A DNA stretch of 64,000 nt from NCBI GenBank assembly GCA_018830525.1, contig JAHJSH010000029.1:41526-105525 (forward strand). Reading direction: 5' to 3'. This document shows, one piece after another, positions 1 to 64,000 of this stretch; the first letter of the stretch is position 1, and each line of letters begins with the position of its first letter. The notes beneath the pieces were generated by a model, which had not been told where the DNA came from, made no database searches, and was given only the letters and a program-made list of their open reading frames with translations. Made by a program: the position numbers and the translations under genes. This DNA is from Nanobdellota archaeon. Its GTDB lineage: Archaea; Nanobdellota; Nanobdellia; Pacearchaeales; GW2011-AR1.

Positions 1-15
1 AAAAATAAAATTATT

Positions 16-510
16 ATGGGAGTTGTTTTAGTCTTTCTGTTAGTCTTTTCTACACTGGGCTATTCGTTGATGAATAATGATGACGATAGGGATACAAAGG
101 TAAACGAAAATGGATTAGATTTTTACAAGGGGGGTGGTCTTTGGAGGGCAGTTATTGATGGACAAGAATTTGGTTTTCAGTATCTTCCTTCAGAAGTTGA
201 AAGTGTTCCAGTGGAAGGGATTTTTGATTTAGGGGGTTATGCAAGTCAGCCGCTTTATTTTGTTAATGTAAATGAAGCTGCCCCCGAGATTTTGAATAAT
301 TTGCAGAGGTATATTATGCGATATCAGGAAGCTTGTATAAATGAATCTGCTTGTGGCGAAGATTTTCCCTTGAAGGATTGTAGTAGCAACGTTATTATTT
401 ATGAGGCTGGAAATGATACAAAAGTTTATAAAAACCAAAGTTGTGTTTATCTCGTCGGTGATGCGATAATGGCAGCCGATGCGTTTCTTTATGAAACATT
501 ACATATTTAA
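16..510 (+). CDS. hypothetical membrane-anchored/secreted protein
   Basis: Complete ATG ORF with N-terminal hydrophobic helix MGVVLVFLLVFSTLGYSL; no family recognised. Confidence 0.45.
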   Translation: MGVVLVFLLVFSTLGYSLMNNDDDRDTKVNENGLDFYKGGGLWRAVIDGQEFGFQYLPSEVESVPVEGIFDLGGYASQPLYFVNVNEAAPEILNNLQRYIMRYQEACINESACGEDFPLKDCSSNVIIYEAGNDTKVYKNQSCVYLVGDAIMAADAFLYETLHI

Positions 511-587
511 AATGGCGCTCAAAGAGTACCAAGATACACAAACAAAATAATGGCGCTCAAAGAGTACCAAGATACACAAACAAAATA
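511..587 (+). repeat. tandem duplication 2 x 38 bp, each copy carrying an ATG mini-ORF; a partial third copy is the start of the 588 CDS
   Basis: AATGGCGCTCAAAGAGTACCAAGATACACAAACAAAAT at 511 and 549; AATGGCG again at 587. Confidence 0.9.
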
Positions 588-1340
588 ATGGCGAAGAAAA
601 AAGCAAAAAAAACTTTTAAGAAAAAATCCTCAAAGCTCAGCAAGGATGAGAAGGAAGAGTTAAAGGCTGAAGGAGAACTTCCGGAGAAGGAAGTTCGTGA
701 GAGTGAGAATCACCAATTAATATGGTTTTTTGTTATTGTGATAGTAATTTTTGCTTCTTTTTTGGTTCCTTATTTTTGGATTCAGAGTTCAAAAACGTTT
801 GAGTTTGGGGGGGTGGATTGGAATATTGACGATGAAGATGAAATTATAACGTTTTACCATACAGAGTTTCCTGCACTCAATGGTGCTAATATTAATTATA
901 ATGTTTATCTGAGGAATGATCCTCGGGAAAATGATGTTTATACAGAAGGAGATTTTCGATATTTTAAGGTGGGGGGTTATCTTTCATGGGGAGAAGATAT
1001 TGAATCCTGCAGGGGTGGCCAGGTTCTTCGTGCAGCTTCAGACTTAACGTCTTTTGTTAGAACGGGTGTAGGAGTAGGAAATATAGCTAATGCCGGTTTA
1101 ACTCCAGAATTTGCCGAAAAGCTAGGGTTTCCTTTCGTGAATTGTCTTACAACTCCTAACCGAACGGTCATTTTATTGGAGATGGGCGAGCCCTCAGTAA
1201 TTCAATCAGGACATAATCCTTATTGTTATATTGTGACCATACGAGATTGTGAGAGTGTTAAACCGATTGAGAAGTTTATTATAAAAACTCTTGAGGATAA
1301 TAGTCTCCGGATTAAAGAACTGCAAGATTTGAAATCCTGA
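588..1340 (+). CDS. hypothetical membrane-anchored protein with Lys-rich N-terminus
   Basis: ATG ORF; KKKAKKTFKKK tail, one TM helix (LIWFFVIVIVIFASFLVPYFWI), Cys-containing ectodomain. Confidence 0.5.
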   Translation: MAKKKAKKTFKKKSSKLSKDEKEELKAEGELPEKEVRESENHQLIWFFVIVIVIFASFLVPYFWIQSSKTFEFGGVDWNIDDEDEIITFYHTEFPALNGANINYNVYLRNDPRENDVYTEGDFRYFKVGGYLSWGEDIESCRGGQVLRAASDLTSFVRTGVGVGNIANAGLTPEFAEKLGFPFVNCLTTPNRTVILLEMGEPSVIQSGHNPYCYIVTIRDCESVKPIEKFIIKTLEDNSLRIKELQDLKS

Positions 1341-1474
1341 CAATATGGAATCTTCTCAACAACTTTAAAAAGATTGTTTCCGAAATTCATCTTGACGTCG
1401 GATTGGAAATCCTCGCAACACGGAATCTTCTCAACAACTTTAAAAAGATTGTTTCCGAAATTCATCTTATGGAT
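1326..1474 (+). repeat. tandem duplication 2 x 75 bp spanning a gene end and the next gene start
   Basis: 47-bp core GGAATCTTCTCAACAACTTTAAAAAGATTGTTTCCGAAATTCATCTT identical at 1347 and 1422; flanks similar. Confidence 0.9.
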
Positions 1475-1948
1475 TTACAAATTTTTATAGGGCTTATTTT
1501 AACCGTTCTTCCGTTTATTGAACTTAGGGGAGGATTGCCTGTTATTGTTGATTATGCTATCCGAAATGGTCAATCGATTTGGCCGTATTTTTTCATAGTT
1601 GTTATCTTGAATATTTTAGTTATTCTATTGATATTCATGTTTTTTGATTTGCTTCACGAGGTATTTATGCGAATGAGATGGTACCAGAAATTTGTCGGAA
1701 AGGTTTTGGCTAGGCTGCAGAAAAGAGTTGATAGGGTTAAGGAACGAATGGACCGTTGGGGCTATTTTGCACTTATTTTATTCGTGGGGATTCCTCTCCC
1801 AATCACCGGAGCTTGGTCTGGCTCACTAATTGCTTGGGCATTAGGATTAAATCGATGGAAGAGTTTCTTAGCTATTTCAGCAGGAGTAGTCATTGCAGGT
1901 TTACTTGTGCTTTTTGCTTCGTTTGGACTTCTTTCTTGGCTTAATTAG
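1469..1948 (+). CDS. small multidrug-export-like (COG2426-type) membrane protein
   Basis: LRGGLPV ... GIPLPITGAWSGSLIAWALGL motifs. ATG 1469 preferred because 1403-1468 is repeat DNA. Confidence 0.5.
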   Translation: MDLQIFIGLILTVLPFIELRGGLPVIVDYAIRNGQSIWPYFFIVVILNILVILLIFMFFDLLHEVFMRMRWYQKFVGKVLARLQKRVDRVKERMDRWGYFALILFVGIPLPITGAWSGSLIAWALGLNRWKSFLAISAGVVIAGLLVLFASFGLLSWLN

Positions 1949-2464
1949 ACTTCTGAAATACATTATATCTGAATAAACTGGGATTGATTTTATTTTGAAT
2001 ATTTTTACCATAGAGAACCAAATCCCGACTACGAATATGGTGGAAATTAAGTGCCAAAAAAACAAATGCGCTAATTGGAAAAAAGAGGTTCTAGCTAATC
2101 CTGCCAATAAAACAATTCTTAGAATATTTATTATGAAAAGAGTTAGTGTCGATAAGATAATGATAAGCGCCCTCTTCCCAGGTTTTATTTCTGTAGCAGA
2201 TAGAATCAAAAATAATAATAGGAAGAATGCTGAGGCGGCCACACATGCAGGGATAATTTCTATCATTATTCCTTTGAAACGAATGATGTTATCTGCCACA
2301 GTGGTTGGAGAGAATATTGATAAAATCCCGCTTGAAGCCTTAATTGTTAATGGGGTTAAAATTTTATCACGAAAAAAGTAAAGATTTGCTCCGAGAAGTA
2401 ATAACGATAAGTATCTTGCGAACAGGCCTATAATCTTTTTAGATTGATTATTCATATAAGTCAA
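1901..2464 (-). CDS. exosortase/archaeosortase-family membrane protease (small form)
   Basis: Polytopic membrane protein with candidate Cys (IIPACVAAS), Arg (NILRIVLL) and His (HLFFWH) motifs; immediately downstream of a surface protein with a C-terminal TM plus basic tail. Confidence 0.55.
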   Translation of the reverse strand: MTYMNNQSKKIIGLFARYLSLLLLGANLYFFRDKILTPLTIKASSGILSIFSPTTVADNIIRFKGIMIEIIPACVAASAFFLLLFLILSATEIKPGKRALIIILSTLTLFIINILRIVLLAGLARTSFFQLAHLFFWHLISTIFVVGIWFSMVKIFKIKSIPVYSDIMYFRSLIKPRKKSKRSKKHK

Positions 2465-2492
2465 TAGAAAGGAAGTTTAAAAAACTTTATAA

Positions 2493-4472
2493 TTAGAATT
2501 GAGGAACTTTTCTTGACCTTCGAGAAACCTTAACAATTAAAGTTAGTAAGATTAAGACAACTAATAATGCTATTCCTGCTGCGCTGTAAAGTACTGTTTT
2601 GCTTATGTCTTCGAAAAGACCTTTCTTCTCTGTAATGTTTACAGAAACTGCTTGATCGTACGACTCCCCATCGGATTCTGCGTTAACCTTGAATGTTTGA
2701 ACTCCGGGCTTATTAGGAATAAATGTGATTGTAACGGTTCCTTCTTCGTCTTCATCTAAAGATAAAGATTGTGGAGATACACTGACAAGTTCTGCCCAGC
2801 TTTCATACCCAGAAACTGAGATGTCATAACTGCCATCTTTTCCGTTATTAATTATTGTTGCAACGATTACCATTTCTTCGCCCACCTTTGCTTCGGATTC
2901 AAGAGATGCGCTGATTGTTGGTTTAGGGATAACTTCAATTCCTTCAGTTACCTTTAAAAAACCATTAAATATTGCTTCATCATCTTCACTATTTTCATAA
3001 ATATCCTTGTCTGCAATCCCCTTATCGTCATAAGCTGAAAGTTCAATCGCATAGGTTTTTGATTCCGCATCTGAAGGGATTTCAAACGAATAAGTAATTT
3101 TTTGGCTGTCAAGGGAATCCAAATCCTTATTAAATTCAATTACTTCTTTAATTCCTAACTCTCCATTATAAACCAAAACAAATATCTCGTCATTTTTGAT
3201 ATCTTTATCCCCTATGTTCCAAACTGTCGCAGTCATTTCTACTTTTCCCCCTTTTGGAAATTCTCCATCAACTAAAGAGAAATCGGAAGAAGTAAATTCT
3301 ATATCTTCAATGACTACAAATTCCTCGTCAGTTCTAATCTCAATTTCTTTTGAAGAAGAATCTCCTGTCTTTTCGTCGTCATAAGGACTAGAAGAATCAT
3401 CAATCTTTCCGATAGCACTAACATATAAGACATAATCTGAATCTTTTCTTAAATCTCTAGGGTGAACTATAAATGAAATTCTTATTGTTTTATCGTCGCC
3501 GAAATCTAGGTCAAAATCCTCTTCATCAATTTCTACATCACTTTCATCTAAGATACAACGATTTTTTGATTCATCTAGTAAACAAAATCCAATTTCTATA
3601 TCCTTTATATCCCAGTCCCCTTTATTGTCCACTTTAATTTCTAATTCTACTTCATCAAGAGGGTACCAATAAGCTTCATCATCCCCAAAACCTTCAAGAG
3701 TGTTTATATCATCAAATGAAACTTCCAATTCTCCCTCATTTTTTCCTGAGTAAAACTCAGACGAAGTAGATAAGGTGATTACCTCGTTGCTGTGGGTTGT
3801 TCCATCTGTTGCTTTTATATTCATTGAACAATCGTCATTGAAATCTAAATCATCAATATTTGTGGATGAAACTTCTATTAAGATAAATTGTCCGGGGTTT
3901 AAATTGAAAATGGATTCATTAAATTGAACATCAAAGTCTGCAGTAGTTGTCTCTACCAATTTTATACCTGTTAAGTTTGTGTTCCCAATATTCATTACTT
4001 TTATCGTTCCGTTTTGGGTTTTTGTTAATGGACTTTCTAGGGAGATTGTTAGTTCTGAGGAGGAGTTTATTGTTATTGTAAAGGGGAGAGTTTTATAGTT
4101 CCCAACATCCATACCTTCCCCGATTACGGAAATTATTCCCTCGATATTTCCAAGTTGGTATTTTTCAAAAGTTACCGTTGCTTTTATTGTTTCAATAACT
4201 GGAGTAGCTGTTCCATTTTCGATATAAAAATCATTAAAATCAATATTAATTACTGCTGTCCCGAGGGAGATTGTAGAACTGCTAAAATCTAAAGTTCCAT
4301 TTGTCCCAGTGTTTTTAAGATTAAAAATAATGTCAAATGAACCTACATTATGATTAACATTTGCAGGGATTGTATATTCTGTAATATCTTGTAGAGATGT
4401 TGCACTCACCATCGCTAAACTAAATACTAAAACTGCAAGAATTCCGATAACTGCGGATGCGTTCTTTACCAT
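2493..4472 (-). CDS. large acidic cell-surface (S-layer-like) protein with signal peptide and C-terminal sorting-like anchor
   Basis: Signal peptide MVKNASAVIGILAVLVFSLAMVSA; repetitive beta-rich acidic domains; C-terminus GLFEDISKTVLYSAAGIALLVVLILLTLIVKVSRRSRK. Confidence 0.6.
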   Translation of the reverse strand: MVKNASAVIGILAVLVFSLAMVSATSLQDITEYTIPANVNHNVGSFDIIFNLKNTGTNGTLDFSSSTISLGTAVINIDFNDFYIENGTATPVIETIKATVTFEKYQLGNIEGIISVIGEGMDVGNYKTLPFTITINSSSELTISLESPLTKTQNGTIKVMNIGNTNLTGIKLVETTTADFDVQFNESIFNLNPGQFILIEVSSTNIDDLDFNDDCSMNIKATDGTTHSNEVITLSTSSEFYSGKNEGELEVSFDDINTLEGFGDDEAYWYPLDEVELEIKVDNKGDWDIKDIEIGFCLLDESKNRCILDESDVEIDEEDFDLDFGDDKTIRISFIVHPRDLRKDSDYVLYVSAIGKIDDSSSPYDDEKTGDSSSKEIEIRTDEEFVVIEDIEFTSSDFSLVDGEFPKGGKVEMTATVWNIGDKDIKNDEIFVLVYNGELGIKEVIEFNKDLDSLDSQKITYSFEIPSDAESKTYAIELSAYDDKGIADKDIYENSEDDEAIFNGFLKVTEGIEVIPKPTISASLESEAKVGEEMVIVATIINNGKDGSYDISVSGYESWAELVSVSPQSLSLDEDEEGTVTITFIPNKPGVQTFKVNAESDGESYDQAVSVNITEKKGLFEDISKTVLYSAAGIALLVVLILLTLIVKVSRRSRKVPQF

Positions 4473-4626
4473 GTTGTAATTCTGGAGTTACACTGGTTTA
4501 TAAAGATTTCTATTATTGAAAAGATAAATTGATTTTGGAGTTTTTGAGGTTTCAGCGACGAAGAAAAGTTTAAATACCTTTAGATAGTTATTATCAGATG
4601 ATACATATGTGTACTAATGAAAGGAG

Positions 4627-4687
4627 TTTTAGATTATGCAATGACAAGGTCCTTGCGGAGCAAAAATCTAAAGATTTTCGCTGATGG
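4627..4687 (+). promoter_or_regulatory. family-1 leader cassette (hairpin A, hairpin B, start codon); TATA-like TTTAAATA at 4569
   Basis: TTTTAGATTATGCAATGACAAGGTCCTTGCGGAGCAAAAATCTAAAGATTTTCGCTGATGG; 7 related copies in the window. Confidence 0.7.
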
Positions 4688-5052
4688 TTAGGTCGAAGGA
4701 GAATTTGGTTGGAGCGTATGCGTTTTTGATAGGTGTAGTTCTTGCGGTAGTTATCGGATTGTTTAGTGAGCCTCTTCAATCTTCGGGGGGCTGGATCTAT
4801 TCAGTTTTGGTGATAATTGGTTTAATTGTAGGATTCATGAATGTGGGTGATAAAAATTCTATGACTTTCCTTGCTGCAAGTCTTTCTTTGGTGGTTGTTG
4901 GTGCACTTGGCTCGGATCCTCTGAAGTATATTGCCCTGAATAATTATGCCGTCAAGGCATTGAGTAGTATTTTGACATCTCTGTTGGTAATGTTTGTTCC
5001 GGCGACAATTATTGTTGCGTTGAAGACTGTCTTTTCTATGGCGAAGATTTAG
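4684..5052 (+). CDS. small integral membrane protein
   Basis: ATG supplied by the family-1 cassette; several hydrophobic helices. Confidence 0.5.
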   Translation: MVRSKENLVGAYAFLIGVVLAVVIGLFSEPLQSSGGWIYSVLVIIGLIVGFMNVGDKNSMTFLAASLSLVVVGALGSDPLKYIALNNYAVKALSSILTSLLVMFVPATIIVALKTVFSMAKI

Positions 5053-5056
5053 CTCA

Positions 5057-5142
5057 GGGAGATATCTCCCTCAGCTGTGTACCCTCTTATTTAACGATAA
5101 TCTAAAATAAATTTTTCATAGAAAATTTATTTTAGATTATCG
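5057..5142 (+). terminator. two perfect or near-perfect palindromes downstream of the 4684 CDS
   Basis: GGGAGATATCTCCC (5057-5070) and a 22-bp inverted repeat CGATAATCTAAAATAAATTTTT/GAAAATTTATTTTAGATTATCG (5095-5142). Confidence 0.5.
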
Positions 5143-5271
5143 CATGTAAGCTCATAAAATTTCTTGACGCGCTTGTCATTGCCTTGCAACGACCCTATCG
5201 CTAAAATTTTATTCGCGACTTGTGGGCTGGAGTGTAATAATAATTAAAAAGATATTTTGAAGGTATTTATT

Positions 5272-5661
5272 ATGATAAGAGTTAATATTGGAAAGAGTGT
5301 TTTGGGAGGCGAGTTAGAAGAGGCTTTGATTTATGCTGCGAATGAGATGGAATTTTCCCACTCTATTAAGGATTGGCATAATGAAGAGTATGTTTTAAAT
5401 CCAACTAGAAGAGGAGAAGTCTATGGGGGGAGTAAATTGGTTGTTAAGGGTTTGTATTCTCATTTTAATATAGATTTTAATCGAGAGAAGCCTTGTGATA
5501 ACTTTCTTTTTGAAGATATCATTGCGCAAGAAAATCAAACAGAAATAGGCGTAGCGGCAATGATGTTAAAAGATACACCTGAAAAAGTTGAATCACCTGA
5601 TGCATATATCCAAGATTATTTGGAGTTTGTTTCTGCAAAATTATATGAAAATACGGATTAG
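5272..5661 (+). CDS. hypothetical protein
   Basis: ORF only; ATG 5272 preferred over TTG 5257. Confidence 0.35.
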   Translation: MIRVNIGKSVLGGELEEALIYAANEMEFSHSIKDWHNEEYVLNPTRRGEVYGGSKLVVKGLYSHFNIDFNREKPCDNFLFEDIIAQENQTEIGVAAMMLKDTPEKVESPDAYIQDYLEFVSAKLYENTD

Positions 5662-6383
5662 AGAAATTCTAAAACATCTGCAAGGTTAATAATTCGCATG
5701 TCGTCTCTTGCGAGACCGAAACAAGCGGTGTTTACCCACATTTGAATTTGCGGAAAATTTTCAAACTCTGAAGTGTCAATGTTGTTTGCTTCGAATAGAT
5801 ATACTTCTTTCCCAGATTTTTCTATTTTTTCGGCTATCTTTTGAATCGCTTTTTGATACCCCTCCGGGGCACGAGAACCTCTGCCGAGGTGTTGGCCATG
5901 TTTTGTGGAAACTAATAGTCCTATATTCTTAGCCATTAGGAATTTCTTCTTCTTGGTTTCGGTCTTTTTATTGTATTCATCAATCTCTTTTTGTTCGATT
6001 TTTTCTAGGGTTTTTGTGGTGAAGATATAGATTTCTTTTTGGAGTTGGATTGCGTTGTTCATAGCGTGGAATTTTCCATCAGTGATTATTAGTCTCGTGT
6101 CGGAAGAGCTATCTAGTGCTGAAGAGTTACAACCTAACACATGGCCTTCGTAATATGCGCCTTTTTTTATGGTTACTTCCTTTCCTTTAGACTCTAAGTA
6201 TTTCTTGACTTTTGGAATTAGCCCTATATATTGTATTGTTGCGGCCAGGGAGATGGTCTTTCCAGGTAATTTATCTAAGAGTTTTAACTGAATGTCCGAA
6301 TCTTTGAACTTTCTACGAGTTTCTATAAACAATACCCTCACGGATTTGGAGCTATTATTGGTTGGGGCACACTGGGTTTTCAT
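5658..6383 (-). CDS. dph2: diphthamide synthase Dph2-like, lacking the N-terminal domain
   Basis: HVLGCNSS, ITDGKFHAMN, LLVSTKHGQ and VNTACFG segments match domains 2-3 of archaeal Dph2 from memory; about 100 aa shorter than usual. Confidence 0.55.
   Translation of the reverse strand: MKTQCAPTNNSSKSVRVLFIETRRKFKDSDIQLKLLDKLPGKTISLAATIQYIGLIPKVKKYLESKGKEVTIKKGAYYEGHVLGCNSSALDSSSDTRLIITDGKFHAMNNAIQLQKEIYIFTTKTLEKIEQKEIDEYNKKTETKKKKFLMAKNIGLLVSTKHGQHLGRGSRAPEGYQKAIQKIAEKIEKSGKEVYLFEANNIDTSEFENFPQIQMWVNTACFGLARDDMRIINLADVLEFL
5849..5890 (+). repeat. family-3 GC-rich hairpin module lying antisense inside dph2
   Basis: GGGGCACGAGAACCTCTGCCGAGG resembles GGTGCGAGAACCTCTTCGAGG of the rps17/rps5 copies; encodes GRGSRAPEG on the minus strand. 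Confidence 0.55.
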
Positions 6384-6427
6384 AATATAAGGTAGAAAAA
6401 TTGGTTTTTAAGAGTTTAGACTCACCC

Positions 6428-6820
6428 CTAGAATCGTTCAATATCACTAGATTTTTGTACTTCAGGTTCTGCTGCACCTTTCTGAATATCAAAAACCTTT
6501 GAAGGTGTTGCGATAACAGTGTTCTCTCCGAATCCTGCAATCTTGCCTTCAAGGGCTTCAACAGTTTTCTTGATCTTCGAGATTGCTCGCTTTAATTCGA
6601 CAACATCCTTTGACTTCAAATGTTTGATATCGATAACTGCGATAGTATATCCTTCTCGGAGTGCATTTAGAATTGGATTTATGTCTTCGTATACCTTTAA
6701 AACAAAAGTTTTTATAAAAATCTTTGAGCTAGATTTTTCTTGTTCTAAATCAATCTCAATGAAATCTGGAGATAAATCTTCATCCCGCCCCATCATCCTT
6801 TTGAATCTGTCAAATACCAT
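6428..6820 (-). CDS. sepF: cell division protein SepF (DUF552)
   Basis: YEDINPILNALREGYTIAVIDIKHLKSKD ... GKIAGFGENTVIATP is typical SepF architecture. Confidence 0.7.
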   Translation of the reverse strand: MVFDRFKRMMGRDEDLSPDFIEIDLEQEKSSSKIFIKTFVLKVYEDINPILNALREGYTIAVIDIKHLKSKDVVELKRAISKIKKTVEALEGKIAGFGENTVIATPSKVFDIQKGAAEPEVQKSSDIERF

Positions 6821-6902
6821 AATATAATTTCATGGACTCAGTATTTAAATATTTATGTGGTAAAATAGTAAGTTAAATAAATTGTGGGAAGTTAAGGGAT
6901 TA

Positions 6903-7133
6903 TCAAAAAGTGGAGTGTCGATCACTAACTGCCGGGTCTGGGTAATAGGTAATTTTTGGATTCGGAAATCCGGCCTCTATTGCTTTTTCTTTTGCGACCA
7001 CCGGATCTTTATCAAATGCTATAATCCGATTATCTCCAATTGAAGGTGTTGCTAAATAAGTTTCATAAAATTCTTTCGGGAGAGGATTCTTTCCAAATAA
7101 TTCATAAGGGTATTCTATATCTTCGAGAGCCAT
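6903..7133 (-). CDS. small hypothetical protein
   Basis: ORF only. Confidence 0.35.
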   Translation of the reverse strand: MALEDIEYPYELFGKNPLPKEFYETYLATPSIGDNRIIAFDKDPVVAKEKAIEAGFPNPKITYYPDPAVSDRHSTF

Positions 7134-7162
7134 AATTTTTTGTGTCGGAGGATTATTTAAAC

Positions 7163-7534
7163 TTATCCTTGAATTGCTTTCATGACTTCGTCACGGATAG
7201 ATTCGATTTTTTCAGAGAATATTTTTTCCTGTTCGTCGATAGATTTCATCCGAGTATCAATTAATTTTTTCTTCTTTTTCATATCTTCAAGAACTGCTTC
7301 TTTTGTAGATTTTATCATAACCTGGTTCCCAATAATTCTAGAAACTTCGCCCTCAGTTTTTCCGACTTCAGCGATAATGTAATCTGTTTCATTTGCTTCC
7401 ATAGAAAATGCATTTTTTTGCATTAGTAACTGCTGAAAACTTTGTTCGAGCATTTGGAGCTCTTGAATTTTCCTCTGAGTATCTTCATCTAAATTTGCTA
7501 AAGGATTTGTAGAGTTATTCTCTTTTTTTGCCAT
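7163..7534 (-). CDS. pfdB: prefoldin beta subunit
   Basis: Coiled-coil QELQMLEQSFQQLLMQK ... ; downstream of rpl37ae-rpoP as in many archaea. Confidence 0.7.
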   Translation of the reverse strand: MAKKENNSTNPLANLDEDTQRKIQELQMLEQSFQQLLMQKNAFSMEANETDYIIAEVGKTEGEVSRIIGNQVMIKSTKEAVLEDMKKKKKLIDTRMKSIDEQEKIFSEKIESIRDEVMKAIQG

Positions 7535-7536
7535 TT

Positions 7537-7674
7537 TTAATCAGATGTAACCGTCTTCATTTTAGTTCTCGGTTTGTAAAAAATTCTCTCGCCACATTTT
7601 ATGCATACGAATCTCTTGTCTAAATCGTCTGATTTTATTTTCGCGCCACAGTGGAAACATTTGTATGTACTCAT
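7537..7674 (-). CDS. rpoP: DNA-directed RNA polymerase subunit P (Rpo12), 45 aa
   Basis: My translation MSTYKCFHCGAKIKSDDLDKRFVCIKCGERIFYKPRTK...; CxxC...CxxC zinc ribbon; below the ORF-track size cutoff. Confidence 0.65.
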   Translation of the reverse strand: MSTYKCFHCGAKIKSDDLDKRFVCIKCGERIFYKPRTKMKTVTSD

Positions 7675-7698
7675 GATATTTTTTATTTTTTATTCTAT

Positions 7699-7914
7699 TT
7701 AATCCTTTAGGTGGAAGGTTCCTCCGGCGAATTTCTTTCCACATTTTGAACATAGCCAGATTGCTCTTGCTTGTCTTTTTGCTCGGCCTTTACAGAACGG
7801 ACAGTCCTGCTTAGTTCGCTGTTTTGCTTCTACCGCTATAAGTTTATTCTTTACTCTTCCGTATCCTGCGCCAAATCTTCCTGCTGCGCCGATTTTTTTT
7901 CTTTTTACTGCCAT
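7699..7914 (-). CDS. rpl37ae: ribosomal protein L37Ae (eL43)
   Basis: GAAGRFGAGYGRVKNK ... CPFCKG ... CSKCGKKFAGG. Confidence 0.9.
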   Translation of the reverse strand: MAVKRKKIGAAGRFGAGYGRVKNKLIAVEAKQRTKQDCPFCKGRAKRQARAIWLCSKCGKKFAGGTFHLKD

Positions 7915-7921
7915 TTTGTTT

Positions 7922-8045
7922 TGAATATTATGGGGCCACTCTCACAATTTGCATTTCGCAAACGGATTTAAACCCTTTGGTTTGCTCAAAGCGAATTGCT
8001 CGGGATTTGTTCAAATCCTTGGGTTTGTGAATATTATGGGGCCAC
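7922..8045. repeat. 18-bp direct repeat (tRNA-Pro 3' end plus flank) bracketing an 88-bp insert
   Basis: TGAATATTATGGGGCCAC at 7922-7939 and 8028-8045. Confidence 0.85.
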
Positions 8046-8109
8046 GCAGATTTGAACTGCGGTCGCGAAGTCCCAAACCTCGAATCATACCAGACTAGAC
8101 CATGGCCCC
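8037..8109 (-). tRNA. tRNA-Pro (anticodon UGG)
   Basis: Minus-strand cloverleaf: acceptor GGGGCCA/TGGCCCC, anticodon arm CGAGG-TTTGGGA-CTTCG, T arm CGCAG-TTCAAAT-CTGCG; no encoded CCA. Confidence 0.8.
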
Positions 8110-8141
8110 ACGATTATGAGGTGATTTTTTGATTAATAAAG

Positions 8142-8828
8142 TTAAGCTTTTGCTGCTACTTCTGGAGCTGCTACTGCAGGTGTTTCTCCTTCTTTCTTTG
8201 TCTCAGTTCCGGCTACAGCCGTTGCTGCCTTAGCTTCTTCTGCTGCAGCGGCTTCTGCTTCTTCAGCCTTCTTTATAGCTTCTTGTTCGGCTTCTACTCC
8301 CTTGAAGAACGTGTCTAATTCTTTCTTCTTTTCAGGGTTAACATCAGTTTTTTGTGCTTCAATTTCTTCCTTATACTTTCCTTCTGCAATTTCATCAAGA
8401 ATTTCCATAGGTTGCTTACTCTCGATTAAAACTCCAAGAGCCTGGCAAGTTCCTATAACAGATTTTACCGTAGAGATAAATTCATTTGAAAGCATGCTAT
8501 TGTGTTTAGCTTTTGAAACAGCGATTACTTGTTCAATTGCAAGATTTCCAACTTTCTGCTTTAATCTTGCACCCGAAGCTTTTTCGATTTTCAATTCTTT
8601 TTTGATTAATTCAGATGTTGGTGGAGATAGAACTTTGATTGAGAACTTTTTTGTCTTTGGATCAACTGTTAAATGGACTGGAACTGTGACTCCCTTGAAC
8701 TCGGATGTTGCTTCATTAACGTCAGAAATAACTTGTCCCATGTTTATTCCCATAGGGCCCAATTGCTGAGCAACTGCTGGACCTGGACTCATTTTTCCGC
8801 CTTCGACCAATAGTTTGATTAATACCAT
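8142..8828 (-). CDS. rpl11: ribosomal protein L11 with about 70-aa Ala/Glu-rich C-terminal extension
   Basis: LVEGGKMSPGPAVAQQLGPMGINMG ... VLSPPTSELIKK. Confidence 0.9.
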   Translation of the reverse strand: MVLIKLLVEGGKMSPGPAVAQQLGPMGINMGQVISDVNEATSEFKGVTVPVHLTVDPKTKKFSIKVLSPPTSELIKKELKIEKASGARLKQKVGNLAIEQVIAVSKAKHNSMLSNEFISTVKSVIGTCQALGVLIESKQPMEILDEIAEGKYKEEIEAQKTDVNPEKKKELDTFFKGVEAEQEAIKKAEEAEAAAAEEAKAATAVAGTETKKEGETPAVAAPEVAAKA

Positions 8829-8887
8829 ATTAATTTTTTGAAAAGTTAGTTTTTAAATTATTCCTAAAGGATAATTAAAAATTAAAG

Positions 8888-8917
8888 TTTTTATCCTGTA
8901 GGTAGGTCTGGTGACCT
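8888..8917 (+). repeat. family-4 element
   Basis: TTTTTATCCTGTAGGTAGGTCTGGTGACCT; stem AGGTC/GACCT around loop TGGT. Confidence 0.7.
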
Positions 8918-8921
8918 GAAA

Positions 8922-9629
8922 CTACTCTTCTTCGAGTTCCTCCCTTCGAATTACTCTGATGTTATCTAACTTAACTGTAACTGGGATTGGAACTACCGCA
9001 CCAAGTAATGATACAACAACTTCTCCTTTTGCTTTGTCGATTCGGACAACTTTTGCTTTCTCATTCTTGAAAGGTTCGGAGATAATTTCGATGATATCAT
9101 TCTTCTCAATCTTGATGTCTGCTGCGACTGGCTCGAGCATTTGTTTTATTTCGTCGTATGTAACTGTCTTTCCGATTATTCCTTTAACATAAGGTAAATT
9201 GAAAACGGCTTCTTCAGCATGTTCTCTGTCTGGAGATTCTAAGAATACATATCCCCGAAGTCCGTGAGGTCTTGCTAAAGCATAAATCCCAACCTTCTTT
9301 TTCTTGACTTTGTCTGCGATCATCTCAAGTGCCTTATCTTCTTTGTTGGTTGTAACTTTTACTACATAAATAACATTCTCAAACTCTCTCTTTGGCTTAT
9401 TTGCCCTAGCTTCCTCACGAGCGATAGCTTTATCTTTTTCAGTAACTTCTTTTTCAATTTCTTTTTCTTCTTCAGCTAATTCTGCTGTAGATTCTTCATT
9501 TGCCTCTTCTTCAGGAATTAAAGATTGCTTTTTTGAGCCTTTAATCTTTGGTGCAAAAGATTCTTCAGCAGCGTTGCTATCATCCCCTTCTTCGAGGTAG
9601 TCAAATTCATCGTCATATCCGATTGCCAT
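8922..9629 (-). CDS. spt5: transcription elongation factor Spt5 (NusG) with about 85-aa acidic N-terminal extension
   Basis: NGN domain IYVVKVTTNKEDKALEMI and KOW domain KAKVVRIDKAKGEVVVSL; secE-spt5-rpl11 order. Confidence 0.85.
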   Translation of the reverse strand: MAIGYDDEFDYLEEGDDSNAAEESFAPKIKGSKKQSLIPEEEANEESTAELAEEEKEIEKEVTEKDKAIAREEARANKPKREFENVIYVVKVTTNKEDKALEMIADKVKKKKVGIYALARPHGLRGYVFLESPDREHAEEAVFNLPYVKGIIGKTVTYDEIKQMLEPVAADIKIEKNDIIEIISEPFKNEKAKVVRIDKAKGEVVVSLLGAVVPIPVTVKLDNIRVIRREELEEE

Positions 9630-9803
9630 GGTTTCTTTCTTTTTAGAAAAAAGAAATTTCCCGCAAGTAGAAAAACTTAATTTCCAAAACTGCGTTTTGA
9701 TCTTTTTTCAAGTGTGATTTAGGGGTCGTGCCCCAGCCAGCTCAAAGATATCTAAGAACTAGATAACTAAACTAGAAATTATTGGTTTTTAAATATTTCT
9801 ATG

Positions 9804-9986
9804 TTAAAACACAGTCTTCATTGCGACAGAAATAGCGAATCCGACAGCCCCGATTATCAAAATACCAATTGCTGAAACTTTTGAGATTGTTTTGAACTCG
9901 GCCATGCTCGGTTTTTTAAGAAGTCTCCATACTCTCAAGTATTTGTGATATTGTGAAGATAATGCTCTTGTTAATTTTCCTGCCAT
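9804..9986 (-). CDS. secE: preprotein translocase SecE (Sec61 gamma)
   Basis: 60 aa with a single C-terminal TM; lies between ftsZ and spt5. Confidence 0.7.
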   Translation of the reverse strand: MAGKLTRALSSQYHKYLRVWRLLKKPSMAEFKTISKVSAIGILIIGAVGFAISVAMKTVF

Positions 9987-10023
9987 AATAATTAGAATCT
10001 GGAAGGCTTTTTAAATTTAGGGT

Positions 10024-10054
10024 TTTTACCCAGTAGGTAGATCTGGTGATCTAA
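10024..10054 (+). repeat. family-4 element
   Basis: TTTTTACCCAGTAGGTAGATCTGGTGATCTA; stem TAGATC/GATCTA around loop TGGT. Confidence 0.75.
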
Positions 10055-10057
10055 GTC

Positions 10058-12289
10058 TTATTCCTCAAAGAATTCTATTCCGAGTTCTCCTTCCATGTCT
10101 TTTCTTCGAGCTTCTTCGATAGGTAATCGTTCTCCTGAAATCTGGGGAGATTTTACTCCGGTGATGATTACCATAACCTTCAGGCTTTTTTCCATGTCTT
10201 TTGAGATTTGGGCTCCAGAGATTAGTTTTGCGTCCGGAGAGAGTTGTTCTCCAATCTTCTGGATTATTTCCTTATATTCATCTAATGCTAAGTCGGTTCC
10301 TCCAATTACGTTCACTAGGGCGCCCCGTGCGTTCTTGATATCTACATCAAGTAGAGGATTATTGAGTGCTTTTTCTACAGCCTCCATTGCCCGGTTGGTT
10401 GAGTCTGATTCTCCCATCCCAATTAATGATACCCCCCCATTCGCCATGACAGCTTTGATATCCGCAAAATCTAGGTTAACTAACCCTGAATTTGTCACCA
10501 ACTCAGTTATTCCTTTTACAGCATTAGTTAGGATTTCGTCTGCAACCCTGAACGCAGTAGGTAATGGTAAGTCTGGTGCTAAGTCTAATAGTTTGTCATT
10601 AGGAATTACAATTAATGTGTCTACGATTCCTTCCATTCGTTCTAGACCTTCCATTGCGTTCTCGATCCTTTTTGCTCCTTCGACTGTGAATGGTAATGTC
10701 ACGACCCCGATAACTAACGCGCCTTGTTTTTTTGCAATTTCTGCTACGACTGGTGCTGCGCCGGTACCCGTATTATGAACTACAAACCCTTCTGCAATAA
10801 AATTGTGGCTTTTATCGACCGTTATATCGTAAACTCCTTCGTCTCCTAATTTTTTGGTGGAGGTTATTCTATTGAATCCGAAGTTTTCAAATATTTCGTG
10901 TTTTTTTCTGCTTCTATATTTATACATAAAGCTTAAACCATTTCTTGTTTTTGGATGGGGTAATTCTTCAAGTAATTCATGGGTTTTGTATATACAAAGA
11001 TTCCACGCAGTGAAATCTTTGGCCATTTTTGAATTTGGTGCTTTGATTGATCTTGTTCTTGATGATACATTGCAAGTTCTAAGCCCGATTTCATCGCATA
11101 GTATTTTGAGTTGTTTGATTAATTTTTCGCTTGACATTTCGAATCTTATTTCTTTTTTTGGAAGACCTGATTTCCCTTTTTGAGTCAGATAGTGACCATC
11201 TGCATCGGCTAAACCAATAATAAATGCCTTCTTTTGTTCTTTTGGTAAGTTGAATACCCAATTCGGAATTTCTTTTTTATTGGCTGGGTGATTTAATCCT
11301 ATTTTGTCAAGAAACTCATAGGCTTTTTTTGAATTGCCATATAGCCAATTTGCAGAGGGAGTGGTTTTCATTTTTATGTTAAAATATTTTTCTATTAGTT
11401 TTATATAATAATTATTTTGTTTCTTGTTTATCGAAGGAGAAAAGTAAATTTTCCATGAGTTTTTTGTTTTACTTATCCAGCCATCCCCCATAAGAAAACC
11501 GAATAGTTTACAAAAGTCTTCATCGCTTTCTCCTAGAGGGATATTTATGGGAGTGCCTTCGATTAAGACATCTCTTAATATAATTACTAAGTCCTCTTTC
11601 TTTAGATTTTTTGCTTGGACCCACTCTAGTCCGAATTTTGAAAAACGGTTACTGCTTAATTTATTTAGTGGTTTAACTTTTAGGAATGGGTGGTCAAATG
11701 AAGCATTGAGTGTTCTATTTTTGGTTTTTATTTCATATACTTTTTTGATGCCGGTTTTCATAGAGGCTATTACTTTTCTTTTTACGAGTTTGTTTTTATA
11801 AAATGTAAATACTTCTTCTCCTTTTTTTATTGAGGAAATTTTTTTGGGACCTTTTATAGTTGAGACTAAAGAGTCCCCCCTTAGACATCCACCACCAAGA
11901 CCACAAGTCACAAAAACTAAATCGGAATTTGATAATTTCTTTTTTATCTCTTGTTGTTGTTCCTTCGCTGCTTCTGCTCCGATTCGTGGATTTGAACCTG
12001 CACCAAGACCTTTAGAAAGTTCTCGTCCGATTAAGATTTTTTGGTCGGCGTTTGTATAAAGAAGGTCTTGTGCGTCGGTATTTATCGCGATAATTTCTCC
12101 ACCCTTGATTCCAACTTCTCGCATTCTGGAAGTTGTGTTTCCTCCAGCACCACCAACACCTACCACTTTTATTCGCGCAGATTGTTTTCTTAGAATTTCC
12201 TCAAGTTCTCTATCAATCTCAGAATTTCCACTGCCCTGCGAAATATGTTGAACCTCAGTCATATGGTTCTCTCTTAATATATCCTCCAT
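10058..12289 (-). CDS. ftsZ: cell division GTPase FtsZ interrupted by an intein
   Basis: N-extein ...KVVGVGGAGGNT...VFVTCGLGGG and C-extein TGTGAAPVVAEIAKK...VIPNDKLL... rejoin into a normal-length FtsZ of about 371 aa. Confidence 0.9.
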   Translation of the reverse strand: MEDILRENHMTEVQHISQGSGNSEIDRELEEILRKQSARIKVVGVGGAGGNTTSRMREVGIKGGEIIAINTDAQDLLYTNADQKILIGRELSKGLGAGSNPRIGAEAAKEQQQEIKKKLSNSDLVFVTCGLGGGCLRGDSLVSTIKGPKKISSIKKGEEVFTFYKNKLVKRKVIASMKTGIKKVYEIKTKNRTLNASFDHPFLKVKPLNKLSSNRFSKFGLEWVQAKNLKKEDLVIILRDVLIEGTPINIPLGESDEDFCKLFGFLMGDGWISKTKNSWKIYFSPSINKKQNNYYIKLIEKYFNIKMKTTPSANWLYGNSKKAYEFLDKIGLNHPANKKEIPNWVFNLPKEQKKAFIIGLADADGHYLTQKGKSGLPKKEIRFEMSSEKLIKQLKILCDEIGLRTCNVSSRTRSIKAPNSKMAKDFTAWNLCIYKTHELLEELPHPKTRNGLSFMYKYRSRKKHEIFENFGFNRITSTKKLGDEGVYDITVDKSHNFIAEGFVVHNTGTGAAPVVAEIAKKQGALVIGVVTLPFTVEGAKRIENAMEGLERMEGIVDTLIVIPNDKLLDLAPDLPLPTAFRVADEILTNAVKGITELVTNSGLVNLDFADIKAVMANGGVSLIGMGESDSTNRAMEAVEKALNNPLLDVDIKNARGALVNVIGGTDLALDEYKEIIQKIGEQLSPDAKLISGAQISKDMEKSLKVMVIITGVKSPQISGERLPIEEARRKDMEGELGIEFFEE
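10772..11887 (-). mobile_element. intein (372 aa) with LAGLIDADG homing-endonuclease domain
   Basis: Starts at Cys (CLRGDSLV), ends VVHN followed by Thr; motifs LFGFLMGDGWI and IIGLADADGHY. Confidence 0.85.
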
Positions 12290-12352
12290 GATTAAATCTG
12301 GTCAGAAGAGTTTTTAAAGAATATTGTGATAGAACACAATAAAGGGAATGAT

Positions 12353-12470
12353 AGTCTTACGACAGAGCTGTGCGATAAATTCGGTCGCACCTAATTCGCA
12401 ATTTGCATTTGCAAATCGTTGTTTTAGGCAAAAGCGAATTGCTCACGCTTGCTACGAATTTTAGGATTTA
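12353..12470 (+). repeat. family-2/5 mosaic intergenic element (diverged copy)
   Basis: AGTCTTACGACAGAGCTGTG ... CAATTTGCATTTGCAAATCG ... AAAGCGAATTGCTC is related to 14691, 18938 and 7948-8003. Confidence 0.55.
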
Positions 12471-12488
12471 TAGGATTTAGTAATATCG

Positions 12489-13043
12489 TTACATTCGGGG
12501 AAGAATTTTCTTGAGGATTGGACCGAGGATTAATCCTAGTAAATATAAGACACCAAATACCCCCAGAACTCTGAAATAAAATTCTTCGAAATCCATGAAG
12601 TCTAAAATAAGTTGAATTACCATTAATGCGACTATGCTCGCGCTAATGAAAGTTCCGATTGCGACTGAACGAAGTGTCTTATTGTTTTGGGGTCGGAGCA
12701 CCCAGGGAGATTGTATTAATAGAACTATTAGGATTAACGAAGTCAAAAAGCCCTTGTAGAAAAACTCCTCGTCTAAAATTTCCCAAATTGTTCCAACAGT
12801 TATTGCGAACATTATTCCAATGAGAGTTATTCCGAGAATTCGGACGTAATCTGTTTTTAGCTTGGAGAAAAGTATTCCAAATAAGCTTGCAGCCGAAATT
12901 GAAGCCATCGTCATGAGAATTCTCACCTCTACCTCATTGAAGCTTCCAAAAAGAAAAATTAGGATACTTGTAGCAGCCATAATGAGTAGGGAGCCAATCA
13001 GAACTATCAAGAAAAATCTTTTTATATCCCCTGTATTATCCAT
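12489..13043 (-). CDS. polytopic membrane protein, unknown function
   Basis: ORF with multiple hydrophobic helices. Confidence 0.45.
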   Translation of the reverse strand: MDNTGDIKRFFLIVLIGSLLIMAATSILIFLFGSFNEVEVRILMTMASISAASLFGILFSKLKTDYVRILGITLIGIMFAITVGTIWEILDEEFFYKGFLTSLILIVLLIQSPWVLRPQNNKTLRSVAIGTFISASIVALMVIQLILDFMDFEEFYFRVLGVFGVLYLLGLILGPILKKILPRM

Positions 13044-13065
13044 ATTTGATTAAAGAATTAGATGT

Positions 13066-13743
13066 TTATAAATTATTTGTCTTCGGACTTTTCTTCTCTT
13101 CGGATTTCGCTTCGACAATTTTGCTTTCAACTTTTAGTCCTAGAATCTCTTCGAACTTTGGTGCAAACATTTTTACGAAAGGTTCAAGTTCTTTTGGAAT
13201 CTTAAAAGTTACTGTCTTATCTGTTTTGTCGAAATCGAATTTCTTTCGGAAGAGGAATTCTTGTAATGCATCTATTTTTTCCTTTTCGTCAGTTATTAAT
13301 TTGTTAATCTTATATTTGTAAGTAATTTTTTTTCCGGCTAGGGGATTGTTAAAATCGACTAATGTTCGGCCCCTGTCGCTTGATAAGATTTTCACTAATT
13401 GTCCATCTAAGGCGAGTTGCATTCCTCTTTGTGGTTCGATTTTCTGTTCATGGAATAATTTTGTAGGAATCATCCTAACCATTTGAGGATTTCTTTTTCC
13501 AAATGCATCTTCGGGTTTGATATCCACGGTGAAAGACTTTCCGGGTTCTTTTCCTTCAATATCTTTATCGAATCCGCTTGGAAGCATTTTATGTCCCACA
13601 GATAAAACAAATGGTTTGATATCTTTAATATCTAGTCCACCTTTTTCTACATCTTCTTTGATATTTGTGTCGAAGATTTCATCTGTATTTGTTATATTTC
13701 CAGTGAATTCAATTTCGATGAAATCATTTTTCTTAATTGCCAT
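13066..13743 (-). CDS. FKBP-type peptidyl-prolyl cis-trans isomerase (long archaeal type)
   Basis: DFIEIEFTGN ... FVLSVGHKMLPSGFDKDIEGKEPG ... FGKRNP. Confidence 0.8.
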   Translation of the reverse strand: MAIKKNDFIEIEFTGNITNTDEIFDTNIKEDVEKGGLDIKDIKPFVLSVGHKMLPSGFDKDIEGKEPGKSFTVDIKPEDAFGKRNPQMVRMIPTKLFHEQKIEPQRGMQLALDGQLVKILSSDRGRTLVDFNNPLAGKKITYKYKINKLITDEKEKIDALQEFLFRKKFDFDKTDKTVTFKIPKELEPFVKMFAPKFEEILGLKVESKIVEAKSEEKKSPKTNNL

Positions 13744-13771
13744 AGAAGTTTTGGGGAAATTGAGTTTTTAA

Positions 13772-14008
13772 GTTTGGTGGGTTCCTTAAAAACCAAGATT
13801 TTTACCCAGTAGGTAACTCTGGTGAGTTAAGTTTGGTGGGTTCCTTAAAAACCAAGATTTTTACCCAGTAGGTAACTCTGGTGAGTTAAGTTTGGTGGGT
13901 TCCTTAAAAACCAAGATTTTTACCCAGTAGGTAAGTCTGGGGAATTAAGTTTGGTGGGTTCCTTAAAAACCAAGATTTTTACCCAGTAGGTAACTCTGGT
14001 GAGTTAAG
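13772..14008 (+). repeat. tandem array 4 x 59 bp, each unit containing one family-4 element
   Basis: GTTTGGTGGGTTCCTTAAAAACCAAGATTTTTACCCAGTAGGTAACTCTGGTGAGTTAA starting at 13772, 13831, 13890 and 13949; the third unit is degenerate. Confidence 0.9.
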
Positions 14009-14011
14009 AGT

Positions 14012-14638
14012 TTAGGAGAAGAGATTTATTACTTCCTGATAGATTTTTTCGGAAGATTGTTCTGCATCGATTTCTAAGACTCTGCCCCCATAGTATGCCA
14101 AAACTCCAGGGCTATTCTTTTGGTATTCTGCCATCCGTATTGGAAGTGCTTTTTTGTTGTCATCTTTTCTTCTTATTAGCTCTGAACCACAATCGCATTT
14201 TCTTGCGTATTTTGGAACCTTGGTTACGGAATTGTAAATTCCCTCGCAATCTTTGTTTGAACATGTAAGCCGATTTAAGATTCTTGTTCTTATTGTTTGG
14301 TCGCTTGCGGTTAATAGTAATGGGATATAATCTCCTACGAAGGTGTCGAGTGCTTCAGCCTGATCACGTGTTCTTGGGAATCCATCGAGAATAAAATTTT
14401 CCCGGTATTCGGGTTTTGCTAATGTTATCCTTACTAATTCATTTGTAATTTCGTCCGGGACGAGGTTTCCGTGACCCCAATATTCGTCTCGGGCTTTTGC
14501 CCCTATTGGATCTCCTTCTTCTGCTAATCTTCGGAAGATATCCCCTGTAGAAATATGGGGAATCTGAAAATTCTCGGAGATTTTTTTTGCAAGAGTTCCC
14601 TTCCCAACTCCGGGAGGGCCCAGGGGTACGATTTTCAT
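14012..14638 (-). CDS. adk: adenylate kinase (zinc-lid type)
   Basis: P-loop GPPGVGKGT, ILDGFPRT, and lid CSNKDCEGIY...CDCGSEL. Confidence 0.9.
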   Translation of the reverse strand: MKIVPLGPPGVGKGTLAKKISENFQIPHISTGDIFRRLAEEGDPIGAKARDEYWGHGNLVPDEITNELVRITLAKPEYRENFILDGFPRTRDQAEALDTFVGDYIPLLLTASDQTIRTRILNRLTCSNKDCEGIYNSVTKVPKYARKCDCGSELIRRKDDNKKALPIRMAEYQKNSPGVLAYYGGRVLEIDAEQSSEKIYQEVINLFS

Positions 14639-14690
14639 AATCTGTAAAAACTAGGGAGATTTATATTTATTTATGTAGTTTGATGTTTAG

Positions 14691-14755
14691 TTAGTCTTAC
14701 GGCGGAGCCGTGTAGTAAATTCGTTCTCGTTGAAACTCGCTGCGAATTTTATGTG
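14691..14755 (+). repeat. family-2 element
   Basis: TTAGTCTTACGGCGGAGCCGTGTAGTAAATTCGTTCTCGTTGAAACTCGCTGCGAATTTTATGTG; near-identical at 18938. Confidence 0.8.
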
Positions 14756-14772
14756 GCGGGGATTTAGCAAAG

Positions 14773-14781
14773 TTTTATAAA
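14773..14781 (+). promoter_or_regulatory. TATA box for leaderless aIF5A
   Basis: TTTTATAAA about 25 nt upstream of ATG 14803; the same AAGTTTTATAAA occurs at 19051 and 25631. Confidence 0.55.
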
Positions 14782-14802
14782 TTGATTTTTTTTCTTGTTG
14801 TC

Positions 14803-15192
14803 ATGGTATCTAAAGTTATTGATGCAACGGAGATGCGTGTTGGAACATACATTTTACTCGATGGTGTTGCACATCAAGTCAAAAAGACAGACACTTCTAA
14901 AACTGGTAAGCATGGTCATGCGAAAGTTCGATTTGAGGCAGTTAACATTGTGAGTGGAAAGAAAAAAGTTCAAGTTGTTCCTGGGCATGATAAATTTGAA
15001 GTTCCAATGATTGATAAGAGACAGGCGCAAGTATTGTCCGTTTCTGGAGAAACTGCGAGCATTATGGATAGTGAGAATTATGAGAATTTTGATTTGATAA
15101 TTCCTGGAGAACTACGGGGAACATTGAACGAAGGCGTTACTGTAGAATATTGGAATGTTGAAGGCGATAAATTAATCAAGAAGGTAATGTAA
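14803..15192 (+). CDS. eif5a: translation initiation factor 5A
   Basis: Hypusine loop SKTGKHGHAKV; ATG 14803 preferred over TTG 14782. Confidence 0.9.
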   Translation: MVSKVIDATEMRVGTYILLDGVAHQVKKTDTSKTGKHGHAKVRFEAVNIVSGKKKVQVVPGHDKFEVPMIDKRQAQVLSVSGETASIMDSENYENFDLIIPGELRGTLNEGVTVEYWNVEGDKLIKKVM

Positions 15193-15204
15193 TCTAAAAA
15201 TAAT

Positions 15205-15369
15205 ATGGCAACAAAAATTCCGGCAGCACAAAATAGATTGTTTAAGAATTCTTTTATATGTAAAGTTTGTAAGCACAAGATGAAACTTGAGCCCTTAAAG
15301 ATTTTGACAGGAAAGGCTCGATGTAGAAAATGTGGTGGAAAAGATTTTAGGCCGGTTAGGAAGAAGTAG
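15205..15369 (+). CDS. rpl40e: ribosomal protein L40e, 54 aa
   Basis: My translation MATKIPAAQNRLFKNSFICKVCKHKM...CRKCGGKDFRPVRKK; zinc ribbon; below the ORF-track cutoff. Confidence 0.7.
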   Translation: MATKIPAAQNRLFKNSFICKVCKHKMKLEPLKILTGKARCRKCGGKDFRPVRKK

Positions 15370-15456
15370 ACAGAGATTTTATCGAGGGGTTTGAATAGTT
15401 TTTTAAACTCTTTTCTATAATCATTATTATGATATACAGAATGCCGAAGGCAATAA

Positions 15457-15518
15457 TTTTTAGATTATGCAATGGCAAAGTCCTTGCGAAATTAAAAACT
15501 AAAGTTTTGAATTTATGG
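15457..15518 (+). promoter_or_regulatory. family-1 leader cassette; TATA-like TTTTTTAAA at 15399
   Basis: TTTTAGATTATGCAATGGCAAAGTCCTTGCGAAATTAAAAACTAAAGTTTTGAATTTATGG. Confidence 0.7.
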
Positions 15519-16897
15519 TGAGCTTTTGGGTTTATGATGTTGGTTTTTTGATTCTGTTTAGTGTTTGGGTGGCTTGGTTTTTGCGTTCTAGGAAGAAATC
15601 GTTGAGTCGTGAAGGGATTATTTTTATGTATCGAACTCAATTAGGAGTTAAAGCGATTAAATATATCGGGGATAATTTCAAAAAAATGCTTCATGCGTTG
15701 AAATATGTTATTATCACTGTTGGGCTTGCTCTGATGGGGACGATGATTTGGATGTTATGGACGACGCTTTCGATTTATATTTTGCATCCAGAGATTACGA
15801 AAGTGATTAAGGCACCGCCGATTGCCCCATTGATTCCGTATTTCCCGAAGCTATTTGGGATGCAGAGTTTCTTCCCCCCGTTTTATTTCACTTATTTTAT
15901 TTTAGCTCTTGCGATTGTTGCGATTGTTCATGAGTTTAGCCACGGAATTTTTATGAGGTTGTTTAAGATTAAGATTAAGTCTACAGGGTTAGTTTTTCTT
16001 GGCCCGATTTTAGGAGCTTTTGTTGAGGAAGATCGGAAGGATTTTGAGAAGAAGACGAAAATTGAGCAGATGTCGGTTCTTGGTGCAGGGGTTTTTGCTA
16101 ATGTATTTTTCGCTTTGATATTTTATGGACTTTATGTTGCATTCTTCTTTATTTCATTTAGTGCATCGGGTTACGCGTTTAATGCTTATGCAGATGTTGC
16201 AATTCCTACTGCGAATATAACTGGTATGGAGATTCAAGGGAACCTTACAAGGATAATGACAACGAGTGGAAAAGATTTCTATGCGAATACAGCAATGCTT
16301 GAACAGATTAATCTTAGCTCATATGAATTAATCCCGGTTTATTATGATGCGCCCGCAGTAAAAATTAGGATGGAAGGTGCAATTGTGCAGATGAATGATG
16401 CGAAGATTCGAGAACAAGAAGATATTGTTACATTTATGCAAAACACTGAACCGGGAGATATGGTTAAAGTTATTACCGAAGACGAAGGGGAACAAATAGA
16501 ATATAATATTGTGCTTGGCGAGCATCCTTTAGGAAATGGACTTGGGTATTTAGGAATAGGTTATGGGCAGGTCGCGCCTAAGGGATTTATCCAAAATGCT
16601 TTGATATTTTTTATGTCGTTCAAAGATCGTTCAACTTATTATGCGCCGACTTGGGATGGGGAGTTTGTTTATTTCTTCTACCATTTACTTTGGTGGATTA
16701 TGATTATCAACTTACTCGTTGCTATTTTTAATATGTTGCCGCTTGGAATGCTTGATGGCGGGAGGTTCTTCTATCTGACAATTTGGGGAATTACTCGTTC
16801 GGAAAAAGTGGGAAAAATTGCGTCTAAGGTGATGAAGTACTTTATCTTGGCAGTCTTCGTGTTGTTGATGTATTTCTGGTTCATTAGGATTATTTAA
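15515..16897 (+). CDS. site-2 protease family (M50) membrane metalloprotease
   Basis: HEFSHG zinc motif and NMLPLGMLDGG motif; polytopic. Confidence 0.85.
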   Translation: MVSFWVYDVGFLILFSVWVAWFLRSRKKSLSREGIIFMYRTQLGVKAIKYIGDNFKKMLHALKYVIITVGLALMGTMIWMLWTTLSIYILHPEITKVIKAPPIAPLIPYFPKLFGMQSFFPPFYFTYFILALAIVAIVHEFSHGIFMRLFKIKIKSTGLVFLGPILGAFVEEDRKDFEKKTKIEQMSVLGAGVFANVFFALIFYGLYVAFFFISFSASGYAFNAYADVAIPTANITGMEIQGNLTRIMTTSGKDFYANTAMLEQINLSSYELIPVYYDAPAVKIRMEGAIVQMNDAKIREQEDIVTFMQNTEPGDMVKVITEDEGEQIEYNIVLGEHPLGNGLGYLGIGYGQVAPKGFIQNALIFFMSFKDRSTYYAPTWDGEFVYFFYHLLWWIMIINLLVAIFNMLPLGMLDGGRFFYLTIWGITRSEKVGKIASKVMKYFILAVFVLLMYFWFIRII

Positions 16898-16921
16898 AAG
16901 TCGGGGATTTTTCTAATTAAT

Positions 16922-17998
16922 ATGAAAAAAGTTAAGGATACTTTGAAAAAAATGGGGGAGAAAAGTAATTCAGGAATTAAAAAAGCTGGTTTAGAATTAG
17001 CTAAGGAAAAAATGACCAAAGAAGGTTATGGGATGGTCGGGGATCATAGTGCCGTAAAAGTATGTCTTTGGACTAAGCATTCAATTCGTGGAGATAGGGG
17101 TTGTTGGAAAGAAAAGTTTTATGGAATTAGCTCTGCCGGGTGTTGTCAAATGACGCCGAGTTTATTTCATTGTGAGAACAAATGTCTTCACTGCTGGAGA
17201 GACTTAACGTATACATTTAATAAAAGTATTGAGAATCCTGATGACCCTAAAAAAATTCTTGATGGAATTGTTGCAGTTCGGAAAGATTTGTTGATGGGAT
17301 TTAAGGGTCGTGAGGGAATTGATATGAAGAAGTTTGAGGAAGCACTTGAGCCAAAGTTGTATACGCTGAGTTTGTCTGGAGAGCCTACGCTTTATCCCCG
17401 GCTTGGCGAGATGTTTGCGGAGATTCGGAAGCGAGGCGCTGTTAGTTTTTTAGTTACAAATGGTTTGAATCCAGAAGTAATTAGAAATCTTTCTACTCTT
17501 CCGACACAGATTACTGTTTCTACAAATGCTCCGAATGAGAAATTGTTTTTGAAGTGGCATCGATCTACGAAGAAAGAGGCTTGGAATGTTTTTAATGAAA
17601 CGCTTGATGTTATTCGAGGATTGGGAAGGGCGCCCTCGGGCATACCCTCTGAGGAGGGCAAAGTTAGGCGGGTGATTAGATTGACTTTGGTTGATAAGGG
17701 AAAAGAAGGGAAATTTAAAGATATGACGAATATGACTGAGGAGAATGTAGGAGAGTATTGCGATTTGATTAGGAAGGCGGAGCCTGATTTTGTTCATGTT
17801 AAGGGATATAAGTCTGTTGGGTATGCTCGTCCTCGGATGGGTTATGATAATCAGCCTTGGTTTGAAGCGGTTAAGGAATATGCTTTGAAGATTGAGAAAA
17901 AGTTAGAGGATTATGAGGTTGCGGCGGAAGATGAGAGATGTTGTGTTGTTATGTTGAAGCGGAAAGGTGGAATAGATTTGAAGATTGATAAGGTTTAG
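16922..17998 (+). CDS. taw1: tRNA 4-demethylwyosine synthase (TYW1/Taw1), radical SAM
   Basis: CENKCLHC cluster motif; SLSGEPTLYP; VKGYKSVGYAR. Confidence 0.8.
   Translation: MKKVKDTLKKMGEKSNSGIKKAGLELAKEKMTKEGYGMVGDHSAVKVCLWTKHSIRGDRGCWKEKFYGISSAGCCQMTPSLFHCENKCLHCWRDLTYTFNKSIENPDDPKKILDGIVAVRKDLLMGFKGREGIDMKKFEEALEPKLYTLSLSGEPTLYPRLGEMFAEIRKRGAVSFLVTNGLNPEVIRNLSTLPTQITVSTNAPNEKLFLKWHRSTKKEAWNVFNETLDVIRGLGRAPSGIPSEEGKVRRVIRLTLVDKGKEGKFKDMTNMTEENVGEYCDLIRKAEPDFVHVKGYKSVGYARPRMGYDNQPWFEAVKEYALKIEKKLEDYEVAAEDERCCVVMLKRKGGIDLKIDKV
17630..17663 (+). repeat. family-3 GC-rich two-hairpin module in-frame in TYW1
   Basis: GCGCCCTCGGGCATACCCTCTGAGGAGGGCAAAG, encoding RAPSGIPSEEGK. Confidence 0.75.
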
Positions 17999-18025
17999 GA
18001 TGGAATGAATTTATTTGGACTTAGC

Positions 18026-18463
18026 CTAAATTCCAATTTTCTCAACATCTTCTGACTTTAGAGGACGACTGCCATGCCCAGAAAAATCAATTAAGTAACA
18101 AATACTCTCAGGGTCATTTTCCATTATAACATTATAAACACTCTCCTTTAATGTCCGATTTCTTATCCATTCATTTATTATGGGAAAGATTTCTTCGGTC
18201 GAATTATTAAAATACCCACAATAAATCATACCTTTCATCTTTTGGTTGAATTCTTCATCGTCTCCCAATATGGGCGTTTCTTTTCCTTCACTATACTTCC
18301 TCCCACTTGCAAGGGTAGCATTTTCTATTCCAATTCTTTTCATTAAGGATTGAAAATTTGCATATTGTTCTTTCAGTTTTCTTTGTAGAGAATTTAATTT
18401 ATCTCTTTCAGATTTTATCTCTTTCATTTTATTTGAATAGAATTGAGAACTAGGGTTTTTCAT
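18026..18463 (-). CDS. hypothetical protein
   Basis: ORF; ATG 18463 chosen, 1 nt after the stop of the upstream gene. Confidence 0.4.
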   Translation of the reverse strand: MKNPSSQFYSNKMKEIKSERDKLNSLQRKLKEQYANFQSLMKRIGIENATLASGRKYSEGKETPILGDDEEFNQKMKGMIYCGYFNNSTEEIFPIINEWIRNRTLKESVYNVIMENDPESICYLIDFSGHGSRPLKSEDVEKIGI

Positions 18464-18464
18464 T

Positions 18465-18818
18465 TTACAAAAATATAACACCGTCCTTAGTAAGCGCGGT
18501 AAACCTGATTCCGACAGGTAGAGAAAGTAATGCAGATTGGAGAGCCATATGTTCCTTTCCATTTCCAGATGCGATAGAGAGTGCGACCTCTAGGTTGTTG
18601 AATTTCCCTGCGAGTTTTTTTTCAAGTTCTTTCTTTAATGGAATAAGAGGTTTATCTGTGTCAAATTCGATAAAGTCGAAAGCTTCTCCTTGGACTGTGA
18701 ATTCTTTTGCGAATGCTGGGCCGAGGACTATTACTTTTTCCCATTCACCTTTTTGGATTAGGCCTGCGACTTGTCCCCAAGTTCCTTTTCCGGTCGATAA
18801 TAATGCTACTAATTCCAT
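18465..18818 (-). CDS. hypothetical small alpha/beta protein
   Basis: ORF preceded by Shine-Dalgarno GGAGGTG about 10 nt upstream of the ATG. Confidence 0.45.
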   Translation of the reverse strand: MELVALLSTGKGTWGQVAGLIQKGEWEKVIVLGPAFAKEFTVQGEAFDFIEFDTDKPLIPLKKELEKKLAGKFNNLEVALSIASGNGKEHMALQSALLSLPVGIRFTALTKDGVIFL

Positions 18819-18937
18819 TGCCTAGGACACCTCCGGTTTCCTAAGGCTTCACCTTCCCGCTGAATTAGTCCACTACGCTCGGTATACATAGTTTAAGAAA
18901 ATATTTTTAGTTTATAATGATTTATGTGATGGTTTTA

Positions 18938-19062
18938 TTAGTCTTATGGCAGAGCCACGCGAGTAATTCGTTCTCGTTGAAACTTGCTGCGAATTTTATG
19001 TGATTTGTTATAAGGTCGCCTTCGGGCATACCCCTGCTGCGAGCAAGGGCAAGTTTTATAAA
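18938..19062 (+). repeat. mosaic element: family-2, then family-3 module, then TATA box, upstream of rpl1
   Basis: TTAGTCTTATGGCAGAGCCACGCGAGTAATTCGTTCTCGTTGAAACTTGCTGCGAATTTTATGTG ... GTCGCCTTCGGGCATACCCCTGCTGCGAGCAAGGGCAAGTTTTATAAA. Confidence 0.8.
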
Positions 19063-19147
19063 CCAAATTTTCACTAGGTTATTACTACTGTTAGTAGAAG
19101 GTTTAATACCGCGCGAGAAATCGTTAATTCTAACAGTCTTAAATATC

Positions 19148-19798
19148 ATGGAAATCAAAGCGGCATTGGCTGAATTAAGAAAGGAAAAGAAACGAAAGTT
19201 TGTACAGACGGTAGACCTAGTTATGAACTTGAAGAATTTTGATGTTCGAAAAGAGGCTCTTAATACTTTTATTACAGTTCCTCATCCAAGTGAGAAGAAA
19301 TTGGCGGCGTTTTTTACTAAGCGAAGTAAGTTAATTGATACGATTACTCCTGAAGATTTTGTTAAGTACAAGGAATCGAAGGATATCAAGAAATTAGCGA
19401 AGAAGTATGATGCGTTTATCGCGGTTGCTCCATTGATGGGAAAAATTGCTACAACATTTGGCCGAGTATTTGGTCCGATGAATCGAATGCCTTCTCCGCA
19501 AGCAGGGATTATCCCGAAGGAAGAGGAAGAGATGATTAATATGATGATTGGAAAAATGAAGAAGTCTATCCGAGTTAAGAATAAAGAGATGGCGATTAAG
19601 TTGCCAGTCGGAAAAGAAAATATGAGCGACGATGATTTGAAGGAGAATATCGAGGCAGTTATTAAAGGTCTTACTAAGATTCTTCCACGAGGGAATGATA
19701 ATGTTAGGGAAGTTTTAATTAAATTCACGATGACCAAACCAATTGCAGTCGTTAGTGCTACCAAGCGTACCCCAACTGAAGTGGGGGCAAAGAAGTAA
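19148..19798 (+). CDS. rpl1: ribosomal protein L1
   Basis: FVQTVDLVMNLKNFD ... FDAFIAVAPLMGKI; rpl1-rpl10-rpl12 order. Confidence 0.9.
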   Translation: MEIKAALAELRKEKKRKFVQTVDLVMNLKNFDVRKEALNTFITVPHPSEKKLAAFFTKRSKLIDTITPEDFVKYKESKDIKKLAKKYDAFIAVAPLMGKIATTFGRVFGPMNRMPSPQAGIIPKEEEEMINMMIGKMKKSIRVKNKEMAIKLPVGKENMSDDDLKENIEAVIKGLTKILPRGNDNVREVLIKFTMTKPIAVVSATKRTPTEVGAKK

Positions 19799-19799
19799 G

Positions 19800-20696
19800 A
19801 TGAAAAATTTAGTTATCGAAAATACTGCTCCGGAACATGATACTACTACCCATGTGAGTGAAGCAAAGAAAGCGAAAGTTAAGGAGTTGGCGGAGTTGAT
19901 GAAAAAGAAAACTGTTATGGTTATTTCAGTTAAGGGTTTGCCGTCGGCGCAGTTTCAGGATATTAAGAAAAAGTTGAGAAGCAAAGCGAAAATTCAGGTA
20001 GTTAAGAAGAGTTTAGTTAAGTTTGCTTTAGATCACTGTGGAATAAAAGAACTACATGGTCTTGTTAAGTATGTTGAGGATTCTACTGCAATGTTATTTT
20101 CTGATAGGGATGCTTTTGAGATTTCGGGGATTTTAGCGGATGAGAAAAGTCCGGCAAAAGCTAAGGCTGGACAGATTGCTCCGAGCGATATTGAAGTTAA
20201 GGCGGGTCCGACAAGTTTGTTACCCGGGCCAGATATTTCTGCATTGAGTGCGGTGGGTTTAATCCCAAAGGTAGAGAATGGTAAAATTGCGGTGATGAAA
20301 GATAAGATTATTGTTAAGAAAGGTCAGGAGATTAGTGATGCTCACGCTTCGATTATGGCAAAGTTAGACATTATTCCTTTCGAGGTTGGAGTTGATCCTG
20401 TTGCTGCTTTTGATGGGGATGAGAAGAAAGTTTATGCAGATATTAAGATTGACAAAGAAGCAATGATTGAAGCGATTATGAGCGATTATGCTCGAGGATT
20501 GGCTTTTGCTGTTGAGATTGCTTATCCTTCGGCGGACACAATTAGTTTTATTTTAGGGAAAGCAGCAATTCAAGGGGACGCAATTGATGCTTTGATCGGA
20601 GAGGAAAAAGTTGAAGAAGTCACAGAGGAAAAAGAAGCCCCTGTAGAAAATACTGATGAAGTAAAGGCTGACGAGGCAGTTACTGAATCACAATAA
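19800..20696 (+). CDS. rpl10: ribosomal protein L10 (P0)
   Basis: VSEAKKAKVKELAELMKK ... GLPSAQFQDIKKKLR; ATG 19800. Confidence 0.85.
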   Translation: MKNLVIENTAPEHDTTTHVSEAKKAKVKELAELMKKKTVMVISVKGLPSAQFQDIKKKLRSKAKIQVVKKSLVKFALDHCGIKELHGLVKYVEDSTAMLFSDRDAFEISGILADEKSPAKAKAGQIAPSDIEVKAGPTSLLPGPDISALSAVGLIPKVENGKIAVMKDKIIVKKGQEISDAHASIMAKLDIIPFEVGVDPVAAFDGDEKKVYADIKIDKEAMIEAIMSDYARGLAFAVEIAYPSADTISFILGKAAIQGDAIDALIGEEKVEEVTEEKEAPVENTDEVKADEAVTESQ

Positions 20697-20748
20697 AAAA
20701 AAGTAAGTCAAAGACTTTCATGTTTTTGATTTGCAAACAAAACAAAAA

Positions 20749-21036
20749 ATGGAATACACATATGCAGCTCTTTTGTTGCACAAGGTTGGAAAGGATATCA
20801 ATGCTGATAACTTGAAGGCAGTTATTTCCGCGACTGGCGCTGAGGTTGACGAAGCGAAAGTTAAGGTAATGGTTGCATCTTTGAAAGGCGTAGATATTGC
20901 GGACAAGCTTGCAAATGCATCTATCGCGGCAGCTCCGGCAGCTAGCGCAGGCGCAGCAGTAGCAGAAGTAGCAGAAGAAAAGAAAGAAGAACCAAGGGCT
21001 GAAGCAGCTGAAGGTTTGGCTTCATTGTTCGGATAA
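20749..21036 (+). CDS. rpl12: ribosomal stalk protein L12 (P1)
   Basis: MEYTYAALLLHKVGKDIN ... EEKKEE ... GLASLFG C-terminus. Confidence 0.9.
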   Translation: MEYTYAALLLHKVGKDINADNLKAVISATGAEVDEAKVKVMVASLKGVDIADKLANASIAAAPAASAGAAVAEVAEEKKEEPRAEAAEGLASLFG

Positions 21037-21125
21037 ATTTAGATTACTAAATTTGGAAGCAGTGAGGTCTAGTTAGACTTGTTGCTTACGAGGATGAGGC
21101 CTTTGTAGCTTTGTCTTTGGAATGA

Positions 21126-21500
21126 ATGATGGAGGTAGTTGGGGGGAGAAGTTTTGGGAATGTTTTTAAAGTTAATCAGTCTATTTGTTTTATGAAAAGA
21201 AGAAGTCATCGAAGACCTCGGAGGCACAACAATCCCCACCGGAATCATTCGAAACTATTAAAGATTAGTTTTTTCACGAGAAGGCATCCTCTGGCAACAG
21301 GAGTTTTACTTATTATAGCATCTTTACTTACATTCAGATTCTCTCCAGAAATCGGGGAACTAATAGGCTTTGAGGCTGGATTTTGGATATTTCTTCTTGC
21401 ATTAGGATTAGGTATTGCGGGGATATTGGTCTTAGTGGGTTGGTGGAGAAATAATATTTCTAATTTTAATGTCCAAGCTAATCTTAAGTGGAAACATTGA
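21126..21500 (+). CDS. hypothetical membrane protein
   Basis: ORF with basic N-terminus and 2-3 hydrophobic helices; start uncertain. Confidence 0.35.
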   Translation: MMEVVGGRSFGNVFKVNQSICFMKRRSHRRPRRHNNPHRNHSKLLKISFFTRRHPLATGVLLIIASLLTFRFSPEIGELIGFEAGFWIFLLALGLGIAGILVLVGWWRNNISNFNVQANLKWKH

Positions 21501-21744
21501 ATTCTACGCCTCCACCCAGAATCGAACTGGGATTATTCACAATCATGTCTTCGGAATATGATAAATTGTCGAAGACCTAATTGCTCACCCCGAAACAGCC
21601 TGGATTTCAAGAACTTGAAATCCTACGCCCGCACCCAGAATCGAACTGGGATTATTCACAATCATGTCTTCGGAATATGATAAATTGTCGAAGACCTAAT
21701 TGCTCACCCCGAAATAGCCTGACTTTCAAGAACTTGAAATCCTA
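21501..21744 (-). repeat. two 120-bp tandem units, each re-creating the 3' part of the adjacent tRNA-Ser
   Basis: Units 21501-21620 and 21621-21740. Both contain CCCAGAATCGAACTGGGA (T arm, plus strand), a GTCTTCG/CGAAGAC hairpin and GGATTTCAAGAACTTGAAATCC. Confidence 0.9.
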
Positions 21745-21825
21745 CGCCCGCACCCAGAATCGAACTGGGATGCCCCGGAGGGCCTGGATTTCAAGTCCAG
21801 TGCAATACCATTATACGATGCGGGC
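21745..21825 (-). tRNA. tRNA-Ser (anticodon UGA) with long variable arm
   Basis: Acceptor GCCCGCA/TGCGGGC, anticodon arm CTGGA-CTTGAAA-TCCAG, variable arm GCCCTCCGGGGC, T arm CCCAG-TTCGATT-CTGGG. Confidence 0.8.
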
Positions 21826-21932
21826 CTTGCCAATTGCATTCGCAAAGCGAGAGGATTTACTCCGACTATACGATAGAGGCCTAATTGTCTTGGGAGAAGA
21901 AGGTTTTTAAATTTGTTTAACAAACATATTTT

Positions 21933-22133
21933 ATGTTAGAAAATATTTTGAAGAGGGTGAATCTTTTTGACGTTTTGTTCATACTTATTGCATCTATTGC
22001 TATCGTAGGTTTTTGGAGGGGGGTGTGGCATTTAATGGATATATTTGTGTTCCCAAATAACTATATTTGGAGTGCTATTACGACTATATTGGCGGGTATT
22101 TTGATATTAATTATTATGTCGAGATATAAATAA
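21933..22133 (+). CDS. small membrane protein
   Basis: ORF with two hydrophobic helices; TATA-like TTTTTAAA about 29 nt upstream. Confidence 0.4.
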   Translation: MLENILKRVNLFDVLFILIASIAIVGFWRGVWHLMDIFVFPNNYIWSAITTILAGILILIIMSRYK

Positions 22134-22729
22134 TGAAAAAGAGTTTGAATAAAATTTTGAAGAATAAGGCAGTCGCAATATTTATAATAGCTGTCTTGCT
22201 TGTTGGTTTTACATTCTTTGTAATGAAAATGGTAGATAATATTTTTCCCGGAAATACGAAAGTGAAATTAGAGACGAATGTAGGAGATATAGTGATTGAG
22301 TTGTATTCGGATATGCCAGTTACCGCCGGGAATTTTGAGAAATTAGTTCGGGGGGGATTTTATGATGGAATTATTTTTCATAGAGTGATTAAGGATTTTA
22401 TGATTCAGGGGGGCGATCCGACAGGAACTGGCGCGGGTGGACCCGGGTATGTAATTAAGGATGAGTTTGTTGCGGGGCATTCAAATGTTCGTGGGACAAT
22501 CGCAATGGCAAATTCTGGGCCGAATAGTGGGGGGAGTCAGTTCTTTATTAATTTGAGGGATAATTCTCCGCTAGATTATGATGATATGAGACAACCAGAT
22601 AGTAAGCATCCGGTTTTTGGAGAAGTTGTTGAGGGGATGGAAATTGTAGTAGGTATTAGTGAAGCTGCAACGGGTTCGAGAGATAAACCAATTCAAGAAA
22701 TTAAGATAATTAAGGCGACAGTTATTTGA
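22133..22729 (+). CDS. cyclophilin-type peptidyl-prolyl isomerase with N-terminal membrane anchor
   Basis: FHRVIKDFMIQGGDP ... GTIAMANSGPNSGGSQFFI. Confidence 0.9.
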   Translation: MKKSLNKILKNKAVAIFIIAVLLVGFTFFVMKMVDNIFPGNTKVKLETNVGDIVIELYSDMPVTAGNFEKLVRGGFYDGIIFHRVIKDFMIQGGDPTGTGAGGPGYVIKDEFVAGHSNVRGTIAMANSGPNSGGSQFFINLRDNSPLDYDDMRQPDSKHPVFGEVVEGMEIVVGISEAATGSRDKPIQEIKIIKATVI

Positions 22730-23042
22730 TAACTAACTGCCACACTAATGCAATAGTCAAGATTATCCATGGGAAAATATAATCTGCTAAATATCTTATT
22801 TTCTTTCTACTGAAATTATACCCTGCTTTTTCTAATAAGTAGGAGTAAAATGTCATTTCTCTTTTTTTCGTTTTGAATTGTTTTTTTGTTATTACACAAT
22901 CGCCGAATATAAGAAGTTGCGAATAATAAAATAAAATGAAAAGTAATATTATTTTCCAATTAATAAAAAGGGGTGATGTCCAAATTAAAATTATTAGGAA
23001 TAGATGTGTCCAAAAAAGTGGAACTAAAGTTTTAGTTTTCAT
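22722..23042 (-). CDS. small membrane protein
   Basis: ORF with hydrophobic helices; start overlaps the upstream stop. Confidence 0.4.
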   Translation of the reverse strand: MKTKTLVPLFWTHLFLIILIWTSPLFINWKIILLFILFYYSQLLIFGDCVITKKQFKTKKREMTFYSYLLEKAGYNFSRKKIRYLADYIFPWIILTIALVWQLVIK

Positions 23043-24517
23043 CTTATTTTAATTGGTTTAAATTCCTTTAGATATTCAACAGCTTCTTTTAGTTTTGTTT
23101 TACTCTCGCTGTAAATAGTAATTAATGGTTCTCCTTTCCTTATTTTTCCAACATGTTTGTGGAGATATGCCCCTGATGAAACTGTTTCGGGGGTGCCGAG
23201 AGTCCTACATAAGGAGTTAATTCCCTTGTTACTAATTTCAATTATCCTTCCAGTTTTATTTGCCTTGATCATTTTTTTGTATTTTGCTAAATGTAGATCC
23301 CTAACTTTTTTATCAAAATTATTTTTCCCATTTTGGGCATTAATTATTTCTTTGAATTTTTCATATGCTTGTCCGGAAGATAATATTTCTTCTGCTTTTT
23401 TCTTGGAGTTTTTTATTTTGCAAAGACCCATAAGTTCAGAAGCGAGGAATAATGATTTCTCCCTTAAGTCTTTTGGCTGATCGAACTTATTCTGTAATAC
23501 GGAGATAACATCTAACATTTCTAGTGCTGGGCCGAATCCATTTCCAATCGGTTCTGAACCTTTTGTGTGGACCACCTTTAATTTAAGGTTGAAACTTTTT
23601 CCGAGTAGTTTAAACTTTTTTCCAAGAGCTTCGGCTTTTTTTAGGGTTGTTCTCTTCGAGCCTTTCCCATAAGGAATATCAATCAGAATATATTTTGATC
23701 CAGCGGCAACTTTCTTCGAGATTATTGATGCTAGGAGTTGGGGTTCAATATCTAGGTTTAGAAGTCGTTCGACACGAATAATTTTATCGTCCGAGGGAGC
23801 GAGTCCTAATGAACCTCCCCAGGCGAGACATGCTCCAGTTTTTTTTACTATAGTTTTTATTTCATTTATAGAAAGATCCACATTAGAAATCGTCTCGATC
23901 ACGTCAGCTGTTCCGGATGCGGAAGTAATTGCACGAGAAGAGGTTTTTGGGAGAGTTAATCCGGCAGCCGCGCAAATTGCAACGACCAAGGGTGTTGTTC
24001 TATTCCCTGCGATTCCACCAATGCAGTGTTTGTCTGCGATGTACTTCCCGCTGAACTTTAATCTAGCACCAGTTTTTACCATTGCCCGAGTTAAATCGAT
24101 AGTTTCTTCTATAGACATTCCATTTAGTTTTTCTGCTGCAGTAAAATATGCAATCTCTGCTTCAGTCAAATTATTGTGGACGATTTCTGAAATTAGATAA
24201 GTTATTTCTGTTTGAGATAATTTTTTTCCTGCGACTTTCTTTTGGATTAAGTGTGTGGCATCGGAAAGTTCAGAAGTTCTCACCTTGACATAAGATTTAT
24301 TTTTTAATCGGAGAACATTCGATAGTTCCTCAGATAATCCGATTTCTCCATTTTTAATTACCTTTGGAAAGATATCTACAATAGCATAAACTTTTTTGGA
24401 ATTATTAATTTCAACCCGGTCATTTGCAAATACGTTTAATTTTTTTGCAGTATTATCATTAAGAATTGCTACGGGCCTTCCAGCCAACCAATTAAGATTT
24501 TTTATTCTAAGTTTCAT
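23039..24517 (-). CDS. deoA: AMP phosphorylase / archaeal thymidine-phosphorylase family
   Basis: About 490 aa with N-terminal extension; KHCIGGIAGNRTT, SSRAITSASGTAD. Confidence 0.8.
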   Translation of the reverse strand: MKLRIKNLNWLAGRPVAILNDNTAKKLNVFANDRVEINNSKKVYAIVDIFPKVIKNGEIGLSEELSNVLRLKNKSYVKVRTSELSDATHLIQKKVAGKKLSQTEITYLISEIVHNNLTEAEIAYFTAAEKLNGMSIEETIDLTRAMVKTGARLKFSGKYIADKHCIGGIAGNRTTPLVVAICAAAGLTLPKTSSRAITSASGTADVIETISNVDLSINEIKTIVKKTGACLAWGGSLGLAPSDDKIIRVERLLNLDIEPQLLASIISKKVAAGSKYILIDIPYGKGSKRTTLKKAEALGKKFKLLGKSFNLKLKVVHTKGSEPIGNGFGPALEMLDVISVLQNKFDQPKDLREKSLFLASELMGLCKIKNSKKKAEEILSSGQAYEKFKEIINAQNGKNNFDKKVRDLHLAKYKKMIKANKTGRIIEISNKGINSLCRTLGTPETVSSGAYLHKHVGKIRKGEPLITIYSESKTKLKEAVEYLKEFKPIKIR

Positions 24518-24532
24518 CTCTCTTTTGAACGA

Positions 24533-25552
24533 TTACCTTGGTGTAAATAATTCGTTTAATTTACCTTGTTTGTAAAATTCGAGAATAATCAATACATAAG
24601 CTAAAATTAGTGGACCTAAAACAAGGCCTGCGATTCCGAAGACAAATAGGCCCCCAATAGTTCCTATAACGCTTAAGACGATGGGGAGATTTGAGTTTCG
24701 TGAGAGGAAATAAGGTCTCAAGAAGTTATCGATTATAGATACGAATAGTGCCCCGTAAAGAAGGATGAAGATTCCGGAGAATACTTTTCCAGTTGCTAGA
24801 AGAATTATCCCCAGGGGTAGCCAGACAAGCCAAGAACCTAGTACTGGAATTATGGAGACGATGCAAGTGATAACGGTCAATAATAATGCTTTTGGAACTC
24901 CTAAGAAAAATAATCCGGCACCAAGTGTAAGACCCTGTACGATTCCGATGAATACCTGTCCAAATACAATCGCGTTTGTTATCCCCCGGAACTCCTTTAA
25001 GAACTTCTTTTCAGTAGATTTTGAAAATGGGGATAAATCTGAAATGAATTGAGTTAGTTTATCTAAGTCCCTTACTACAAAGTAAAAAGTAAAAAGGAAA
25101 ACTGCAAATTGAAGAAGAAACCTTGGAAGATCCCTTAGAAAGTCTGAAACTCCTCCGACTAATGTTGGGAAGATATTACCAAAGATATTATCTAACTGTA
25201 TTGCCATACTTGTCGCAAGGTCTCCTTCAAAGAATCTTCCGAGAACCTCACTAAAATTCGTGTTTTGAAGAAGCACATATAACTCAAAAATTTGACGTCC
25301 AAGTACCGGGATTAGAAAGATTAATGGAACTACAATCAAGACAGTCAATCCTCCCAGTAAGATAAATGCGGAAATATTGCTTCCTCTGAGAACGTGTTTT
25401 ATTCTTTTATAGACCGGGCTGAAAATGTATCCGAATAAAAGTCCAAAGATGATTGGGATGAGGATAGGTTTTAGAACAATGAAGGCTAAAATGAAAATTC
25501 CTAGGATGAATAAACTTGCCAGTCCTTGTTTTACGATGTGGCTCTTTTCCAT
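24533..25552 (-). CDS. AI-2E (PerM) family transporter
   Basis: Polytopic membrane protein of about 340 aa; IPVLGSWLVWLP ... FLRPYF. Confidence 0.75.
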   Translation of the reverse strand: MEKSHIVKQGLASLFILGIFILAFIVLKPILIPIIFGLLFGYIFSPVYKRIKHVLRGSNISAFILLGGLTVLIVVPLIFLIPVLGRQIFELYVLLQNTNFSEVLGRFFEGDLATSMAIQLDNIFGNIFPTLVGGVSDFLRDLPRFLLQFAVFLFTFYFVVRDLDKLTQFISDLSPFSKSTEKKFLKEFRGITNAIVFGQVFIGIVQGLTLGAGLFFLGVPKALLLTVITCIVSIIPVLGSWLVWLPLGIILLATGKVFSGIFILLYGALFVSIIDNFLRPYFLSRNSNLPIVLSVIGTIGGLFVFGIAGLVLGPLILAYVLIILEFYKQGKLNELFTPR

Positions 25553-25596
25553 ACAATTATAGCGATTAAGAATTTATAAATCTGTGTAATTCTTGG

Positions 25597-25642
25597 GCTG
25601 CCTTCGGGCATACCTTCCCTCGGAGAAGGTAAGTTTTATAAA
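25597..25642 (+). repeat. family-3 module fused to a TATA box
   Basis: GCTGCCTTCGGGCATACCTTCCCTCGGAGAAGGTAAGTTTTATAAA. Confidence 0.75.
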
Positions 25643-25692
25643 TAGAATTTCCATTTTTTAAGGATGATGAAAAAATTATTGGGGGTAAGAGT

Positions 25693-25753
25693 TTTTAGAT
25701 TATGCAATGACAAAGTCCTTGCGAAATTAAAAACTAAAGTTTTGAATTTATGG
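25693..25753 (+). promoter_or_regulatory. family-1 leader cassette
   Basis: TTTTAGATTATGCAATGACAAAGTCCTTGCGAAATTAAAAACTAAAGTTTTGAATTTATGG, about 58 nt downstream of the TATA at 25634. Confidence 0.7.
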
Positions 25754-26454
25754 TTATGAAAAAAATCTTTGAAAGAATTTTTGATGATGAAGTGCATGCT
25801 AATTTTTTGAAGTTTGGTCGAGGAGAATATAAGAATAAATATTTACTTGAAGGAAAAAAGCAGGTGAAGAAATGGGGGATTAAAGCAGGAGCAGAGTATG
25901 CGAATCTTTTAGTCAGAAAATGTTTAGAAAAAGTTAATGGACCTATTGCTGTCACTGGAGTAATTGTTTCGACCTTGGACTTAAGGGATAAAATTAAATT
26001 TGATATTAAGAAGGTTAGTAATTTTCAGGGGGTTCGGAAGCACGTGATTGACGGTGAGGTTGAGCCGGCCCAGATTTTTGAATTGATGGATAAATATCCT
26101 AAGGCATTTTTTGCATTGACTTTTAAAAGTGATGATTTTGTTTTGAAGATTAAACCTAAGGCTCCGGCAAGCGGGAAACCAGGTAAGGAAAAAGACGAGG
26201 GACCTGTTGTAGATTTTTGTTCTCTGAAAACAGGAGATAGAAGTCTTATTGATTATTTGTTTTTCGGAGTTGGGGAGTTTAGTGAAGTTAAGATTAACCA
26301 TACTATTAATGTTACAGAGATTGTTTATCCGGAGAATATTGAAGAGTTGAAACCGGTAGAAGTTCGTGAGTTGGCAAAGAGAAAAGGTGTTGTTACTCGG
26401 ACTGCTACGGTGGACGGTGTTCAGCAAGTTAGTGAATCTGGGTTTGTTGCTTGA
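25750..26454 (+). CDS. hypothetical protein
   Basis: ORF with its start supplied by the family-1 cassette; no family recognised. Confidence 0.45.
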   Translation: MVMKKIFERIFDDEVHANFLKFGRGEYKNKYLLEGKKQVKKWGIKAGAEYANLLVRKCLEKVNGPIAVTGVIVSTLDLRDKIKFDIKKVSNFQGVRKHVIDGEVEPAQIFELMDKYPKAFFALTFKSDDFVLKIKPKAPASGKPGKEKDEGPVVDFCSLKTGDRSLIDYLFFGVGEFSEVKINHTINVTEIVYPENIEELKPVEVRELAKRKGVVTRTATVDGVQQVSESGFVA

Positions 26455-26692
26455 ACCAATCCAACTTATCCCATTTTTCTAATGTTTTAATATGGCACTC
26501 GGCCTTGCATGCATCGGATTTGTTTTTGCATTCCTTAGATCTTAGGAGACATTTGAATTTTTTGTGGCAGACGTATTTGCTTCCCTTGCCTTCGGCGTGA
26601 GCTTTCATTCGTTTATCTAAGTTGTTTGTAACGCCAGTATAGAAAGAGCCGTCCTGGCATTCGAGAATGTAAACGAACCAAGATTTTTCCAT
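26429..26692 (-). CDS. GIY-YIG nuclease family protein with Cys-rich tail
   Basis: WFVYILECQDGSFYTGVTNNLDKRMKAH; ATG 26692 overlaps the upstream stop (TGATG). Confidence 0.75.
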   Translation of the reverse strand: MEKSWFVYILECQDGSFYTGVTNNLDKRMKAHAEGKGSKYVCHKKFKCLLRSKECKNKSDACKAECHIKTLEKWDKLDWFKQQTQIH

Positions 26693-27342
26693 CAGAAATC
26701 TAGACCTTTGCTTTTTGCACAAGCGGGACAAATTAATGCAGTGTCCTTCAGAGACATATAATATCGGTTCCCTTCTTCTAGAATGTTATTGAATTTTTCC
26801 CATCCCTTTTCGATAGTTAATTTTCCGGAAATCACTTCTTCGGGAACTTTTGAAGCTTTTTCCAGAAGGCCCATCCTTTTCTGGAACATTTTAAAATGGT
26901 ATAGATTGGGTTTTGCAGTTTTTGAAATGTTTTTCCCGCAAAGTTTGCATTTTTCCTGAGTCATTAAAAGTTCTTGCTCTCGGATCGCCCATTGAAGTTG
27001 GAAATCTGCATCTTGAATTAAGTGTTTGAAATTTCCGATTCCTCCGAATCTTTGAAAAGTCAAGATTAATTCTTCTTGGGGAGTGCCTTTGTTTTTTATT
27101 GTAATTTCTCCAATCTTTTTTGAGTATCTCCAAATCGGATATTTTCTTTCTTTATTGGGCATAGTTTTTGGCTTACCTATACGATACCATTTAAATCCAG
27201 TTTTGATTTTTCCAAGATTCATCTCTTTTTTTTCTTTAGACTTTCTTGCCTTTCGTTCAGTATTTTTTTTCTTCATAGTTTTTTCTTTTCTAGAAAGATA
27301 TCCTTCCTCTCCAGGGAGAATATCCGGGGTTTTGATGGCCAT
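26692..27342 (-). CDS. hypothetical basic protein with CxxC...CxxC zinc-ribbon/HNH-like motifs
   Basis: CKLCGKNISKTAKPNLYHF ... CPACAKSKG. Confidence 0.4.
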   Translation of the reverse strand: MAIKTPDILPGEEGYLSRKEKTMKKKNTERKARKSKEKKEMNLGKIKTGFKWYRIGKPKTMPNKERKYPIWRYSKKIGEITIKNKGTPQEELILTFQRFGGIGNFKHLIQDADFQLQWAIREQELLMTQEKCKLCGKNISKTAKPNLYHFKMFQKRMGLLEKASKVPEEVISGKLTIEKGWEKFNNILEEGNRYYMSLKDTALICPACAKSKGLDF

Positions 27343-27416
27343 GATATGTAAACGCGAATTTGTTTTATAAAGGTTGGCGTCGAAAGAGTTTTATATCCTG
27401 GAATCGTCGATAAAAT

Positions 27417-27800
27417 ATGAAAAAAGAGGCTCATAGTTGGATTAAAACTGCTGCGCGAGACATTATTGCGATTGGCGGGATTCCTTTTTTTATTTTAGTA
27501 TTAGTTAGAGTATATATGCTGAACAACCCAACATACTTTAGTCAGTTTGTTATTTCGGGAGTCTTATTTGTGGCACTTTTCTTTTTGTTTAAACAAAATC
27601 TTTACGCGGGATTGGGTTTGATTATTTTGACATTTACTTCGCTATATTATCAGGATTTGATGTATGTTATATTCGGGGTCGGTGCGTATGTTCTTCTTTT
27701 GGTTAGTTTGTTTTACCTAAAAGAAGATCTGAAGAAGATATTTTTTGGAATAGTATTTGGTGGGATTGGAATTGGAGTTAGCTTCTTTATTTTGGGCTGA
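27417..27800 (+). CDS. membrane protein
   Basis: ORF with 4 hydrophobic helices. Confidence 0.4.
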   Translation: MKKEAHSWIKTAARDIIAIGGIPFFILVLVRVYMLNNPTYFSQFVISGVLFVALFFLFKQNLYAGLGLIILTFTSLYYQDLMYVIFGVGAYVLLLVSLFYLKEDLKKIFFGIVFGGIGIGVSFFILG

Positions 27801-27846
27801 AATCGACCACAATAATCCTTATTAATATCTTCTAGGATTGAATTTT

Positions 27847-29013
27847 ATGAGAAAAGGTTCAGTTGATTGTTTGGTCGGATTGCAATGGGGTTCTGAGGGA
27901 AAAGGAAAAATTTCGGCTTATCTTGCGAGAGAATATAATGCGATGATTCGGTCAGGAGGACCCCAGGCAGGACATAGTTTTTATGTTGGAGATAAAAAAT
28001 TTGTTAATCGGCAAATTCCTTGCGGGGTGTTTAACCCGGATTGTTACTTTTATTTATCTGCGAGTAGTCTAATTAATTTAGATGTTTTGAATGAGGAGAT
28101 TCAGAGATATGGGATTTGCCCGGATAGGTTGATGATTGATAATCATGCTATGGTTGTGACGGATAAGCACGTCAAGTTAGAAGGAGAAAGAAAATTGAAA
28201 GAGAGGTTGGCTTCTACTCTTGAGGGAGTCGGTGCGGCACAGGTTGAAAAAGTTTGGAGAGAAGCGAAAGTATTTGATTCATATGCGAGCGAAATTCCAG
28301 AGCTATACTTTTTTTGCAATGATACCGAAAGTGCGATTGATCATCAGATACTGGCCGGACATACGATCTTGTTAGAGGGAACCCAAGGATTTGGTCTTAG
28401 TTTGAATCACGGAGATTATCCTTATGTCACGAGCCGGGATGTTACTTCTTCCGCGCTTCTTGCTGATGCGGGGATCGCTCCGAAGTTTCATGGCCAGACA
28501 ATTGGAGTTATGAGGACTTATCCGATAAGGGTTGGGGGGAATAGCGGTCCGACTGGGTCTGATGAATTGACTTGGGAAGAGATTGCAAAACGAAGTGGCT
28601 CACCAAAATCTATTTGTGAGTATACAACATTAACTGGAAGACAGAGAAGAATCTTTGAACAATCTTCTGAATCTTTGGAAAAGGCCGTGAAGGTAAACCA
28701 ACCAGACCAAATTGCTCTGATGTTTATTGATTATATCAATCATGAGGACTACGGCAAAAGCCAGTTTGAGGATTTGTCAGAAGAATCTCGGCGATATGTT
28801 TTTGAATTAGAGGATGAGTCGAATATTCCTATTACATTGATTGGAACGGGCCCTAAGACGGAGCATATTATTGATAGAAGGGAAGATTTTGAAAGGCGAA
28901 AAGCGAAAAGTAATATTCATAAGGAAATGAGATGGTTTTTTCCAGATAATTTTATGGGGACTGATTGGGAATCTGGTTATTGGAAAAGATATACTGAAAG
29001 GATGACAGCATAA
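27847..29013 (+). CDS. purA: adenylosuccinate synthetase
   Basis: GLQWGSEGKGKIS P-loop-like motif, GPQAGHS, EGTQGFGLS; ATG 27847 preferred over TTG 27838. Confidence 0.8.
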   Translation: MRKGSVDCLVGLQWGSEGKGKISAYLAREYNAMIRSGGPQAGHSFYVGDKKFVNRQIPCGVFNPDCYFYLSASSLINLDVLNEEIQRYGICPDRLMIDNHAMVVTDKHVKLEGERKLKERLASTLEGVGAAQVEKVWREAKVFDSYASEIPELYFFCNDTESAIDHQILAGHTILLEGTQGFGLSLNHGDYPYVTSRDVTSSALLADAGIAPKFHGQTIGVMRTYPIRVGGNSGPTGSDELTWEEIAKRSGSPKSICEYTTLTGRQRRIFEQSSESLEKAVKVNQPDQIALMFIDYINHEDYGKSQFEDLSEESRRYVFELEDESNIPITLIGTGPKTEHIIDRREDFERRKAKSNIHKEMRWFFPDNFMGTDWESGYWKRYTERMTA

Positions 29014-29015
29014 CG

Positions 29016-29172
29016 TTTAAATACCTTAATTTCTGATTATTTTTAAGGTTCCATCCAAAACTTAAATGTTTGGATGATGAGAATTTTGTGATTGGTTGGT
29101 CACGATAAAGCGCTTGAGTGCTATCAAGTTAATTATCCGATAGTTGAAACTATCAGGGACAAGAATATAAAA
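29016..29172 (+). promoter_or_regulatory. TATA box (TTTAAATA) plus structured leader of about 130 nt for the rpl3 cluster
   Basis: Hairpins CATCCAAA/TTTGGATG (29052-29076) and GATAGTT/AACTATC (29139-29154). Confidence 0.5.
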
Positions 29173-30117
29173 ATGACAGATAATAATGGAATACACAGTG
29201 GAAGTTTACAGTTTTACCCGAGGGTGCGAGCTAAGAAAATTATCCCGAGGGTGAATTGGAAGCCAGTTTCTAAAGAAGGTATTGGATTTATGGGTTTTGT
29301 AGGATATAAGGTTGGGATGATTTCTGTCTGGGTAAAAGATGATACTGAGGCTTCTTTGACAAAAGGTAAGAAAATTGTGGTCCCAGCAACAGTTATTGAG
29401 TGCCCGGCTATGAAAATTTATTCAGTTAGGTTTTATAAAAATAACAAGGTTATGAAAGATGTGGTTGTTTCAAATAATAAGGACTTGAAGAGGAGTGTGA
29501 AGATTCCTAAAAAAGTTGGGGAAATTAAGAACGATTTGGACTTCGATGATGTTCGTGTGATTCTGTATTCCGGGGTGAAGAATACTTGTGTGGATAAAAA
29601 TAGGGCGGATTTACTTGAGATTGGTGTTTCTGGTTCGGTTGAAGAAAAATTGAATTTTATCAAGGAAAAGATTGGAAAGGAAATTTCTATTACAGAGGTT
29701 TTCCCGAAAGGTTTAGTTGATGTTCGAGGGGTTACTAAAGGTTTTGGAACTAGCGGACCTGTGAAGCGATTTGGGATTTCATTAAAATCTCATAAGTCTG
29801 AGAAGGGAGTTAGAAGACCGGGTTCATTAGCTCCATGGCATCCTTGCCGAGTTACATTCAGAGCACCCCAAGCGGGACAGACTGGATACTTTAGCAGGGT
29901 TACCTATAATAGTTTAATTTTGGAAGTGGGAAAAATTTCTGAAAAAGATATTAACCAAAAAGGTGGATTTGAACATTATGGAGTTATTAAGACCGATTAT
30001 ATTATTTTGAAAGGTTCAATCCCGGGTCCACAGAAGAGGGGACTTGTGATAACAACTGCTATTCGACCAACTAAATCTACGGTTAAGAAAAAGTTCGAGG
30101 TGCTTGAGTTACGATGA
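29173..30117 (+). CDS. rpl3: ribosomal protein L3
   Basis: SGSLQFYPRVRAKK ... FMGFVGYKVGM; ATG 29173 preferred over TTG 29092. Confidence 0.9.
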   Translation: MTDNNGIHSGSLQFYPRVRAKKIIPRVNWKPVSKEGIGFMGFVGYKVGMISVWVKDDTEASLTKGKKIVVPATVIECPAMKIYSVRFYKNNKVMKDVVVSNNKDLKRSVKIPKKVGEIKNDLDFDDVRVILYSGVKNTCVDKNRADLLEIGVSGSVEEKLNFIKEKIGKEISITEVFPKGLVDVRGVTKGFGTSGPVKRFGISLKSHKSEKGVRRPGSLAPWHPCRVTFRAPQAGQTGYFSRVTYNSLILEVGKISEKDINQKGGFEHYGVIKTDYIILKGSIPGPQKRGLVITTAIRPTKSTVKKKFEVLELR

Positions 30118-30899
30118 AAACAAAATTAATTGATAAATCTGGAAAGGAAAAGGGCTCGGTAGACTTGCCTAAGAATTTTTCAGTTAGAATTCGAGAAGAT
30201 ATTTTGTCGAAGGTATTTGAGGCGCAGAAGGGAATTTATGCTCAAGCTTATGGTTCAATGGAAGGTGCGGGGGCTCAATATTCCGCATCAGGGATCTCTA
30301 GAAAGAAACGACATGCTTGGAAAGGAACTTATGGTAAGGGAATCTCAAGAATTCCTCGAAAGATCATGTCTCGACATGGAACTAGTTTTAATTGGATTGG
30401 TGCGACTGTTTCAAGTACGCGAGGTGGACGAAGACCACATGCTCCGCGAAGTGCGAAAAATCCGTTTAATAAGATTAACAAGAAAGAACTTTTGATTGCA
30501 TTTAATTCTGCGTTTGCAGGGACGGTAGATGCTAAATTTTTAGAGAAGAAATATGGCCAGAAAGTTGAATCAGGATTTGTATTTGAGGATAAAATTTTAG
30601 AAGTTAAGACTAAAGAATTTATTGTAGTAATGAAAAAGATTTTTGGTAAAGGATTTAGTACAGTTTTAAAGCATAAATCTGTTCGGGCAGGAATTGGGAA
30701 GATGCGTGGGCGAAAATACAAGTCTAATGCTGGAATGTTATTTGTCTTAGGAAATGAAGAGAAGATGAATAGAAAAGGGATCGAAGTTATCAATGTAAAC
30801 GATTTAACTGTTAAGGACTTGTCGCCGAATGGTGAACCCGGGAGATTAGTTTGTTATACTGAAAAAGCAATTAAAGAAATTGGGGAGAGATTTAAGTAA
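30114..30899 (+). CDS. rpl4: ribosomal protein L4
   Basis: Position after rpl3; QAYGSMEGAGAQYSASG ... RGGRRPHAP. Confidence 0.9.
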   Translation: MKTKLIDKSGKEKGSVDLPKNFSVRIREDILSKVFEAQKGIYAQAYGSMEGAGAQYSASGISRKKRHAWKGTYGKGISRIPRKIMSRHGTSFNWIGATVSSTRGGRRPHAPRSAKNPFNKINKKELLIAFNSAFAGTVDAKFLEKKYGQKVESGFVFEDKILEVKTKEFIVVMKKIFGKGFSTVLKHKSVRAGIGKMRGRKYKSNAGMLFVLGNEEKMNRKGIEVINVNDLTVKDLSPNGEPGRLVCYTEKAIKEIGERFK

Positions 30900-30900
30900 T

Positions 30901-31158
30901 ATGGGTAAAACAATAATTTTGGAAAAGGTAAAATCTACGGAAAAGATTGTTAGACAGATTGAAGCGGATAATATTTTGGTTTTTGTAGTTGACCGAGCTA
31001 TCAATAAGCCCGAGATTAAGACAGAAGTTGAAGATTTATTTGATGTCAAGGTTGCAAAGGTTCGGACACATACAATGAAGAATAAAAAATTGGCTTATGT
31101 TAAATTAAATGCGGAGTACCCTGCGGTTGATGTTGCAACTAAGCTGGGATTGATGTAA
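30901..31158 (+). CDS. rpl23: ribosomal protein L23
   Basis: ILVFVVDRAINKPEIKTEVEDLFDVKVAKVRT. Confidence 0.9.
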   Translation: MGKTIILEKVKSTEKIVRQIEADNILVFVVDRAINKPEIKTEVEDLFDVKVAKVRTHTMKNKKLAYVKLNAEYPAVDVATKLGLM

Positions 31159-31160
31159 AG

Positions 31161-31505
31161 ATGATTTCTGCTACTTCATTATGTTGTGGTCGTGTAATCT
31201 CCGACAGGGTAGAAAAGGGAATAGAAAGAATGATTGGGGATAATTTTGATAATATGGAGAAGGTAGTAGCAACACCTTACCCAAACAAAGAAGTTAAAGT
31301 TTTATCATTAGAACAACTACCTAAAAGCTATGGGTTTTATGATGATGAAAAAATTAGGGTAGATAGAGATATGAATAAAAGATATGGTGGGAAGATTAGA
31401 GTAGATTTTATTGAAAATTCAAAGCGTACAGGATTTATAAAGTTTAAAGAAGGTGGAGAAGGTTATGTTTATTTTGATAGGTTGTTAACGGAGGCAAAAT
31501 TGTAG
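31161..31505 (+). CDS. orphan ORF between rpl23 and rpl2
   Basis: Complete ORF; 2-nt and 1-nt gaps to the flanking r-protein genes; no family recognised. Confidence 0.5.
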   Translation: MISATSLCCGRVISDRVEKGIERMIGDNFDNMEKVVATPYPNKEVKVLSLEQLPKSYGFYDDEKIRVDRDMNKRYGGKIRVDFIENSKRTGFIKFKEGGEGYVYFDRLLTEAKL

Positions 31506-31506
31506 A

Positions 31507-32205
31507 ATGGGTAAGAGAATTATTTCACAGCGAAGAGGAAAGGGAAGTCATACTTACAAGACTAGAGAGAAAGCGGGGAAGTTTAGGCCCGGTTATAGTT
31601 CTGATGCGGAAGGAGAATATGAATGTATTAAGTTAACTGCTTCTCCAGGACATTCTGTTCCAATTGCTAAGTTTGCAAATAAGGAAGGAAAGATTTTTGA
31701 GACTTTCGCGGCTAATTTGCTTTATGTTGGTCAGAAGATTAATGTTGGTGGAAACAAAGTTGGGGATATTGCGAAGATTGGAGATTTGAAAAATGGTATT
31801 GAAGTTTTTAATATTGAACATAATCCGAAGGACGGTGGAAAATTCGTTCGAACTGGTGGAAATGCGGCAGTAGTTATGGCAAAAGAAGGAGATATCGTTA
31901 AGTTATTAATGCCTTCTAAGAAGGAGAAAAAATTTAATGCTAATTGTAGAGTCACTATCGGACGAGCTGCTGGAGATGGTAGAATGGATAAGCCAATTTT
32001 GAAGGCAGGTAAGCAGTTTCATATAATGAAGACGAAGTCAAAGTTATGGCCAAGAGTTTCTGCGGTAAAGATGAACGCAATTGATCATCCCTTCGGATCA
32101 GGTCGGGGAAAGAGAATGAAAAGTAAAATCGCTAAACGAAATGCATCACCAGGTAAGAAGGTCGGTTTAATCAGACCAAGACGAACTGGTAGGAAGAAAC
32201 GATGA
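31507..32205 (+). CDS. rpl2: ribosomal protein L2
   Basis: IISQRRGKGSHTYK ... IDHPFGSGRGK. Confidence 0.92.
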   Translation: MGKRIISQRRGKGSHTYKTREKAGKFRPGYSSDAEGEYECIKLTASPGHSVPIAKFANKEGKIFETFAANLLYVGQKINVGGNKVGDIAKIGDLKNGIEVFNIEHNPKDGGKFVRTGGNAAVVMAKEGDIVKLLMPSKKEKKFNANCRVTIGRAAGDGRMDKPILKAGKQFHIMKTKSKLWPRVSAVKMNAIDHPFGSGRGKRMKSKIAKRNASPGKKVGLIRPRRTGRKKR

Positions 32206-32269
32206 TAGCTCATCGTATCATGCGCCAATTTAATAAATTAAATGGACGAAAGAAACGGTAAATAATAAT

Positions 32270-32671
32270 ATGGCAGAATTAGTAAAGAAAAGCAAAGATA
32301 AGTTTTATCGAGGAAAGAACGTCAATGACTTGAAGTTGTTGGATATTCGGGAATTCGCTAAGTTGGTTAAGGCTCGAGCTCGAAGAACTCTTTTGAGAAA
32401 CTATGATGTTGTTGCGGCATTTGTTAAGAAATGTGAGATTAAAGATAGAAAGAAACGACCAATCAAGACGCACGATCGAGCATTAGTTATTGTTCCGCAG
32501 ATGGTTGGAAAATCAATTGGAGTTCATAACGGAAAAGAATTTGTTAAAGTTGTAGTTACAGAAGAAATGTTGGGACACCGATTAGGTGAATTCTCTATGA
32601 CAAGAAAAATAGCTAAACATACAAAGATGGGTATTGGAGCAAGCAAATCCACCTCATCTATGGCAAAGTAA
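32270..32671 (+). CDS. rps19: ribosomal protein S19
   Basis: GKSIGVHNGKEFVKV. Confidence 0.9.
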   Translation: MAELVKKSKDKFYRGKNVNDLKLLDIREFAKLVKARARRTLLRNYDVVAAFVKKCEIKDRKKRPIKTHDRALVIVPQMVGKSIGVHNGKEFVKVVVTEEMLGHRLGEFSMTRKIAKHTKMGIGASKSTSSMAK

Positions 32672-32672
32672 A

Positions 32673-33278
32673 ATGGTAGCACCAATAAGTGTACCCGTTG
32701 AATCGGGCAAAGAAATAAAGAAAATTGAAATCAAGAAAGTGGAAACTAAGCCAGAAACTAAGACGGCACCTGAAGGTGTACCTTCTGAAGAAGGCAAAGA
32801 AAAGAAAGTGGAAAAAGATACTAAGAAAGTTGAGAAGAAAGCTAAGGAAGTTCCTAAGAAAGAGCTAGCTGTTGCTAATGGATATTCTTTGAGGATTTCT
32901 CCAAAGCAATCTGTTTATGTTTGTAAGGTTATTCGGGGAAAGAGTCCCGAGGCTGCGATTGAGAGATTACAAGCAGTTATTGATGAGCGAAGACCGGTTC
33001 CAATGGCCGGTTTGGAAGTTGGACATAAGAAAGGGAAAGGTTTGGCTGGTGGAAAGTTTCCGAAGAATGCATGTCAAGGAATTATGGAAATTGTAAAGCA
33101 GGCTAGCGCTAATGCAGTTGTTGCAGGAATTGAGAACCCAGTTATCACAATCGCGAAATCTGACCGAGCATCAGCACCATATCGAAGAGCTGGTCGAAAG
33201 GCGAAGAGAACACATATGCATATTGAAGTTAGAGATAAAACTAAATTGTTAAAGAAGAAAAAGGAGAACCGAAGATAA
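32673..33278 (+). CDS. rpl22: ribosomal protein L22 with about 60-aa N-terminal extension
   Basis: YSLRISPKQSVYVCKVIRGK; the extension contains two family-3 modules. Confidence 0.88.
   Translation: MVAPISVPVESGKEIKKIEIKKVETKPETKTAPEGVPSEEGKEKKVEKDTKKVEKKAKEVPKKELAVANGYSLRISPKQSVYVCKVIRGKSPEAAIERLQAVIDERRPVPMAGLEVGHKKGKGLAGGKFPKNACQGIMEIVKQASANAVVAGIENPVITIAKSDRASAPYRRAGRKAKRTHMHIEVRDKTKLLKKKKENRR
32679..32712 (+). repeat. family-3 module in the rpl22 5' extension
   Basis: GCACCAATAAGTGTACCCGTTGAATCGGGCAAAG, encoding APISVPVESGK. Confidence 0.7.
32766..32799 (+). repeat. family-3 module in the rpl22 5' extension
   Basis: GCACCTGAAGGTGTACCTTCTGAAGAAGGCAAAG, encoding APEGVPSEEGK. Confidence 0.75.
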
Positions 33279-33372
33279 AATGATACATAAAATATTATGC
33301 AATGACAAAGTCCTTGCGGATCACCCGGTAGGTGATCTGGTGATCAAAAAACTTGGAGGTTTTTGCTAATGG
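33276..33372 (+). promoter_or_regulatory. long family-1 cassette with embedded family-4 element, filling the rpl22-rps3 spacer
   Basis: 97 bp identical, bar one mismatch that I found, to 39668-39764; ends in SD GGAGGT and ATG 33369. Confidence 0.8.
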
Positions 33373-34163
33373 AAGCAAGAAAATTTGTTGGCGTGAGAAA
33401 GGATGAATATAACATCAAGCAATTTGTAAAGCGAATGTTCGGAAAAGGGAAAGTTTCAAAGGTTCGAATTGAGTATACCCCTGTTGGAGAAAAGATTATT
33501 ATTTCTACACATAAACCGGGTTGGATTATTGGAAAGAAAGGGGAAAAAATTAATGAGTTGACGGAAGTTTTGAAGAAGCGATTCAAGATGGAGAATCCCC
33601 ATGTAGACATTGATGAGATTTTGCATCCAGAGTTTGATGCTCAGTTAGTCGCAGATGATATTGCATTGACTCTTGAGAGATTTGGAGCTATGAAATATAA
33701 GGCTTCGGCATATAGGGCTCTTGGTAGGATTAAGAATGGTGGGGCTCTTGGAGCAGAACTAAGAGTATCTGGTAAACTTCCAAGCGATCGGGCTCGAAGT
33801 TGGAGATTTGCATTTGGATATTTGAAGAAAACTGGAGACGCTGCAAAGTTAGTTGACCGAGCAGAATCAGTGGCACATACTAAACAAGGTGTTGTTGGAA
33901 TTAAGGTTGCGATTTTATCTCCAGGAGTTAAGATGCCTGATCAGATTATTATTGATGAAGAATTTATGAACGAAGTAAAAAAGAATTCGACTTTTGACGC
34001 CCAAAATGGGCATGACCCTGCTGGTCCCGAAGTTGAAGAAACTATACGCGCTTCGCAAGTACCCTCTTCGAGGGCAAAAATTAAAAAGAAAAGGAAGTCG
34101 ACACGTAATAGTGTACCCTCTAAGAAGGATTCTGACAAACCGGCTTCATCGGGCAAGAAATAA
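33369..34163 (+). CDS. rps3: ribosomal protein S3
   Basis: KH domain IISTHKPGWIIGKKGEKINEL; ATG 33369 preceded by GGAGGT. Confidence 0.9.
   Translation: MEARKFVGVRKDEYNIKQFVKRMFGKGKVSKVRIEYTPVGEKIIISTHKPGWIIGKKGEKINELTEVLKKRFKMENPHVDIDEILHPEFDAQLVADDIALTLERFGAMKYKASAYRALGRIKNGGALGAELRVSGKLPSDRARSWRFAFGYLKKTGDAAKLVDRAESVAHTKQGVVGIKVAILSPGVKMPDQIIIDEEFMNEVKKNSTFDAQNGHDPAGPEVEETIRASQVPSSRAKIKKKRKSTRNSVPSKKDSDKPASSGKK
34048..34080 (+). repeat. family-3 module in the rps3 C-terminal tail
   Basis: GCGCTTCGCAAGTACCCTCTTCGAGGGCAAAAA. Confidence 0.65.
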
Positions 34164-34164
34164 A

Positions 34165-34365
34165 ATGGCATCTGAAAAAAAAATACTAACAGAGAAAGAA
34201 TTGAACAAGAAAATTAAGGATTTGAAGATTGAAATATTAAAAAATCCGACGAAAAAGAAAAGCATTAAAAAGGAAATTGCGCGATTGTTAACTGTGGGAA
34301 ATCAAACTAAACTCGAAGGGGTCGCACCCAAGGGTGTACCCCAAAAGACTGGAGGTAGGAAATAA
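34165..34365 (+). CDS. rpl29: ribosomal protein L29
   Basis: KELNKKIKDLKIEILK; position after rps3. Confidence 0.85.
   Translation: MASEKKILTEKELNKKIKDLKIEILKNPTKKKSIKKEIARLLTVGNQTKLEGVAPKGVPQKTGGRK
34324..34356 (+). repeat. family-3-like module at the rpl29 3' end
   Basis: GCACCCAAGGGTGTACCCCAAAAGACTGGAGGT, encoding APKGVPQKTGG; its GGAGGT serves as the SD for the next gene. Confidence 0.55.
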
Positions 34366-34366
34366 A

Positions 34367-34666
34367 GTGGATATTTGCCCGAAGTGTGGATTGCCGGTTC
34401 CGGCATGTGTCTGTGGCGAGATTGCTAAGACACAACAGCAGATTGCTGTGACAACGGAAAAAAGGCGTTTCGGAAAAGTAAACACAATGATTAGTGGATT
34501 TGACGACGGCGTGAACATCAAAGACATCGCAAGGCAACTCAAAATAAAGAGAGCTTGTGGTGGTACGGTCAAAAACAAAGTTATCGAATTGCAAGGAAAT
34601 CACAAAGGACACATAAAACCAATTTTGGTTTCAATGGGTTTCAGTGAAGAACAAATAAACGAATAA
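34367..34666 (+). CDS. translation initiation factor aIF1 (SUI1)
   Basis: RRFGKVNTMISGF ... LKIKRACGGTVK; GTG start after GGAGGT. Confidence 0.8.
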   Translation: MDICPKCGLPVPACVCGEIAKTQQQIAVTTEKRRFGKVNTMISGFDDGVNIKDIARQLKIKRACGGTVKNKVIELQGNHKGHIKPILVSMGFSEEQINE

Positions 34667-34667
34667 A

Positions 34668-35114
34668 ATGGTAGAAAAGAAAAAAACGACGAAAAAGAAA
34701 GTAATGAAGATAGTTGCACCCAAAGGTGTACACCAAGGAGGTGCGAGAACCTCTTCGAGGCCTCCGGCCCAGAAGGTATCCGCTAACGCGGACAAGGTCG
34801 GCAAAACTGCGGGCTGTAAAGATAGACTTTGTCCTGAACATGGAGATAGAAAATTGAAGATGCGAGGACGAACCTTTGAGGGAATTGTTATTAAGAAACT
34901 TCCCGGAAGAGTTACAATTCAATTTGAGAGAATGCTTAAGGTTCCAAAATATGAAAGATATGAAAAGCGAAAGACAAAGATCCATGCGAGATTGCCGGAT
35001 TGTATGAATGATGACGTTGCTGAAGGGGATTTGATTCAGATTGCGGAGACTCGTCCGATTTCTAAGATGATTCATTTTGTTGTAAGTAAAGTTGTGCGGA
35101 GGAAAACAGAATGA
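34668..35114 (+). CDS. rps17: ribosomal protein S17 with N-terminal extension
   Basis: GRTFEGIVIKKLPGRVTIQFER ... IHARLP. Confidence 0.88.
   Translation: MVEKKKTTKKKVMKIVAPKGVHQGGARTSSRPPAQKVSANADKVGKTAGCKDRLCPEHGDRKLKMRGRTFEGIVIKKLPGRVTIQFERMLKVPKYERYEKRKTKIHARLPDCMNDDVAEGDLIQIAETRPISKMIHFVVSKVVRRKTE
34716..34807 (+). repeat. long (92-nt) family-3 variant inside the rps17 5' region
   Basis: GCACCCAAAGGTGTACACCAAGGAGGTGCGAGAACCTCTTCGAGGCCTCCGGCCCAG...GGTCGGCAAAAC; paralogous copy at 40356. Confidence 0.85.
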
Positions 35115-35512
35115 AAGCAGTAAGTGGACGAGCAACTCGAAGTTTGAATATTGGAAGTATTTTGGAGGCTTGTGATAATAGTGGGGCCCGAATTTGTAAG
35201 ATTGTCGGAGTTAAACATAGTAAAACAAGTAAGGGACGAATGACTTATGCTAAAATTGCGGACCAGGTTAAAGTTTCTGTTCGGAAGGGAGATCCAAAGA
35301 TGAAGGGAGAAATTTTCGATGCTGTTTTGGTTAGACAGAGAAAGCCTTGGAGAAGGAATACTGGAGAACGAGTTTGTTTCAGTGATAATGCAGTTGCACT
35401 TTTGAAAGATGAAAAGGGAAATCCGAAGGGAACTCAGATCAAGGGAGCTGTTGCAAGAGAAGTTCAGGAAAGATGGAAGGAGGTCGCTAAAATAGCGAGT
35501 ACAATTTATTAA
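35111..35512 (+). CDS. rpl14: ribosomal protein L14
   Basis: LEACDNSGARICKIVGV. Confidence 0.92.
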   Translation: MKAVSGRATRSLNIGSILEACDNSGARICKIVGVKHSKTSKGRMTYAKIADQVKVSVRKGDPKMKGEIFDAVLVRQRKPWRRNTGERVCFSDNAVALLKDEKGNPKGTQIKGAVAREVQERWKEVAKIASTIY

Positions 35513-35513
35513 C

Positions 35514-35978
35514 ATGAAATCAGAATTTAGTAAAACATGGAATTCGAGTAAGCAGCCAAGAAAGCAAGTTAAATTCAGAGCAAATGCTCCAAATCATATT
35601 AAGAGAACTTTTATGGGTTCAACTTTGGATAAAGCACTTAGAACAAAATATGGAATGAGAAATATTGAAGTTCGAAAAGGCGACGAAGTGAAGATTATGC
35701 GAGGAAAGTTCAGAGGTAAGCAAGGGAAGGTTGGAACTGTTGATGTTAAACACACTCGAGTTCAGATTGATGGAGTTCAGAGAGCTAAGAAAGGCGGCGA
35801 GAAAGTTGAGACTTGGTTTCACCCATCAAATGTAAAGATTATTGTTTTGAATAGTGACGATAGGAAGAGAATGAAAAAGGGTAAGATTGAAGAAAAAGTT
35901 CCGGCTAAAGAAATTAAACCAGCGACGAAGAAAGTTGTGGAGAAGACACCTAGTGTACCTTTGGAGGGCAAAAAATAA
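35514..35978 (+). CDS. rpl24: ribosomal protein L24 with C-terminal extension
   Basis: KOW motif MRGKFRGKQGKVGTVD. Confidence 0.88.
   Translation: MKSEFSKTWNSSKQPRKQVKFRANAPNHIKRTFMGSTLDKALRTKYGMRNIEVRKGDEVKIMRGKFRGKQGKVGTVDVKHTRVQIDGVQRAKKGGEKVETWFHPSNVKIIVLNSDDRKRMKKGKIEEKVPAKEIKPATKKVVEKTPSVPLEGKK
35945..35975 (+). repeat. family-3 module at the rpl24 stop / rps4e start junction
   Basis: GACACCTAGTGTACCTTTGGAGGGCAAAAAA followed by TAATG. Confidence 0.7.
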
Positions 35979-36778
35979 TGGCACATATTAAGAAAACACA
36001 AATGCCCAAGTCGTGGCCAGTCCCGAGAAAAGGTAGGGGAAAGAGATTTGTAGCTGTGCCAAGCCATGCGACTAGTAAGGGAATTTCTTTATTGTTCTTG
36101 CTTCGAGATGTTTTAAAAATTGTTAATACTCGGAAGGAAGCAAGGCATATGACACTTAATGGGATGGTTAAAATTAATAATGTTACTCGGAAAGATGAGA
36201 ATTTTCCAGTTCAAGTTTTTGATACAGTTAACTTGTCCTCAAAGGATGACTCCTCAAAGGATGACTCCTCAAAGGATGACTCCTCAAAGGATGACTCCTC
36301 AAAGGATGACTCCTCAAAGGATGACTCCTCAAAGGATGACTCTGGTGAGCCTTCTGGTGAGCCTTCTGGTGAGCCCGAAAAGACTAAGTTGAATTATAAG
36401 TTGGAGATTATTAATAAGAAGTTTAGTTTGGTGGAGATTTCGGCTAAGGAAGCAGAGACTAAGATTGTTAAGATTGTTGGAAAGAGAACAATTGGAAAAG
36501 ATAAGATTCAGATGAACCTTGATGATGGACAGAATGTTTTGACTAAAGAGAAATTCTCCATCGGGGATTCTGTTGTTTTGAACACTAAGGAGACTAAGAT
36601 TGTTAAGATTCTTCCCTTGAAGGAAGGGGCTAAGATTGAAGTTGTTCTTGGAAAGCATGCAGGTGAGAAGGGCGAACTTGTTGGATTCGATGAATTGGTT
36701 CGGGGAAGAAATTATAAAATTAAATTAGAAGATAGGACTGTGAGTTTGCCTTATAAGACTATCTTGGTGATTGCATAA
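35978..36778 (+). CDS. rps4e: ribosomal protein S4e with internal low-complexity repeat insert
   Basis: MAHIKKTQMPKSWPVPRKGRGKRFVAVPSH. Confidence 0.9.
   Translation: MAHIKKTQMPKSWPVPRKGRGKRFVAVPSHATSKGISLLFLLRDVLKIVNTRKEARHMTLNGMVKINNVTRKDENFPVQVFDTVNLSSKDDSSKDDSSKDDSSKDDSSKDDSSKDDSSKDDSGEPSGEPSGEPEKTKLNYKLEIINKKFSLVEISAKEAETKIVKIVGKRTIGKDKIQMNLDDGQNVLTKEKFSIGDSVVLNTKETKIVKILPLKEGAKIEVVLGKHAGEKGELVGFDELVRGRNYKIKLEDRTVSLPYKTILVIA
36236..36376 (+). repeat. perfect 7 x 15 bp plus 3 x 12 bp tandem repeats in-frame in rps4e
   Basis: TCCTCAAAGGATGAC x7 (SSKDD) then TCTGGTGAGCCT x3 (SGEP). Confidence 0.95.
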
Positions 36779-36779
36779 A

Positions 36780-37325
36780 ATGACAGCAGAACAAAAAATG
36801 GCTAATCCTATGAGAGAAATTAAGTTGGAGAAAGTTATTTTAAATATTGGTGGAGTTGCTGAGAAGCTTGACAAGGGAGTTATTTTACTTGAGAAGATCA
36901 GTGGCAAGAAAGCGATTAAGGTTAAAGCGACAAAGAGAATTCCGACATGGAATGTTCGACCTGGATTAGAAGTTGGAACAAAAGTTACTCTTCGAGGAGA
37001 AAAAGCTGTTGAGATGATTAAGAAATTATTGCCTGCGATTGATAATACTTTGAAGGAAAAACAAATTCAGCCAAATTGTTTCTCTTTTGGAATTCATGAA
37101 TATATTGAAATTCCAGGGGTGGAGTATATTAGGGAAGTTGGAATCATGGGATTCGAGGTAACTGTTGTTTTCACACGAGCTGGAAAGGCGGTTGAGAAGA
37201 AAAAAGTTAAGCGAGGAAAGGCGCGAAGAATAACTGTAACGCGAGAAGAGATTGAAGAATATTTAGTAACTAAATTTAACACCGAGATTTTGCGAAAGCA
37301 AAAGAAGGTTGTAGAGGAAGATTAA
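36780..37325 (+). CDS. rpl5: ribosomal protein L5
   Basis: NPMREIKLEKVILNIGG. Confidence 0.9.
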   Translation: MTAEQKMANPMREIKLEKVILNIGGVAEKLDKGVILLEKISGKKAIKVKATKRIPTWNVRPGLEVGTKVTLRGEKAVEMIKKLLPAIDNTLKEKQIQPNCFSFGIHEYIEIPGVEYIREVGIMGFEVTVVFTRAGKAVEKKKVKRGKARRITVTREEIEEYLVTKFNTEILRKQKKVVEED

Positions 37326-37376
37326 AATGAAAGTGAATTATAAATTCTCATTCATAAAAATTGGGAGAGCATTTTT

Positions 37377-37607
37377 ATGACAGCGAGCGATTGGAGAAAA
37401 ATAACTAGACAGCTTCGAGGAAAGCCTGCTGTTTTGAAGAAGTTTTTGAAACATAATAAGCCCAAGGCTCGAGCTTTTGGAGTTGCTGCTCAGAAATGTG
37501 AAGTTTGTGGAAGACACGGCGCACATATTTCATCTTATAATCTAAATTTGTGTCGACACTGTTTCAGAGAGTTGGCAGTTGAACTCGGGTTCAAGAAATA
37601 TTCATAA
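37377..37607 (+). CDS. rps14: ribosomal protein S14 (zinc type) with N-terminal extension
   Basis: CEVCGRHGAHISSYNLNLCRHCFRELAVELGFKKYS. Confidence 0.88.
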   Translation: MTASDWRKITRQLRGKPAVLKKFLKHNKPKARAFGVAAQKCEVCGRHGAHISSYNLNLCRHCFRELAVELGFKKYS

Positions 37608-37608
37608 A

Positions 37609-37845
37609 ATGGTAGAAAATAAACAATATACAATAATCGGGCAAGTATACGGGGATATAGGAAGTGCATATAAAAGCTTGGCATTGGGACATATTAATTT
37701 AGCTAATAATTCGGAGAGACAGGCTAGAAGACTATTTGATGAATCATCTCAGGAGGCTGAGATTAATCTGGCAATTAGAGAAGATGTAGAAAAATCCTTA
37801 GGCACACTTATTCAGCATATAAATAAAGTGGAGGAAGCACAATGA
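37609..37845 (+). CDS. orphan ORF between rps14 and rps8
   Basis: ATG 1 nt after the rps14 stop; its stop overlaps the rps8 start (ATGA); no family recognised. Confidence 0.5.
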   Translation: MVENKQYTIIGQVYGDIGSAYKSLALGHINLANNSERQARRLFDESSQEAEINLAIREDVEKSLGTLIQHINKVEEAQ

Positions 37846-38219
37846 GTCAAGATATAGTATCCGATGGATTAAACCAAATAATGAATGCGAAGAGAATTGA
37901 GAAGCGAGAACTTACAATTAGGAAGTACTCAAAAGTTCTACTTGGATTATTCAAAATGATGAAGGAGAAAGGCAACATCGATTATGAAGTTAATGAAGAA
38001 GCTAAAACAGTTAGTGTTAAGATTATCAAGTTGAACGAATGTAAAGCGATCAAGCCGAGGTATTACGTTGGTGTTGATGATATCGATAAATATTTGAGAA
38101 GGTTCTTACCTTCGAGAAATTTCGGGAGTTTAGTAATCTCTACAAATCAAGGATTGTTAAATCATAAGGAAGCAGTTAAGAATGAAATTGGAGGAAGCGT
38201 AATTGCTTATTTCTATTAA
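37842..38219 (+). CDS. rps8: ribosomal protein S8
   Basis: DIVSDGLNQIMNAKRIEKRE. Confidence 0.9.
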   Translation: MSQDIVSDGLNQIMNAKRIEKRELTIRKYSKVLLGLFKMMKEKGNIDYEVNEEAKTVSVKIIKLNECKAIKPRYYVGVDDIDKYLRRFLPSRNFGSLVISTNQGLLNHKEAVKNEIGGSVIAYFY

Positions 38220-38281
38220 GATGAACAAAGTAACATCAAAGATGTTTCATAAATTCATTTGTTCAATGGAGGATATGAAAA

Positions 38282-38824
38282 ATGAATAAGGATTTGGAAA
38301 GAATTATTGAGATCCCGGAAGGAGTTGAAGTTGTTGTTAGTAAAAACAAGGTAACTGTTAAGGGAAATGGAAAGGAACTTGTTCGAGAATTTGATAAGGG
38401 GAAAGTTTCTATGGCCGTAGCTGATGGAAAGTTTGTTTTAACCGCTAAGGGTGCCACTCGAAGAGAATCTAAGATGATTGGAACAATCTGGGCACATTTG
38501 AAGAATATGATTAAAGGTGTTGGAAAAGAATTTGTTTACGAACTTGAAATTGCTAATGTCCATTTCCCTATGAATGTTAAGGCTGGGGGAGATAAGGTTA
38601 CTATCAAATCATTTTTGGGAGAAACAACATTGAGAGAAGCTAGAATTATGCCTAATGCGAAAGTAGAGGTTAAGGGAAGTCAGATTACAGTTACATCTCA
38701 CGACATCGAGGCTGCTGGACAAACTGCGGCTAACTTGGAGAAGGCTACACGATTAACTGGAAGAGACCGGAGAATTTTTCAGGATGGAATTTTCATAACT
38801 AAAAAACCGTACAGAGTAATTTAA
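38282..38824 (+). CDS. rpl6: ribosomal protein L6
   Basis: IPEGVEVVVSKNKVTVKGNGKEL; SD GGAGG upstream. Confidence 0.9.
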   Translation: MNKDLERIIEIPEGVEVVVSKNKVTVKGNGKELVREFDKGKVSMAVADGKFVLTAKGATRRESKMIGTIWAHLKNMIKGVGKEFVYELEIANVHFPMNVKAGGDKVTIKSFLGETTLREARIMPNAKVEVKGSQITVTSHDIEAAGQTAANLEKATRLTGRDRRIFQDGIFITKKPYRVI

Positions 38825-38825
38825 T

Positions 38826-39269
38826 ATGGTAGAAAAAGAAAAACCTACAGCGAGAAAGAAACCAGGATTTTTGAGAAAGGACTGGCACAAACATATCAAG
38901 TTAGGTAAGACTGTGAAGAAGGCTCGGAAGTGGAGAGCTGCTAAAGGGCGACAGAATAAGATTCGATTGGGAGTAAAGGGACATCAGGCAAGGCCAAAAG
39001 TTGGATGGTGTGCTGATGCGAGGACTAAAGGTTTCGTTGGAGGAATCGAGGCTGTTAGAGTAGAAAATATAAAAGAAATGGAAGCTGTGAAGGCCCTCAA
39101 CAGGCATGACTCTGGTGAGCCTAAAGGAATAGGAGTTATTATCGGATCGGTTGGGAAGAAAAAGAAAACGGAATTAATTGCAAAAGCGAAAGAAATGAAA
39201 ATTACAATTTTAAACAAATACAAAAAGGAGGAGAAGGTTGCACCGAGTGTACCCTTGGAGGGAAAATGA
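38826..39269 (+). CDS. rpl32e: ribosomal protein L32e
   Basis: PGFLRKDWHKHIKLG ... WRAAKGRQNK. Confidence 0.88.
   Translation: MVEKEKPTARKKPGFLRKDWHKHIKLGKTVKKARKWRAAKGRQNKIRLGVKGHQARPKVGWCADARTKGFVGGIEAVRVENIKEMEAVKALNRHDSGEPKGIGVIIGSVGKKKKTELIAKAKEMKITILNKYKKEEKVAPSVPLEGK
39240..39266 (+). repeat. family-3 module at the rpl32e end / rpl19e start junction
   Basis: GCACCGAGTGTACCCTTGGAGGGAAAA followed by ATGA. Confidence 0.7.
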
Positions 39270-39670
39270 ATTTAGCAAAGAAGAAAGAATTGGCGGCGAA
39301 AGTTTTGAAAGTTGGAAAGAACAGAATCGTTTTTGTAGAAGGACATTTGTTAGAAATTAAGGAAGCTATCACAAGATTGGATATCAAGGATCTTCATAAG
39401 GCAGGTGCAATTCAGATTAAGGAAGTTGGTGGACGAAAGAAAATTGTTAGAAGGAAACACCGAAGGAGAACCGGTAAGATTAAGAAAAAAGTTAATACAC
39501 GAAAGGCGGACTATGTGATTATTACTCGGAAATTGAGAGCGTTTGTTCGAGGGCTTGTTAGAACTGGTGCAATTGACAAAGAACAGAATCGGGACATCCG
39601 AAAAGAGATTCGGGCTAGAGGATTCAAAAGTAAAAGACATTTAAAGGAGAGTTTGGAGGAAACTAAGTAA
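39266..39670 (+). CDS. rpl19e: ribosomal protein L19e
   Basis: MNLAKKKELAAKVLKVGKNRI. Confidence 0.9.
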   Translation: MNLAKKKELAAKVLKVGKNRIVFVEGHLLEIKEAITRLDIKDLHKAGAIQIKEVGGRKKIVRRKHRRRTGKIKKKVNTRKADYVIITRKLRAFVRGLVRTGAIDKEQNRDIRKEIRARGFKSKRHLKESLEETK

Positions 39671-39764
39671 AATGATACATAAAATATTATGCAATGACAA
39701 AGTCCTTGCGGATCACCCAGTAGGTGATCTGGTGATCAAAAAACTTGGAGGTTTTTGCTAATGG
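39668..39764 (+). promoter_or_regulatory. long family-1 cassette with embedded family-4 element, filling the rpl19e-rpl18 spacer
   Basis: Near-identical to 33276-33372. Confidence 0.8.
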
Positions 39765-40273
39765 GACTAAGAACAATGAAACGAAGGAGAAAGGAAAACA
39801 AGACAGACTACAAATTGAGAACTGGTTTGTTGAAGTCAGGAATTCCGAGGATAGTTGTACGAAGGACGAATAAGTATTTTATTCTTCAAGCTGTTGAAAG
39901 TCATGAGGCTCAAGATAAAGTTATCGCAACAATTACTTCTAAAGAGCTTTTGTCCCCAAGGGATGGCCCTGATGGCCCCAATAATGGGTGGGATGCTAAG
40001 AAGAGTGGAAGTTTGAAATCTATCCCGGCAGGATATTTAACCGGGTTGTTATTCGCTAAGAAATTAAAATCTGGGAAATATATTGTGGATCTTGGAATGG
40101 CTCGAACAGAATCTGGTTCAAGAGTATTCGCAGTTGTTAAAGGTTTGATTGATGGTGGCTTGGACATTTCGGCTAATGAGGAAGTTTTCCCTTCGGAAGA
40201 GAGATTGAGTGGAGAACATTTAAAAGAAGATGTTAAGGCAATGATTGCAAAAGTTAAGGGAGGCTTAAAATAA
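39761..40273 (+). CDS. rpl18: ribosomal protein L18
   Basis: RRRKENKTDYKLR ... IVVRRTNKYFILQAV. Confidence 0.9.
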   Translation: MGLRTMKRRRKENKTDYKLRTGLLKSGIPRIVVRRTNKYFILQAVESHEAQDKVIATITSKELLSPRDGPDGPNNGWDAKKSGSLKSIPAGYLTGLLFAKKLKSGKYIVDLGMARTESGSRVFAVVKGLIDGGLDISANEEVFPSEERLSGEHLKEDVKAMIAKVKGGLK

Positions 40274-40274
40274 G

Positions 40275-41246
40275 ATGGCAGTTACTGGGGAGGATAAGAA
40301 AGAGAAGCAGGCAGAGGAATTGGCTGAGAAAGAAATGGAGAAAGATTTAGACGCAGCACCCAAGGATGTACACCAAGGAGGTGCGAGAACCTCTTCGAAG
40401 CCTCCGGCCCAGATGGCATCCACTGACGCGGACAAGGTCGGCAAAGAACTATTGAAAGAAATGGAGAAGGTAGTTGAAGCTGAAGAGAAAAAGAAAGATA
40501 AAAAAATATCTAAGGAATTTGATGCTAAGGCTAAGACTGATGAAGGTCGAGGAGAATGGAAGAGAGAATCTCGGGAAGACAGATTTGCTAGGGAGGCTCA
40601 GGAGAAATTGGATAATTGGGTACCGAGAACTCAGTTAGGAAAAGATGTTCGAGCTGGGAAGGTTAAGAGTATTGAGGAAGTTTTTGATGCAGGACAAAAA
40701 ATATTGGAGCCAGAAATTGTTGACCTTTTGGTTAAGGGTTTGCATACAGATACTTTATTTATTGGACAAGCAAAAGGAAAGTTTGGTGGGGGAAAACGAA
40801 GAGCATTCAGACAAACTCAAAAGAAAACTAAGGAAGGAAATGTTTTGACTTTTGGAGTTATGGCTGTTGTCGGAGATGGACACGGACATGTTGGTATTGG
40901 ATATGGGCGGGCTGCTGAAACCTTGCCGGCGAAAGAGAAAGCAGTTAGAAAAGCTAAGTTAAATATTGTTAAGATTCCTCGGGGATGTGCAAGTTATGAT
41001 TGTTCATGTGATGAGGACCATAGTATTCCTATCGCGGTTGAGGGAAAATGCTCTTCAGTAATAGTTAAGTTAATGCCGGCACCCCAGGGAACTGGTTTAG
41101 TTATTGGAAATGAAATGAAGAAGATTTTAAGGGCAGTTGGAATTAAAGACGTTTATGGAAAATGTTCTGGGAAAGTTAAAACTACATTTAATACTGCTAA
41201 GGCTTGTATGGCTGCTTTGAATAAATTAGGAGAGATTCAATATTAA
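40275..41246 (+). CDS. rps5: ribosomal protein S5 with about 100-aa N-terminal extension
   Basis: WVPRTQLGKDVRAGKV ... VVGDGHGHVGIGYGRA. Confidence 0.9.
   Translation: MAVTGEDKKEKQAEELAEKEMEKDLDAAPKDVHQGGARTSSKPPAQMASTDADKVGKELLKEMEKVVEAEEKKKDKKISKEFDAKAKTDEGRGEWKRESREDRFAREAQEKLDNWVPRTQLGKDVRAGKVKSIEEVFDAGQKILEPEIVDLLVKGLHTDTLFIGQAKGKFGGGKRRAFRQTQKKTKEGNVLTFGVMAVVGDGHGHVGIGYGRAAETLPAKEKAVRKAKLNIVKIPRGCASYDCSCDEDHSIPIAVEGKCSSVIVKLMPAPQGTGLVIGNEMKKILRAVGIKDVYGKCSGKVKTTFNTAKACMAALNKLGEIQY
40356..40446 (+). repeat. long family-3 variant inside the rps5 5' extension
   Basis: GCACCCAAGGATGTACACCAAGGAGGTGCGAGAACCTCTTCGAAGCCTCCGGCCCAG...GGTCGGCAAAG; about 90 percent identical by eye to 34716-34807. 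Confidence 0.85.
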
Positions 41247-41247
41247 A

Positions 41248-41592
41248 ATGGCAATTTTAGTTTTAAGAATCGCGGGGCAAGTTGCTAATCGGAAGAAAGA
41301 TAATGAAACTTTGAAGAGATTGAAGATGAATAAGAAGTTTACTGCGATTTTGGTTGAAGAGACAGACAGTATCCGAATGGGAATGGTTAAGGCTGTTGGA
41401 CATATGGTTTCTTACGGAAAGATTGATGACGCTTTCGTTAAAGAATTGAATTCAAAGAGGAAGGCAAAAGATGGAGTTTACTTTTTACATCCTCCGAGGG
41501 GGGGATTCAAGAAGAGTTCTAAGTTGCCGACACCGAAGGGAATTTTAGGTAAGCATGAAGATATCACTAAATTAGTTGGGAGAATGTTGTAG
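41248..41592 (+). CDS. rpl30: ribosomal protein L30
   Basis: ILVLRIAGQVANRKKDNETLKRLKM; position after rps5. Confidence 0.85.
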   Translation: MAILVLRIAGQVANRKKDNETLKRLKMNKKFTAILVEETDSIRMGMVKAVGHMVSYGKIDDAFVKELNSKRKAKDGVYFLHPPRGGFKKSSKLPTPKGILGKHEDITKLVGRML

Positions 41593-41596
41593 TACG

Positions 41597-42121
41597 ATGG
41601 TTAAGGTTCACAAGAGAACAAAGAATTCGCGAATTCGTGGAGCTAGAACCTGTGGTTGGGGATTCAGACAGAAGCATAAAGGTCATGGTAATAAGGGTGG
41701 TTTTGGAATGGCCGGGACTGGTAAGCGAGGAGACCATAAAAAACAATCTGCGGCAATGTCGGTTAAGGGAAAATACTTTGGGAAACAAGGAGCTACATCT
41801 AGAGGAACTCAAAAAGATAAGTCCGAAAAGATTAATTTGAAAGATATTAAGTCTAATTTCTTCAAGAAAGATGGAGATAAGATTAATTTCTCTAAACATA
41901 AGATTCTTGGAACTGGAGACGGATTTAAAGCGGAGATTACTGCTTTGAGCGCGAGTGCGGGTGCTATTGCCAAGATGGAGAAGGCTGGTGGGAAAATTAT
42001 CTTGCCAGCTAAGAAAGGTCCAGCTAAGCAATATGTTGTGAAGGAGCCCTCAATTCAGGGTACCTCTGGCGAGGCAAAGAAGGTCGAGGCTAAGGAAGAA
42101 GTTAGTGATGACAAGGAATAG
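41597..42121 (+). CDS. rpl15: ribosomal protein L15
   Basis: RTKNSRIRGARTCGWGFRQKHKGHGNKGG. Confidence 0.9.
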   Translation: MVKVHKRTKNSRIRGARTCGWGFRQKHKGHGNKGGFGMAGTGKRGDHKKQSAAMSVKGKYFGKQGATSRGTQKDKSEKINLKDIKSNFFKKDGDKINFSKHKILGTGDGFKAEITALSASAGAIAKMEKAGGKIILPAKKGPAKQYVVKEPSIQGTSGEAKKVEAKEEVSDDKE

Positions 42122-42174
42122 AGTCTACAAAACTTTATAAATATTAAATTATTTAGATAAGTAAGAATAATAAC

Positions 42175-42408
42175 ATGGAAAAAGTAATGGTTACATTTGA
42201 TGAAGGATCTAAGGAGGATGTTGTTGCAGCCTTGGGATTGGTTGAATCTGAAGAGACTTTGAAAGATTCAGAAGGTTTATTTATTACTAATCAGAATTTT
42301 GAAGGAGTGGAGTTAAAAAATTTTGGAGGAGTTTTGATGGGATCAAAGGTTTTTATAAATAATGACTCTATTGAATTAGTTAAGTTTTTTTCTTCCCATT
42401 TAGAATAG
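42175..42408 (+). CDS. hypothetical small acidic protein, first gene of a 2-gene insert between rpl15 and secY
   Basis: ORF with its own TATA-like TTTATAAATA upstream. Confidence 0.45.
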   Translation: MEKVMVTFDEGSKEDVVAALGLVESEETLKDSEGLFITNQNFEGVELKNFGGVLMGSKVFINNDSIELVKFFSSHLE

Positions 42409-42411
42409 GTC

Positions 42412-43203
42412 ATGGTTGGTTTTTCCGAAATCTTAAGCAAAGTTCCTGGAATAAGTTTTAATATTGGAACTAAAGTAACCAATATCCATATTACGAATTC
42501 TGGAGTTTTGGTTAATGGGAAGGATCAAGGTTCTATAGCAAGACAAGCAATTTTAGATAATATAAACTCTGGCAAAGATGATGATAGTTATCCTTGTGAT
42601 ATTCTCCATGAGGATCTACTTGGAGACTACAAATCTCTTGAGGAAATTATTAATAAAGAAAAAGACCTGCTAAAGATTCTAAAAAAAGTTTTGCCTGAAA
42701 ATCGTTTTGAAATGATTTTAATGGCAAGACGTGTTCATTTTGCAATAGAGAAGAATGAAGGAAGTCAAAAAATTATTGCTCTAGTGAGTAAACTTGACGG
42801 GGACTTCCCGAGAGATGGGAAAAAGGTTCTAAATTTATTCAGTGCTGACTACTTCAATAGCACAATCTTTCCTTTAATTGAATCATTCAAGGAACATGAT
42901 CCTGACAGTTATGTTGAAAAGTCTAATGACTTATTTGAATCGATCTTGAGATTTTTTCCAATTGCAATATTTGTCAACAATAATACTTCTGTTGGTAAGA
43001 TTTCTGAGGAATTGAGAAAGAGATTAGGGTTGAAAAAAATTCCTTTTATAAAAATCCATGCTATTGGACTAGATAATATTTCTAAAGTGGAAACGGCATT
43101 ATTAGATCTGAAAGATATACGCTTTAGTATCGAGGATAACCGATTCACGACTTCTCGAGGGATTGCTGCCCAGATGGTTAAAATAAAGTTTAACTATAAT
43201 TAA
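42412..43203 (+). CDS. hypothetical 263-aa protein, second gene of the insert
   Basis: ORF 3 nt after the previous stop; no family recognised. Confidence 0.45.
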   Translation: MVGFSEILSKVPGISFNIGTKVTNIHITNSGVLVNGKDQGSIARQAILDNINSGKDDDSYPCDILHEDLLGDYKSLEEIINKEKDLLKILKKVLPENRFEMILMARRVHFAIEKNEGSQKIIALVSKLDGDFPRDGKKVLNLFSADYFNSTIFPLIESFKEHDPDSYVEKSNDLFESILRFFPIAIFVNNNTSVGKISEELRKRLGLKKIPFIKIHAIGLDNISKVETALLDLKDIRFSIEDNRFTTSRGIAAQMVKIKFNYN

Positions 43204-43338
43204 AGATTTTTCGACATAACAATCTTTATAAAACAAATTTATCTTCATTAAATCATGATAAATAGTATAAGGGGACATTAGATTAAGATTGTTTAACGAT
43301 AGAATCGTTAATTATCAAAAATCTAAAGATTTTTTCTT

Positions 43339-44706
43339 ATGGGATTGCGAGAATTATTGCATAATTTGCCGGAGGTTCGAGGGCCGACGGAGAAGAAAGT
43401 TAGTTTCAATGTTAAGCTTAAATGGACTTTAGTGATTCTTGTTGCGTTTTTTGTTCTTGCTAATATTCCTTTATTTGGTATCGCAGGAGGTTCTCTTGAG
43501 AGATTTGAGTATTTGGCGATTCTGATGGGTACTTCGTTCGGTTCGATTATCTCGTTGGGTATCGGTCCAATCGTGATGGCTTCTATTATTCTGCAGTTAC
43601 TTAATGGTGCGCAGATTTTGAACATTGATACTAATACTGATGAGGGTAAAAAGTTTTTTCAGGGAATGCAGAAGCTATTGGCGTTTGCGTTTGTAATTTT
43701 TGAAGCAATGGTTTATGTTTTGATGAAAGGTATTCAGGCACAGCCGGGGTTTGTCGGGATGGTTATCTTACAGTTGTGTCTTGGTGGTTTCCTAATTATC
43801 TTTATGGATGAAGTTGTTCAGAAATGGGGATTCGGTAGTGGTGTTTCATTATTCATTGCAGGTGGTATCGGTTGGAGGTTATTTACTCAGCTATTCCAAT
43901 TCATCGGGACTACTGGAGCTTTTGAACCAGTGGGGAAAGTTTGGGCGTTGATCTATGCTGTAACTCAAGGGCTGGGGGTAGATGCAGCTTGGGCTATTTT
44001 CCCGATTCTTGTTACCGTCGCTTTATTCCTAGCAGTAGTATTTGCGCAGAGCTTGAAAGTTGAAATCCCGTTAGCATTTGATAGGGTTCGGGGTCATTCA
44101 GTTAAATGGCCATTACAGTTTTTCTATGCAGGAGTTATCCCAGTAATTTTGGTTTCGGCTTTGGCCGCGAACATACAGTTGTTTGCATCGCTTTTGCAAA
44201 ATTGGATGGGCCATGCAACTTTCCTTGGAGGGTTTGGTTCTACAGGTACTCCGATTTCGGGTTTAGCATATTGGATTAATTCTACTCCGTTATTGGAGAT
44301 GATTATTAAGGGAAGTTTCAGGTGGATTTATGCATTCCAGGCATTTTTCCATGTTCTATTTTATGTAGCGTTCTCAGTTTTATTTGCATTCTTTTGGGTT
44401 GGAACTTCTGGACAAGACGCTCGAAGTCAGGCTAAGAGGATTATGAGTTCAGGTATGAGTATGCCCGGGTTTAGAAAAGATGAAAGGGTTTTGGAATCGA
44501 TTTTGAAGAGATACGTTACTCCGCTGACAGTGATGGGTGGTGTGGCGATTGGTATTTTAGCTTCGGTAGCGAACCTTCTTGGAGCTTTAGTTGGTGGAAC
44601 TGCGATTCTTTTAGTAGTTATGATTCTTTATCAGTTATACCAGAACATTGCACAGCAACATGCGGTTGATATGAATCCTGCACTAAAAGGATTCTTTGGT
44701 GCTTAG
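43339..44706 (+). CDS. secY: preprotein translocase SecY
   Basis: 10-TM protein; LGIGPIVMASIILQLL; follows the r-protein cluster. Confidence 0.93.
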   Translation: MGLRELLHNLPEVRGPTEKKVSFNVKLKWTLVILVAFFVLANIPLFGIAGGSLERFEYLAILMGTSFGSIISLGIGPIVMASIILQLLNGAQILNIDTNTDEGKKFFQGMQKLLAFAFVIFEAMVYVLMKGIQAQPGFVGMVILQLCLGGFLIIFMDEVVQKWGFGSGVSLFIAGGIGWRLFTQLFQFIGTTGAFEPVGKVWALIYAVTQGLGVDAAWAIFPILVTVALFLAVVFAQSLKVEIPLAFDRVRGHSVKWPLQFFYAGVIPVILVSALAANIQLFASLLQNWMGHATFLGGFGSTGTPISGLAYWINSTPLLEMIIKGSFRWIYAFQAFFHVLFYVAFSVLFAFFWVGTSGQDARSQAKRIMSSGMSMPGFRKDERVLESILKRYVTPLTVMGGVAIGILASVANLLGALVGGTAILLVVMILYQLYQNIAQQHAVDMNPALKGFFGA

Positions 44707-44736
44707 ATTTAAATAGGTGTTTTATGAAATATTAAT

Positions 44737-45135
44737 ATGACGATAACAGAGATGATGATTGCGAATCCTATTCCGGCTTTGATTGTAGTCTCGGTGTTGG
44801 TAACTTTTGTTTCTACTCTAGCACATAAGTGGTTGACGAACCAGGAACATATGAAGAGTCTTAAGAAGAGGCAGAAAGAAATTCAGAAAGAGCTTAAAGG
44901 TTGTAAGGATGAATGTTTGATGAAGGAATTGAATTCGGAAATGCTTAAGCTTACGGGCGTAATGATGAAGTCTTCATTTAAACCAATGTTTGTGACAATT
45001 ATCCCCTTCCTTCTTTTATTCTGGTGGCTTAGGGGAATTTATACTCCGATTATGGGTGGGAGCTGGATTTGGTATTATTTGGGATTTAGTATTGTTTCTT
45101 CAATAATTCTTAGAAAGGTTATGGATGTTAGCTAA
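44737..45135 (+). CDS. DUF106 / archaeal Oxa1-YidC-like membrane insertase
   Basis: TM, basic coiled coil, two TM; conserved position after secY in archaea. Confidence 0.6.
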   Translation: MTITEMMIANPIPALIVVSVLVTFVSTLAHKWLTNQEHMKSLKKRQKEIQKELKGCKDECLMKELNSEMLKLTGVMMKSSFKPMFVTIIPFLLLFWWLRGIYTPIMGGSWIWYYLGFSIVSSIILRKVMDVS

Positions 45136-45137
45136 TC

Positions 45138-45404
45138 ATGAAAGTCGAAAAGAAAATCTGGCCGCAATATTTTCAAAATATTATTGATGGTAAAAAGAAA
45201 TTTGAGTTGCGGCTGGCGGATTGGAAATGTAATGAGGGAGATATCTTGGTTCTAAAAGAATGGGATCCTGAAACGAAAGGATATACTGGGCGAGTTGTCG
45301 AGAAAAAAGTGGGTTATGTTCTTAAAACAAACGATATTAATTTTTGGCCGAAGGAAGATGTTGAAAAATATGGTTATCAGATTATTTCTTTAATTTCTCT
45401 TTAG
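45138..45404 (+). CDS. ASCH/DUF3850-like small protein
   Basis: WPQYFQNIIDGKKKFELRL ... GDILVLKEW. Confidence 0.5.
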   Translation: MKVEKKIWPQYFQNIIDGKKKFELRLADWKCNEGDILVLKEWDPETKGYTGRVVEKKVGYVLKTNDINFWPKEDVEKYGYQIISLISL

Positions 45405-46206
45405 CTTTTTTTACAAATTGTCTTGGAGTTAGAATTCCAAACTCAGAGACTATTCCTGTCACATCTTTCATATTTGTTTTATCAAATGCAGGGTTGAGGA
45501 CTTTTATTTTATCATCACGTCTATCCCAAACTTCCCATGAGGGACGTTTTTCAATTTTTACTTTATTCGTGAATTTTCCTGAAACCCCGCAAGAGTAAGT
45601 TGGAACTCGGTGGTTTTTTGCCATACGATTTAGGGTGCTTGTTCCTATTTTATTCGCCACGATATTTTTGGTAAATGCATCTGCTCCGAATAAAAAAAGG
45701 TCACACTTTGATATGGATTCTTCTGCCGCAAGGTCTGGCGCTATGAAAACTTTTATCTTTGCTTTTGCTAAATCGTTGGCAGTCGTACGTCCTTGGAGCA
45801 AGGGTTCGACTTCGGAGGTATAAACTACAAAATCTTTTTTTCTTTTTTTCTTTGCATATTTTAGAATATCAATTACCGTTGAGGAATGGCAGTGGGTGTA
45901 AATGTTCATGTCGTTCTTGATGAGCATAGCACCTTTTTTTACAGTTATCTCGTGAGATTTCTTTAAGTCATCTAGAAACTTTTTTGCAGCAGTTTCGGGA
46001 GTTTTTGATTTTAGTAATATTTTTATTGCGTTTTGCATTAAGGGTTCGGTCGGACGCGTTGCTAGGATTTTTTTTGCGGAGGATTTTTTCGGATCTAAGA
46101 GGAATGCCTTTATCCCTGCCTTCGCCACATTTTCCGCGCCTTGAATCTTCACTGATTTTATATCCTCCAAGAGACTTTTGAATCTTGTGCTCACCTTTTT
46201 TTCCAT
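45382..46206 (-). CDS. eIF-2B alpha/beta/delta-like isomerase (candidate ribose-1,5-bisphosphate isomerase)
   Basis: IQGAENVAKAG ... THCHSSTV ... GADAF family motifs; ATG 46206 preferred. Confidence 0.6.
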   Translation of the reverse strand: MEKKVSTRFKSLLEDIKSVKIQGAENVAKAGIKAFLLDPKKSSAKKILATRPTEPLMQNAIKILLKSKTPETAAKKFLDDLKKSHEITVKKGAMLIKNDMNIYTHCHSSTVIDILKYAKKKRKKDFVVYTSEVEPLLQGRTTANDLAKAKIKVFIAPDLAAEESISKCDLFLFGADAFTKNIVANKIGTSTLNRMAKNHRVPTYSCGVSGKFTNKVKIEKRPSWEVWDRRDDKIKVLNPAFDKTNMKDVTGIVSEFGILTPRQFVKKAKEKLKK

Positions 46207-46333
46207 GATAGTCTTAGTAGATATAAGTATAAAAGTTTGCCGAATACTATATAAATGAGAGATTGTTTTTAGGGGGAGGTGATAAAATGAAAGTAAACAA
46301 TAAGTTTTCATTCATCGCTCAGGAGACTTCGCG

Positions 46334-47188
46334 ATGATTGAGATGTTGATAAAACCAAAGCGGGCTGAAAGGCGGCCTTGGGAAATGTTTTTTGTGGGGT
46401 TGTTCTATGCTTCGGTTTCCTTACTTCTAGTAACATTCGTTTTTGGTAAAGATTCTATCTTGAAGGAAGGTTCGGGACTTTTAGTGGTTATCTTTACTGT
46501 TATCGCATGTTTGCCTTTTATGTATTATATTATTAAGTTAGAAGAGGGTAAGGATGTGCAGATTAATGATTCAGGGAGATTAATTAAAGAGCATTCTAAA
46601 GCAATTCATGCATTGGTGTGGCTGTTCTTAGGATTTGTCGTTGCATTTTCTTTTTGGTATTTAGTGTTGCCAGGGTCTGCAGGACAAAATTTTAATTTTC
46701 AAATAAAAACTTTCTGTGCGATTAATAGTCCCTCGAGTTATGGGAATTGTATTGAACAGCATGGAATCCCTGTCGGAACTGGGGCGGCGACTAGTGGGGA
46801 TTTCTTTTTACGAATATTTTCTAATAATGTCTATGTCTTGATATTTACGATTTTATTTTCGTTAGCGTTGGGGGCAGGGGCGATTTTTATCCTGGTTTGG
46901 AATGCTTCAGTAATTGCGGCAGCCATAGGAATCTTTGCAAAGGGAGAATTGTCGGGACTGGGGACTGGACTAATGAGATATATGATTCATGGAATCCCGG
47001 AGATTAGCGCGTATTTTGTCGGGGCATTGGCTGGGGGAATAGTTTCGGTAGCGATTATTAGAAGAGATCTTCATGGGGAAGGAACTTGGAAAATTTTGCA
47101 GGATTCTTTGATAATGGTAATTATTGCGATAGTCATTCTAATTATTGCAGCATTAATGGAAGTTTATTTGACTCCCCTTCTTTTTTAG
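46334..47188 (+). CDS. SpoIIM/DUF95-like membrane protein
   Basis: Polytopic; HGIPEISAYFVGALAGG motif. Confidence 0.55.
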   Translation: MIEMLIKPKRAERRPWEMFFVGLFYASVSLLLVTFVFGKDSILKEGSGLLVVIFTVIACLPFMYYIIKLEEGKDVQINDSGRLIKEHSKAIHALVWLFLGFVVAFSFWYLVLPGSAGQNFNFQIKTFCAINSPSSYGNCIEQHGIPVGTGAATSGDFFLRIFSNNVYVLIFTILFSLALGAGAIFILVWNASVIAAAIGIFAKGELSGLGTGLMRYMIHGIPEISAYFVGALAGGIVSVAIIRRDLHGEGTWKILQDSLIMVIIAIVILIIAALMEVYLTPLLF

Positions 47189-47323
47189 TTGCTGCGAATT
47201 TAGAGAGTGATAAATTATGCAATGGCAAAGCCCTTGCGGATCACCCAGTAGGTGATCTGGTGATCAAAAAATCTAAAGATTTTTGCTAATGGAAGTTTAT
47301 TTGACTCCTATTCTATTTTAGTT
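47154..47323 (+). repeat. 37-bp imperfect direct repeat of the gene tail flanking a long family-1 cassette
   Basis: TAATGGAAGTTTATTTGACTCC... at 47154 and 47287 (34/37 identical by my count); long family-1 cassette at 47211-47292. Confidence 0.8.
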
Positions 47324-47391
47324 AGTCTTGTGGCAGAGCCACGCGGGAAAAAAGTAGATATCTTTTTAAGGAGTAATTTATAAGATAAATC

Positions 47392-48378
47392 ATGATTGAG
47401 TTGCTATTAATCTCAATATTTGTAAGTTTTTTATTGACAGTATTAGTCTTACCTAAATGGATTCAGAAGTGTAAGAAAATTGGTCTGGTTTGGGAAGATA
47501 TGAATAAGTTCGGTCATCCGAAAAATGTGGCTTCTTCAGGAGGAGTAATGGTCGTTCTTGCATTTGTCCTCGGAGTGTTATCTTACATTGCATTAAAGAC
47601 TTTTGTCTTTGGGGGAACTGTTCGAGCGTTAGAGATTTTTGCTTTGCTTAGTGTTATACTTATATTAGGAATTGTTGGGCTTACAGATGATTTATTGGGA
47701 TGGAAGCATCAGGGTTTGTCAATTAAAATGAGGCTCCTTCTTGCATTTATGGCATCTATCCCTTTGGTAGTTATTAACGCAGGTACTCAGACTGTAGCGG
47801 TTCCTTTTATTGGGATGATTAATTTTGGAATTGTTTATCCTCTTGTTTTAATTCCGTTAGGAATCGCTGGAGCGACCACGACTTATAATTTTTTGGCAGG
47901 ATATAATGGATTGGAAGCGGGGCAAGGAATCTTGATCGTTGGTTTCTTATCTTATGTGGCTTATGTGACCGGGTCCCCATGGCTTGCGATAATTGGGCTT
48001 TGTATGGTCGCGGCATTGTTCGGGTTTTATATTTTTAATAAATTTCCGGCAAAAGTTTTCCCAGGAGATACTTTAACTTATGCGGTTGGGGCGCTCATTG
48101 CTGGAATGGCTATCTTAGGAAATTTTGAAAAAGTTGCAGTTATCGTTTTTATTCCTTATATTATCGAAGTTATTTTGAAATCTCGTGGAGGGTTAAAGAA
48201 ACACTCGTTTGGGATTCCGGATAAAAAGGGGAATTTGAAATTGCCTTATGATAAGGTCTATGGTCTTGAACATTTAGCAATTAAAATTCTAGGAAAGGGT
48301 GCTACTGAGAGAAAGGTCGTTTATCTGATTCATGCATTCCAGATAGTGTTTATTTTAATCGCATTTTTGATGCTTTGA
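47392..48378 (+). CDS. aglH: UDP-GlcNAc:dolichyl-phosphate GlcNAc-1-P transferase (AglH/MraY family)
   Basis: Polytopic; DDLLGW ... NFLAGYNGLEAGQG ... FPGDT. Confidence 0.8.
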   Translation: MIELLLISIFVSFLLTVLVLPKWIQKCKKIGLVWEDMNKFGHPKNVASSGGVMVVLAFVLGVLSYIALKTFVFGGTVRALEIFALLSVILILGIVGLTDDLLGWKHQGLSIKMRLLLAFMASIPLVVINAGTQTVAVPFIGMINFGIVYPLVLIPLGIAGATTTYNFLAGYNGLEAGQGILIVGFLSYVAYVTGSPWLAIIGLCMVAALFGFYIFNKFPAKVFPGDTLTYAVGALIAGMAILGNFEKVAVIVFIPYIIEVILKSRGGLKKHSFGIPDKKGNLKLPYDKVYGLEHLAIKILGKGATERKVVYLIHAFQIVFILIAFLML

Positions 48379-48412
48379 GAATGTTTTTAAATGGATGATA
48401 ATATAAGTTTTC

Positions 48413-51169
48413 ATGGATGTTGCAGTTTACTTTATACTAGCAATTATAGCAGGGATAATTTATGCTATTATGCTCAAGAGAGAATTGGAAGGACAAAAAA
48501 AGCTTTCTTTAAAGGATTTTTTTATTACTACTCCTAAGATTTTCAAGGATAAGCGAGTTCAATGGGCTTTTGTAGGAATAATCCTTTTGTTTGTTTTATT
48601 TACAACTTCATCTATCCGACTTTCTAATTGGGATTTGTTGACTGATCAAACGACTGGTGAAAAAATTCCATTGGCGTTGGACCCATTTTATTTTTTAAGG
48701 TTATCGGAAACTATTGTTGAGCAAGGAAGTTTACCTGAAGTTGATGTTATGAGGTATCCTTCAGCAAATGCAACATTTAGTCCAGAAATTATGCCTCAGG
48801 TTGTTGTCTGGATGTATCGGGCAGGAAACATTTTTGGAGATTATACTCTTCGAGAGGTTAATGTTTTTTCTCCGGTCGCATTTTATTTTGTTGGTTTGAT
48901 AATTTTCTTCTTTTTGATTTATGTTTTGACAAATTCAAAGACTATTGCAACTCTTAGTAGTATATTTTTAGCTTATGCTCCTGCATATCTGTATAGAACA
49001 ATGGCAGGGTTTTCGGATCATGAAGCTATTGGTATGGTAGCTCTTTTTTCAGCAATGTTAGTTTTTAGTTTGTCATTAAAGTGGATAAACAAGCATAAAG
49101 GTCTCTTGGGAGCCGGGCTTTTTGGATTAGGTTCCGCGTTCTTGTCTACCCTAACAATTGCTAGTTGGGGAGGAGTTGCTAAATTATTATTTATGATGTT
49201 CTCTCTAGGTTTTTTAACTTTTTGGTTATTGAGGGTTAGGGAAAATAAAGAATTTGTTAAACGTGGACTTTTGTTTTATTCCACTTGGGTAGTTTTTAGT
49301 TTTCTCTTTGGACCAATATTAGGATATGGTGTTAAGTATATTATTGAGGTATATATGTTATCCTCTGCCGGTTTAATTAGTTTGTTTGTACTCGGGTTTA
49401 TATTTATTGATTCGGGTTTCCTTCTTTGGGGAGATAGAATCTCTTTCATTAAAAAGAAATATCGTGCAGCCTATAGTTTCGCAGGGATATTTGCATTGGG
49501 AGTTGTTGGGCTTACAATATTGGGAAGGAGTATTACATCAGTTCTTGCAGAAGTTTGGTTAAGTATTTTCCATCCGTGGGGGGTCGGAAGGGTTGGACTT
49601 ACGGTTGCTGAAAATGCTCAACCATATCTTTTAGATTGGATTAGCCAGAGTGGAAAAGTTATTTTTTGGATGGCATTTATAGGAATGTTATTGATTGGAT
49701 TTGAGTTTGCAAGAAGAGTAGAAAATAAAAAACTAAAAGTTCTTGGAGTTTTCTTTTGGATAGTGATGGTTTGCAGTTCCTTGTTTAGCCGAATCTCTGT
49801 GGCTTCAATTATGAATGGGACTAATTTCATCAGTCAAGTAGTATATGCTGGAGGGTTATTAATTTCCTTAGGATTTTTTGTCTGGGCTTATTTTAATGGA
49901 AAGCCAAATAGTTCAACTAGACCTGAAATTATTTTTATAGCTGCCTGGGCATTTGTTGTATTACTTTCTGGGCGTGCAGCGCAAAGAATATTTTTTGCAA
50001 TCGCCCCGTTTATGTGTTTTATGGCTGCATATTTTATAGTAAAATTATTTAATTATTATCGAGAAAATAAGGAAGAAATCCTTAAAATTGTATTAGTTAT
50101 TGCAATCATAGTCTCTATATTTTTAGCTGCAAGAAGTGTCTATGATTCTAATGAGGGTATAAAAATACAAGCTTCACAACAAGGTCCTTCAGCACATTAT
50201 CAATGGCAGGCAGCGATGGGGTGGGTTAGAGAAAATACTGGCGAGGAGTCTATATTTATGCATTGGTGGGATTATGGTTACTGGGTAGAGTATCTTGGAG
50301 AACGTAGGACCCTTACTGATGGGGGACATGTGGTTACTCATTGGGACCATTTTATTGGAAGGTATGTCTTAACGACCCCTTACCCAGAGACTGCTTATAG
50401 TTTCATGAAAACTCATAATGTTTCTTATTTATTGATTGACCCCACAGATTTAGGAAAATATGGGGCATATAGTCGGATTGGAAGCGGAGACGATGGGACT
50501 GATAGATATGATGCAATTCCAGTGATTCCATTAGATCCGCGTCAGACAGTAGAATCTGCCGATAAAATTACAATGGTTTATTCTGGAGGAATGGTCCTTT
50601 TTGAAGATATTGAATATGTTACAGATACCGGTACTATCTTTTTGCCTGCGGGGAAAGCAGGTCTCGGAGGGATTATATGGAGTCTTAATAATGAAAATAA
50701 CACAACTAATATTAACCAACCAATAGGGGTTTATTTCTATAATAATCAAAGATATGATATTCCTATTAGGTATGGGCATACGGCGGGAGGACTTATTGAT
50801 TTTGGGGGCGGTCTTGATGCAGTCATTAAAATAATCCCCTCCTTTGATGGCAGGAGTATTAATCAATGGGGGGCGGCTATTTATCTTTCTCCAAAAGTCT
50901 CTAAGGGATTATTCGCTCAACTATATTTATTGGATGATGCTTTTGGAAACTATGGTGATATGAAAATCGCGCATAAACAAGATGATGGTTTGGTTGCGAG
51001 TATTAAGAGTCAGGGTGGCGCAGTGGGAGACTTTATTTATTATGGAGGTTTCCGAGGTCCAATAAAAATCTGGGAAATTAGTTATCCTGAAGGGACCCTT
51101 GCGAGAGAAGAATTTTTTAGGACTTCAGGGGCTTGGGCAGAATTTGATGATTTGGAGTTTGTAGCTTAA
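48413..51169 (+). CDS. aglB: oligosaccharyltransferase AglB (STT3)
   Basis: 13-TM N-terminal domain and WWDYGYW motif. Confidence 0.9.
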   Translation: MDVAVYFILAIIAGIIYAIMLKRELEGQKKLSLKDFFITTPKIFKDKRVQWAFVGIILLFVLFTTSSIRLSNWDLLTDQTTGEKIPLALDPFYFLRLSETIVEQGSLPEVDVMRYPSANATFSPEIMPQVVVWMYRAGNIFGDYTLREVNVFSPVAFYFVGLIIFFFLIYVLTNSKTIATLSSIFLAYAPAYLYRTMAGFSDHEAIGMVALFSAMLVFSLSLKWINKHKGLLGAGLFGLGSAFLSTLTIASWGGVAKLLFMMFSLGFLTFWLLRVRENKEFVKRGLLFYSTWVVFSFLFGPILGYGVKYIIEVYMLSSAGLISLFVLGFIFIDSGFLLWGDRISFIKKKYRAAYSFAGIFALGVVGLTILGRSITSVLAEVWLSIFHPWGVGRVGLTVAENAQPYLLDWISQSGKVIFWMAFIGMLLIGFEFARRVENKKLKVLGVFFWIVMVCSSLFSRISVASIMNGTNFISQVVYAGGLLISLGFFVWAYFNGKPNSSTRPEIIFIAAWAFVVLLSGRAAQRIFFAIAPFMCFMAAYFIVKLFNYYRENKEEILKIVLVIAIIVSIFLAARSVYDSNEGIKIQASQQGPSAHYQWQAAMGWVRENTGEESIFMHWWDYGYWVEYLGERRTLTDGGHVVTHWDHFIGRYVLTTPYPETAYSFMKTHNVSYLLIDPTDLGKYGAYSRIGSGDDGTDRYDAIPVIPLDPRQTVESADKITMVYSGGMVLFEDIEYVTDTGTIFLPAGKAGLGGIIWSLNNENNTTNINQPIGVYFYNNQRYDIPIRYGHTAGGLIDFGGGLDAVIKIIPSFDGRSINQWGAAIYLSPKVSKGLFAQLYLLDDAFGNYGDMKIAHKQDDGLVASIKSQGGAVGDFIYYGGFRGPIKIWEISYPEGTLAREEFFRTSGAWAEFDDLEFVA

Positions 51170-51194
51170 TGGTATATAAATTTAGGGCATTAGA

Positions 51195-51255
51195 TTTTAG
51201 ATTATGCAATGGCAAAGCCCTTGCGGATCAAAAAATTGAAGTTTTTTGCTAATGG
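51195..51255 (+). promoter_or_regulatory. family-1 leader cassette
   Basis: TTTTAGATTATGCAATGGCAAAGCCCTTGCGGATCAAAAAATTGAAGTTTTTTGCTAATGG. Confidence 0.7.
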
Positions 51256-52376
51256 AAAATAAATCACAATTTAAGATAGTAATTGTTATTGGGACTCGTG
51301 CAGAATTTATTAAAACTTTTCCGGTGATGTTAGAGTTTCAGCGGAGAAAAGTTCCTTATTATTTTATTCATACCGGACAGCATAATCTTGGAGAATTGTG
51401 TGAAATTTTTTCTGTAAAAAAACCGGATACAGTTTTGACTCCTGAACCAGGGGAAAGTTCCAAGTTTAATACTCGGCAAGGAAAAGCAATTCTTTGGAAT
51501 TTAAAATTGGTTTGGAGGATACGTAAAGAATTAAAGACGTTGAAAAATTTGAAATATGTACTTTATCATGGCGATACAATGACTACCGCCTCTGCAGCTA
51601 TTGCTTCTTCAAGACTTATGAATCCATTTAAGAGATATAAAAATGTTCATCTCGAGGCAGGATTACGAAGCTGGGATAATTTTGAACCTTTTCCTGAAGA
51701 AATTTCTCGAAGAATAGTTGGGAGATTTTCGGATATTTTGTTTGCACCTTCTGAAGAGTCTAAGACAAATTTAAGAAAACTAAAGAAAAAGAAAATTTTG
51801 GTTTTTGGGAATACTATTGTAGACTCAGCTTACTATGCTTTAGACCTAGCTAAGAAGAAAAAAATTAAACCTTTGGCCGAGGGAAAGTTTGCTTTGGTGA
51901 CAGTTCATCGTCATGAAAATTTGAAGAATAAAAAACGAATGGAAAAAATTGTGGATATTTTGCTTTCAGTAGAAATCCCAACATATTTCGCAGCACATGA
52001 TAATACTCTGAAAAAATTGAAGGATTTTGGGCTTTTGAATCGATTAAAAGAAAATAGAAATATTAAGTTGATAAAACCACAAGATTATGTTAATTTTATT
52101 TATCAGATTAGTAAATGTTCGTTGATAATTTGTGATGGGGGGAGTATGCAGGAGGAGAGTTTGATTTTTGGAAAGCCTTGTGTGATTCTTAGGAATTCTA
52201 CTGAGCGTCCAGAAGGATTAAAAACTAATTTTCAGTTTTTGACTAAACTGGATGTTAACGGGTCCCGAGAGAAGATTCATGAGTATTTGTCTAGGGGTTT
52301 TAAGGTTGGGAAATATAGTAATCCTTATGGAAAAAGAGGTTTGACTAAAAAAATTGTTGATGTTTTAATTAAATAA
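51252..52376 (+). CDS. wecB: UDP-N-acetylglucosamine 2-epimerase (WecB/NeuC family)
   Basis: VIGTRAEFIKTFPV ... HTGQH ... HGDTMTT ... VHRHEN. Confidence 0.85.
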   Translation: MENKSQFKIVIVIGTRAEFIKTFPVMLEFQRRKVPYYFIHTGQHNLGELCEIFSVKKPDTVLTPEPGESSKFNTRQGKAILWNLKLVWRIRKELKTLKNLKYVLYHGDTMTTASAAIASSRLMNPFKRYKNVHLEAGLRSWDNFEPFPEEISRRIVGRFSDILFAPSEESKTNLRKLKKKKILVFGNTIVDSAYYALDLAKKKKIKPLAEGKFALVTVHRHENLKNKKRMEKIVDILLSVEIPTYFAAHDNTLKKLKDFGLLNRLKENRNIKLIKPQDYVNFIYQISKCSLIICDGGSMQEESLIFGKPCVILRNSTERPEGLKTNFQFLTKLDVNGSREKIHEYLSRGFKVGKYSNPYGKRGLTKKIVDVLIK

Positions 52377-52445
52377 ATTGTCTTTGAGATAAGGAATTTT
52401 TGCATAGACAATCTTTTTAATAGGCATTTACTAAATATTATTAAC

Positions 52446-53567
52446 ATGAAGAAATTTAGAGTCAAACCCATTTTTGGAGGACATCAGATTTACCAAGAAA
52501 TTGTAAATTTCCCTCCGAAAGGAGTGGAATATATGGGGGTTTCTAGCGCGACTAAATCGGGGAAATATTATGAAAGCAAGAAGATGAAAGAGAAACTTGG
52601 AAGTTTGTTACAAAAATTTAAATTGCCTCGAATGATTTATGTTAAACCCGGAAAATATAATTTAATTCATTCCTCTAGGGGGATAATTCCATTAAATATG
52701 AGACCTTGGGTGATTGATATGGAACATGTACATTCCTTTTTTGGATTGAATCCTAAATTGATGAAAAATAAATTTTGGAGAAAGTTCATTGAAAAAAAAT
52801 TAGCCTCAAAAAATTGTAAAGCCATCTTGTGTCATTGCGAGGCAACACGACAGGCATTTTTTAGGTATCTTGATTGTTCAAAATTTAAAGATAAGATTAA
52901 AATATTGTATCCTTCCTCGCATATAATTCCGATTAAAAAAGAAAAACATGATAAGATTCGTATATTAGCCATTCTTAGTTTATTTGAACATAAGGGAGGC
53001 TTACAAATTCTAGAAGCTTTTTCTCAGCTTGATAAGAAGTATAAAAATATTGAATTGTGGCTAAGGGCAGATGTCCCTGAGAGTTTCAAGAAAAAATATA
53101 ATTCTAAGAATATTAAATATATGGACTATTTTAAAGATATAATTCCTCGTGAGAGATTATTGAAAGAAGTTTATTCTAAATGTGACATTTTTCTCTATCC
53201 AACTTTTTGTGATAGTTTTGGGTATAGTCTAATTGATGCAATGGTGGCTAAACTCCCAATTATAGGTACTAATATGTTTGCGGTTCCGGAAATAGTTGAA
53301 GATGGAAAAAATGGATTTGTTATCAATATCCCCGGATATTCATTAAAAGATAATTTTCTTCAGTATTATCCTATTGAAAATTTGACAAAGAAAGATAATG
53401 AAATTTTTATTCGGGGACTATTCAAAAGTCTTGAGAAATTAATTAAAGATAAAAAATTAAGAGAAAAGATGTCTAAGGAAAGTTTTCGATTAGTTAATAC
53501 TGGGAAATTTTCTATAAAAGAGAGAAATAAAAAATTGCTTGTAGCTTATGGAGTCAAGAATGGTTGA
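52446..53567 (+). CDS. glycosyltransferase (GT-B, group 1-like)
   Basis: C-terminal FLYPTFCDSFGYSLIDAMVAKLPIIGTN ... PEIVEDGKNGF. Confidence 0.75.
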   Translation: MKKFRVKPIFGGHQIYQEIVNFPPKGVEYMGVSSATKSGKYYESKKMKEKLGSLLQKFKLPRMIYVKPGKYNLIHSSRGIIPLNMRPWVIDMEHVHSFFGLNPKLMKNKFWRKFIEKKLASKNCKAILCHCEATRQAFFRYLDCSKFKDKIKILYPSSHIIPIKKEKHDKIRILAILSLFEHKGGLQILEAFSQLDKKYKNIELWLRADVPESFKKKYNSKNIKYMDYFKDIIPRERLLKEVYSKCDIFLYPTFCDSFGYSLIDAMVAKLPIIGTNMFAVPEIVEDGKNGFVINIPGYSLKDNFLQYYPIENLTKKDNEIFIRGLFKSLEKLIKDKKLREKMSKESFRLVNTGKFSIKERNKKLLVAYGVKNG

Positions 53568-54612
53568 TAAGTTATCTAAGACTAATGAAGAAATTTGGGA
53601 AAAAATTTTCACAAAGGATAAAGAGGCTAGATTTCAACATTCATTAGATTACAAAAAGATTATTGAAGAAACATACAAAAATTGTGAAGCGCATTACTAT
53701 ATCTCATTTAAAAATACGAAATCGGTTGCACTTTTTCCATTTTTTTTAGTTAAGAGTAGAATTTTCGGGAAGAGATTTATATCTGTGCCATTTTTAGATG
53801 TTGGAGGATTTTTGGGGAAATATGATGTTAATAGTTTGAAGGAAGTGATAAAGTTTTTGAAAGAGGGAAATAACAATATAGAGATTAGATTGAATTCTTC
53901 CATGAAAGATTTTGAGAAATATAGAAAATTTTTTATTAGGGAAGGGTTTGGAGCAATTGGTGGAAGGGAACAATTTATTGTTAGTCTTACTTCTGAAGAA
54001 AATATGTGGAAGAAGTTTCACAAACATACTAGAAATGATATAAGAAAAGCAATGAAATCTGGACTTAATATAGTTCAAATTGAAAAGAGTGTAGAACTTA
54101 AGAAATATTATTCTATTTATGTTAGAGAAATGAGAAATTTTGGAACCCCCCAACATTCTTTCAAATTTTTTAAGAATTTGTTTAACACAAAAAAAGTCAT
54201 AGGCTTTAATTGCTATAAGAATAAGAAAATTATTGGATCTTTAATCTTATTATTTAATGAAAAATATGGTTATGTTGCGTTTAATATTTCTGATACAAAA
54301 TATAGAAATTTGCGCCCGAATGATTTACTTTATTGGGAGACTATACGTTGGGCGATTAACAATAAGCTTGAGGAATTGGACCTTGGACAAGTGGAAAATG
54401 GCGCCCCTGAAGGAAGTAGGGCCAGGGGGTTATTTAAATTTAAACAAAAATGGTTGGGGGAAATATATGAAAGGGTTTATTTTACGTTTCCAAAAGAAGA
54501 GAGTTCTAGAAAGAAAAATCAACTGAAGAAATTTAAAAGTATCTGGAGAAAAATTCCATTGCCGATTGTTAAAATCTTGGGCCCGAAAATTTGTTCTGAA
54601 CTTGGAATATAG
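53548..54612 (+). CDS. FemAB-family / GNAT-like acyl- or aminoacyl-transferase
   Basis: KHTRNDIRKA ... YVREMRNFGTP ... NLRPNDLLYWETIRWA ... GLFKFKQKW. Confidence 0.6.
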   Translation: MESRMVDKLSKTNEEIWEKIFTKDKEARFQHSLDYKKIIEETYKNCEAHYYISFKNTKSVALFPFFLVKSRIFGKRFISVPFLDVGGFLGKYDVNSLKEVIKFLKEGNNNIEIRLNSSMKDFEKYRKFFIREGFGAIGGREQFIVSLTSEENMWKKFHKHTRNDIRKAMKSGLNIVQIEKSVELKKYYSIYVREMRNFGTPQHSFKFFKNLFNTKKVIGFNCYKNKKIIGSLILLFNEKYGYVAFNISDTKYRNLRPNDLLYWETIRWAINNKLEELDLGQVENGAPEGSRARGLFKFKQKWLGEIYERVYFTFPKEESSRKKNQLKKFKSIWRKIPLPIVKILGPKICSELGI

Positions 54613-54640
54613 GCAAATTTAAAAGTTCTAGTCTATTGGG

Positions 54641-55423
54641 ATGTCTATGGTATTTTCTCTGAGAATTGATCTTGAATCAGATAAGGGTATTCGGGAAGGA
54701 GTTCCTAAAATTTTAGCATTGCTCAAAAAGTATAACATTAAGGCTAGTTTCTATGTTGCTATGGGTGGCGAATCTAATATTTTGGAACTTTTGAGATATC
54801 AGAAAAAATTACCGGGGAAAAGGAAGATTTCTGTCTTTTCTCGTGGTGAAATGTTAAGGATGGTTTTTTTCCCAAGGGACTTTGTTTTGGGAAACAAGAA
54901 AATTTTTCAGAAAATCTTGGATGAAGGACATGAATTGGGGATTCATGGGTGGAAACATAGGGAATGGACTCGGGGGCTAGAGAAAATTGATGTAAGAAAA
55001 GTTATAAGAAAGGCGGTGGAAAAATATACTAAACTATTCGGTAAAAAACCTCAGAGCTTTTGTGCCCCCGCATTTAGAACAAATAACGAAGTTGTTAGAA
55101 TTCTTTCTTCCCAGGGGATTAAGGTGATTAGTGATTTTGAGGGAGATTCCACTAAAAAGGTAGATGGGCTCATTAATGTTCCGATTACCCTGCGAGGAGA
55201 AGGAAATACTCCAATCATAGAATATTTGGTCGGTGAAGGCTACTTAGACAAAGAAATTCTGGATAAAGTTACTTCCGCCATTAAAAGAAAAAAATTTTCT
55301 TCTCTGTATATCCATGGCCTATTTGAATGTAGAAAAAAAATTGGATTGCTAGAAAATTTGTTTAAATGGTTAGAGAAGAATAAGATAAAAACTAAGAAGA
55401 TTATGGATGTGGTGGATTTATGA
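54641..55423 (+). CDS. polysaccharide deacetylase (NodB homology)
   Basis: FSLRIDLES ... HELGIHGWKH. Confidence 0.7.
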   Translation: MSMVFSLRIDLESDKGIREGVPKILALLKKYNIKASFYVAMGGESNILELLRYQKKLPGKRKISVFSRGEMLRMVFFPRDFVLGNKKIFQKILDEGHELGIHGWKHREWTRGLEKIDVRKVIRKAVEKYTKLFGKKPQSFCAPAFRTNNEVVRILSSQGIKVISDFEGDSTKKVDGLINVPITLRGEGNTPIIEYLVGEGYLDKEILDKVTSAIKRKKFSSLYIHGLFECRKKIGLLENLFKWLEKNKIKTKKIMDVVDL

Positions 55424-56550
55424 AAATCCTTCAAATAACAAGTAGTTTTTATCCTGTAGTGGGGGGGATGGAAAAAGTGGTTTTAGAAATCTCTAGAGGT
55501 TTGGTTAAAAGGGGGCATGAGGTCACCGTTTTGACTACGGATTTGTATTCGACGAGGGCATTAATTGGAGAAGAGAATTTGGAGGGAATAAGAATTGTCA
55601 GATTTAAAAATAAATATAATCTGAGGGGTTATGGTTATTGCCCGCAAGCAATGACATGGTTAAAGAAGAATTTTGAAAAATATGATGTAGTCCATAGTCA
55701 TGGATATAATCGTTATCTAAGCGAATTTGGAATTTCTGATTTATCTGGGAAAGTCCCAACAGTTTTTAGCCCCCATGGGTTTATTCATACAAAAAAACAT
55801 AGGTTTGCTAAAAAGATTCACGATTTATTTATTGGTCGAAGGATTGGCAAGGCAGATGTTTGTACGGCGCTTACAAAGTTAGACCTGAAGGATTATGCTC
55901 GACTCAGGGTAGCCCAAGAGAAAATTATTGAATTACCTAATGGAGTAGATACAAAAAGATATAAAAAAGTAGATGTAAAAAGAGTCGCAGCACTCAAGAA
56001 AAAGTATGGGTTGGATAAAAATACATTGTTATATGTTGGTCGGATTCATAAGAGCAAGGGTTTGCAGTATGTTGTTAAGGCTATAAAAGAGTTAGATTGT
56101 AAATTATTCATTGTTGGGCCGGACGGAGGTTATAAGGAAGAGTTGGTTAAACAAATTAAAGAAGAAGCAGTTGAAGAAAAAGTTGTTTTTTCTGGGGCGA
56201 TTAATGATGAAGATTTGGTCGCCGCATATCATGCTTCAGATATTTTTGTGCTTTTCTCGGAATGGGAAGGTTTTGGGTTGGTAGTTATTGAAGCGATGGC
56301 TACAGGAAAACCAGTAATTGTTAGTGATCGGGGAAGTCTTCCTTTTTTAGTTAACGAGGGTAGAAATGGATTTATAGTTCATTTTCCTAATGTGAATAAA
56401 TTGAAAGAAAGAATTGAGTCCCTCCTGGGGGAGAAGGATAAAGCGAAATCTATTGGAAATTTTGGAAAGAATTTCGTGAAAAAATATGATTGGGGGGAGA
56501 TTGTTAATCAGACATTGAATATTTATAAAAAGATTATGAAAAATTCCTAA
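55420..56550 (+). CDS. GT4 glycosyltransferase
   Basis: GGMEKVV ... SEWEGFGLVVIEAMATGKPVIVSD. Confidence 0.85.
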   Translation: MKILQITSSFYPVVGGMEKVVLEISRGLVKRGHEVTVLTTDLYSTRALIGEENLEGIRIVRFKNKYNLRGYGYCPQAMTWLKKNFEKYDVVHSHGYNRYLSEFGISDLSGKVPTVFSPHGFIHTKKHRFAKKIHDLFIGRRIGKADVCTALTKLDLKDYARLRVAQEKIIELPNGVDTKRYKKVDVKRVAALKKKYGLDKNTLLYVGRIHKSKGLQYVVKAIKELDCKLFIVGPDGGYKEELVKQIKEEAVEEKVVFSGAINDEDLVAAYHASDIFVLFSEWEGFGLVVIEAMATGKPVIVSDRGSLPFLVNEGRNGFIVHFPNVNKLKERIESLLGEKDKAKSIGNFGKNFVKKYDWGEIVNQTLNIYKKIMKNS

Positions 56551-56618
56551 TTTTTGAGTACGGTACAGTAATACTAAATTATAGAAATGTTTAAATAGTA
56601 ATGCTATTTGTACTGTAC

Positions 56619-57650
56619 ATGGCAAAAGAAGGATATTCAAGCATAACAGTCCCAGACGAATTTTCTGAGAGGATTGATAGATTTAACTCTAACCAGGGAA
56701 ATTTATTTCCATCAAAACAAAAAGCATTACAGAGGGCATGGGTGGATTTTGAAAATAAATATTCAAGGGATGGTGAGAAAACTGTTGAAATTGATGGAAA
56801 AATTATTGGTCCTGGACACCCGATTTATGTTATCGCTGAAGTTGGAATAAATCATAATGGGGATATAGATATCTGTAAAAAATTAATTGATATGGCAGTC
56901 GATTCTGGTTGTGACGCGGTAAAGTTTCAAAAGAGAACTGTAGATATTATCTATACTAAAGAAGAACTTGCCAAATCTCGAGATAGTCCATTTGGGAATA
57001 CTAATGGGGATTTAAAGAGGGGATTGGAATTTGGTGATAAAGAGTATAGACAGATTGATAATTATTGTAAAGAAAAAAATATTACCTGGTTTGCTTCTCC
57101 ATGGGATATTCCAAGTGTAGACTTTTTAGAGAAATTTGATGTTTCTTGTTACAAAATTGCTTCTGCATCCTTGACAGATAAAGGTCTTTTGGAAAGAATT
57201 AAAGCGACTAACAAGCCGATTATTTTATCTACTGGGATGAGTGACGCTGAACAAGTTAGGAAAGCAGTAGATATCTTGGGGGAAGATAATCTAGTTTTAC
57301 TTAGTTGTGTTTCTGCATATCCCACCCTTAATCTTGCAGACCAGAATTTGAAAGTTATTGAAACCTTGAAAAAGTCATATAGTTGTCCGGTGGGTTATAG
57401 TGGGCATGAGCCAGACACTTTTCCAACCCTAATGGCAATGGCACTTGGAGCAAATGTTATTGAAAGGCATATTACTCTTGGGCGAACAATGTATGGTAGT
57501 GATCAGGCCTCCAGCCTTGAAAAAAAGGGATTAGAAGTTATATGTAATCGAGCTAAGGAGATACCTAGAATTCTTGGAGATGGTAAAAAGACTGTTACTG
57601 ATTCTGAGGTTCCTATTTCTGCCAAGTTAAGAAGGGTTGACACTATTTAA
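56619..57650 (+). CDS. neuB: N-acylneuraminate (nonulosonate) synthase NeuB-like
   Basis: YVIAEVGINHNGD ... DAVKFQKR ... YKIASAS ... GYSGHE; alternative ATG at 56601. Confidence 0.85.
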   Translation: MAKEGYSSITVPDEFSERIDRFNSNQGNLFPSKQKALQRAWVDFENKYSRDGEKTVEIDGKIIGPGHPIYVIAEVGINHNGDIDICKKLIDMAVDSGCDAVKFQKRTVDIIYTKEELAKSRDSPFGNTNGDLKRGLEFGDKEYRQIDNYCKEKNITWFASPWDIPSVDFLEKFDVSCYKIASASLTDKGLLERIKATNKPIILSTGMSDAEQVRKAVDILGEDNLVLLSCVSAYPTLNLADQNLKVIETLKKSYSCPVGYSGHEPDTFPTLMAMALGANVIERHITLGRTMYGSDQASSLEKKGLEVICNRAKEIPRILGDGKKTVTDSEVPISAKLRRVDTI

Positions 57651-57651
57651 A

Positions 57652-59289
57652 ATGGCAATAAATAATCTTAAGGTATTAGTAGTTATTCCTGCAAGAGGGG
57701 GTTCAAAAGGTTTACCTGGAAAAAATATTAAAGAGATTTGTGGGAAACCTTTAGTTGCATGGTCTATTGAACAAGCTAAGGGAAGTAAGTATGTAGATAA
57801 AGTAATTGTTAGTACAGATGACCAAGAAATAGCAGATATTGCTAAAAAATATGGGGCAGAGGTTCCTTTTTTGAGACCTGCAGAACTTGCTACAGATACT
57901 TCTTCTGTAGCCGATGCAGTTTTGGATGTTATAAAAAATCTTGAAGAAATAAAGGAATGTTATGAGATTGTTGTGGCGTTAGAGCCCACAAAATGTATTC
58001 GGGAATCTTTGGATATAGATAATTGTTTAAAACAATTGGTGGAGACCCTTAATGCAAAATCCATTGTTACACTATTCCCTATTGATAGTCCCGCTCACCC
58101 CGACTGGGCGGCAAGCGTTGATGAAAATAAATTTATTGAGGGAAGGGCAGGAGATACCTTTAGAAGACAGAATTTGTCGAAAAAATATCTTTATAGCGGA
58201 TTTATTCTTGCATCTTATGTATCTTCTTTGAAAGAATCAAAATCTTTTTATAATAGTTCTGTAGGGTATATCATTAATGAGAAGGAGAAAGGGATGGACA
58301 TAAATGATGCTATTGATTTTGTGGCAACTGAAGCAGTAATGAAACTTTTTTTAAAGAATAAAAAGAAATCTGTTTTAGAATTAGTTTCTGGATTTCGGAA
58401 TAAGAAAATAGTTTTATTCGGGGCGGCAAGTTCTGGAAAGAGGACTCTTCTTAGCCTCTTAGAAAAAGGATTAGATAAAAAAGATATTTTATTTTATGAT
58501 AATAATCCTGAAAAATGGGGAAAGGAAATTTTGGGCGTTAATGTTCTATCCTTAGATGAACTTAAGCAAATTCCAGAAGATACACCTATATTAATTTCTA
58601 GTTGTATGTTTGTTGAAATAACTAATCAGCTTGAAAAACTTGGATTTACAGATTTTCATTATATAAGAGATTTACTATATTCTCGAAGAAAGTTATTAAA
58701 GTATGATGAAAAGTTTGAAGAAATTTTAGACTCTGTTAGTGAGTCCTGTAATATGGACAGCGAAGAGAAATTTACACTTTATTCTTCTGTTAAGGCGATT
58801 AGTAAACTCGGAGGAGATATTGCAGAAGTGGGAGTCTATAAGGGGGGTTCTGCAAAGATTCTTTGTGAAATAATGGGAGATAAGGTGTTACATCTATTTG
58901 ATACCTTTGAAGGATTACCCGAAACCGAAAAGGGAGATTTGGTGATTAAGGGCTGGTTAAATGATACTTCGATGGAAGGTGTTCGAGATTATCTTAGAGA
59001 GTATGATAATGTTTTTTTATATAAAGGAATTTTTCCCGAAACATCATTTCCAGTTAAAGATAAAAAATTTTGTCTTGTGCATCTAGATACGGATATTTAT
59101 TCTGGAACCCTTGAAAGCCTGAAGTTTTTTTGGCCCCGAATGATTAGGGGGGGAAGGATAATTTGTCATGATTATAATAATGTGGATTGTCCCGGGGTGA
59201 AAAAGGCATTTGAAGAATTTTTTGTTGGAAGAGAAGATTTGATAATTGATATAGCGGATACTCAAGGGATGGTAATAAAAGATGAGTAA
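57652..59289 (+). CDS. neuA: fusion: CMP-nonulosonate synthetase (NeuA) + PglD_N-like Rossmann segment + TylF-like methyltransferase
   Basis: VVIPARGGSKGLPGKN at the N-terminus; IVLFGAASSGK in the middle; VGVYKGGSA ... HLDTDIYSGT at the C-terminus. Confidence 0.7.
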   Translation: MAINNLKVLVVIPARGGSKGLPGKNIKEICGKPLVAWSIEQAKGSKYVDKVIVSTDDQEIADIAKKYGAEVPFLRPAELATDTSSVADAVLDVIKNLEEIKECYEIVVALEPTKCIRESLDIDNCLKQLVETLNAKSIVTLFPIDSPAHPDWAASVDENKFIEGRAGDTFRRQNLSKKYLYSGFILASYVSSLKESKSFYNSSVGYIINEKEKGMDINDAIDFVATEAVMKLFLKNKKKSVLELVSGFRNKKIVLFGAASSGKRTLLSLLEKGLDKKDILFYDNNPEKWGKEILGVNVLSLDELKQIPEDTPILISSCMFVEITNQLEKLGFTDFHYIRDLLYSRRKLLKYDEKFEEILDSVSESCNMDSEEKFTLYSSVKAISKLGGDIAEVGVYKGGSAKILCEIMGDKVLHLFDTFEGLPETEKGDLVIKGWLNDTSMEGVRDYLREYDNVFLYKGIFPETSFPVKDKKFCLVHLDTDIYSGTLESLKFFWPRMIRGGRIICHDYNNVDCPGVKKAFEEFFVGREDLIIDIADTQGMVIKDE

Positions 59290-60031
59290 TTCTGATTTAT
59301 TTTCATTGAAAGGAAAGGTTGCTTTGGTTACAGGGGCTGCAAGGGGTAATGGTTATGCTATTGCGAATGGCCTGATTGACGCCGGGGCGATAGTTTATTA
59401 TGTAGATATTAATCCTATAGAAATTAATAGGGCCAATGCTTTTGTGATCCAAGTAGATATAACTAAGGAAGAAAATTTAGAAAGGATTTTTAATGAAATC
59501 ATGAATGCACATTCAAGGATAGATATCTTGGTTAATAACGCAGGGAGGGGGAAAGGTGCGCCTGCAGAAAATTATACATTGGAAGAATGGGATCAAACTA
59601 TTGGGATCAATCTTACCGCACCATTTAGATTATCTCAAATTGCTGCGAAGTATATGATAAATAATGGGGCTGGGGGGAATATTATCAACATAACCAGCCT
59701 AGGGGCAGAACTTGGATTTCCGGATAATCCAGCTTATTTAGCTTCTAAGGGAGGATTAAAAATGATGGCAAAAGGATTCGCAAATGATTGGGCGCAGTAT
59801 GGTATTCGGGTAAATAATGTTTGTCCTGGTTATATCCATACCCCCCTCCACGAAGGAAGAGATAGAATCCCAGAGCTTAGTAATCCAAAATTAAATAGGA
59901 TGATGATAAAGAGGTGGGGGGAGCCAGAAGATTTAGTTGGGGCAGTTATTTTTTTGGCATCAAATGCTTCGAATTATGTTACGGGAGAAGATATCCATGT
60001 CGATGGGGGTTGGGCCGCAAAAGGTTTATGA
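59282..60031 (+). CDS. short-chain dehydrogenase/reductase
   Basis: TGAARGNG ... NNAG ... YLASKGG. Confidence 0.85.
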   Translation: MSNSDLFSLKGKVALVTGAARGNGYAIANGLIDAGAIVYYVDINPIEINRANAFVIQVDITKEENLERIFNEIMNAHSRIDILVNNAGRGKGAPAENYTLEEWDQTIGINLTAPFRLSQIAAKYMINNGAGGNIINITSLGAELGFPDNPAYLASKGGLKMMAKGFANDWAQYGIRVNNVCPGYIHTPLHEGRDRIPELSNPKLNRMMIKRWGEPEDLVGAVIFLASNASNYVTGEDIHVDGGWAAKGL

Positions 60032-60588
60032 AAATGGAAAAGATATACGATACATTAAGTCTAGGGTTGAAAGGGAAATTAAAAAATATAAAACTAATTG
60101 CCTTAGATTTTGATGGAGTTCTTACAGATAATACTGTGGTTCATTTAGAAAATGGACTTGAAGGAGTTGTTAGATCTAGGGCAGATAGTTTGGGAGTAGA
60201 TTTACTTAACGATAATGGACTTTATGATAAGGTAAATTACACTAGTGAAGATCATGAAGTCGATATTATTATTATGTCTAGGGAATCGAATAAGGTTGTT
60301 AAATCTGTAGCTGATAAAATTAAAGTTAAGGTTATTAATTCCCTTTATGAAAAGAAAGAGGCCTTTAGGGGGGAAGTTGAAAGAAGGGGGCTTGATTATT
60401 CCCAAGTATTATTTATGGGTAATGATATGAATGATATTGATTGTGTTAATAACGCGGGAGTGGGAGTTGCTGTTGCGGATTCTTATCCTGAAATTTTGAA
60501 GGTTGCAGACTATGTAACCACTAGGAATGGTGGGAGGGGTGCATTTAGAGAGGTGTGTGAATTAATCTTAAAGGCTAAATTAAAATAA
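60028..60588 (+). CDS. HAD-IIIA KdsC-like sugar-phosphate phosphatase
   Basis: LDFDGVLTD ... GNDMNDI; ATG overlaps the SDR stop. Confidence 0.75.
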   Translation: MKMEKIYDTLSLGLKGKLKNIKLIALDFDGVLTDNTVVHLENGLEGVVRSRADSLGVDLLNDNGLYDKVNYTSEDHEVDIIIMSRESNKVVKSVADKIKVKVINSLYEKKEAFRGEVERRGLDYSQVLFMGNDMNDIDCVNNAGVGVAVADSYPEILKVADYVTTRNGGRGAFREVCELILKAKLK

Positions 60589-60596
60589 ATAATAAA

Positions 60597-62306
60597 ATGC
60601 ATCCATCTGAAGTTATAAAAGATATCAAGTATAATGACTTGAAGGGAATGAATGCTGTATTCGTGAATATGCCGATTCGAGAGAGTGCTGCCCCAAATAC
60701 TACCCCTCAGGGCCCCCTCCTATTAGCTACGAATCTAAGAGATAATTATGGGGTAAATGCTAGTGTTATTGATTTGAATGGATATAGAATTCGGGATGGA
60801 ATTTCCGAGCAGCGAGGGCTTCCAAATGGAAGGCACCTTAGTGAAAGGGAAACTTATAGATTGTTTGAAAAACATTTTAAAACTTATGGTGCTCCGGACC
60901 TTGTTGGACTTTCAGGGATAATTACTACGCTTGGTTGGCAGGAGAAAACTGCTAAGATGATTCAAGATATTTCTCCAGATACTTTTTTAGTCTCTGGGGG
61001 AGGATTGGCTACTGAACTGAGAGAAGGTTTGTTCAATTATATTCCAGAGTTGAATGGGGTTGCTAGTGCGGAGGGAGATGATGTCATAGTAAAAATTGCT
61101 TATGACGCAATAACTGTACGAGAAAAAGGATGGGAAAGGGCCATTTCAGGAGGAAATTTGTCACCATATTATTTTGGGAAATTTGGAGGTTTGCCCCGTT
61201 TAGTCTATGGGGGGGCGGGCCCGTTGAATCTTGATGCTGTGCCTTTCGCAGATTTAACACTTATTGAGAGGGATGTAAACGGGGTTCCTATTTTAGAAAA
61301 TTATATTGATGTTGCAGTTTGGGGGGATAAAAAAACGGGAAATAGTTCTGCCGCACCATTTACTGTAGATAGAAGCACCACATTTGTTTCTAGTCGGGGC
61401 TGTCCACATCCTTGTGATTTTTGTTATAAAGGAATGCAGGGGGGAAGTTCATATGATGTAAGGTCTGCAGAAAATGTTGCTGAAGAATTTATATTACATA
61501 AGGAAAAGTATGGGGTTGATTTTATTGGAATGCCGGATGATAACTTTGCGGTCAAGAGGAAAAGAATTGAAGAATTAGTCCCCCTTTTAAAACCACTAAA
61601 TGTAAAATGGGGCACTCATATGAGGCTAGATGAGGCTGCAGATATAAAGAATGTTTCGGGGGATGGACAGATTACGTTTGAAAACCCAAGAAGAGTTGAT
61701 ATGATGGCAGAGGCAGGATGTGTGTATGTGGGGTTCGGGGCGGAAAGTGCAAGTCCTAGAGTTTTAGAATCTATGAAAAAGGGTGGTTTCATTTTGAAAA
61801 ATGGGCTTGAGGAAATTAATGTTGATGGGAAAAATTACTCTTTTCCGCGTTCGATGATCTATGGAATAAAAAATTCAGAAGAGGTGGGAATTCATGCTAA
61901 TTGTACTTGGATAATGGGTTATCCAGGAGAAAGGCTTGAAGATTTGAAGCAGAGTATAGCTTTTATTAAATGGCAAGAAGATTTTTATAATTCAGTGGGG
62001 AAGCCAAGTAGCTCAGTTAATAAGGGATTGTTTACTGCAACGGCATATCCTGGAACTGGAATGTTTTCGCGTCCAGAAGTCATGAGTAAGTTATCTGAAA
62101 ATTTTGGGATTAATTTTGATGCTGAAGGAAAGCCGATTTGTAATGAAAATTTTCGCCAGTATATTCTTGGTCTTGAGGATGCCACAAAGGTTTTAGTGGA
62201 TAAAAATGGTAATCCCTTAAATTATAGCGAAATGGACGATGAAACGTTTCTTAAGGCAAGAGGGCATATAAATAATGGGGATTTGGAAAAAGTTCTTGCA
62301 ATGTAA
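60597..62306 (+). CDS. B12-binding-domain radical SAM enzyme
   Basis: N-terminal Rossmann-like region; CPHPCDFC cluster motif. Confidence 0.75.
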   Translation: MHPSEVIKDIKYNDLKGMNAVFVNMPIRESAAPNTTPQGPLLLATNLRDNYGVNASVIDLNGYRIRDGISEQRGLPNGRHLSERETYRLFEKHFKTYGAPDLVGLSGIITTLGWQEKTAKMIQDISPDTFLVSGGGLATELREGLFNYIPELNGVASAEGDDVIVKIAYDAITVREKGWERAISGGNLSPYYFGKFGGLPRLVYGGAGPLNLDAVPFADLTLIERDVNGVPILENYIDVAVWGDKKTGNSSAAPFTVDRSTTFVSSRGCPHPCDFCYKGMQGGSSYDVRSAENVAEEFILHKEKYGVDFIGMPDDNFAVKRKRIEELVPLLKPLNVKWGTHMRLDEAADIKNVSGDGQITFENPRRVDMMAEAGCVYVGFGAESASPRVLESMKKGGFILKNGLEEINVDGKNYSFPRSMIYGIKNSEEVGIHANCTWIMGYPGERLEDLKQSIAFIKWQEDFYNSVGKPSSSVNKGLFTATAYPGTGMFSRPEVMSKLSENFGINFDAEGKPICNENFRQYILGLEDATKVLVDKNGNPLNYSEMDDETFLKARGHINNGDLEKVLAM

Positions 62307-62317
62307 TCCTGAAAAAA

Positions 62318-64000
62318 ATGAAAAAACAAATTTACTTAACAGATTTGACTCATGAATCTAAGTTGGGTCTTGGTAGTGATACAATCCCATTACAGCTCGG
62401 TTTAATAGGTTCCTATTGTTTAAAAGAACATGGGAATAAAGTAGATGTAAAGATTTTCAAGTTTGTTGATGAATTTGTTGAGGCAGTTGAAAAGCAACCA
62501 CCATTTATAATTGGTGCTTCAAATTATATGTGGAATATTGATTTGACTTCTAAGTTGGTTGGAGCAATCAAAAAGAAACATCCAGGGATAATAACTATTT
62601 ATGGGGGACCTAATTATTCTGATAATCTCGGGGAACAGATAGACTGGCTAAATAAACATCCCGAAGCAGACTTTTATATCTTTAAGGATGGAGAAATACC
62701 ATTTAGTCGTTTGGTGGGGTCTTTACTTGATAATTCAGTATCCGCAATAAAAAAGAATAGATTACCTAGTTGCCATTCTCTTGTTGATGGTGAACCTAAT
62801 TTTGGGAAACTTGAAGAACGACTACAAGATTTATCAATCATCCCATCACCTTACACCACAGGCCTATTAGATAAATTCTTTGAGCAAAAATTACTGCCCA
62901 TGATTCAAACAAATAGGGGATGTCCTTTTACATGTACCTATTGTTCGGAGGGTGATGATTATTATCAGAAAGTTAGGAAAAATTCCTTAAAACATAAAAC
63001 TACTGAAATTGATTATATTGCCAATAAAGTAAAGCATACCAAGACATTATTTATTACAGATTCAAATTTTGGTATGTTTAAGGAGGATGTAGATTTTTGT
63101 AAACACTTGGGAGAGGTGCAAAAAGCCACAGGTTATCCTGAATTGCTATCTTGTAGCACTGGTAAAAACCAGAAAGAACGAGTGTTAAAATGCAATGAAT
63201 TACTCGGAGGAATTATGCGTTTTGCCGCCTCAGTACAATCTTTAGATAAGACTGTTCTAAAAAATATTAAACGAACCAATATCTCCTTGGAAGAGATAAT
63301 GGGATTGTCCGACCAAGTTAGTGACACAGATACGCATTCTTATTCTGAACTTATTCTTGGATTACCGGGAGATTCTCTAAAAATTCAAAAAGAAAGTATT
63401 GCTAAGCTTATGCAAACTGGAATCAGTAATATTACTCAGCATCAATTAAGTTTAGTTTGTGGTACGGAGATTGCTTCTCCTGAAGGTCGTGAAAGATTTG
63501 GTATTAAAGGAAAGTTTAGACCAGTGCAGCGTTGTGCAGGAACATATACTTTTGATGGTGAACCATTTACGGCAATAGAAACTGAAGAAATAGCTGTAGA
63601 AACAGATACCTTATCCTTAGAGGATTATATGGAAGCAAGAAAATTTTATTTGACTACGGGCTTATTTTATAATGATCGGATTTTTGGAGAAGTCCATTCA
63701 CTATTAAGATTATTAAAATTACCTACAGGGGAATGGATTAACTCTATTCATAACAATATCTCTAAAGGTCCAAAAGAGATAAAGGCCATCTATGAAGATT
63801 TTTCCGAAGATACAAGAAATGAATTATGGGGGAGTAGAGAAAGTTTAGTTAAAGATATCAATAGTGAAATTGAAAAATATATCTCTGGAGAAACTGGGGG
63901 AAATCTAATTTACAAATACCGTTCTCAATCCTTAGCTAAGCATTTTGAACAGCTCCATGAAATGGCCTTTGATAATCTGAGGGATTATGTAAGTGATAAA
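62318..64000 (+). CDS. second B12-binding-domain radical SAM enzyme (3' end beyond the window)
   Basis: I translated 561 codons without a stop, from ATG 62318 to the window end; CPFTCTYC motif; absent from the ORF track because it is open-ended. Confidence 0.75.
   Translation, partial: MKKQIYLTDLTHESKLGLGSDTIPLQLGLIGSYCLKEHGNKVDVKIFKFVDEFVEAVEKQPPFIIGASNYMWNIDLTSKLVGAIKKKHPGIITIYGGPNYSDNLGEQIDWLNKHPEADFYIFKDGEIPFSRLVGSLLDNSVSAIKKNRLPSCHSLVDGEPNFGKLEERLQDLSIIPSPYTTGLLDKFFEQKLLPMIQTNRGCPFTCTYCSEGDDYYQKVRKNSLKHKTTEIDYIANKVKHTKTLFITDSNFGMFKEDVDFCKHLGEVQKATGYPELLSCSTGKNQKERVLKCNELLGGIMRFAASVQSLDKTVLKNIKRTNISLEEIMGLSDQVSDTDTHSYSELILGLPGDSLKIQKESIAKLMQTGISNITQHQLSLVCGTEIASPEGRERFGIKGKFRPVQRCAGTYTFDGEPFTAIETEEIAVETDTLSLEDYMEARKFYLTTGLFYNDRIFGEVHSLLRLLKLPTGEWINSIHNNISKGPKEIKAIYEDFSEDTRNELWGSRESLVKDINSEIEKYISGETGGNLIYKYRSQSLAKHFEQLHEMAFDNLRDYVSDK

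Follow-up and report, generated by a model that had tools for sequence, protein, structure and literature searches.

Comparable described systems are the Rickettsia palindromic elements (RPEs), repeats of about 150 bp that are tolerated as in-frame insertions, and the GC clusters of yeast mitochondria. We analyzed a 64,000-nucleotide stretch of DNA (hereafter, the window) from a Pacearchaeota/Woesearchaeota-like DPANN archaeon, of a tiny, symbiotic type, which is about 36% GC and contains a repeat family with similar behavior. An earlier note, made from the sequence alone, had inferred that a structured repeat is copied as DNA and that in-frame insertions of it are tolerated. The structured repeat was confirmed, and the proposed reading is supported.

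Architecture and covariation of the repeat family

Each repeat, or module, consists of hairpin 1, a (G/A)TACC linker, hairpin 2, and a GGCAAAR tail. Modules are GC-rich and 27-36 nt long, with composites of 51-90 nt. The stem sequences vary between subfamilies with pairing retained, and the non-palindromic TACC linker and the GGCAAA tail are common to all copies. Related GC-rich hairpin inserts of 27-51 nt occur in rps3, rpl32e, and rpl18.

A covariance model (CM) detected 10 strong copies in the window, all on the plus strand and between 17.6 and 42.1 kb. As all ten were members of the training alignment, they match by construction, and independent support for the module comes from three counts rather than from their recovery. 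The pattern TACCN{4,20}GGCAAA gave seven matches (1.7 expected), all on the plus strand, and GTGTACC also gave seven (1.3 expected). A strict scan for the hairpin-TACC-hairpin-tail structure yielded 12 matches, compared to 0-1 (about 0.5) in 10 dinucleotide shuffles; four of the 12 are on the minus strand and belong to D4, a distinct family of intergenic repeats, rather than to the module. Counts no higher than in shuffled sequence would have refuted the original proposal; the window counts exceed the shuffles.

Both helices covary. Across 39 distinct copies, paired cells amounted to 80.1% (shuffles, 72.3%) and the covariation score was 0.326 (shuffles, 0.174); none of 500 shuffles reached the observed score. 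Controls in which the pairing partner was slid scored at most 0.124. On this set, the covariation inferred in the earlier note is supported. The synonymous compensatory pair that it described, CCTTC..GAAGG and CCCTC..GAGGG, both of which encode PSEEG, is also confirmed. Within one genome (L024), CACC/GGTG is changed to CATC/GATG. Thermodynamic z-scores of single copies are modest (-2.7 to +0.9); the MFE structure of the copy at 32766 is the two-hairpin fold.

The model recovered eight of the 12 copies originally listed at E <= 2e-3 (17630, 19016, 25598, 32679, 32766, 34047, 35943, and 39237), together with two that the list had missed, in the tails of rpl1 (19755) and rpl15 (42046). The listed copies at 34716 and 40356 were also borne out, although each is a composite 90-nt unit. 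The rpl29 copy held in part, and the copy listed at 5849 in dph2 failed as a module, as it is a different, weaker element that is antisense to dph2.

Copies in coding and intergenic DNA

The first of two modules in rpl22 lies at the N terminus (32679..32712, +; M-V-APISVPVESGK; CM 34.5 bits). It is missing in 16 relatives, and L100, a syntenic relative with 83% nucleotide identity, has a diverged orthologous copy with a compensated hairpin 2. The second, in the N-terminal extension (32766..32799, +; APEGVPSEEGK; CM 35.9 bits), is common to the window and L100 only. Three inserts lie in rps3: a GC-rich 30-nt insert with two hairpins, belonging to the related 'GGGCATGAC' type (33998..34027, +; DAQNGHDPAG; fold z = -2.07), for which L100, L003, and L014 have an exact 30-nt gap; a module in the tail (34046..34079, +; RASQVPSSRAK; CM 27.3 bits), where L100 has a 27-nt gap; and a longer module variant in the C-terminal tail (34103..34157, +; RNSVPSKKDSDKPASSGKK), where L100 has a 51-nt gap. 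The peptide type of the longer variant is also found at the rps17 N terminus in other species (P0052 and P0014). The rpl29 tail contains a degenerate module (34324..34359, +; APKGVPQKTGGRK; CM only 10.7 bits) that is absent from most relatives; hairpin 1 and GTGTACC are intact, hairpin 2 is degenerate, and GGAGG precedes the SUI1 start.

The module at the rpl24 C terminus (35943..35973, +; TPSVPLEGKK-stop; CM 24.1 bits) places GGAGGG 10 nt before the rps4e ATG and corresponds to a 24-nt gap in L100. In rpl32e, an internal 30-nt insert of the 'GGCATGAC' type (39093..39122, +) occupies a position at which L001 has a different module, and the C-terminal module (39237..39267, +; APSVPLEGK-stop; CM 25.1 bits) places GGAGGG 3 nt before the rpl19e ATG, where the rpl32e stop and rpl19e start overlap (ATGA). 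A 27-nt GC-rich run of mini-hairpins within rpl18 (39953..39979, +; SPRDGPDGP) matches an exact 27-nt gap in L100; it looks related to the module, although it is not a TACC-type copy. Modules in the C-terminal tails of rpl1 (19755..19792, +; RTPTEVGAK; CM 30.9 bits) and rpl15 (42046..42079, +; QGTSGEAK; CM 27.6 bits) are read in other frames. In the former (rpl1 ORF, 19148-19798), the 3′ arm GGGGG precedes the rpl10 ATG; the latter is kept in L100. The peptides encoded by modules are small, hydrophilic, and Pro- and Gly-rich. The claim that typical homologues lack the host extensions held only in part: relatives share the K/E-rich terminal extensions, and the novelty is confined to the modules within these.

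Copies also occur outside the ribosomal-protein reading frames. The TYW1 module (17630..17663, +; APSGIPSEEGK; CM 38.6 bits) is an insertion of roughly 12 amino acids compared to solved TYW1 structures, and the gap in the alignment with 2yx0 and 6djt falls exactly there. Two modules are intergenic, one upstream of the rpl1 operon (19016..19054, +; CM 29 bits), with no in-frame start codon upstream as read from the sequence, and one upstream of ORF 25750 (25598..25634, +; CM 29.1 bits), with an orthologous copy in L100. As had been claimed, both directly abut a TATA box on its 5′ side (GGGCAAG followed by TTTTATAAA, and GGTAAG followed by TTTTATAAA, respectively), and AAGTTTTATAAA adjoins both. 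There are four intergenic copies in all, three of which adjoin a TATA box. The rpl3 promoter of L001 contains a module that is missing from the orthologous promoter in the window.

The copies use three reading frames, those in rpl1, rpl15, L095 rpl3, L095 rpl24, and L089 being off-frame, and the spacing from TACC to GGCAAA is not always a multiple of three. Given these features and the intergenic copies, the family is defined by nucleotides rather than by peptide. According to a competing explanation, what is conserved is a short linear motif of the protein, (A/T)P-x-(V/I)P-x(2-5)-GK, with a protein-level function; common descent and codon choice would then account for the hairpins and for the similarity of the nucleotide sequences. 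In its favor, the V-P...G-K frame is used by 13 of 15 genic CM matches and by all 15 metagenome matches. Moreover, subfamily iii, the 22-mer group (G/A)CACC-K-AGTGTACC-YTTGRAGGG, uses the same one of six frames at all 12 distinct sites; as none of the six frames has a stop, this bias is not due to stop avoidance. However, the off-frame and intergenic copies, the irregular TACC-to-GGCAAA spacing, and the variable peptide spacing (PxxP or PxxxP) all argue against a peptide motif. In addition, synonymous positions do not vary (GTA or ATA in every case, and GGC in most, despite the AT-rich genome) while stem positions co-vary synonymously. We therefore regard this explanation as very unlikely.

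Insertion polymorphism and nested units

The modules are clean, polymorphic insertions that lack target-site duplications. Relative to L100, nine are found only in the window, two are clearly found only in L100 (with a possible third), and four are shared; the mid-sized indels of the operon are mostly modules. Indel boundaries in orthologue alignments coincide with module boundaries. Orthologues carrying the peptides without the nucleotide motif would have refuted the earlier note; instead, close orthologues lack the peptides altogether. For example, uS3 sequences 88-93% identical to the window uS3 lack all three rps3 inserts, and uS17 proteins grouped in the same 90%-identity cluster, which are nearly identical apart from the insert, lack the rps17 module. 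In the L100 comparison, we found no target-site duplications, terminal inverted repeats, or common target motif at the inserts, and the inserts were not copied from their own flanks. Some lineages contain degenerate orthologous remnants of modules, a pattern expected of insertions in decay.

The inserts could instead be tiny introns that the archaeal bulge-helix-bulge (BHB) tRNA-splicing endonuclease, or some comparable activity, excises from the mRNA, so that they are never translated. DPANN archaea are noted for unusual introns and split genes. However, every intragenic insert measured against L100 has a length divisible by three (24 to 81 nt), which only translation predicts; the frame used contains no stop codons; and the modules fold as two independent hairpins, not as a bulge-helix-bulge. 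We thus infer that the inserts are translated and consider introns very improbable.

Modules also nest. Repeat D10 is a 90-nt composite at the rps17 N terminus (34716..34805, +), with a second copy in the rps5 N-terminal extension (40356..40445, +). The two units are 92% identical, and the repeat boundaries are exactly the module ends. Each consists of a 60-nt module into which a 30-nt two-hairpin element is nested at GTA^CC (34731-34760 in rps17). The 60-nt form, whose hosts are uS17, uS5, and uL24, is found without the nested element in relatives; one L094 gene has tandem copies with and without it, and in L095 the nested element sits in a different host module. The rps17 unit is missing in L100, and the rps5 unit is missing in relatives. 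The dph2 element (5859..5889, +; hairpin-CACGAGAA-hairpin), which adds about 10 amino acids compared to solved Dph2 structures, is possibly a relative of the nested element, but the evidence, shared architecture and a 16-nt similarity, is weak.

Identical sequences occur at non-orthologous sites. A 31-nt stretch of the rps3 tail copy at 34046 is present inside L001 rpl32e, and the 22-mer CACCKAGTGTACCYTTGRAGGG has 15 occurrences across 13 metagenome contigs. Its hosts are rpl32e, uS4, uS17, and P0 (assigned from their resemblance to window genes or by inspection), an unidentified short ORF (L093), and four others, judged by inspection alone and not by a family search: a MutS-like ATPase, a nucleotidyltransferase, a ferredoxin-like protein, and small secreted proteins.

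An explanation without mobility is that such hairpins arose repeatedly de novo, through template switching, quasi-palindrome mutation, or slippage in low-complexity K/E-rich tails, and came to resemble each other by convergence. The genome is rich in other short repeats and tandem arrays (for instance, rps4e contains 15-nt repeats, and there is a 59-nt array), and the absence of target-site duplications fits this possibility. Nonetheless, it is disfavored and very unlikely, given the identical 22-31-nt sequences in unrelated genes and species, the non-palindromic linker and tail of all copies, the precise boundaries of the duplicated 90-nt unit, and the lack of copying from flanks.

Strand and host-gene bias, and the origin of the modules

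All genic module copies found are in the sense orientation. Copies are enriched more than 10-fold in ribosomal-protein genes, and none occur in some 40 kb of the genome whose genes are not involved in translation and lie mostly on the same strand (window 43-64 kb and two 10-kb flanks). One explanation is that the module is primarily a cis-acting functional RNA of translation genes with high expression, such as a Shine-Dalgarno-sequestering hairpin that couples cistrons, an mRNA-stabilizing or processing structure, or a regulator binding site, and that duplication is secondary. Consistent with this, at junctions or near-junctions including rpl24/rps4e, rpl32e/rpl19e, rpl1/rpl10, rps17/rpl14, and uS4/next gene, a GGAGGG or GGGGG arm precedes the following ATG by 3-10 nt; other operon genes have GGAGG at the same position. 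The rpl32e-tail module is 90-93% identical to its orthologues in L086, L087, and L091, compared to 67-71% for the adjacent coding block and about 45% at adjacent synonymous sites, and all three changes in the rpl15 copy relative to L100 are in loops. However, most ribosomal-protein genes lack the module, as do close relatives at the same junctions. Many copies are internal or N-terminal and far from start codons (TYW1, rps3, the second rpl22 copy, and the MutS-like host), those upstream of TATA boxes are probably outside the mRNA, decayed remnants exist, and hairpin energies are small with modest z-scores. We therefore consider it unlikely that the module is primarily an RNA cis-element.

We favor as likely that the family is a short, structure-defined, non-autonomous DNA insertion element that is tolerated in frame. 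Modules would be inserted by copy-and-paste into new sites of the AT-rich genome over evolutionary time and would survive only where harmless, at extreme N and C termini, in surface loops, and in promoter-proximal intergenic DNA, with protein-coding sites demanding lengths in multiples of three. Some copies have probably gained a use: GGAGGG, the 3′ arm of hairpin 2, would act at several gene junctions as a Shine-Dalgarno-like sequence for the gene that follows, and the three copies adjoining a TATA box lie where the TFB-recognition element is positioned. Any function of the modules is inferred. Spread would require a trans-acting activity, possibly an enzyme that recognizes single-strand-DNA hairpins, or templated repair or recombination; the mobilizing mechanism is not identified. 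Neither the main ORFs of the window nor the precomputed annotations of genes called in the two 10-kb flanks yielded a transposase, HUH enzyme, or reverse transcriptase. Tolerance of random insertion alone does not predict sense-only copies or the single frame of subfamily iii. The sense-only orientation, ribosomal-protein enrichment, and rpl32e-tail conservation could mean that the element is not purely selfish but has an RNA-level function or a mechanism linked to transcription.

To our knowledge, such in-frame double-hairpin repeats have not been described in archaea; what is new is the repeated in-frame, sense insertion of two-hairpin repeats into archaeal ribosomal-protein and other genes. 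The original label, "RPE-like," holds for behavior and not for family membership: the archaeal module is 30-35 nt and has no homology to RPEs. Likewise, the module works like the yeast mitochondrial GC clusters without being a member of that family.

A repeated two-hairpin module and its structure

The window (GC about 36%) contains a complete archaeal S10-spc-type ribosomal-protein operon (29-42 kb), an rpl1-rpl10-rpl12 operon, TYW1, Dph2, SecY, a glycosylation cluster and FtsZ, whose gene (10058-12289, minus strand) is split by an intein with LAGLIDADG homing-endonuclease domains. The closest genomes are Pacearchaeota/Woesearchaeota-type DPANN MAGs; the top rpl14 match is 95% identical. An ENA contig (ERZ27247117, k141_674780) has the identical sequence. 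The module, a repeat consisting of hairpin 1, a (G/A)TACC linker, hairpin 2 and a GGCAAAR tail, stands out from this genome by its GC content (45-68% versus 36%). Single units measure 27-36 nt and composites 60-90 nt, and the hairpins, with the invariant TACC and GGCAAA tail, make up 20-40-nt imperfect palindromes beside a conserved short motif.

We counted module patterns in the window. GTGTACC occurs seven times (1.3 expected), as does TACCN{4,20}GGCAAA (1.7 expected), which is on the plus strand in 7/7 cases. A strict scan for hairpin-TACC-hairpin-tail gave 12 matches versus 0-1 per dinucleotide shuffle; four of these belong to D4, a separate intergenic repeat family, and lie on the minus strand. 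We also built a covariance model from an alignment of 19 copies from the window and its relatives and searched the window with filters off. This search returned 10 copies at E ≤ 2e-3, all on the plus strand and all between 17.6 and 42.1 kb (a 25-kb span), and no further window match above 16 bits. All ten belong to the model's training set; independent support comes from the pattern counts and from matches elsewhere. Among all 42 covariance-model matches, 38 lie inside ORFs. Since an Rfam scan of the whole window at gathering thresholds yielded only two tRNAs, the module is not a known RNA family.

An earlier note, made from sequence alone, had claimed a repeated module with 12 copies. The module itself held up, by pattern counts against expectation and shuffles and by the covariance model, which finds eight of the 12 copies canonical. 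Three others held in part: those at 34716 (rps17) and 40356 (rps5) are each a 90-nt composite (repeat D10), and that at 34324 is degenerate. The copy at 5849, in dph2, differs, being a weaker element antisense to the gene. We rate it only as possible, because its tie to the 30-nt element nested in the composites is a short similarity and its 9-mer GAGAACCTC also recurs at unrelated sites. The list was also incomplete, as it omitted copies in the rpl1 tail (19755) and the rpl15 tail (42046), both among the ten model matches.

A 59-nt unit was seen in about five tandem copies at 13709-14062, between the adenylate kinase and FKBP genes, with single relatives at 8875-8921 and 10010-10056 between other minus-strand genes. 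On the minus (sense) strand it reads hairpin-TACC-hairpin-AAAA followed by a T-run and scores 11-14 bits with the module model. Possibly, it is a distant, intergenic, terminator-like relative of the module.

The earlier note had suggested that covariation be tested, and covariation of the stems is supported. In 39 distinct copies from 21 sources, 80.1% of cells were paired versus 72.3% in column shuffles. The covariation score of 0.326 (0.174 in shuffles) was reached by none of 500 shuffles, and slid-partner controls scored at most 0.124. Hairpin 2 was 93% paired, with three covarying positions. Pairing in hairpin 1 is undercounted, since the alignment shifts the 3-nt-loop copies by one column; stems recognised by eye include CACC/GGTG, CATC/GATG, CAC/GTG, ACAC/GTGT, GCC/GGC and CTT/AAG, as well as GCT/AGC, CCCT/AGGG and CTCTG/CAGAG. 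The pair CCTTC..GAAGG and CCCTC..GAGGG, previously described as a synonymous compensatory change with both forms encoding PSEEG, also held. Folding of single sequences gave the two-hairpin fold in most cases, with modest z-scores. As folding energy alone fails to separate modules from GC-matched shuffles (z -2.7 to +0.9), the structural argument rests on covariation.

Insertion polymorphism and copying between sites

The earlier note had also proposed aligning host proteins with their orthologues; indel boundaries match the modules, and close orthologues lack the module peptides. The TYW1 module coincides with an alignment gap of about 12 residues relative to solved TYW1 structures, and the Dph2 element with one of about 10 residues relative to solved Dph2 structures. 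Across 16 related operons, module peptides are absent at the rpl22, rps3, rpl24, rpl15 and rps5 sites and sporadic at the rps17, rpl29 and rpl32e sites. All three rps3 inserts are missing from uS3 proteins that are 88-93% identical to that of the window, and uS17 proteins of the same 90%-identity cluster, near-identical beyond the insert, lack the module. One comparison was uninformative on strain-level polymorphism: the only other assembly with an identical rpl14, a 1.5-kb contig (L099), is 100% identical.

For an unbiased catalogue of indels, we used L100, a syntenic relative with 83% nucleotide identity over 20 kb. The window has nine hairpin modules that L100 lacks: three in rps3 (30, 27 and 51 nt), two in rpl32e (30 nt in the interior, and one in the tail) and one each in rps17 (81 nt), rpl24 (24 nt), rpl18 (27 nt) and rps5 (75 nt). 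L100 alone carries modules at the N termini of rpl5 (30 nt) and rpl32e (54 nt), and possibly a third; four modules are common to both. At 11 empty-versus-filled junctions, drawn from L100 and two other relatives (L003 and L014), we found no target-site duplication and no common flanking or target motif. Terminal inverted repeats are also lacking: the two ends, GCACC... and ...GGCAAA, have no inverted-repeat relationship, and the element consists of two separate hairpins.

Intragenic inserts are multiples of 3 nt throughout and contain no stops in the frame used. These lengths imply that the inserts are translated rather than spliced out. An origin as mini-introns was considered and can be all but excluded, given the insert lengths and the lack of a bulge-helix-bulge.

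Several other tracts of the ribosomal-protein operon differ from L100. In rps4e (eS4), 36221-36357 holds a perfect 15-nt tandem repeat in seven copies, encoding (SSKDD)n, followed by (GEPS)3; L100 lacks all 114 nt of this repeat region. The GEPS part includes a hairpin, CTCTGGTGAG, that is seen again in the rpl32e insert and the 59-nt repeat. Small ORFs of 114, 88, 77 and 263 aa, with no Pfam match, lie at 31161-31505, 37579-37845 and 42175-43203, between rpl23 and rpl2, rps14 and rps8, and rpl15 and secY; L100 has none of them, and the corresponding gaps are 347 nt, 225 nt and about 1 kb.

Copies also recur at non-orthologous sites. Thirty-one nucleotides of the window rps3 tail, GCTTCGCAAGTACCCTCTTCGAGGGCAAAAA, are found inside rpl32e of a relative (L001); at that site, the window rpl32e holds a different 30-nt module. 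A 22-mer from the tails of rpl24 and rpl32e in the window, CACCKAGTGTACCYTTGRAGGG, recurs without mismatch 15 times on 13 metagenome contigs. Its hosts, identified by similarity to window genes or by eye, include rpl32e, uS4, uS17 and P0, and one match is in an unidentified short ORF (L093). For four further hosts, our assignment is by eye, with no family search: a MutS-like ATPase, a nucleotidyltransferase, a ferredoxin-like protein and small secreted proteins. A 60-nt module, encoding APKGVPPAQ.AS..ADKVGK, occupies the uS17 N terminus in many species, the uL24 tail in another and uS5 in the window.

Nesting was also seen. Both boundaries of the 90-nt rps17/rps5 duplicate coincide exactly with module ends, and GTA^CC of the module is the site of a nested 30-nt two-hairpin element. 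In one relative (L094), the uS17 gene has tandem modules, one with the nested 30-nt element and one without; in another (L095), the nested element shows compensatory stem changes and its host is a short module of 33 nt. The three loci with the element at GTA^C (window, L094 and L095) amount to at most two or three independent contexts. De novo origin of the hairpins without copying was also considered and is very improbable.

Module-rich operons occur elsewhere, with four modules in 5.7 kb of L091 and five in 15 kb of L095. In 1.35 Mb from 80 species, however, we obtained only 10 solid model matches and one weak minus-strand match, in six close species, and no solid matches in the more distant species of this set. 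As solid matches are confined to six close species of 80, the family is lineage-restricted, and distant Pacearchaeota cannot be used to study the module.

Placement, reading frame and interpretation

Ribosomal-protein ORFs make up 23% of the window and hold seven of the ten window model matches (P about 2e-3) and 14 of 18 window inserts of any module type (P about 2e-6). No module copy was found at 43-64 kb, which comprises 21 kb of plus-strand non-translation genes, or in a further 20 kb of flanking sequence from the same genome. Copies are concentrated at extreme protein termini, and decayed remnants are present at other sites. All window copies are on the plus strand, and GC skew is positive across the region carrying them.

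Two termini in the window are extended without a TACC module: uL11 (8142-8828, minus strand) has an Ala/Glu-rich C-terminal extension of about 90 aa from CTGCTGC-type repeats, and Spt5 (8922-9629, minus strand) has an 86-aa N-terminal extension. Public annotations of the same DNA differ in the starts of rps17 (34668; 148 versus 136 aa) and rps5 (40275; 323 versus 261 aa). This disagreement between NCBI and ENA is apparently due to the inserted modules.

At several gene junctions, the 3′ arm of hairpin 2 (GGAGGG/GGGGG) lies 3-10 nt upstream of the next ATG, the position at which other operon genes carry GGAGG. The purine-rich arm is in a hairpin within the upstream ORF at rpl24/rps4e, rpl32e/rpl19e, rpl1/rpl10, L024 rps17/rpl14, uS4 tails and similar cases. 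Internal, N-terminal and promoter copies have no such Shine-Dalgarno placement. Between lineages, the orthologous module of the rpl32e tail keeps 90-93% identity, compared with 67-71% for the conserved coding block beside it and 40-57% for the synonymous sites of that block. Either a constraint on nucleotide sequence or homogenisation/re-insertion could account for this conservation.

The main rival to a mobile repeat is an RNA-level role in ribosomal-protein expression, through Shine-Dalgarno sequestration and translational coupling or through mRNA stability. The sense-only orientation, the enrichment in ribosomal-protein genes and the rpl32e-tail conservation speak for such a role. Against it, most ribosomal-protein genes and close relatives lack the module, and internal and promoter copies exist. 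We consider this explanation unlikely, although the two are not exclusive.

Three intergenic copies, two in the window and one upstream of rpl3 in L001, are fused to TTTTATAAA. Because the orthologous rpl3 promoter of the window lacks a module, the module is dispensable there. Upstream of rpl3 we also noted a conserved leader hairpin, CATCCAAAACTTAAATGTTTGGATG (window 29045-29091; L001 about 4100-4160), which may be an operon leader or autoregulatory structure.

Other repeats also adjoin gene starts. A 133-nt intergenic cassette lies at 33249-33381, 39641-39773 and 47169-47301; the first two copies, upstream of rps3 and rpl18, are 88% identical. As the cassette ends ...GGTGATCTGGTGATCAAAAAACTTGGAGGTTTTTGCTA-ATG, the Shine-Dalgarno region and start context of these two genes are the same repeat. 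In L100, 24 nt of the cassette are missing. Four unrelated genes each have, ending at the ATG, a 71-nt cassette with the hairpin GCAATGACAAAGTCCTTGC (4618-4688, 15449-15519, 25684-25754 and 51186-51256); L100 has a copy upstream of rpl5 (13171-13229), where the window has none. This repeat appears to be a mobile 5′-leader or promoter cassette. A dispersed 35-71-nt repeat, TAGTCTTAYGGCRGAGCCRYGCG...GAATTTTATGTG, is found at 12352-12386, 14685-14755, 18932-19002 and 47317-47350, upstream of aIF5A, the rpl1 operon and a glycosyltransferase gene, with one copy just 5′ of the 19016 module. Finally, 21493-21850 comprises three tandem 119-nt units with the 3′ part of tRNA-Ser(TGA), the complete tRNA being in the last only; these units may be scars of repeated integration at the tRNA.

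Most genic copies read GTA-CCN (V-P). Other frames are used in rpl1, rpl15, L095 rpl3/rpl24 and the L089 copies, and four copies are intergenic. The linker TA and tail GGC are fixed at synonymous positions despite the AT-rich genome, and the TACC-to-GGCAAA distance is in some copies not divisible by three. Thus, the family is defined by nucleotides, and the off-frame copies, intergenic copies and fixed synonymous sites leave a peptide-only explanation with very little support.

Within subfamilies, module peptides are shared and the frame is constant: the 22-mer subfamily uses one of six stop-free frames at 12 of 12 distinct sites. The frames used encode small, hydrophilic, Pro/Gly-rich peptides, and selection for a harmless peptide therefore explains part of the frame bias. 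Every genic copy that we found is in the sense orientation, and tolerance alone does not explain the total lack of antisense genic copies.

The reading that we favor as likely is that the modules form a family of non-autonomous repeats, very short and defined by structure, whose insertion leaves no target duplication. Copies would persist wherever the host tolerates them, either as an innocuous in-frame peptide or close to a promoter. An HUH/IS200-type single-strand mechanism or templated repair would fit the hairpin recognition, the lack of target duplication and the single-strand orientation; either is possible, and the mobilising activity has not been identified. Pfam scans of the main window ORFs detected no transposase, HUH, RT or integrase genes, nor did precomputed annotations of the flanking genes (about 84 kb in total with the window); this search space also yielded no RAYT/TnpA gene. 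Pfam also returned nothing for the small, unannotated ORFs interrupting the operon (31161, 37579, 42175 and 42412).

A bolder version of the mobile-repeat reading, which we regard only as possible, is that the modules belong to an unrecognised archaeal insertion system specific for the sense (non-template) strand. Such a system would recognise hairpins in single-stranded DNA, or use an RNA template, and its preferred targets would be highly transcribed genes such as ribosomal-protein operons. Copies may later have been recruited as portable regulatory cassettes, namely modules next to promoters and, at cistron junctions, coupling hairpins that sequester the Shine-Dalgarno sequence. If this is true, a mobile element is actively reshaping the sequence and expression of the DPANN ribosome. 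Given the orientation, the enrichment and the fusion to promoters and Shine-Dalgarno positions, one may ask whether mobile hairpins serve a minimal symbiont genome as portable expression signals.

Few genes are as conserved as those of ribosomal proteins, which form the phylogenetic backbone for uncultivated archaea. Here, these genes are the preferred landing site of the module, and protein length varies between relatives whose uS3 cores are 88-93% identical. For phylogenomics and annotation, the inserts give homoplasious indels, place identical peptides in non-orthologous proteins and apparently mislead gene callers.

Comparison with known systems

In the literature that we searched, with incomplete coverage, no comparable element was described for any archaeon, DPANN or otherwise, or for archaeal ribosomal-protein genes; it did yield Rickettsia palindromic elements (RPEs), MITEs of archaea and mitochondrial elements. 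RPEs, with ten families in the genus Rickettsia, measure about 100-150 bp, are inserted in frame and encode family-specific peptides (Ogata et al. 2000, summarised in PMC10969869). Like RPEs, the modules are repeated palindromic DNA found in frame in unrelated protein-coding genes, with a family peptide in a consistent frame, a patchy distribution among close relatives, decaying copies and no identified transposase. They differ in length (27-36 nt, with composites up to 90 nt), in host (an archaeon rather than an alpha-proteobacterium) and in their two hairpins with covarying stems, short conserved linker and tail. They also differ in being concentrated in ribosomal-protein genes, with some fused to promoters or Shine-Dalgarno positions. 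We see no sequence relationship, although no homology search against RPE models was made. Thus, the analogy to RPEs drawn in the earlier note holds for behavior (in-frame insertion, family peptide), and membership in the RPE family fails on length and host.

Yeast mitochondrial GC clusters are inserted in frame in VAR1 (mitochondrial uS3), altering the size of the protein (PMC4464245). GC clusters and fungal mitochondrial double-hairpin elements (DHEs) resemble the modules as short, GC-rich, palindromic or double-hairpin elements dispersed in an AT-rich compact genome. In both cases, structure is conserved above sequence, and insertion polymorphism between strains is evidence of mobility. GC clusters, moreover, enter a ribosomal-protein gene; the archaeal uS3 described here has three inserts. 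Unlike the modules, these elements are organellar, mostly intergenic and not of one orientation relative to genes. The host DNA of the modules, with a full ribosomal-protein operon, FtsZ and SecY, is an archaeal chromosome. No homology is expected, and sequences were not compared. Some GC clusters reportedly have target duplications, whereas the modules show none.

REP/BIME sequences (RAYT, IS200/IS605-like HUH) and palindrome-associated transposable elements share with the modules a size of 20-40 nt, a hairpin recognised as structure, a conserved short non-palindromic motif beside the hairpin, the lack of target-site duplication and a strand-biased orientation. However, REPs are extragenic and the modules mostly intragenic, which argues against classical REPs. 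The modules also lack a fixed target tetranucleotide, their only recurring target being the nested GTA^CC, and, in comparison with IS200/IS605, primary modules have no common 5′ target. MITEs are likewise non-autonomous, multicopy and sometimes intragenic, but measure at least 50-500 bp and have terminal inverted repeats and target-site duplications; as the modules have neither, they are not MITEs. The modules resemble coupling hairpins at several junctions, where the CCCTY arm of hairpin 2 pairs with GGAGGG before the next start, within the last codons of the upstream gene. This applies to only a subset of copies, whereas others are far from starts or in promoter DNA that is probably not transcribed.

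Taken together, these comparisons make it likely that the modules are not members of the RPE, GC cluster/DHE, MITE or classical REP families and that, by analogy, their resemblance to RPEs and GC clusters/DHEs is one of behavior. In this light, the modules would extend selfish DNA inside coding genes, as represented by RPEs and mitochondrial GC clusters, to Archaea, with an unusually small unit.

Follow-up and report, generated by a model that had tools for sequence, protein, structure and literature searches.

The question raised by this locus is why an intact tRNA-Ser(UGA) gene should be followed, on the same strand, by two near-identical and hairpin-interrupted copies of its own 3' part. 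From the letters of the window, i.e., the whole stretch of 64,000 nucleotides analyzed here, two answers had been put forward in the original prediction: the scars of serial integrations and excisions at a tRNA att site, or 3'-half tRNA genes (or intron-bearing variants) of the trans-splicing kind. The tRNA gene itself was recovered, as predicted, by ARAGORN and by the Rfam tRNA model (cf. Table 1), and the tandem arrangement behind it was detected with TRF (2.3 copies, 96% matches, score 502), with a period of 119 nt, however, and not 120 nt. Counted from the discriminator base, the units span 21744-21626 and 21625-21507. They differ at five positions, and nucleotides 21506-21501, formerly assigned to the distal unit, are flank and lie outside it. 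The content of the units was borne out, comprising a copy of the anticodon loop and 3' stem, a degenerate variable region, an insert of about 55 nt (hereafter H), and the T arm with the 3' acceptor strand, with GGAGGCG read at the end of the distal unit. Two details had to be amended. The leading GGATTTCAAG is indeed the exact complement of the following 10 nt in the distal unit, whereas the proximal unit reads CTTGAAAGTC and has two mismatches, and the perfect stem GTCTTCG/CGAAGAC of the insert is present but longer than the 7 bp given for it, with GCAATTA/TGATTGT stacking on it. The T arm TCCCAGTTCGATTCTGGG occurs three times versus 0.02 expected, the 32-nt core of the insert occurs twice versus zero expected, and about 93 nt lie between the repeats. 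The anticodon-stem copy of unit 1 is mutated and decaying. TGGAGGC, the acceptor strand of the distal unit, is also found as a true acceptor type among the tRNA-Ser genes of relatives (L009 and L099), which indicates that it was derived from a functional tRNA and not by random decay. On the distal side, the array is met by a convergent 124-aa ORF on the plus strand (21126-21500), the stop codon of which ends at 21500.

Table 1 Positions and composition of the tRNA-Ser(UGA) array, its leader, and the other H loci of the window
Feature	Position	Strand	Composition	Support or remark
5' fragment (5'F)	21865-21880	-	GCCTCTATCGTATAGT, copy of tRNA-Ser positions 1-16	sequence reading
Leader spacer (S1)	21826-21864	-	hairpin; stretch with a partial antisense match to the tRNA 5' end (…GCGAATGCAATTGGCAAG)	
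tRNA-Ser(UGA), intact	21745-21825	-	acceptor stem GCCCGCA/UGCGGGC	ARAGORN; Rfam tRNA, 53.1 bits; cloverleaf MFE
Unit 1 (119 nt)	21626-21744	-	TA; imperfect palindrome 21742-21721; anticodon-loop/variable-arm copy 21730-21707; H hairpin 21706-21653; T arm and acceptor 3' strand TGCGGGCG 21651-21626	H hairpin 44.1 bits with model R1
Unit 2 (119 nt)	21507-21625	-	layout as unit 1; perfect palindrome GGATTTCAAG-TT-CTTGAAATCC 21623-21602; H hairpin 21587-21534; T arm and TGGAGGCG 21532-21507	identical to the single unit of L017
Flank	21493-21506	-	TAGAATTCAATGTT, resembling the tRNA's own 3' flank TAGGATTTCAAGTT	overlaps the end of the convergent ORF
Second module, after tRNA-Pro(UGG) (8110-8036)	7931-8035	-	TAATATTCA…; GGATTTGAAC (antisense of the Pro T loop); AAATCC; H hairpin 8002-7940; copy of the tRNA's last 9 nt GTGGCCCCA 7939-7931; TAATATTCA again	H 69.6 bits
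Third H locus	12393-12445	-	spacer upstream of ftsZ, no tRNA gene nearby	R1 42.8 bits

The number of units varies within the species. Two same-species assemblies contain one unit each, as compared with two in the window: in L017, the tRNA is followed by unit 2 only, while in L001 it is followed by a unit in which the 5' part of unit 1 is joined to the 3' end of unit 2, and each state is one recombination step away from another. The units are arranged head to tail, share 96% identity, and are polymorphic in copy number, as in a simple tandem duplication, and the tandem pair is a strain polymorphism made by recombination between repeats. The serial character of the proposed integrations is not required: given the one-unit alleles, a single recombination between repeats is enough to yield the two-unit state, and two near-identical units need not be two integrations. 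Unequal crossover accounts for there being two units, but not for how a unit came about in the first place. An assembly artefact is unlikely, since the two units are not identical and an independent Logan contig (L002) ends just after GCGGGCGTAG; we read this break as a repeat branch, as a form with at least two units would give.

As to the second answer, it appears extremely improbable that the units are 3'-half tRNA genes (or variants with an intron) that are expressed and that the splicing endonuclease would link to a 5' half, in the manner known from Nanoarchaeum or Caldivirga. The archaeon is Woesearchaeota-like and belongs to the DPANN lineage, where split tRNAs are known, and the earlier statement that no matching 5' half is visible was not quite right, as a 16-nt 5' fragment (5'F) lies 55 nt upstream of the tRNA gene. 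It is the sole other 5'-like piece within the window, and its first 7 nt pair, one G-U included, with TGGAGGC in the 3' strand of the distal unit. However, it is a fragment only, from which tRNA-Ser positions 17-31 are missing, and the remaining evidence argues against this reading: (i) an intact tRNA-Ser(UGA) gene is located directly upstream of the units; (ii) a bulge-helix-bulge scan returned 7 motifs versus 8.5 ± 3.3 in shuffles, i.e., not above chance, and none of them joins sensible exons; (iii) the upstream 10-mer pairs with the first 10 nt of its own unit and not with the trailer of a 5' half; (iv) the promoter box AAATTTAAAAA, which is conserved and present upstream of both 5'F and the tRNA, was not seen upstream of the units when the sequence was read; (v) unit 1 has the mutated anticodon-stem copy described above, and the copy number is polymorphic between strains; and (vi) the insert is a dispersed element that also occurs after tRNA-Pro and in a tRNA-free spacer and is inverted at some loci. 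With the split and tri-split tRNA genes of Nanoarchaeum equitans and Caldivirga maquilingensis, the window shares a DPANN host and the presence of tRNA pieces as separate DNA segments, but it shows neither the lack of an intact gene nor the leader-trailer pairing with a bulge-helix-bulge junction by which such genes are defined. Relative to the promoter box, 5'F occupies the position at which the tRNA starts in relatives, and this type of architecture was found in 25 related loci.

The window is not alone in bearing such units. Among tRNA-Ser genes recovered from metagenomes and MAGs (loci designated by L-numbers), 33 of 157 ARAGORN calls, or 23 of 109 after duplicate removal, had a copy of the last 12 nt of the tRNA 60-340 nt downstream. 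About one in five related tRNA-Ser genes, with all anticodons represented, is followed by one to three units of approximately 100-120 nt each, and units also follow the tRNA-Pro gene of the window and a tRNA-Met gene elsewhere. An initial metagenome scan for two T arm/3'-end copies spaced 80-110 nt apart had given no match. The units are devoid of ORFs and terminate precisely with a duplicate of the final 11-18 nt of the same-locus tRNA. They are a class of hairpin-carrying modules widespread beside tRNA genes in Woesearchaeota-like archaea.

The extent of the repeated tRNA sequence is informative with respect to the origin of the units. In 19 of 23 loci, the direct repeat comprises the final 11-18 nt of the tRNA; in 18 of the 23 it reaches no more than 3 nt beyond the discriminator base (no more than 5 nt in 20), and in the window it is likewise an att-like block that stops at the discriminator base (plus T) or a few bases away. 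A repeat that ends so close to the discriminator argues for an att-like block of identity rather than a random target duplication. Furthermore, unit types are mixed within the arrays of L012/L013, L026, and L073, which implies independent insertions. Each partial tRNA copy follows an inverted copy of 8-10 nt whose sequence depends on the tRNA of the same locus (Pro versus Ser), a point against integration; since a generic incoming element cannot carry such a locus-specific sequence, selection for pairing or a copying mechanism is needed. An alternative would be a replication or repair artefact without mobile DNA, in which fold-back synthesis or template switching at strongly transcribed tRNA genes creates direct-inverted-direct copies of parts of the tRNA that are subsequently spread by tandem duplication. 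In favor of such an origin, the antisense part always matches the same-locus tRNA, a sense/antisense/sense order recurs (tRNA T loop, antisense T loop, sense T loop; also 5'F, antisense 1-13, then tRNA), and the repeat reaches 9-12 nt into the local flank at both window tRNAs. We nevertheless consider it very unlikely, as it leaves unexplained the stop of the repeat near the discriminator in most loci, the mixed arrays and cargo genes at the same site, and H, whose conservation extends across species and which bears no relation to the tRNA beside it, being the same after Pro and Ser.

The insert belongs to a conserved, structurally constrained hairpin family. In a hand-built alignment of H, 91.4% of the cells are paired, as compared with 22-52% for slid partners, and both sides change in 12 of 16 pairs, while in 31 covariance-model hits 89.9% of the cells are paired and compensatory change is found in 15 of 16 pairs. 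Covariance model R1 identified approximately 30 distinct copies in 0.85 Mb, a sample biased towards tRNA-Ser loci, and three H loci are present within the window. Rfam searches returned tRNAs only, both for the window at the gathering threshold and for six related loci at E ≤ 1. Resemblances to C/D-box, H/ACA, hammerhead, and attC elements were dropped by eye because the box sequences do not fit. The ends of H form YGARCA…GYGARCA-like direct repeats with inverted arms. Two loci are not linked to tRNA (the spacer upstream of ftsZ and L051/L074), and in two others (L058 and L131, three copies) the orientation of H relative to the tRNA is reversed. A call of the functional strand from the ratio of G-U to A-C cells was not decisive (26 versus 17, similar numbers), and these counts, together with the reversals, fit an element acting at the DNA level.

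Several of these properties could also mean that the unit has a two-layer origin, in which the partial tRNA 3' copies would be ordinary att remnants and H a separate mobile palindrome of the REP/MITE type, surviving only in non-essential partial copies because its insertion into a functional tRNA is harmful; the window unit would then be an att remnant that later received H. H interrupts the tRNA copy at differing positions among loci, and a single subfamily, that of the window Ser units and L022/L097, is placed where the variable arm meets the T stem in the window versus the T-loop end in L022. Both orientations, the copies away from tRNA genes, the direct repeats and inverted arms at the ends of H, and a partial tRNA copy without H in L135 point in the same direction. 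REP and BIME elements are small dispersed palindromic repeats, and H resembles them in being an imperfect palindrome of 55-65 nt that is intergenic, found in either orientation, and modular with other hairpin motifs. Unlike them, it seems to have a low copy number and is strongly tied to tRNA-derived repeats, and we know of no RAYT-like transposase for H. On the whole, we regard the two-layer origin as unlikely, since the window has only three H loci and nearly all copies are tRNA-linked (in a sample chosen via tRNA-Ser), several partial copies do not continue directly from one side of H to the other (L026a and the window tRNA-Pro), no constant duplication of the target was seen at the H flanks among the compared loci, and no associated transposase was found.

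The same covariation, together with that in the leader hairpins, also fits a transcribed functional RNA and in this respect speaks against integration. In relatives, the 3' arm of the leader hairpin in S1 tracks the D-stem sequence of the same-locus tRNA (as read from the compared loci), and the leader is very likely transcribed, judging from the promoter box upstream of 5'F. A T-run directly 3' of the tRNA was found in only three of the 23 loci with units; its use as a sign that units are untranscribed was withdrawn after this count, which leaves room for co-transcription with the tRNA. Moreover, the tRNA-Pro unit separates tRNA-Pro from the L37Ae gene, which is on the same strand, and the 227-nt L11-to-L37Ae spacing is identical in four other same-species assemblies, none of which has an empty-site allele for this unit. 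The units might accordingly be imagined as trailers or leaders co-transcribed with the tRNA, with a role for their hairpins and tRNA-end copies in the processing or stability of RNA: they could, for instance, be landmarks for RNase Z/RNase P, hairpins that protect downstream mRNAs, or decoys that the antisense segments keep folded. We hold this to be distinctly unlikely, because units are present at only about 20% of tRNA-Ser genes, their number differs among strains, H is inverted at some loci, unrelated genes replace the unit in close relatives, and no Rfam family matches. A coordinated leader-trailer "processing stem", or a single insertion of a nested tRNA, was rejected, as the 5' fragments and 3' units occur independently of each other (Fisher p = 0.37).

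The replacement of units by unrelated DNA brings us back to integration at an att site, the part of the original prediction that held in principle, with an att-like repeat, mixed arrays, and other inserted DNA in relatives. At the orthologous flank, a canonical unit is present in L137; L135 has a RelE-like toxin gene and then a partial copy, from the T arm to the 3' end, that abuts the conserved ORF; L013 has a RelA/SpoT-domain gene, a RelE-like pseudogene, and two units. In L087 and L067, small ORF-bearing cassettes are found between the tRNA and a partial copy that begins at or near the anticodon stem-loop, and in L010 the UGA tRNA is followed by no unit. The orthologous tRNA flank is a hotspot of variable insertion, i.e., a site occupied, empty, or differently occupied among relatives, at which a direct repeat of the 3' part of the tRNA extends to its 3' end and the intact tRNA stands at one side. 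Against the proposal, neither an element nor an integrase is located between the repeats or in their vicinity: no integrase or transposase within about 10 kb was listed in the precomputed Pfam tables for the syntenic loci (±10 kb), and in about 180 tRNA loci no element of kb size with distant att copies at its borders was detected, the only distant copies of tRNA ends being other tRNA-Ser genes and two small cassettes. Pattern scans of IMG/VR viral contigs for a matching attP or H gave nothing, or chance-like matches in coding DNA, in a collection in which DPANN mobile elements are poorly sampled, so that the negative carries little weight. A single viral candidate (L145, 22.5 bits with R1) is GC-rich, apparently coding, and without tRNA, and was judged a chance match.

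Known systems offer partial parallels. Archaeal integrases of the SSV type and of the pNOB8/pTN3 type leave tRNA-fragment attL/attR repeats at tRNA genes, and Williams in 2002 reportedly distinguished the anticodon loop, the T loop, and the 3' end as sublocations of integration within tRNA genes. In common with such repeats, an intact tRNA precedes the direct copies of its 3' part here, and these run up to the 3' end of the gene or very close to it; the copies start at the anticodon loop (window, L004, and L087), in the anticodon stem (L067), or in the T loop or T stem (most relatives), and the content of the site is variable among relatives. By contrast, repeats of the window type enclose approximately 90-110 nt without integrase or cargo, the copy is preceded by an inverted copy of its start, and a free attP was not found in the scans described above. 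A simple attR would have a contiguous tRNA copy, whereas here H interrupts it, a point against integration. Partial tRNA genes resulting from integration are discussed in PMC9897764.

Closer in organization are modules without their own recombinase. CIMEs and site-specific accretion arrays are integrase-less, att-flanked mini-elements located beside Streptococcus tRNA genes and mobilized in trans. The units share with them short att-bounded modules that lack a recombinase gene, the tandem position by a tRNA gene, and the mixed arrays, but CIMEs are kb-sized decay products of bacterial ICEs, while the modules described here are about 100 nt long, hairpin-rich, and archaeal. Hairpin-based single-strand recombination sites include the attC of integrons and, in CTX phage and further IMEXs dependent on Xer recombinases, the folded attP. 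Their imperfect hairpins with conserved stem-foot bases, a variable center, and fixed unpaired bases are similar to H, tandem accretion that regenerates the target is shared as well, and the inverted plus direct target copy of the units could, by analogy, yield on folding a duplex that mimics the target site. On the other hand, the ends of H, as they read, lack R''/R' boxes (RYYYAAC/GTTRRRY), H is not located beside an intI gene or a dif site, and no intI was seen. Archaeal integrons are treated in PMC9668308, in which tRNA is not mentioned at all.

Taken together, the block-like repeat, the variable content of the site, and the mixed arrays lead us to favor, with moderate confidence, the reading that the units go back to site-specific integration at tRNA genes, either as att-type footprints of it or as miniature forms, and we infer that the repeats were made by a site-specific recombinase. 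Each unit would be a displaced, non-functional tRNA-Ser 3' copy that extends from anticodon loop to discriminator base, is interrupted by H, and has its first 10 nt repeated in inverted orientation in front of it. This 3' copy would correspond to an attL/attR-type direct repeat, formed when incoming DNA that brings its own tRNA 3' end recombines site-specifically, and the modules would be miniature or eroded integration modules, consisting of an att core with hairpin arms, that a recombinase encoded elsewhere moves or leaves behind. The H hairpins may be arm or recognition structures, and the folded palindrome may mimic the duplex tRNA target, by analogy with ssDNA integration of the CTX-phage type. 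The two-unit state could then have arisen by unequal crossover between the T arm of the tRNA and that of the unit or, equally, by a second integration of a sister copy. A bolder version, which we put forward tentatively and consider unlikely, is that the units would represent an undescribed class of ORF-less integrative modules of about 100 nt at the tRNA genes of Woesearchaeota/Nanobdellota, a possible counterpart of CTX-phage/IMEX or attC sites, in which the inverted and direct copies of the T loop (or anticodon loop) fold, as ssDNA, into a duplex imitating the tRNA gene target and H serves as the recombinase-recognition arm, and which rewrite tRNA 3' (and 5') ends and seed small toxin-antitoxin or defence islands.

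If integration is the correct reading, the tRNA genes of these reduced, host-dependent archaea would be active sites of recombination at which tiny gene-less hairpin modules accumulate, swap tRNA ends between isoacceptors, and mark the entry points of cargo such as toxin-antitoxin genes. This would bear on DNA exchange in DPANN genomes, whose mobile elements are almost unknown, on tRNA annotation, as partial copies are open to miscalling, and on the old idea that integration at tRNA genes provides the raw material for split and permuted tRNA genes. The covarying H family would in turn be a concrete, searchable marker for the elements and enzymes involved. Finally, behind the H copy upstream of ftsZ comes GGTGCGACCG, a sequence similar to the 3' end of tRNA-Ser, GGTGCGGGCG.

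The original prediction that an intact tRNA-Ser(UGA) gene is followed by tandem units containing copies of its 3' part agreed with the results of ARAGORN, Rfam and Tandem Repeats Finder, although the period was 119 nt rather than the 120 nt proposed. With borders counted from the discriminator base of the tRNA, each unit starts with TA, a 10-nt inverted copy GGATTTCAAG and TT. Next come the repeated anticodon loop and 3' stem and a variable arm in degenerate form; an insert of about 55 nt that forms a hairpin separates these from the T arm and acceptor 3' strand at the unit's end. The T arm is present three times in the window and the insert core twice, each far above chance. The palindrome, thought to be perfect in each unit, is so in unit 2, whereas unit 1 reads CTTGAAAGTC; likewise, the 7-bp hairpin is present but is not the whole stem, as GCAATTA/TGATTGT extends around it. 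The distal tRNA copy adjoins the ORF of a small, conserved membrane protein, directly at its stop codon.

Features of the tRNA-Ser locus and of related sites in the window
Feature	Coordinates	Strand	Remarks
tRNA-Ser(UGA)	21825-21745	minus	ARAGORN and Rfam tRNA model
Unit 1	21744-21626	minus	
Unit 2	21625-21507	minus	
Tandem repeat	21500-21771		2.3 copies, 96% matches (Tandem Repeats Finder)
tRNA-Ser 5' fragment	21880-21865	minus	GCCTCTATCGTATAGT; 16 nt, upstream of the tRNA
Small membrane-protein ORF	21126-21500		
tRNA-Pro(UGG)	8110-8036	minus	
tRNA-Pro(UGG) with module	7931-8110	minus	antisense Pro T loop, H, copy of the last 9 nt of the tRNA
H of the tRNA-Pro module	8002-7940		69.6 bits (R1)
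H hairpin in a spacer	12445-12393	minus	42.8 bits (R1); between 184-aa membrane-protein ORF and ftsZ
FtsZ-like ORF	10058-12289	minus	743 aa
63-bp direct repeat	15457-15519 and 25692-25754	plus	62/63 identical

The number of units is polymorphic among strains. Contigs from other samples match the window at 99.9-100% identity in the region of the tRNA-Ser locus. Of these, L017 contained the tRNA and one unit identical to unit 2, L001 contained one unit composed of the 5' part of unit 1 and the 3' end of unit 2, while L002 stopped right after GCGGGCGTAG, which we read as a repeat branch, as expected from a form with at least two units. Each of these states is separated from any other by one recombination event. 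It could be an unequal crossover at the T-arm block, whose 21 nt are identical in the tRNA and a unit, or a deletion between units; alternatively, a sister copy could have been inserted later on. The tandem duplication therefore needs no special mechanism, and it is the single unit that has to be explained.

A search pattern built on the conserved 5' half of such tRNA-Ser genes retrieved 117 metagenome loci. Of 157 tRNA-Ser genes, 33 (23/109 after de-duplication) have a copy of their own last 12 nt (at most one mismatch) at a downstream distance of 60-340 nt, most often 100-120 nt; arrays comprised up to three units, and all five tRNA-Ser anticodons were represented. The units are not serine-specific, as equivalent modules lie 3' of tRNA-Pro(UGG) in the window and of a tRNA-Met in L086/L121. 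The tRNA-Pro module, with its repeated 9-nt flank TAATATTCA, has the L11 and L37Ae genes on either side, both on its own strand, and their 227-nt spacing recurs in four other same-species assemblies. In relatives, most units combine three elements: the T loop of the tRNA to which they belong, once inverted and once direct (for Ser, (G)AATCGAAC·GTTCGATT(C); for Pro, GGATTTGAAC·AAATCC); a hairpin of 55-65 nt, YGAGCA(A/T)TTCGC…variable stem-loop…ATGCAAA(G/T)TG(C/T)GAGCA; and the tRNA 3' end. A second type (L077, L019, L129, L073) has different hairpins with the same start and end logic. Of 23 loci, 19 have a repeat that spans the terminal 11-18 nt of the tRNA; it overruns the discriminator by at most 3 nt in 18 of the 23 and by at most 5 nt in 20. 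Since the repeat stops at or very near the tRNA 3' end, it looks like an att identity block, unlike a random target duplication. A separate observation is that, within this clade, the anticodon AGA is found in 27 of 109 distinct tRNA-Ser genes (metagenome loci L018-L134); A at position 34 is unusual in archaeal tRNA genes.

The hairpin inserts belong to a conserved family, H, that is under structural constraint. In a MAFFT alignment of 16 hairpins, 91.4% of cells were paired (slid partners: 22-52%), and double-sided changes affected 12 of the 16 pairs. The covariance model of H (R1) revealed about 30 distinct copies in 0.85 Mb; in 31 hits 89.9% of cells were paired and 15 of 16 pairs covaried, in an alignment that leans towards structure because it was fitted to the model. 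Counts of G-U and A-C cells were similar. H occurs in both orientations; in L058 and L131 it runs opposite to the tRNA. No Rfam family matched H or the units in the window and six related loci scanned, and we consider it improbable that the units serve as a functional transcribed trailer. Four strong copies are present in the window: those of units 1 and 2 (44.1 bits for the Ser insert, whose nearest relative, in L022/L097, sits in an ordinary T-loop frame), that of the tRNA-Pro module, and one upstream of ftsZ with no tRNA gene nearby. The last is followed by GGTGCGACCG, resembling the tRNA-Ser 3' end, and may be a relic unit. The FtsZ-like ORF has an apparent large insertion in its N-terminal GTPase region, with putative intein/homing-endonuclease-like motifs as read from the translation alone.

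Copies of the tRNA 5' end were also found. Positions 1-14/16 recur about 55-90 nt upstream of the gene in 25 distinct loci of the scan and in 22 of 105 in a later de-duplicated test, directly 3' of a conserved promoter box. Next comes a hairpin with a 3' arm that is antisense to the 5' end of the tRNA. The window, originally said to lack a matching 5' half, has such a fragment, the acceptor strand of which can pair with TGGAGGC of the distal unit; the presence of 5' and 3' modules was not correlated (p = 0.37). It seems extremely improbable that the units are split-tRNA halves. Many tRNA-Ser leaders (among L115, L085, L081, L067, L068, L105, L049) end with RATGATGAGC(A/T)AA right before the tRNA, and others have TCTGAGC there. 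These strings resemble C-box/D-box or hammerhead-core sequences; matches to such Rfam models were absent from the six related loci scanned, a set distinct from those just listed.

Orthologous loci, reached via homologues of the small membrane-protein ORF, indicated that the site 3' of tRNA-Ser is an insertion hotspot with variable occupancy. A canonical H unit is in the equivalent position in L137/L138; L135 carries a RelE-like toxin gene and then a partial T arm-to-3'-end copy; L013 has a RelA/SpoT-domain gene, a RelE-like pseudogene and two units differing in type; L010 has a unit between tRNA-Ser(CGA) and tRNA-Ser(UGA); and in L136 the tRNA is absent. In L087 (tRNA-Val) and L067 (tRNA-Ser), ORF-bearing cassettes of 330-430 nt separate the tRNA from a partial copy beginning at or near the anticodon stem-loop. 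L012 and L013 have a common left half, and the same two downstream units are joined to different tRNAs (L012 8008-8088, L013 8001-8083), one being Ser-CGA and the other Ser-UGA, with different genes beyond; this reflects either a rearrangement via tRNA-Ser homology or a chimeric MAG contig. In the tRNA-Ser(AGA) of L042 (710-788), the 5' acceptor strand GCCTCCA and the 3' strand TGCGGGC are of different types, giving the C5·C68 mismatch that 3'-end replacement by a foreign att copy would produce, and TGGAGGC of the window's distal unit is also found in relatives (L009, L099) as a true acceptor type. All these findings fit recombination that replaces tRNA ends.

We lean towards reading the units as att-type footprints, or as ORF-less miniature versions, of DNA that enters tRNA genes by site-specific recombination, with inter-repeat recombination having duplicated them here. 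A recombinase would make the repeats, with H and the palindrome serving as recognition structures; a folded hairpin mimicking its target, by analogy with CTX-phage integration, may be an attractive candidate model. Against this, the Pfam tables list no integrase within ±10 kb in the syntenic loci, and neither a large element at about 180 tRNA loci nor a free attP in IMG/VR viral contigs was found. Furthermore, H breaks the tRNA copy at a position that varies by locus. We regard it as unlikely that H is an independent hairpin of the REP/MITE type which inserted into old att remnants. Finally, the inverted segment always matches the tRNA of its own locus, which suggests either that tRNA-like pieces are under selection to be sequestered in hairpins or that a copying mechanism is at work; template-switch duplication is, in our opinion, quite improbable. 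In 2002 Williams reportedly described where in tRNA genes elements integrate (anticodon loop, T loop or 3' end). Partial tRNA genes that arise from integrating elements are well known in archaea (PMC9897764), and the units are ordinary in principle; the features that merit attention are the conserved hairpin family and the target-specific palindromes. Our search of open-access papers did not turn up any account of ORF-less modules of 100 nt that carry hairpins and recur at many DPANN tRNA genes, and a paper on archaeal integrons (PMC9668308) does not mention tRNA.

The neighbouring genes are archaeal (ribosomal protein L1/P0/P1 genes, TYW1, an AMP-phosphorylase-like gene and cyclophilin), and the tRNA 3' end is common to four MAGs labelled Candidatus Woesearchaeota, one of which, L006, shares synteny with the window, the nucleotide identity being about 70%. 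Within the unit array of L006, a run of 100 N (428-527) is presumably a repeat-caused scaffold gap. L001 is 99.9% identical to the window downstream of about 19040 (about 7027 in L001), starting at CGAGCAAGGGCAAG just 5' of the L1 promoter, whereas the DNA upstream of the L1 gene is wholly different over at least 7 kb and contains PIN_9/DUF2080 toxin-antitoxin-like genes and acetyltransferases. In L001, CGAGCAAGGGCAAG is preceded by a hairpin and by ACGCAATGCCCGAGCA, a sequence similar to the 3' module found in H and in the leaders. Each copy of the 63-bp direct repeat ends with the start codon of a gene, one for an M50-type peptidase and the other, unrelated to it, a 234-aa ORF; the repeat contains the promoter-like AAATTAAAAAC and the string ATGCAATGGCAAAG, which resembles ATGCAATTGGCAAG of the tRNA-Ser leader.
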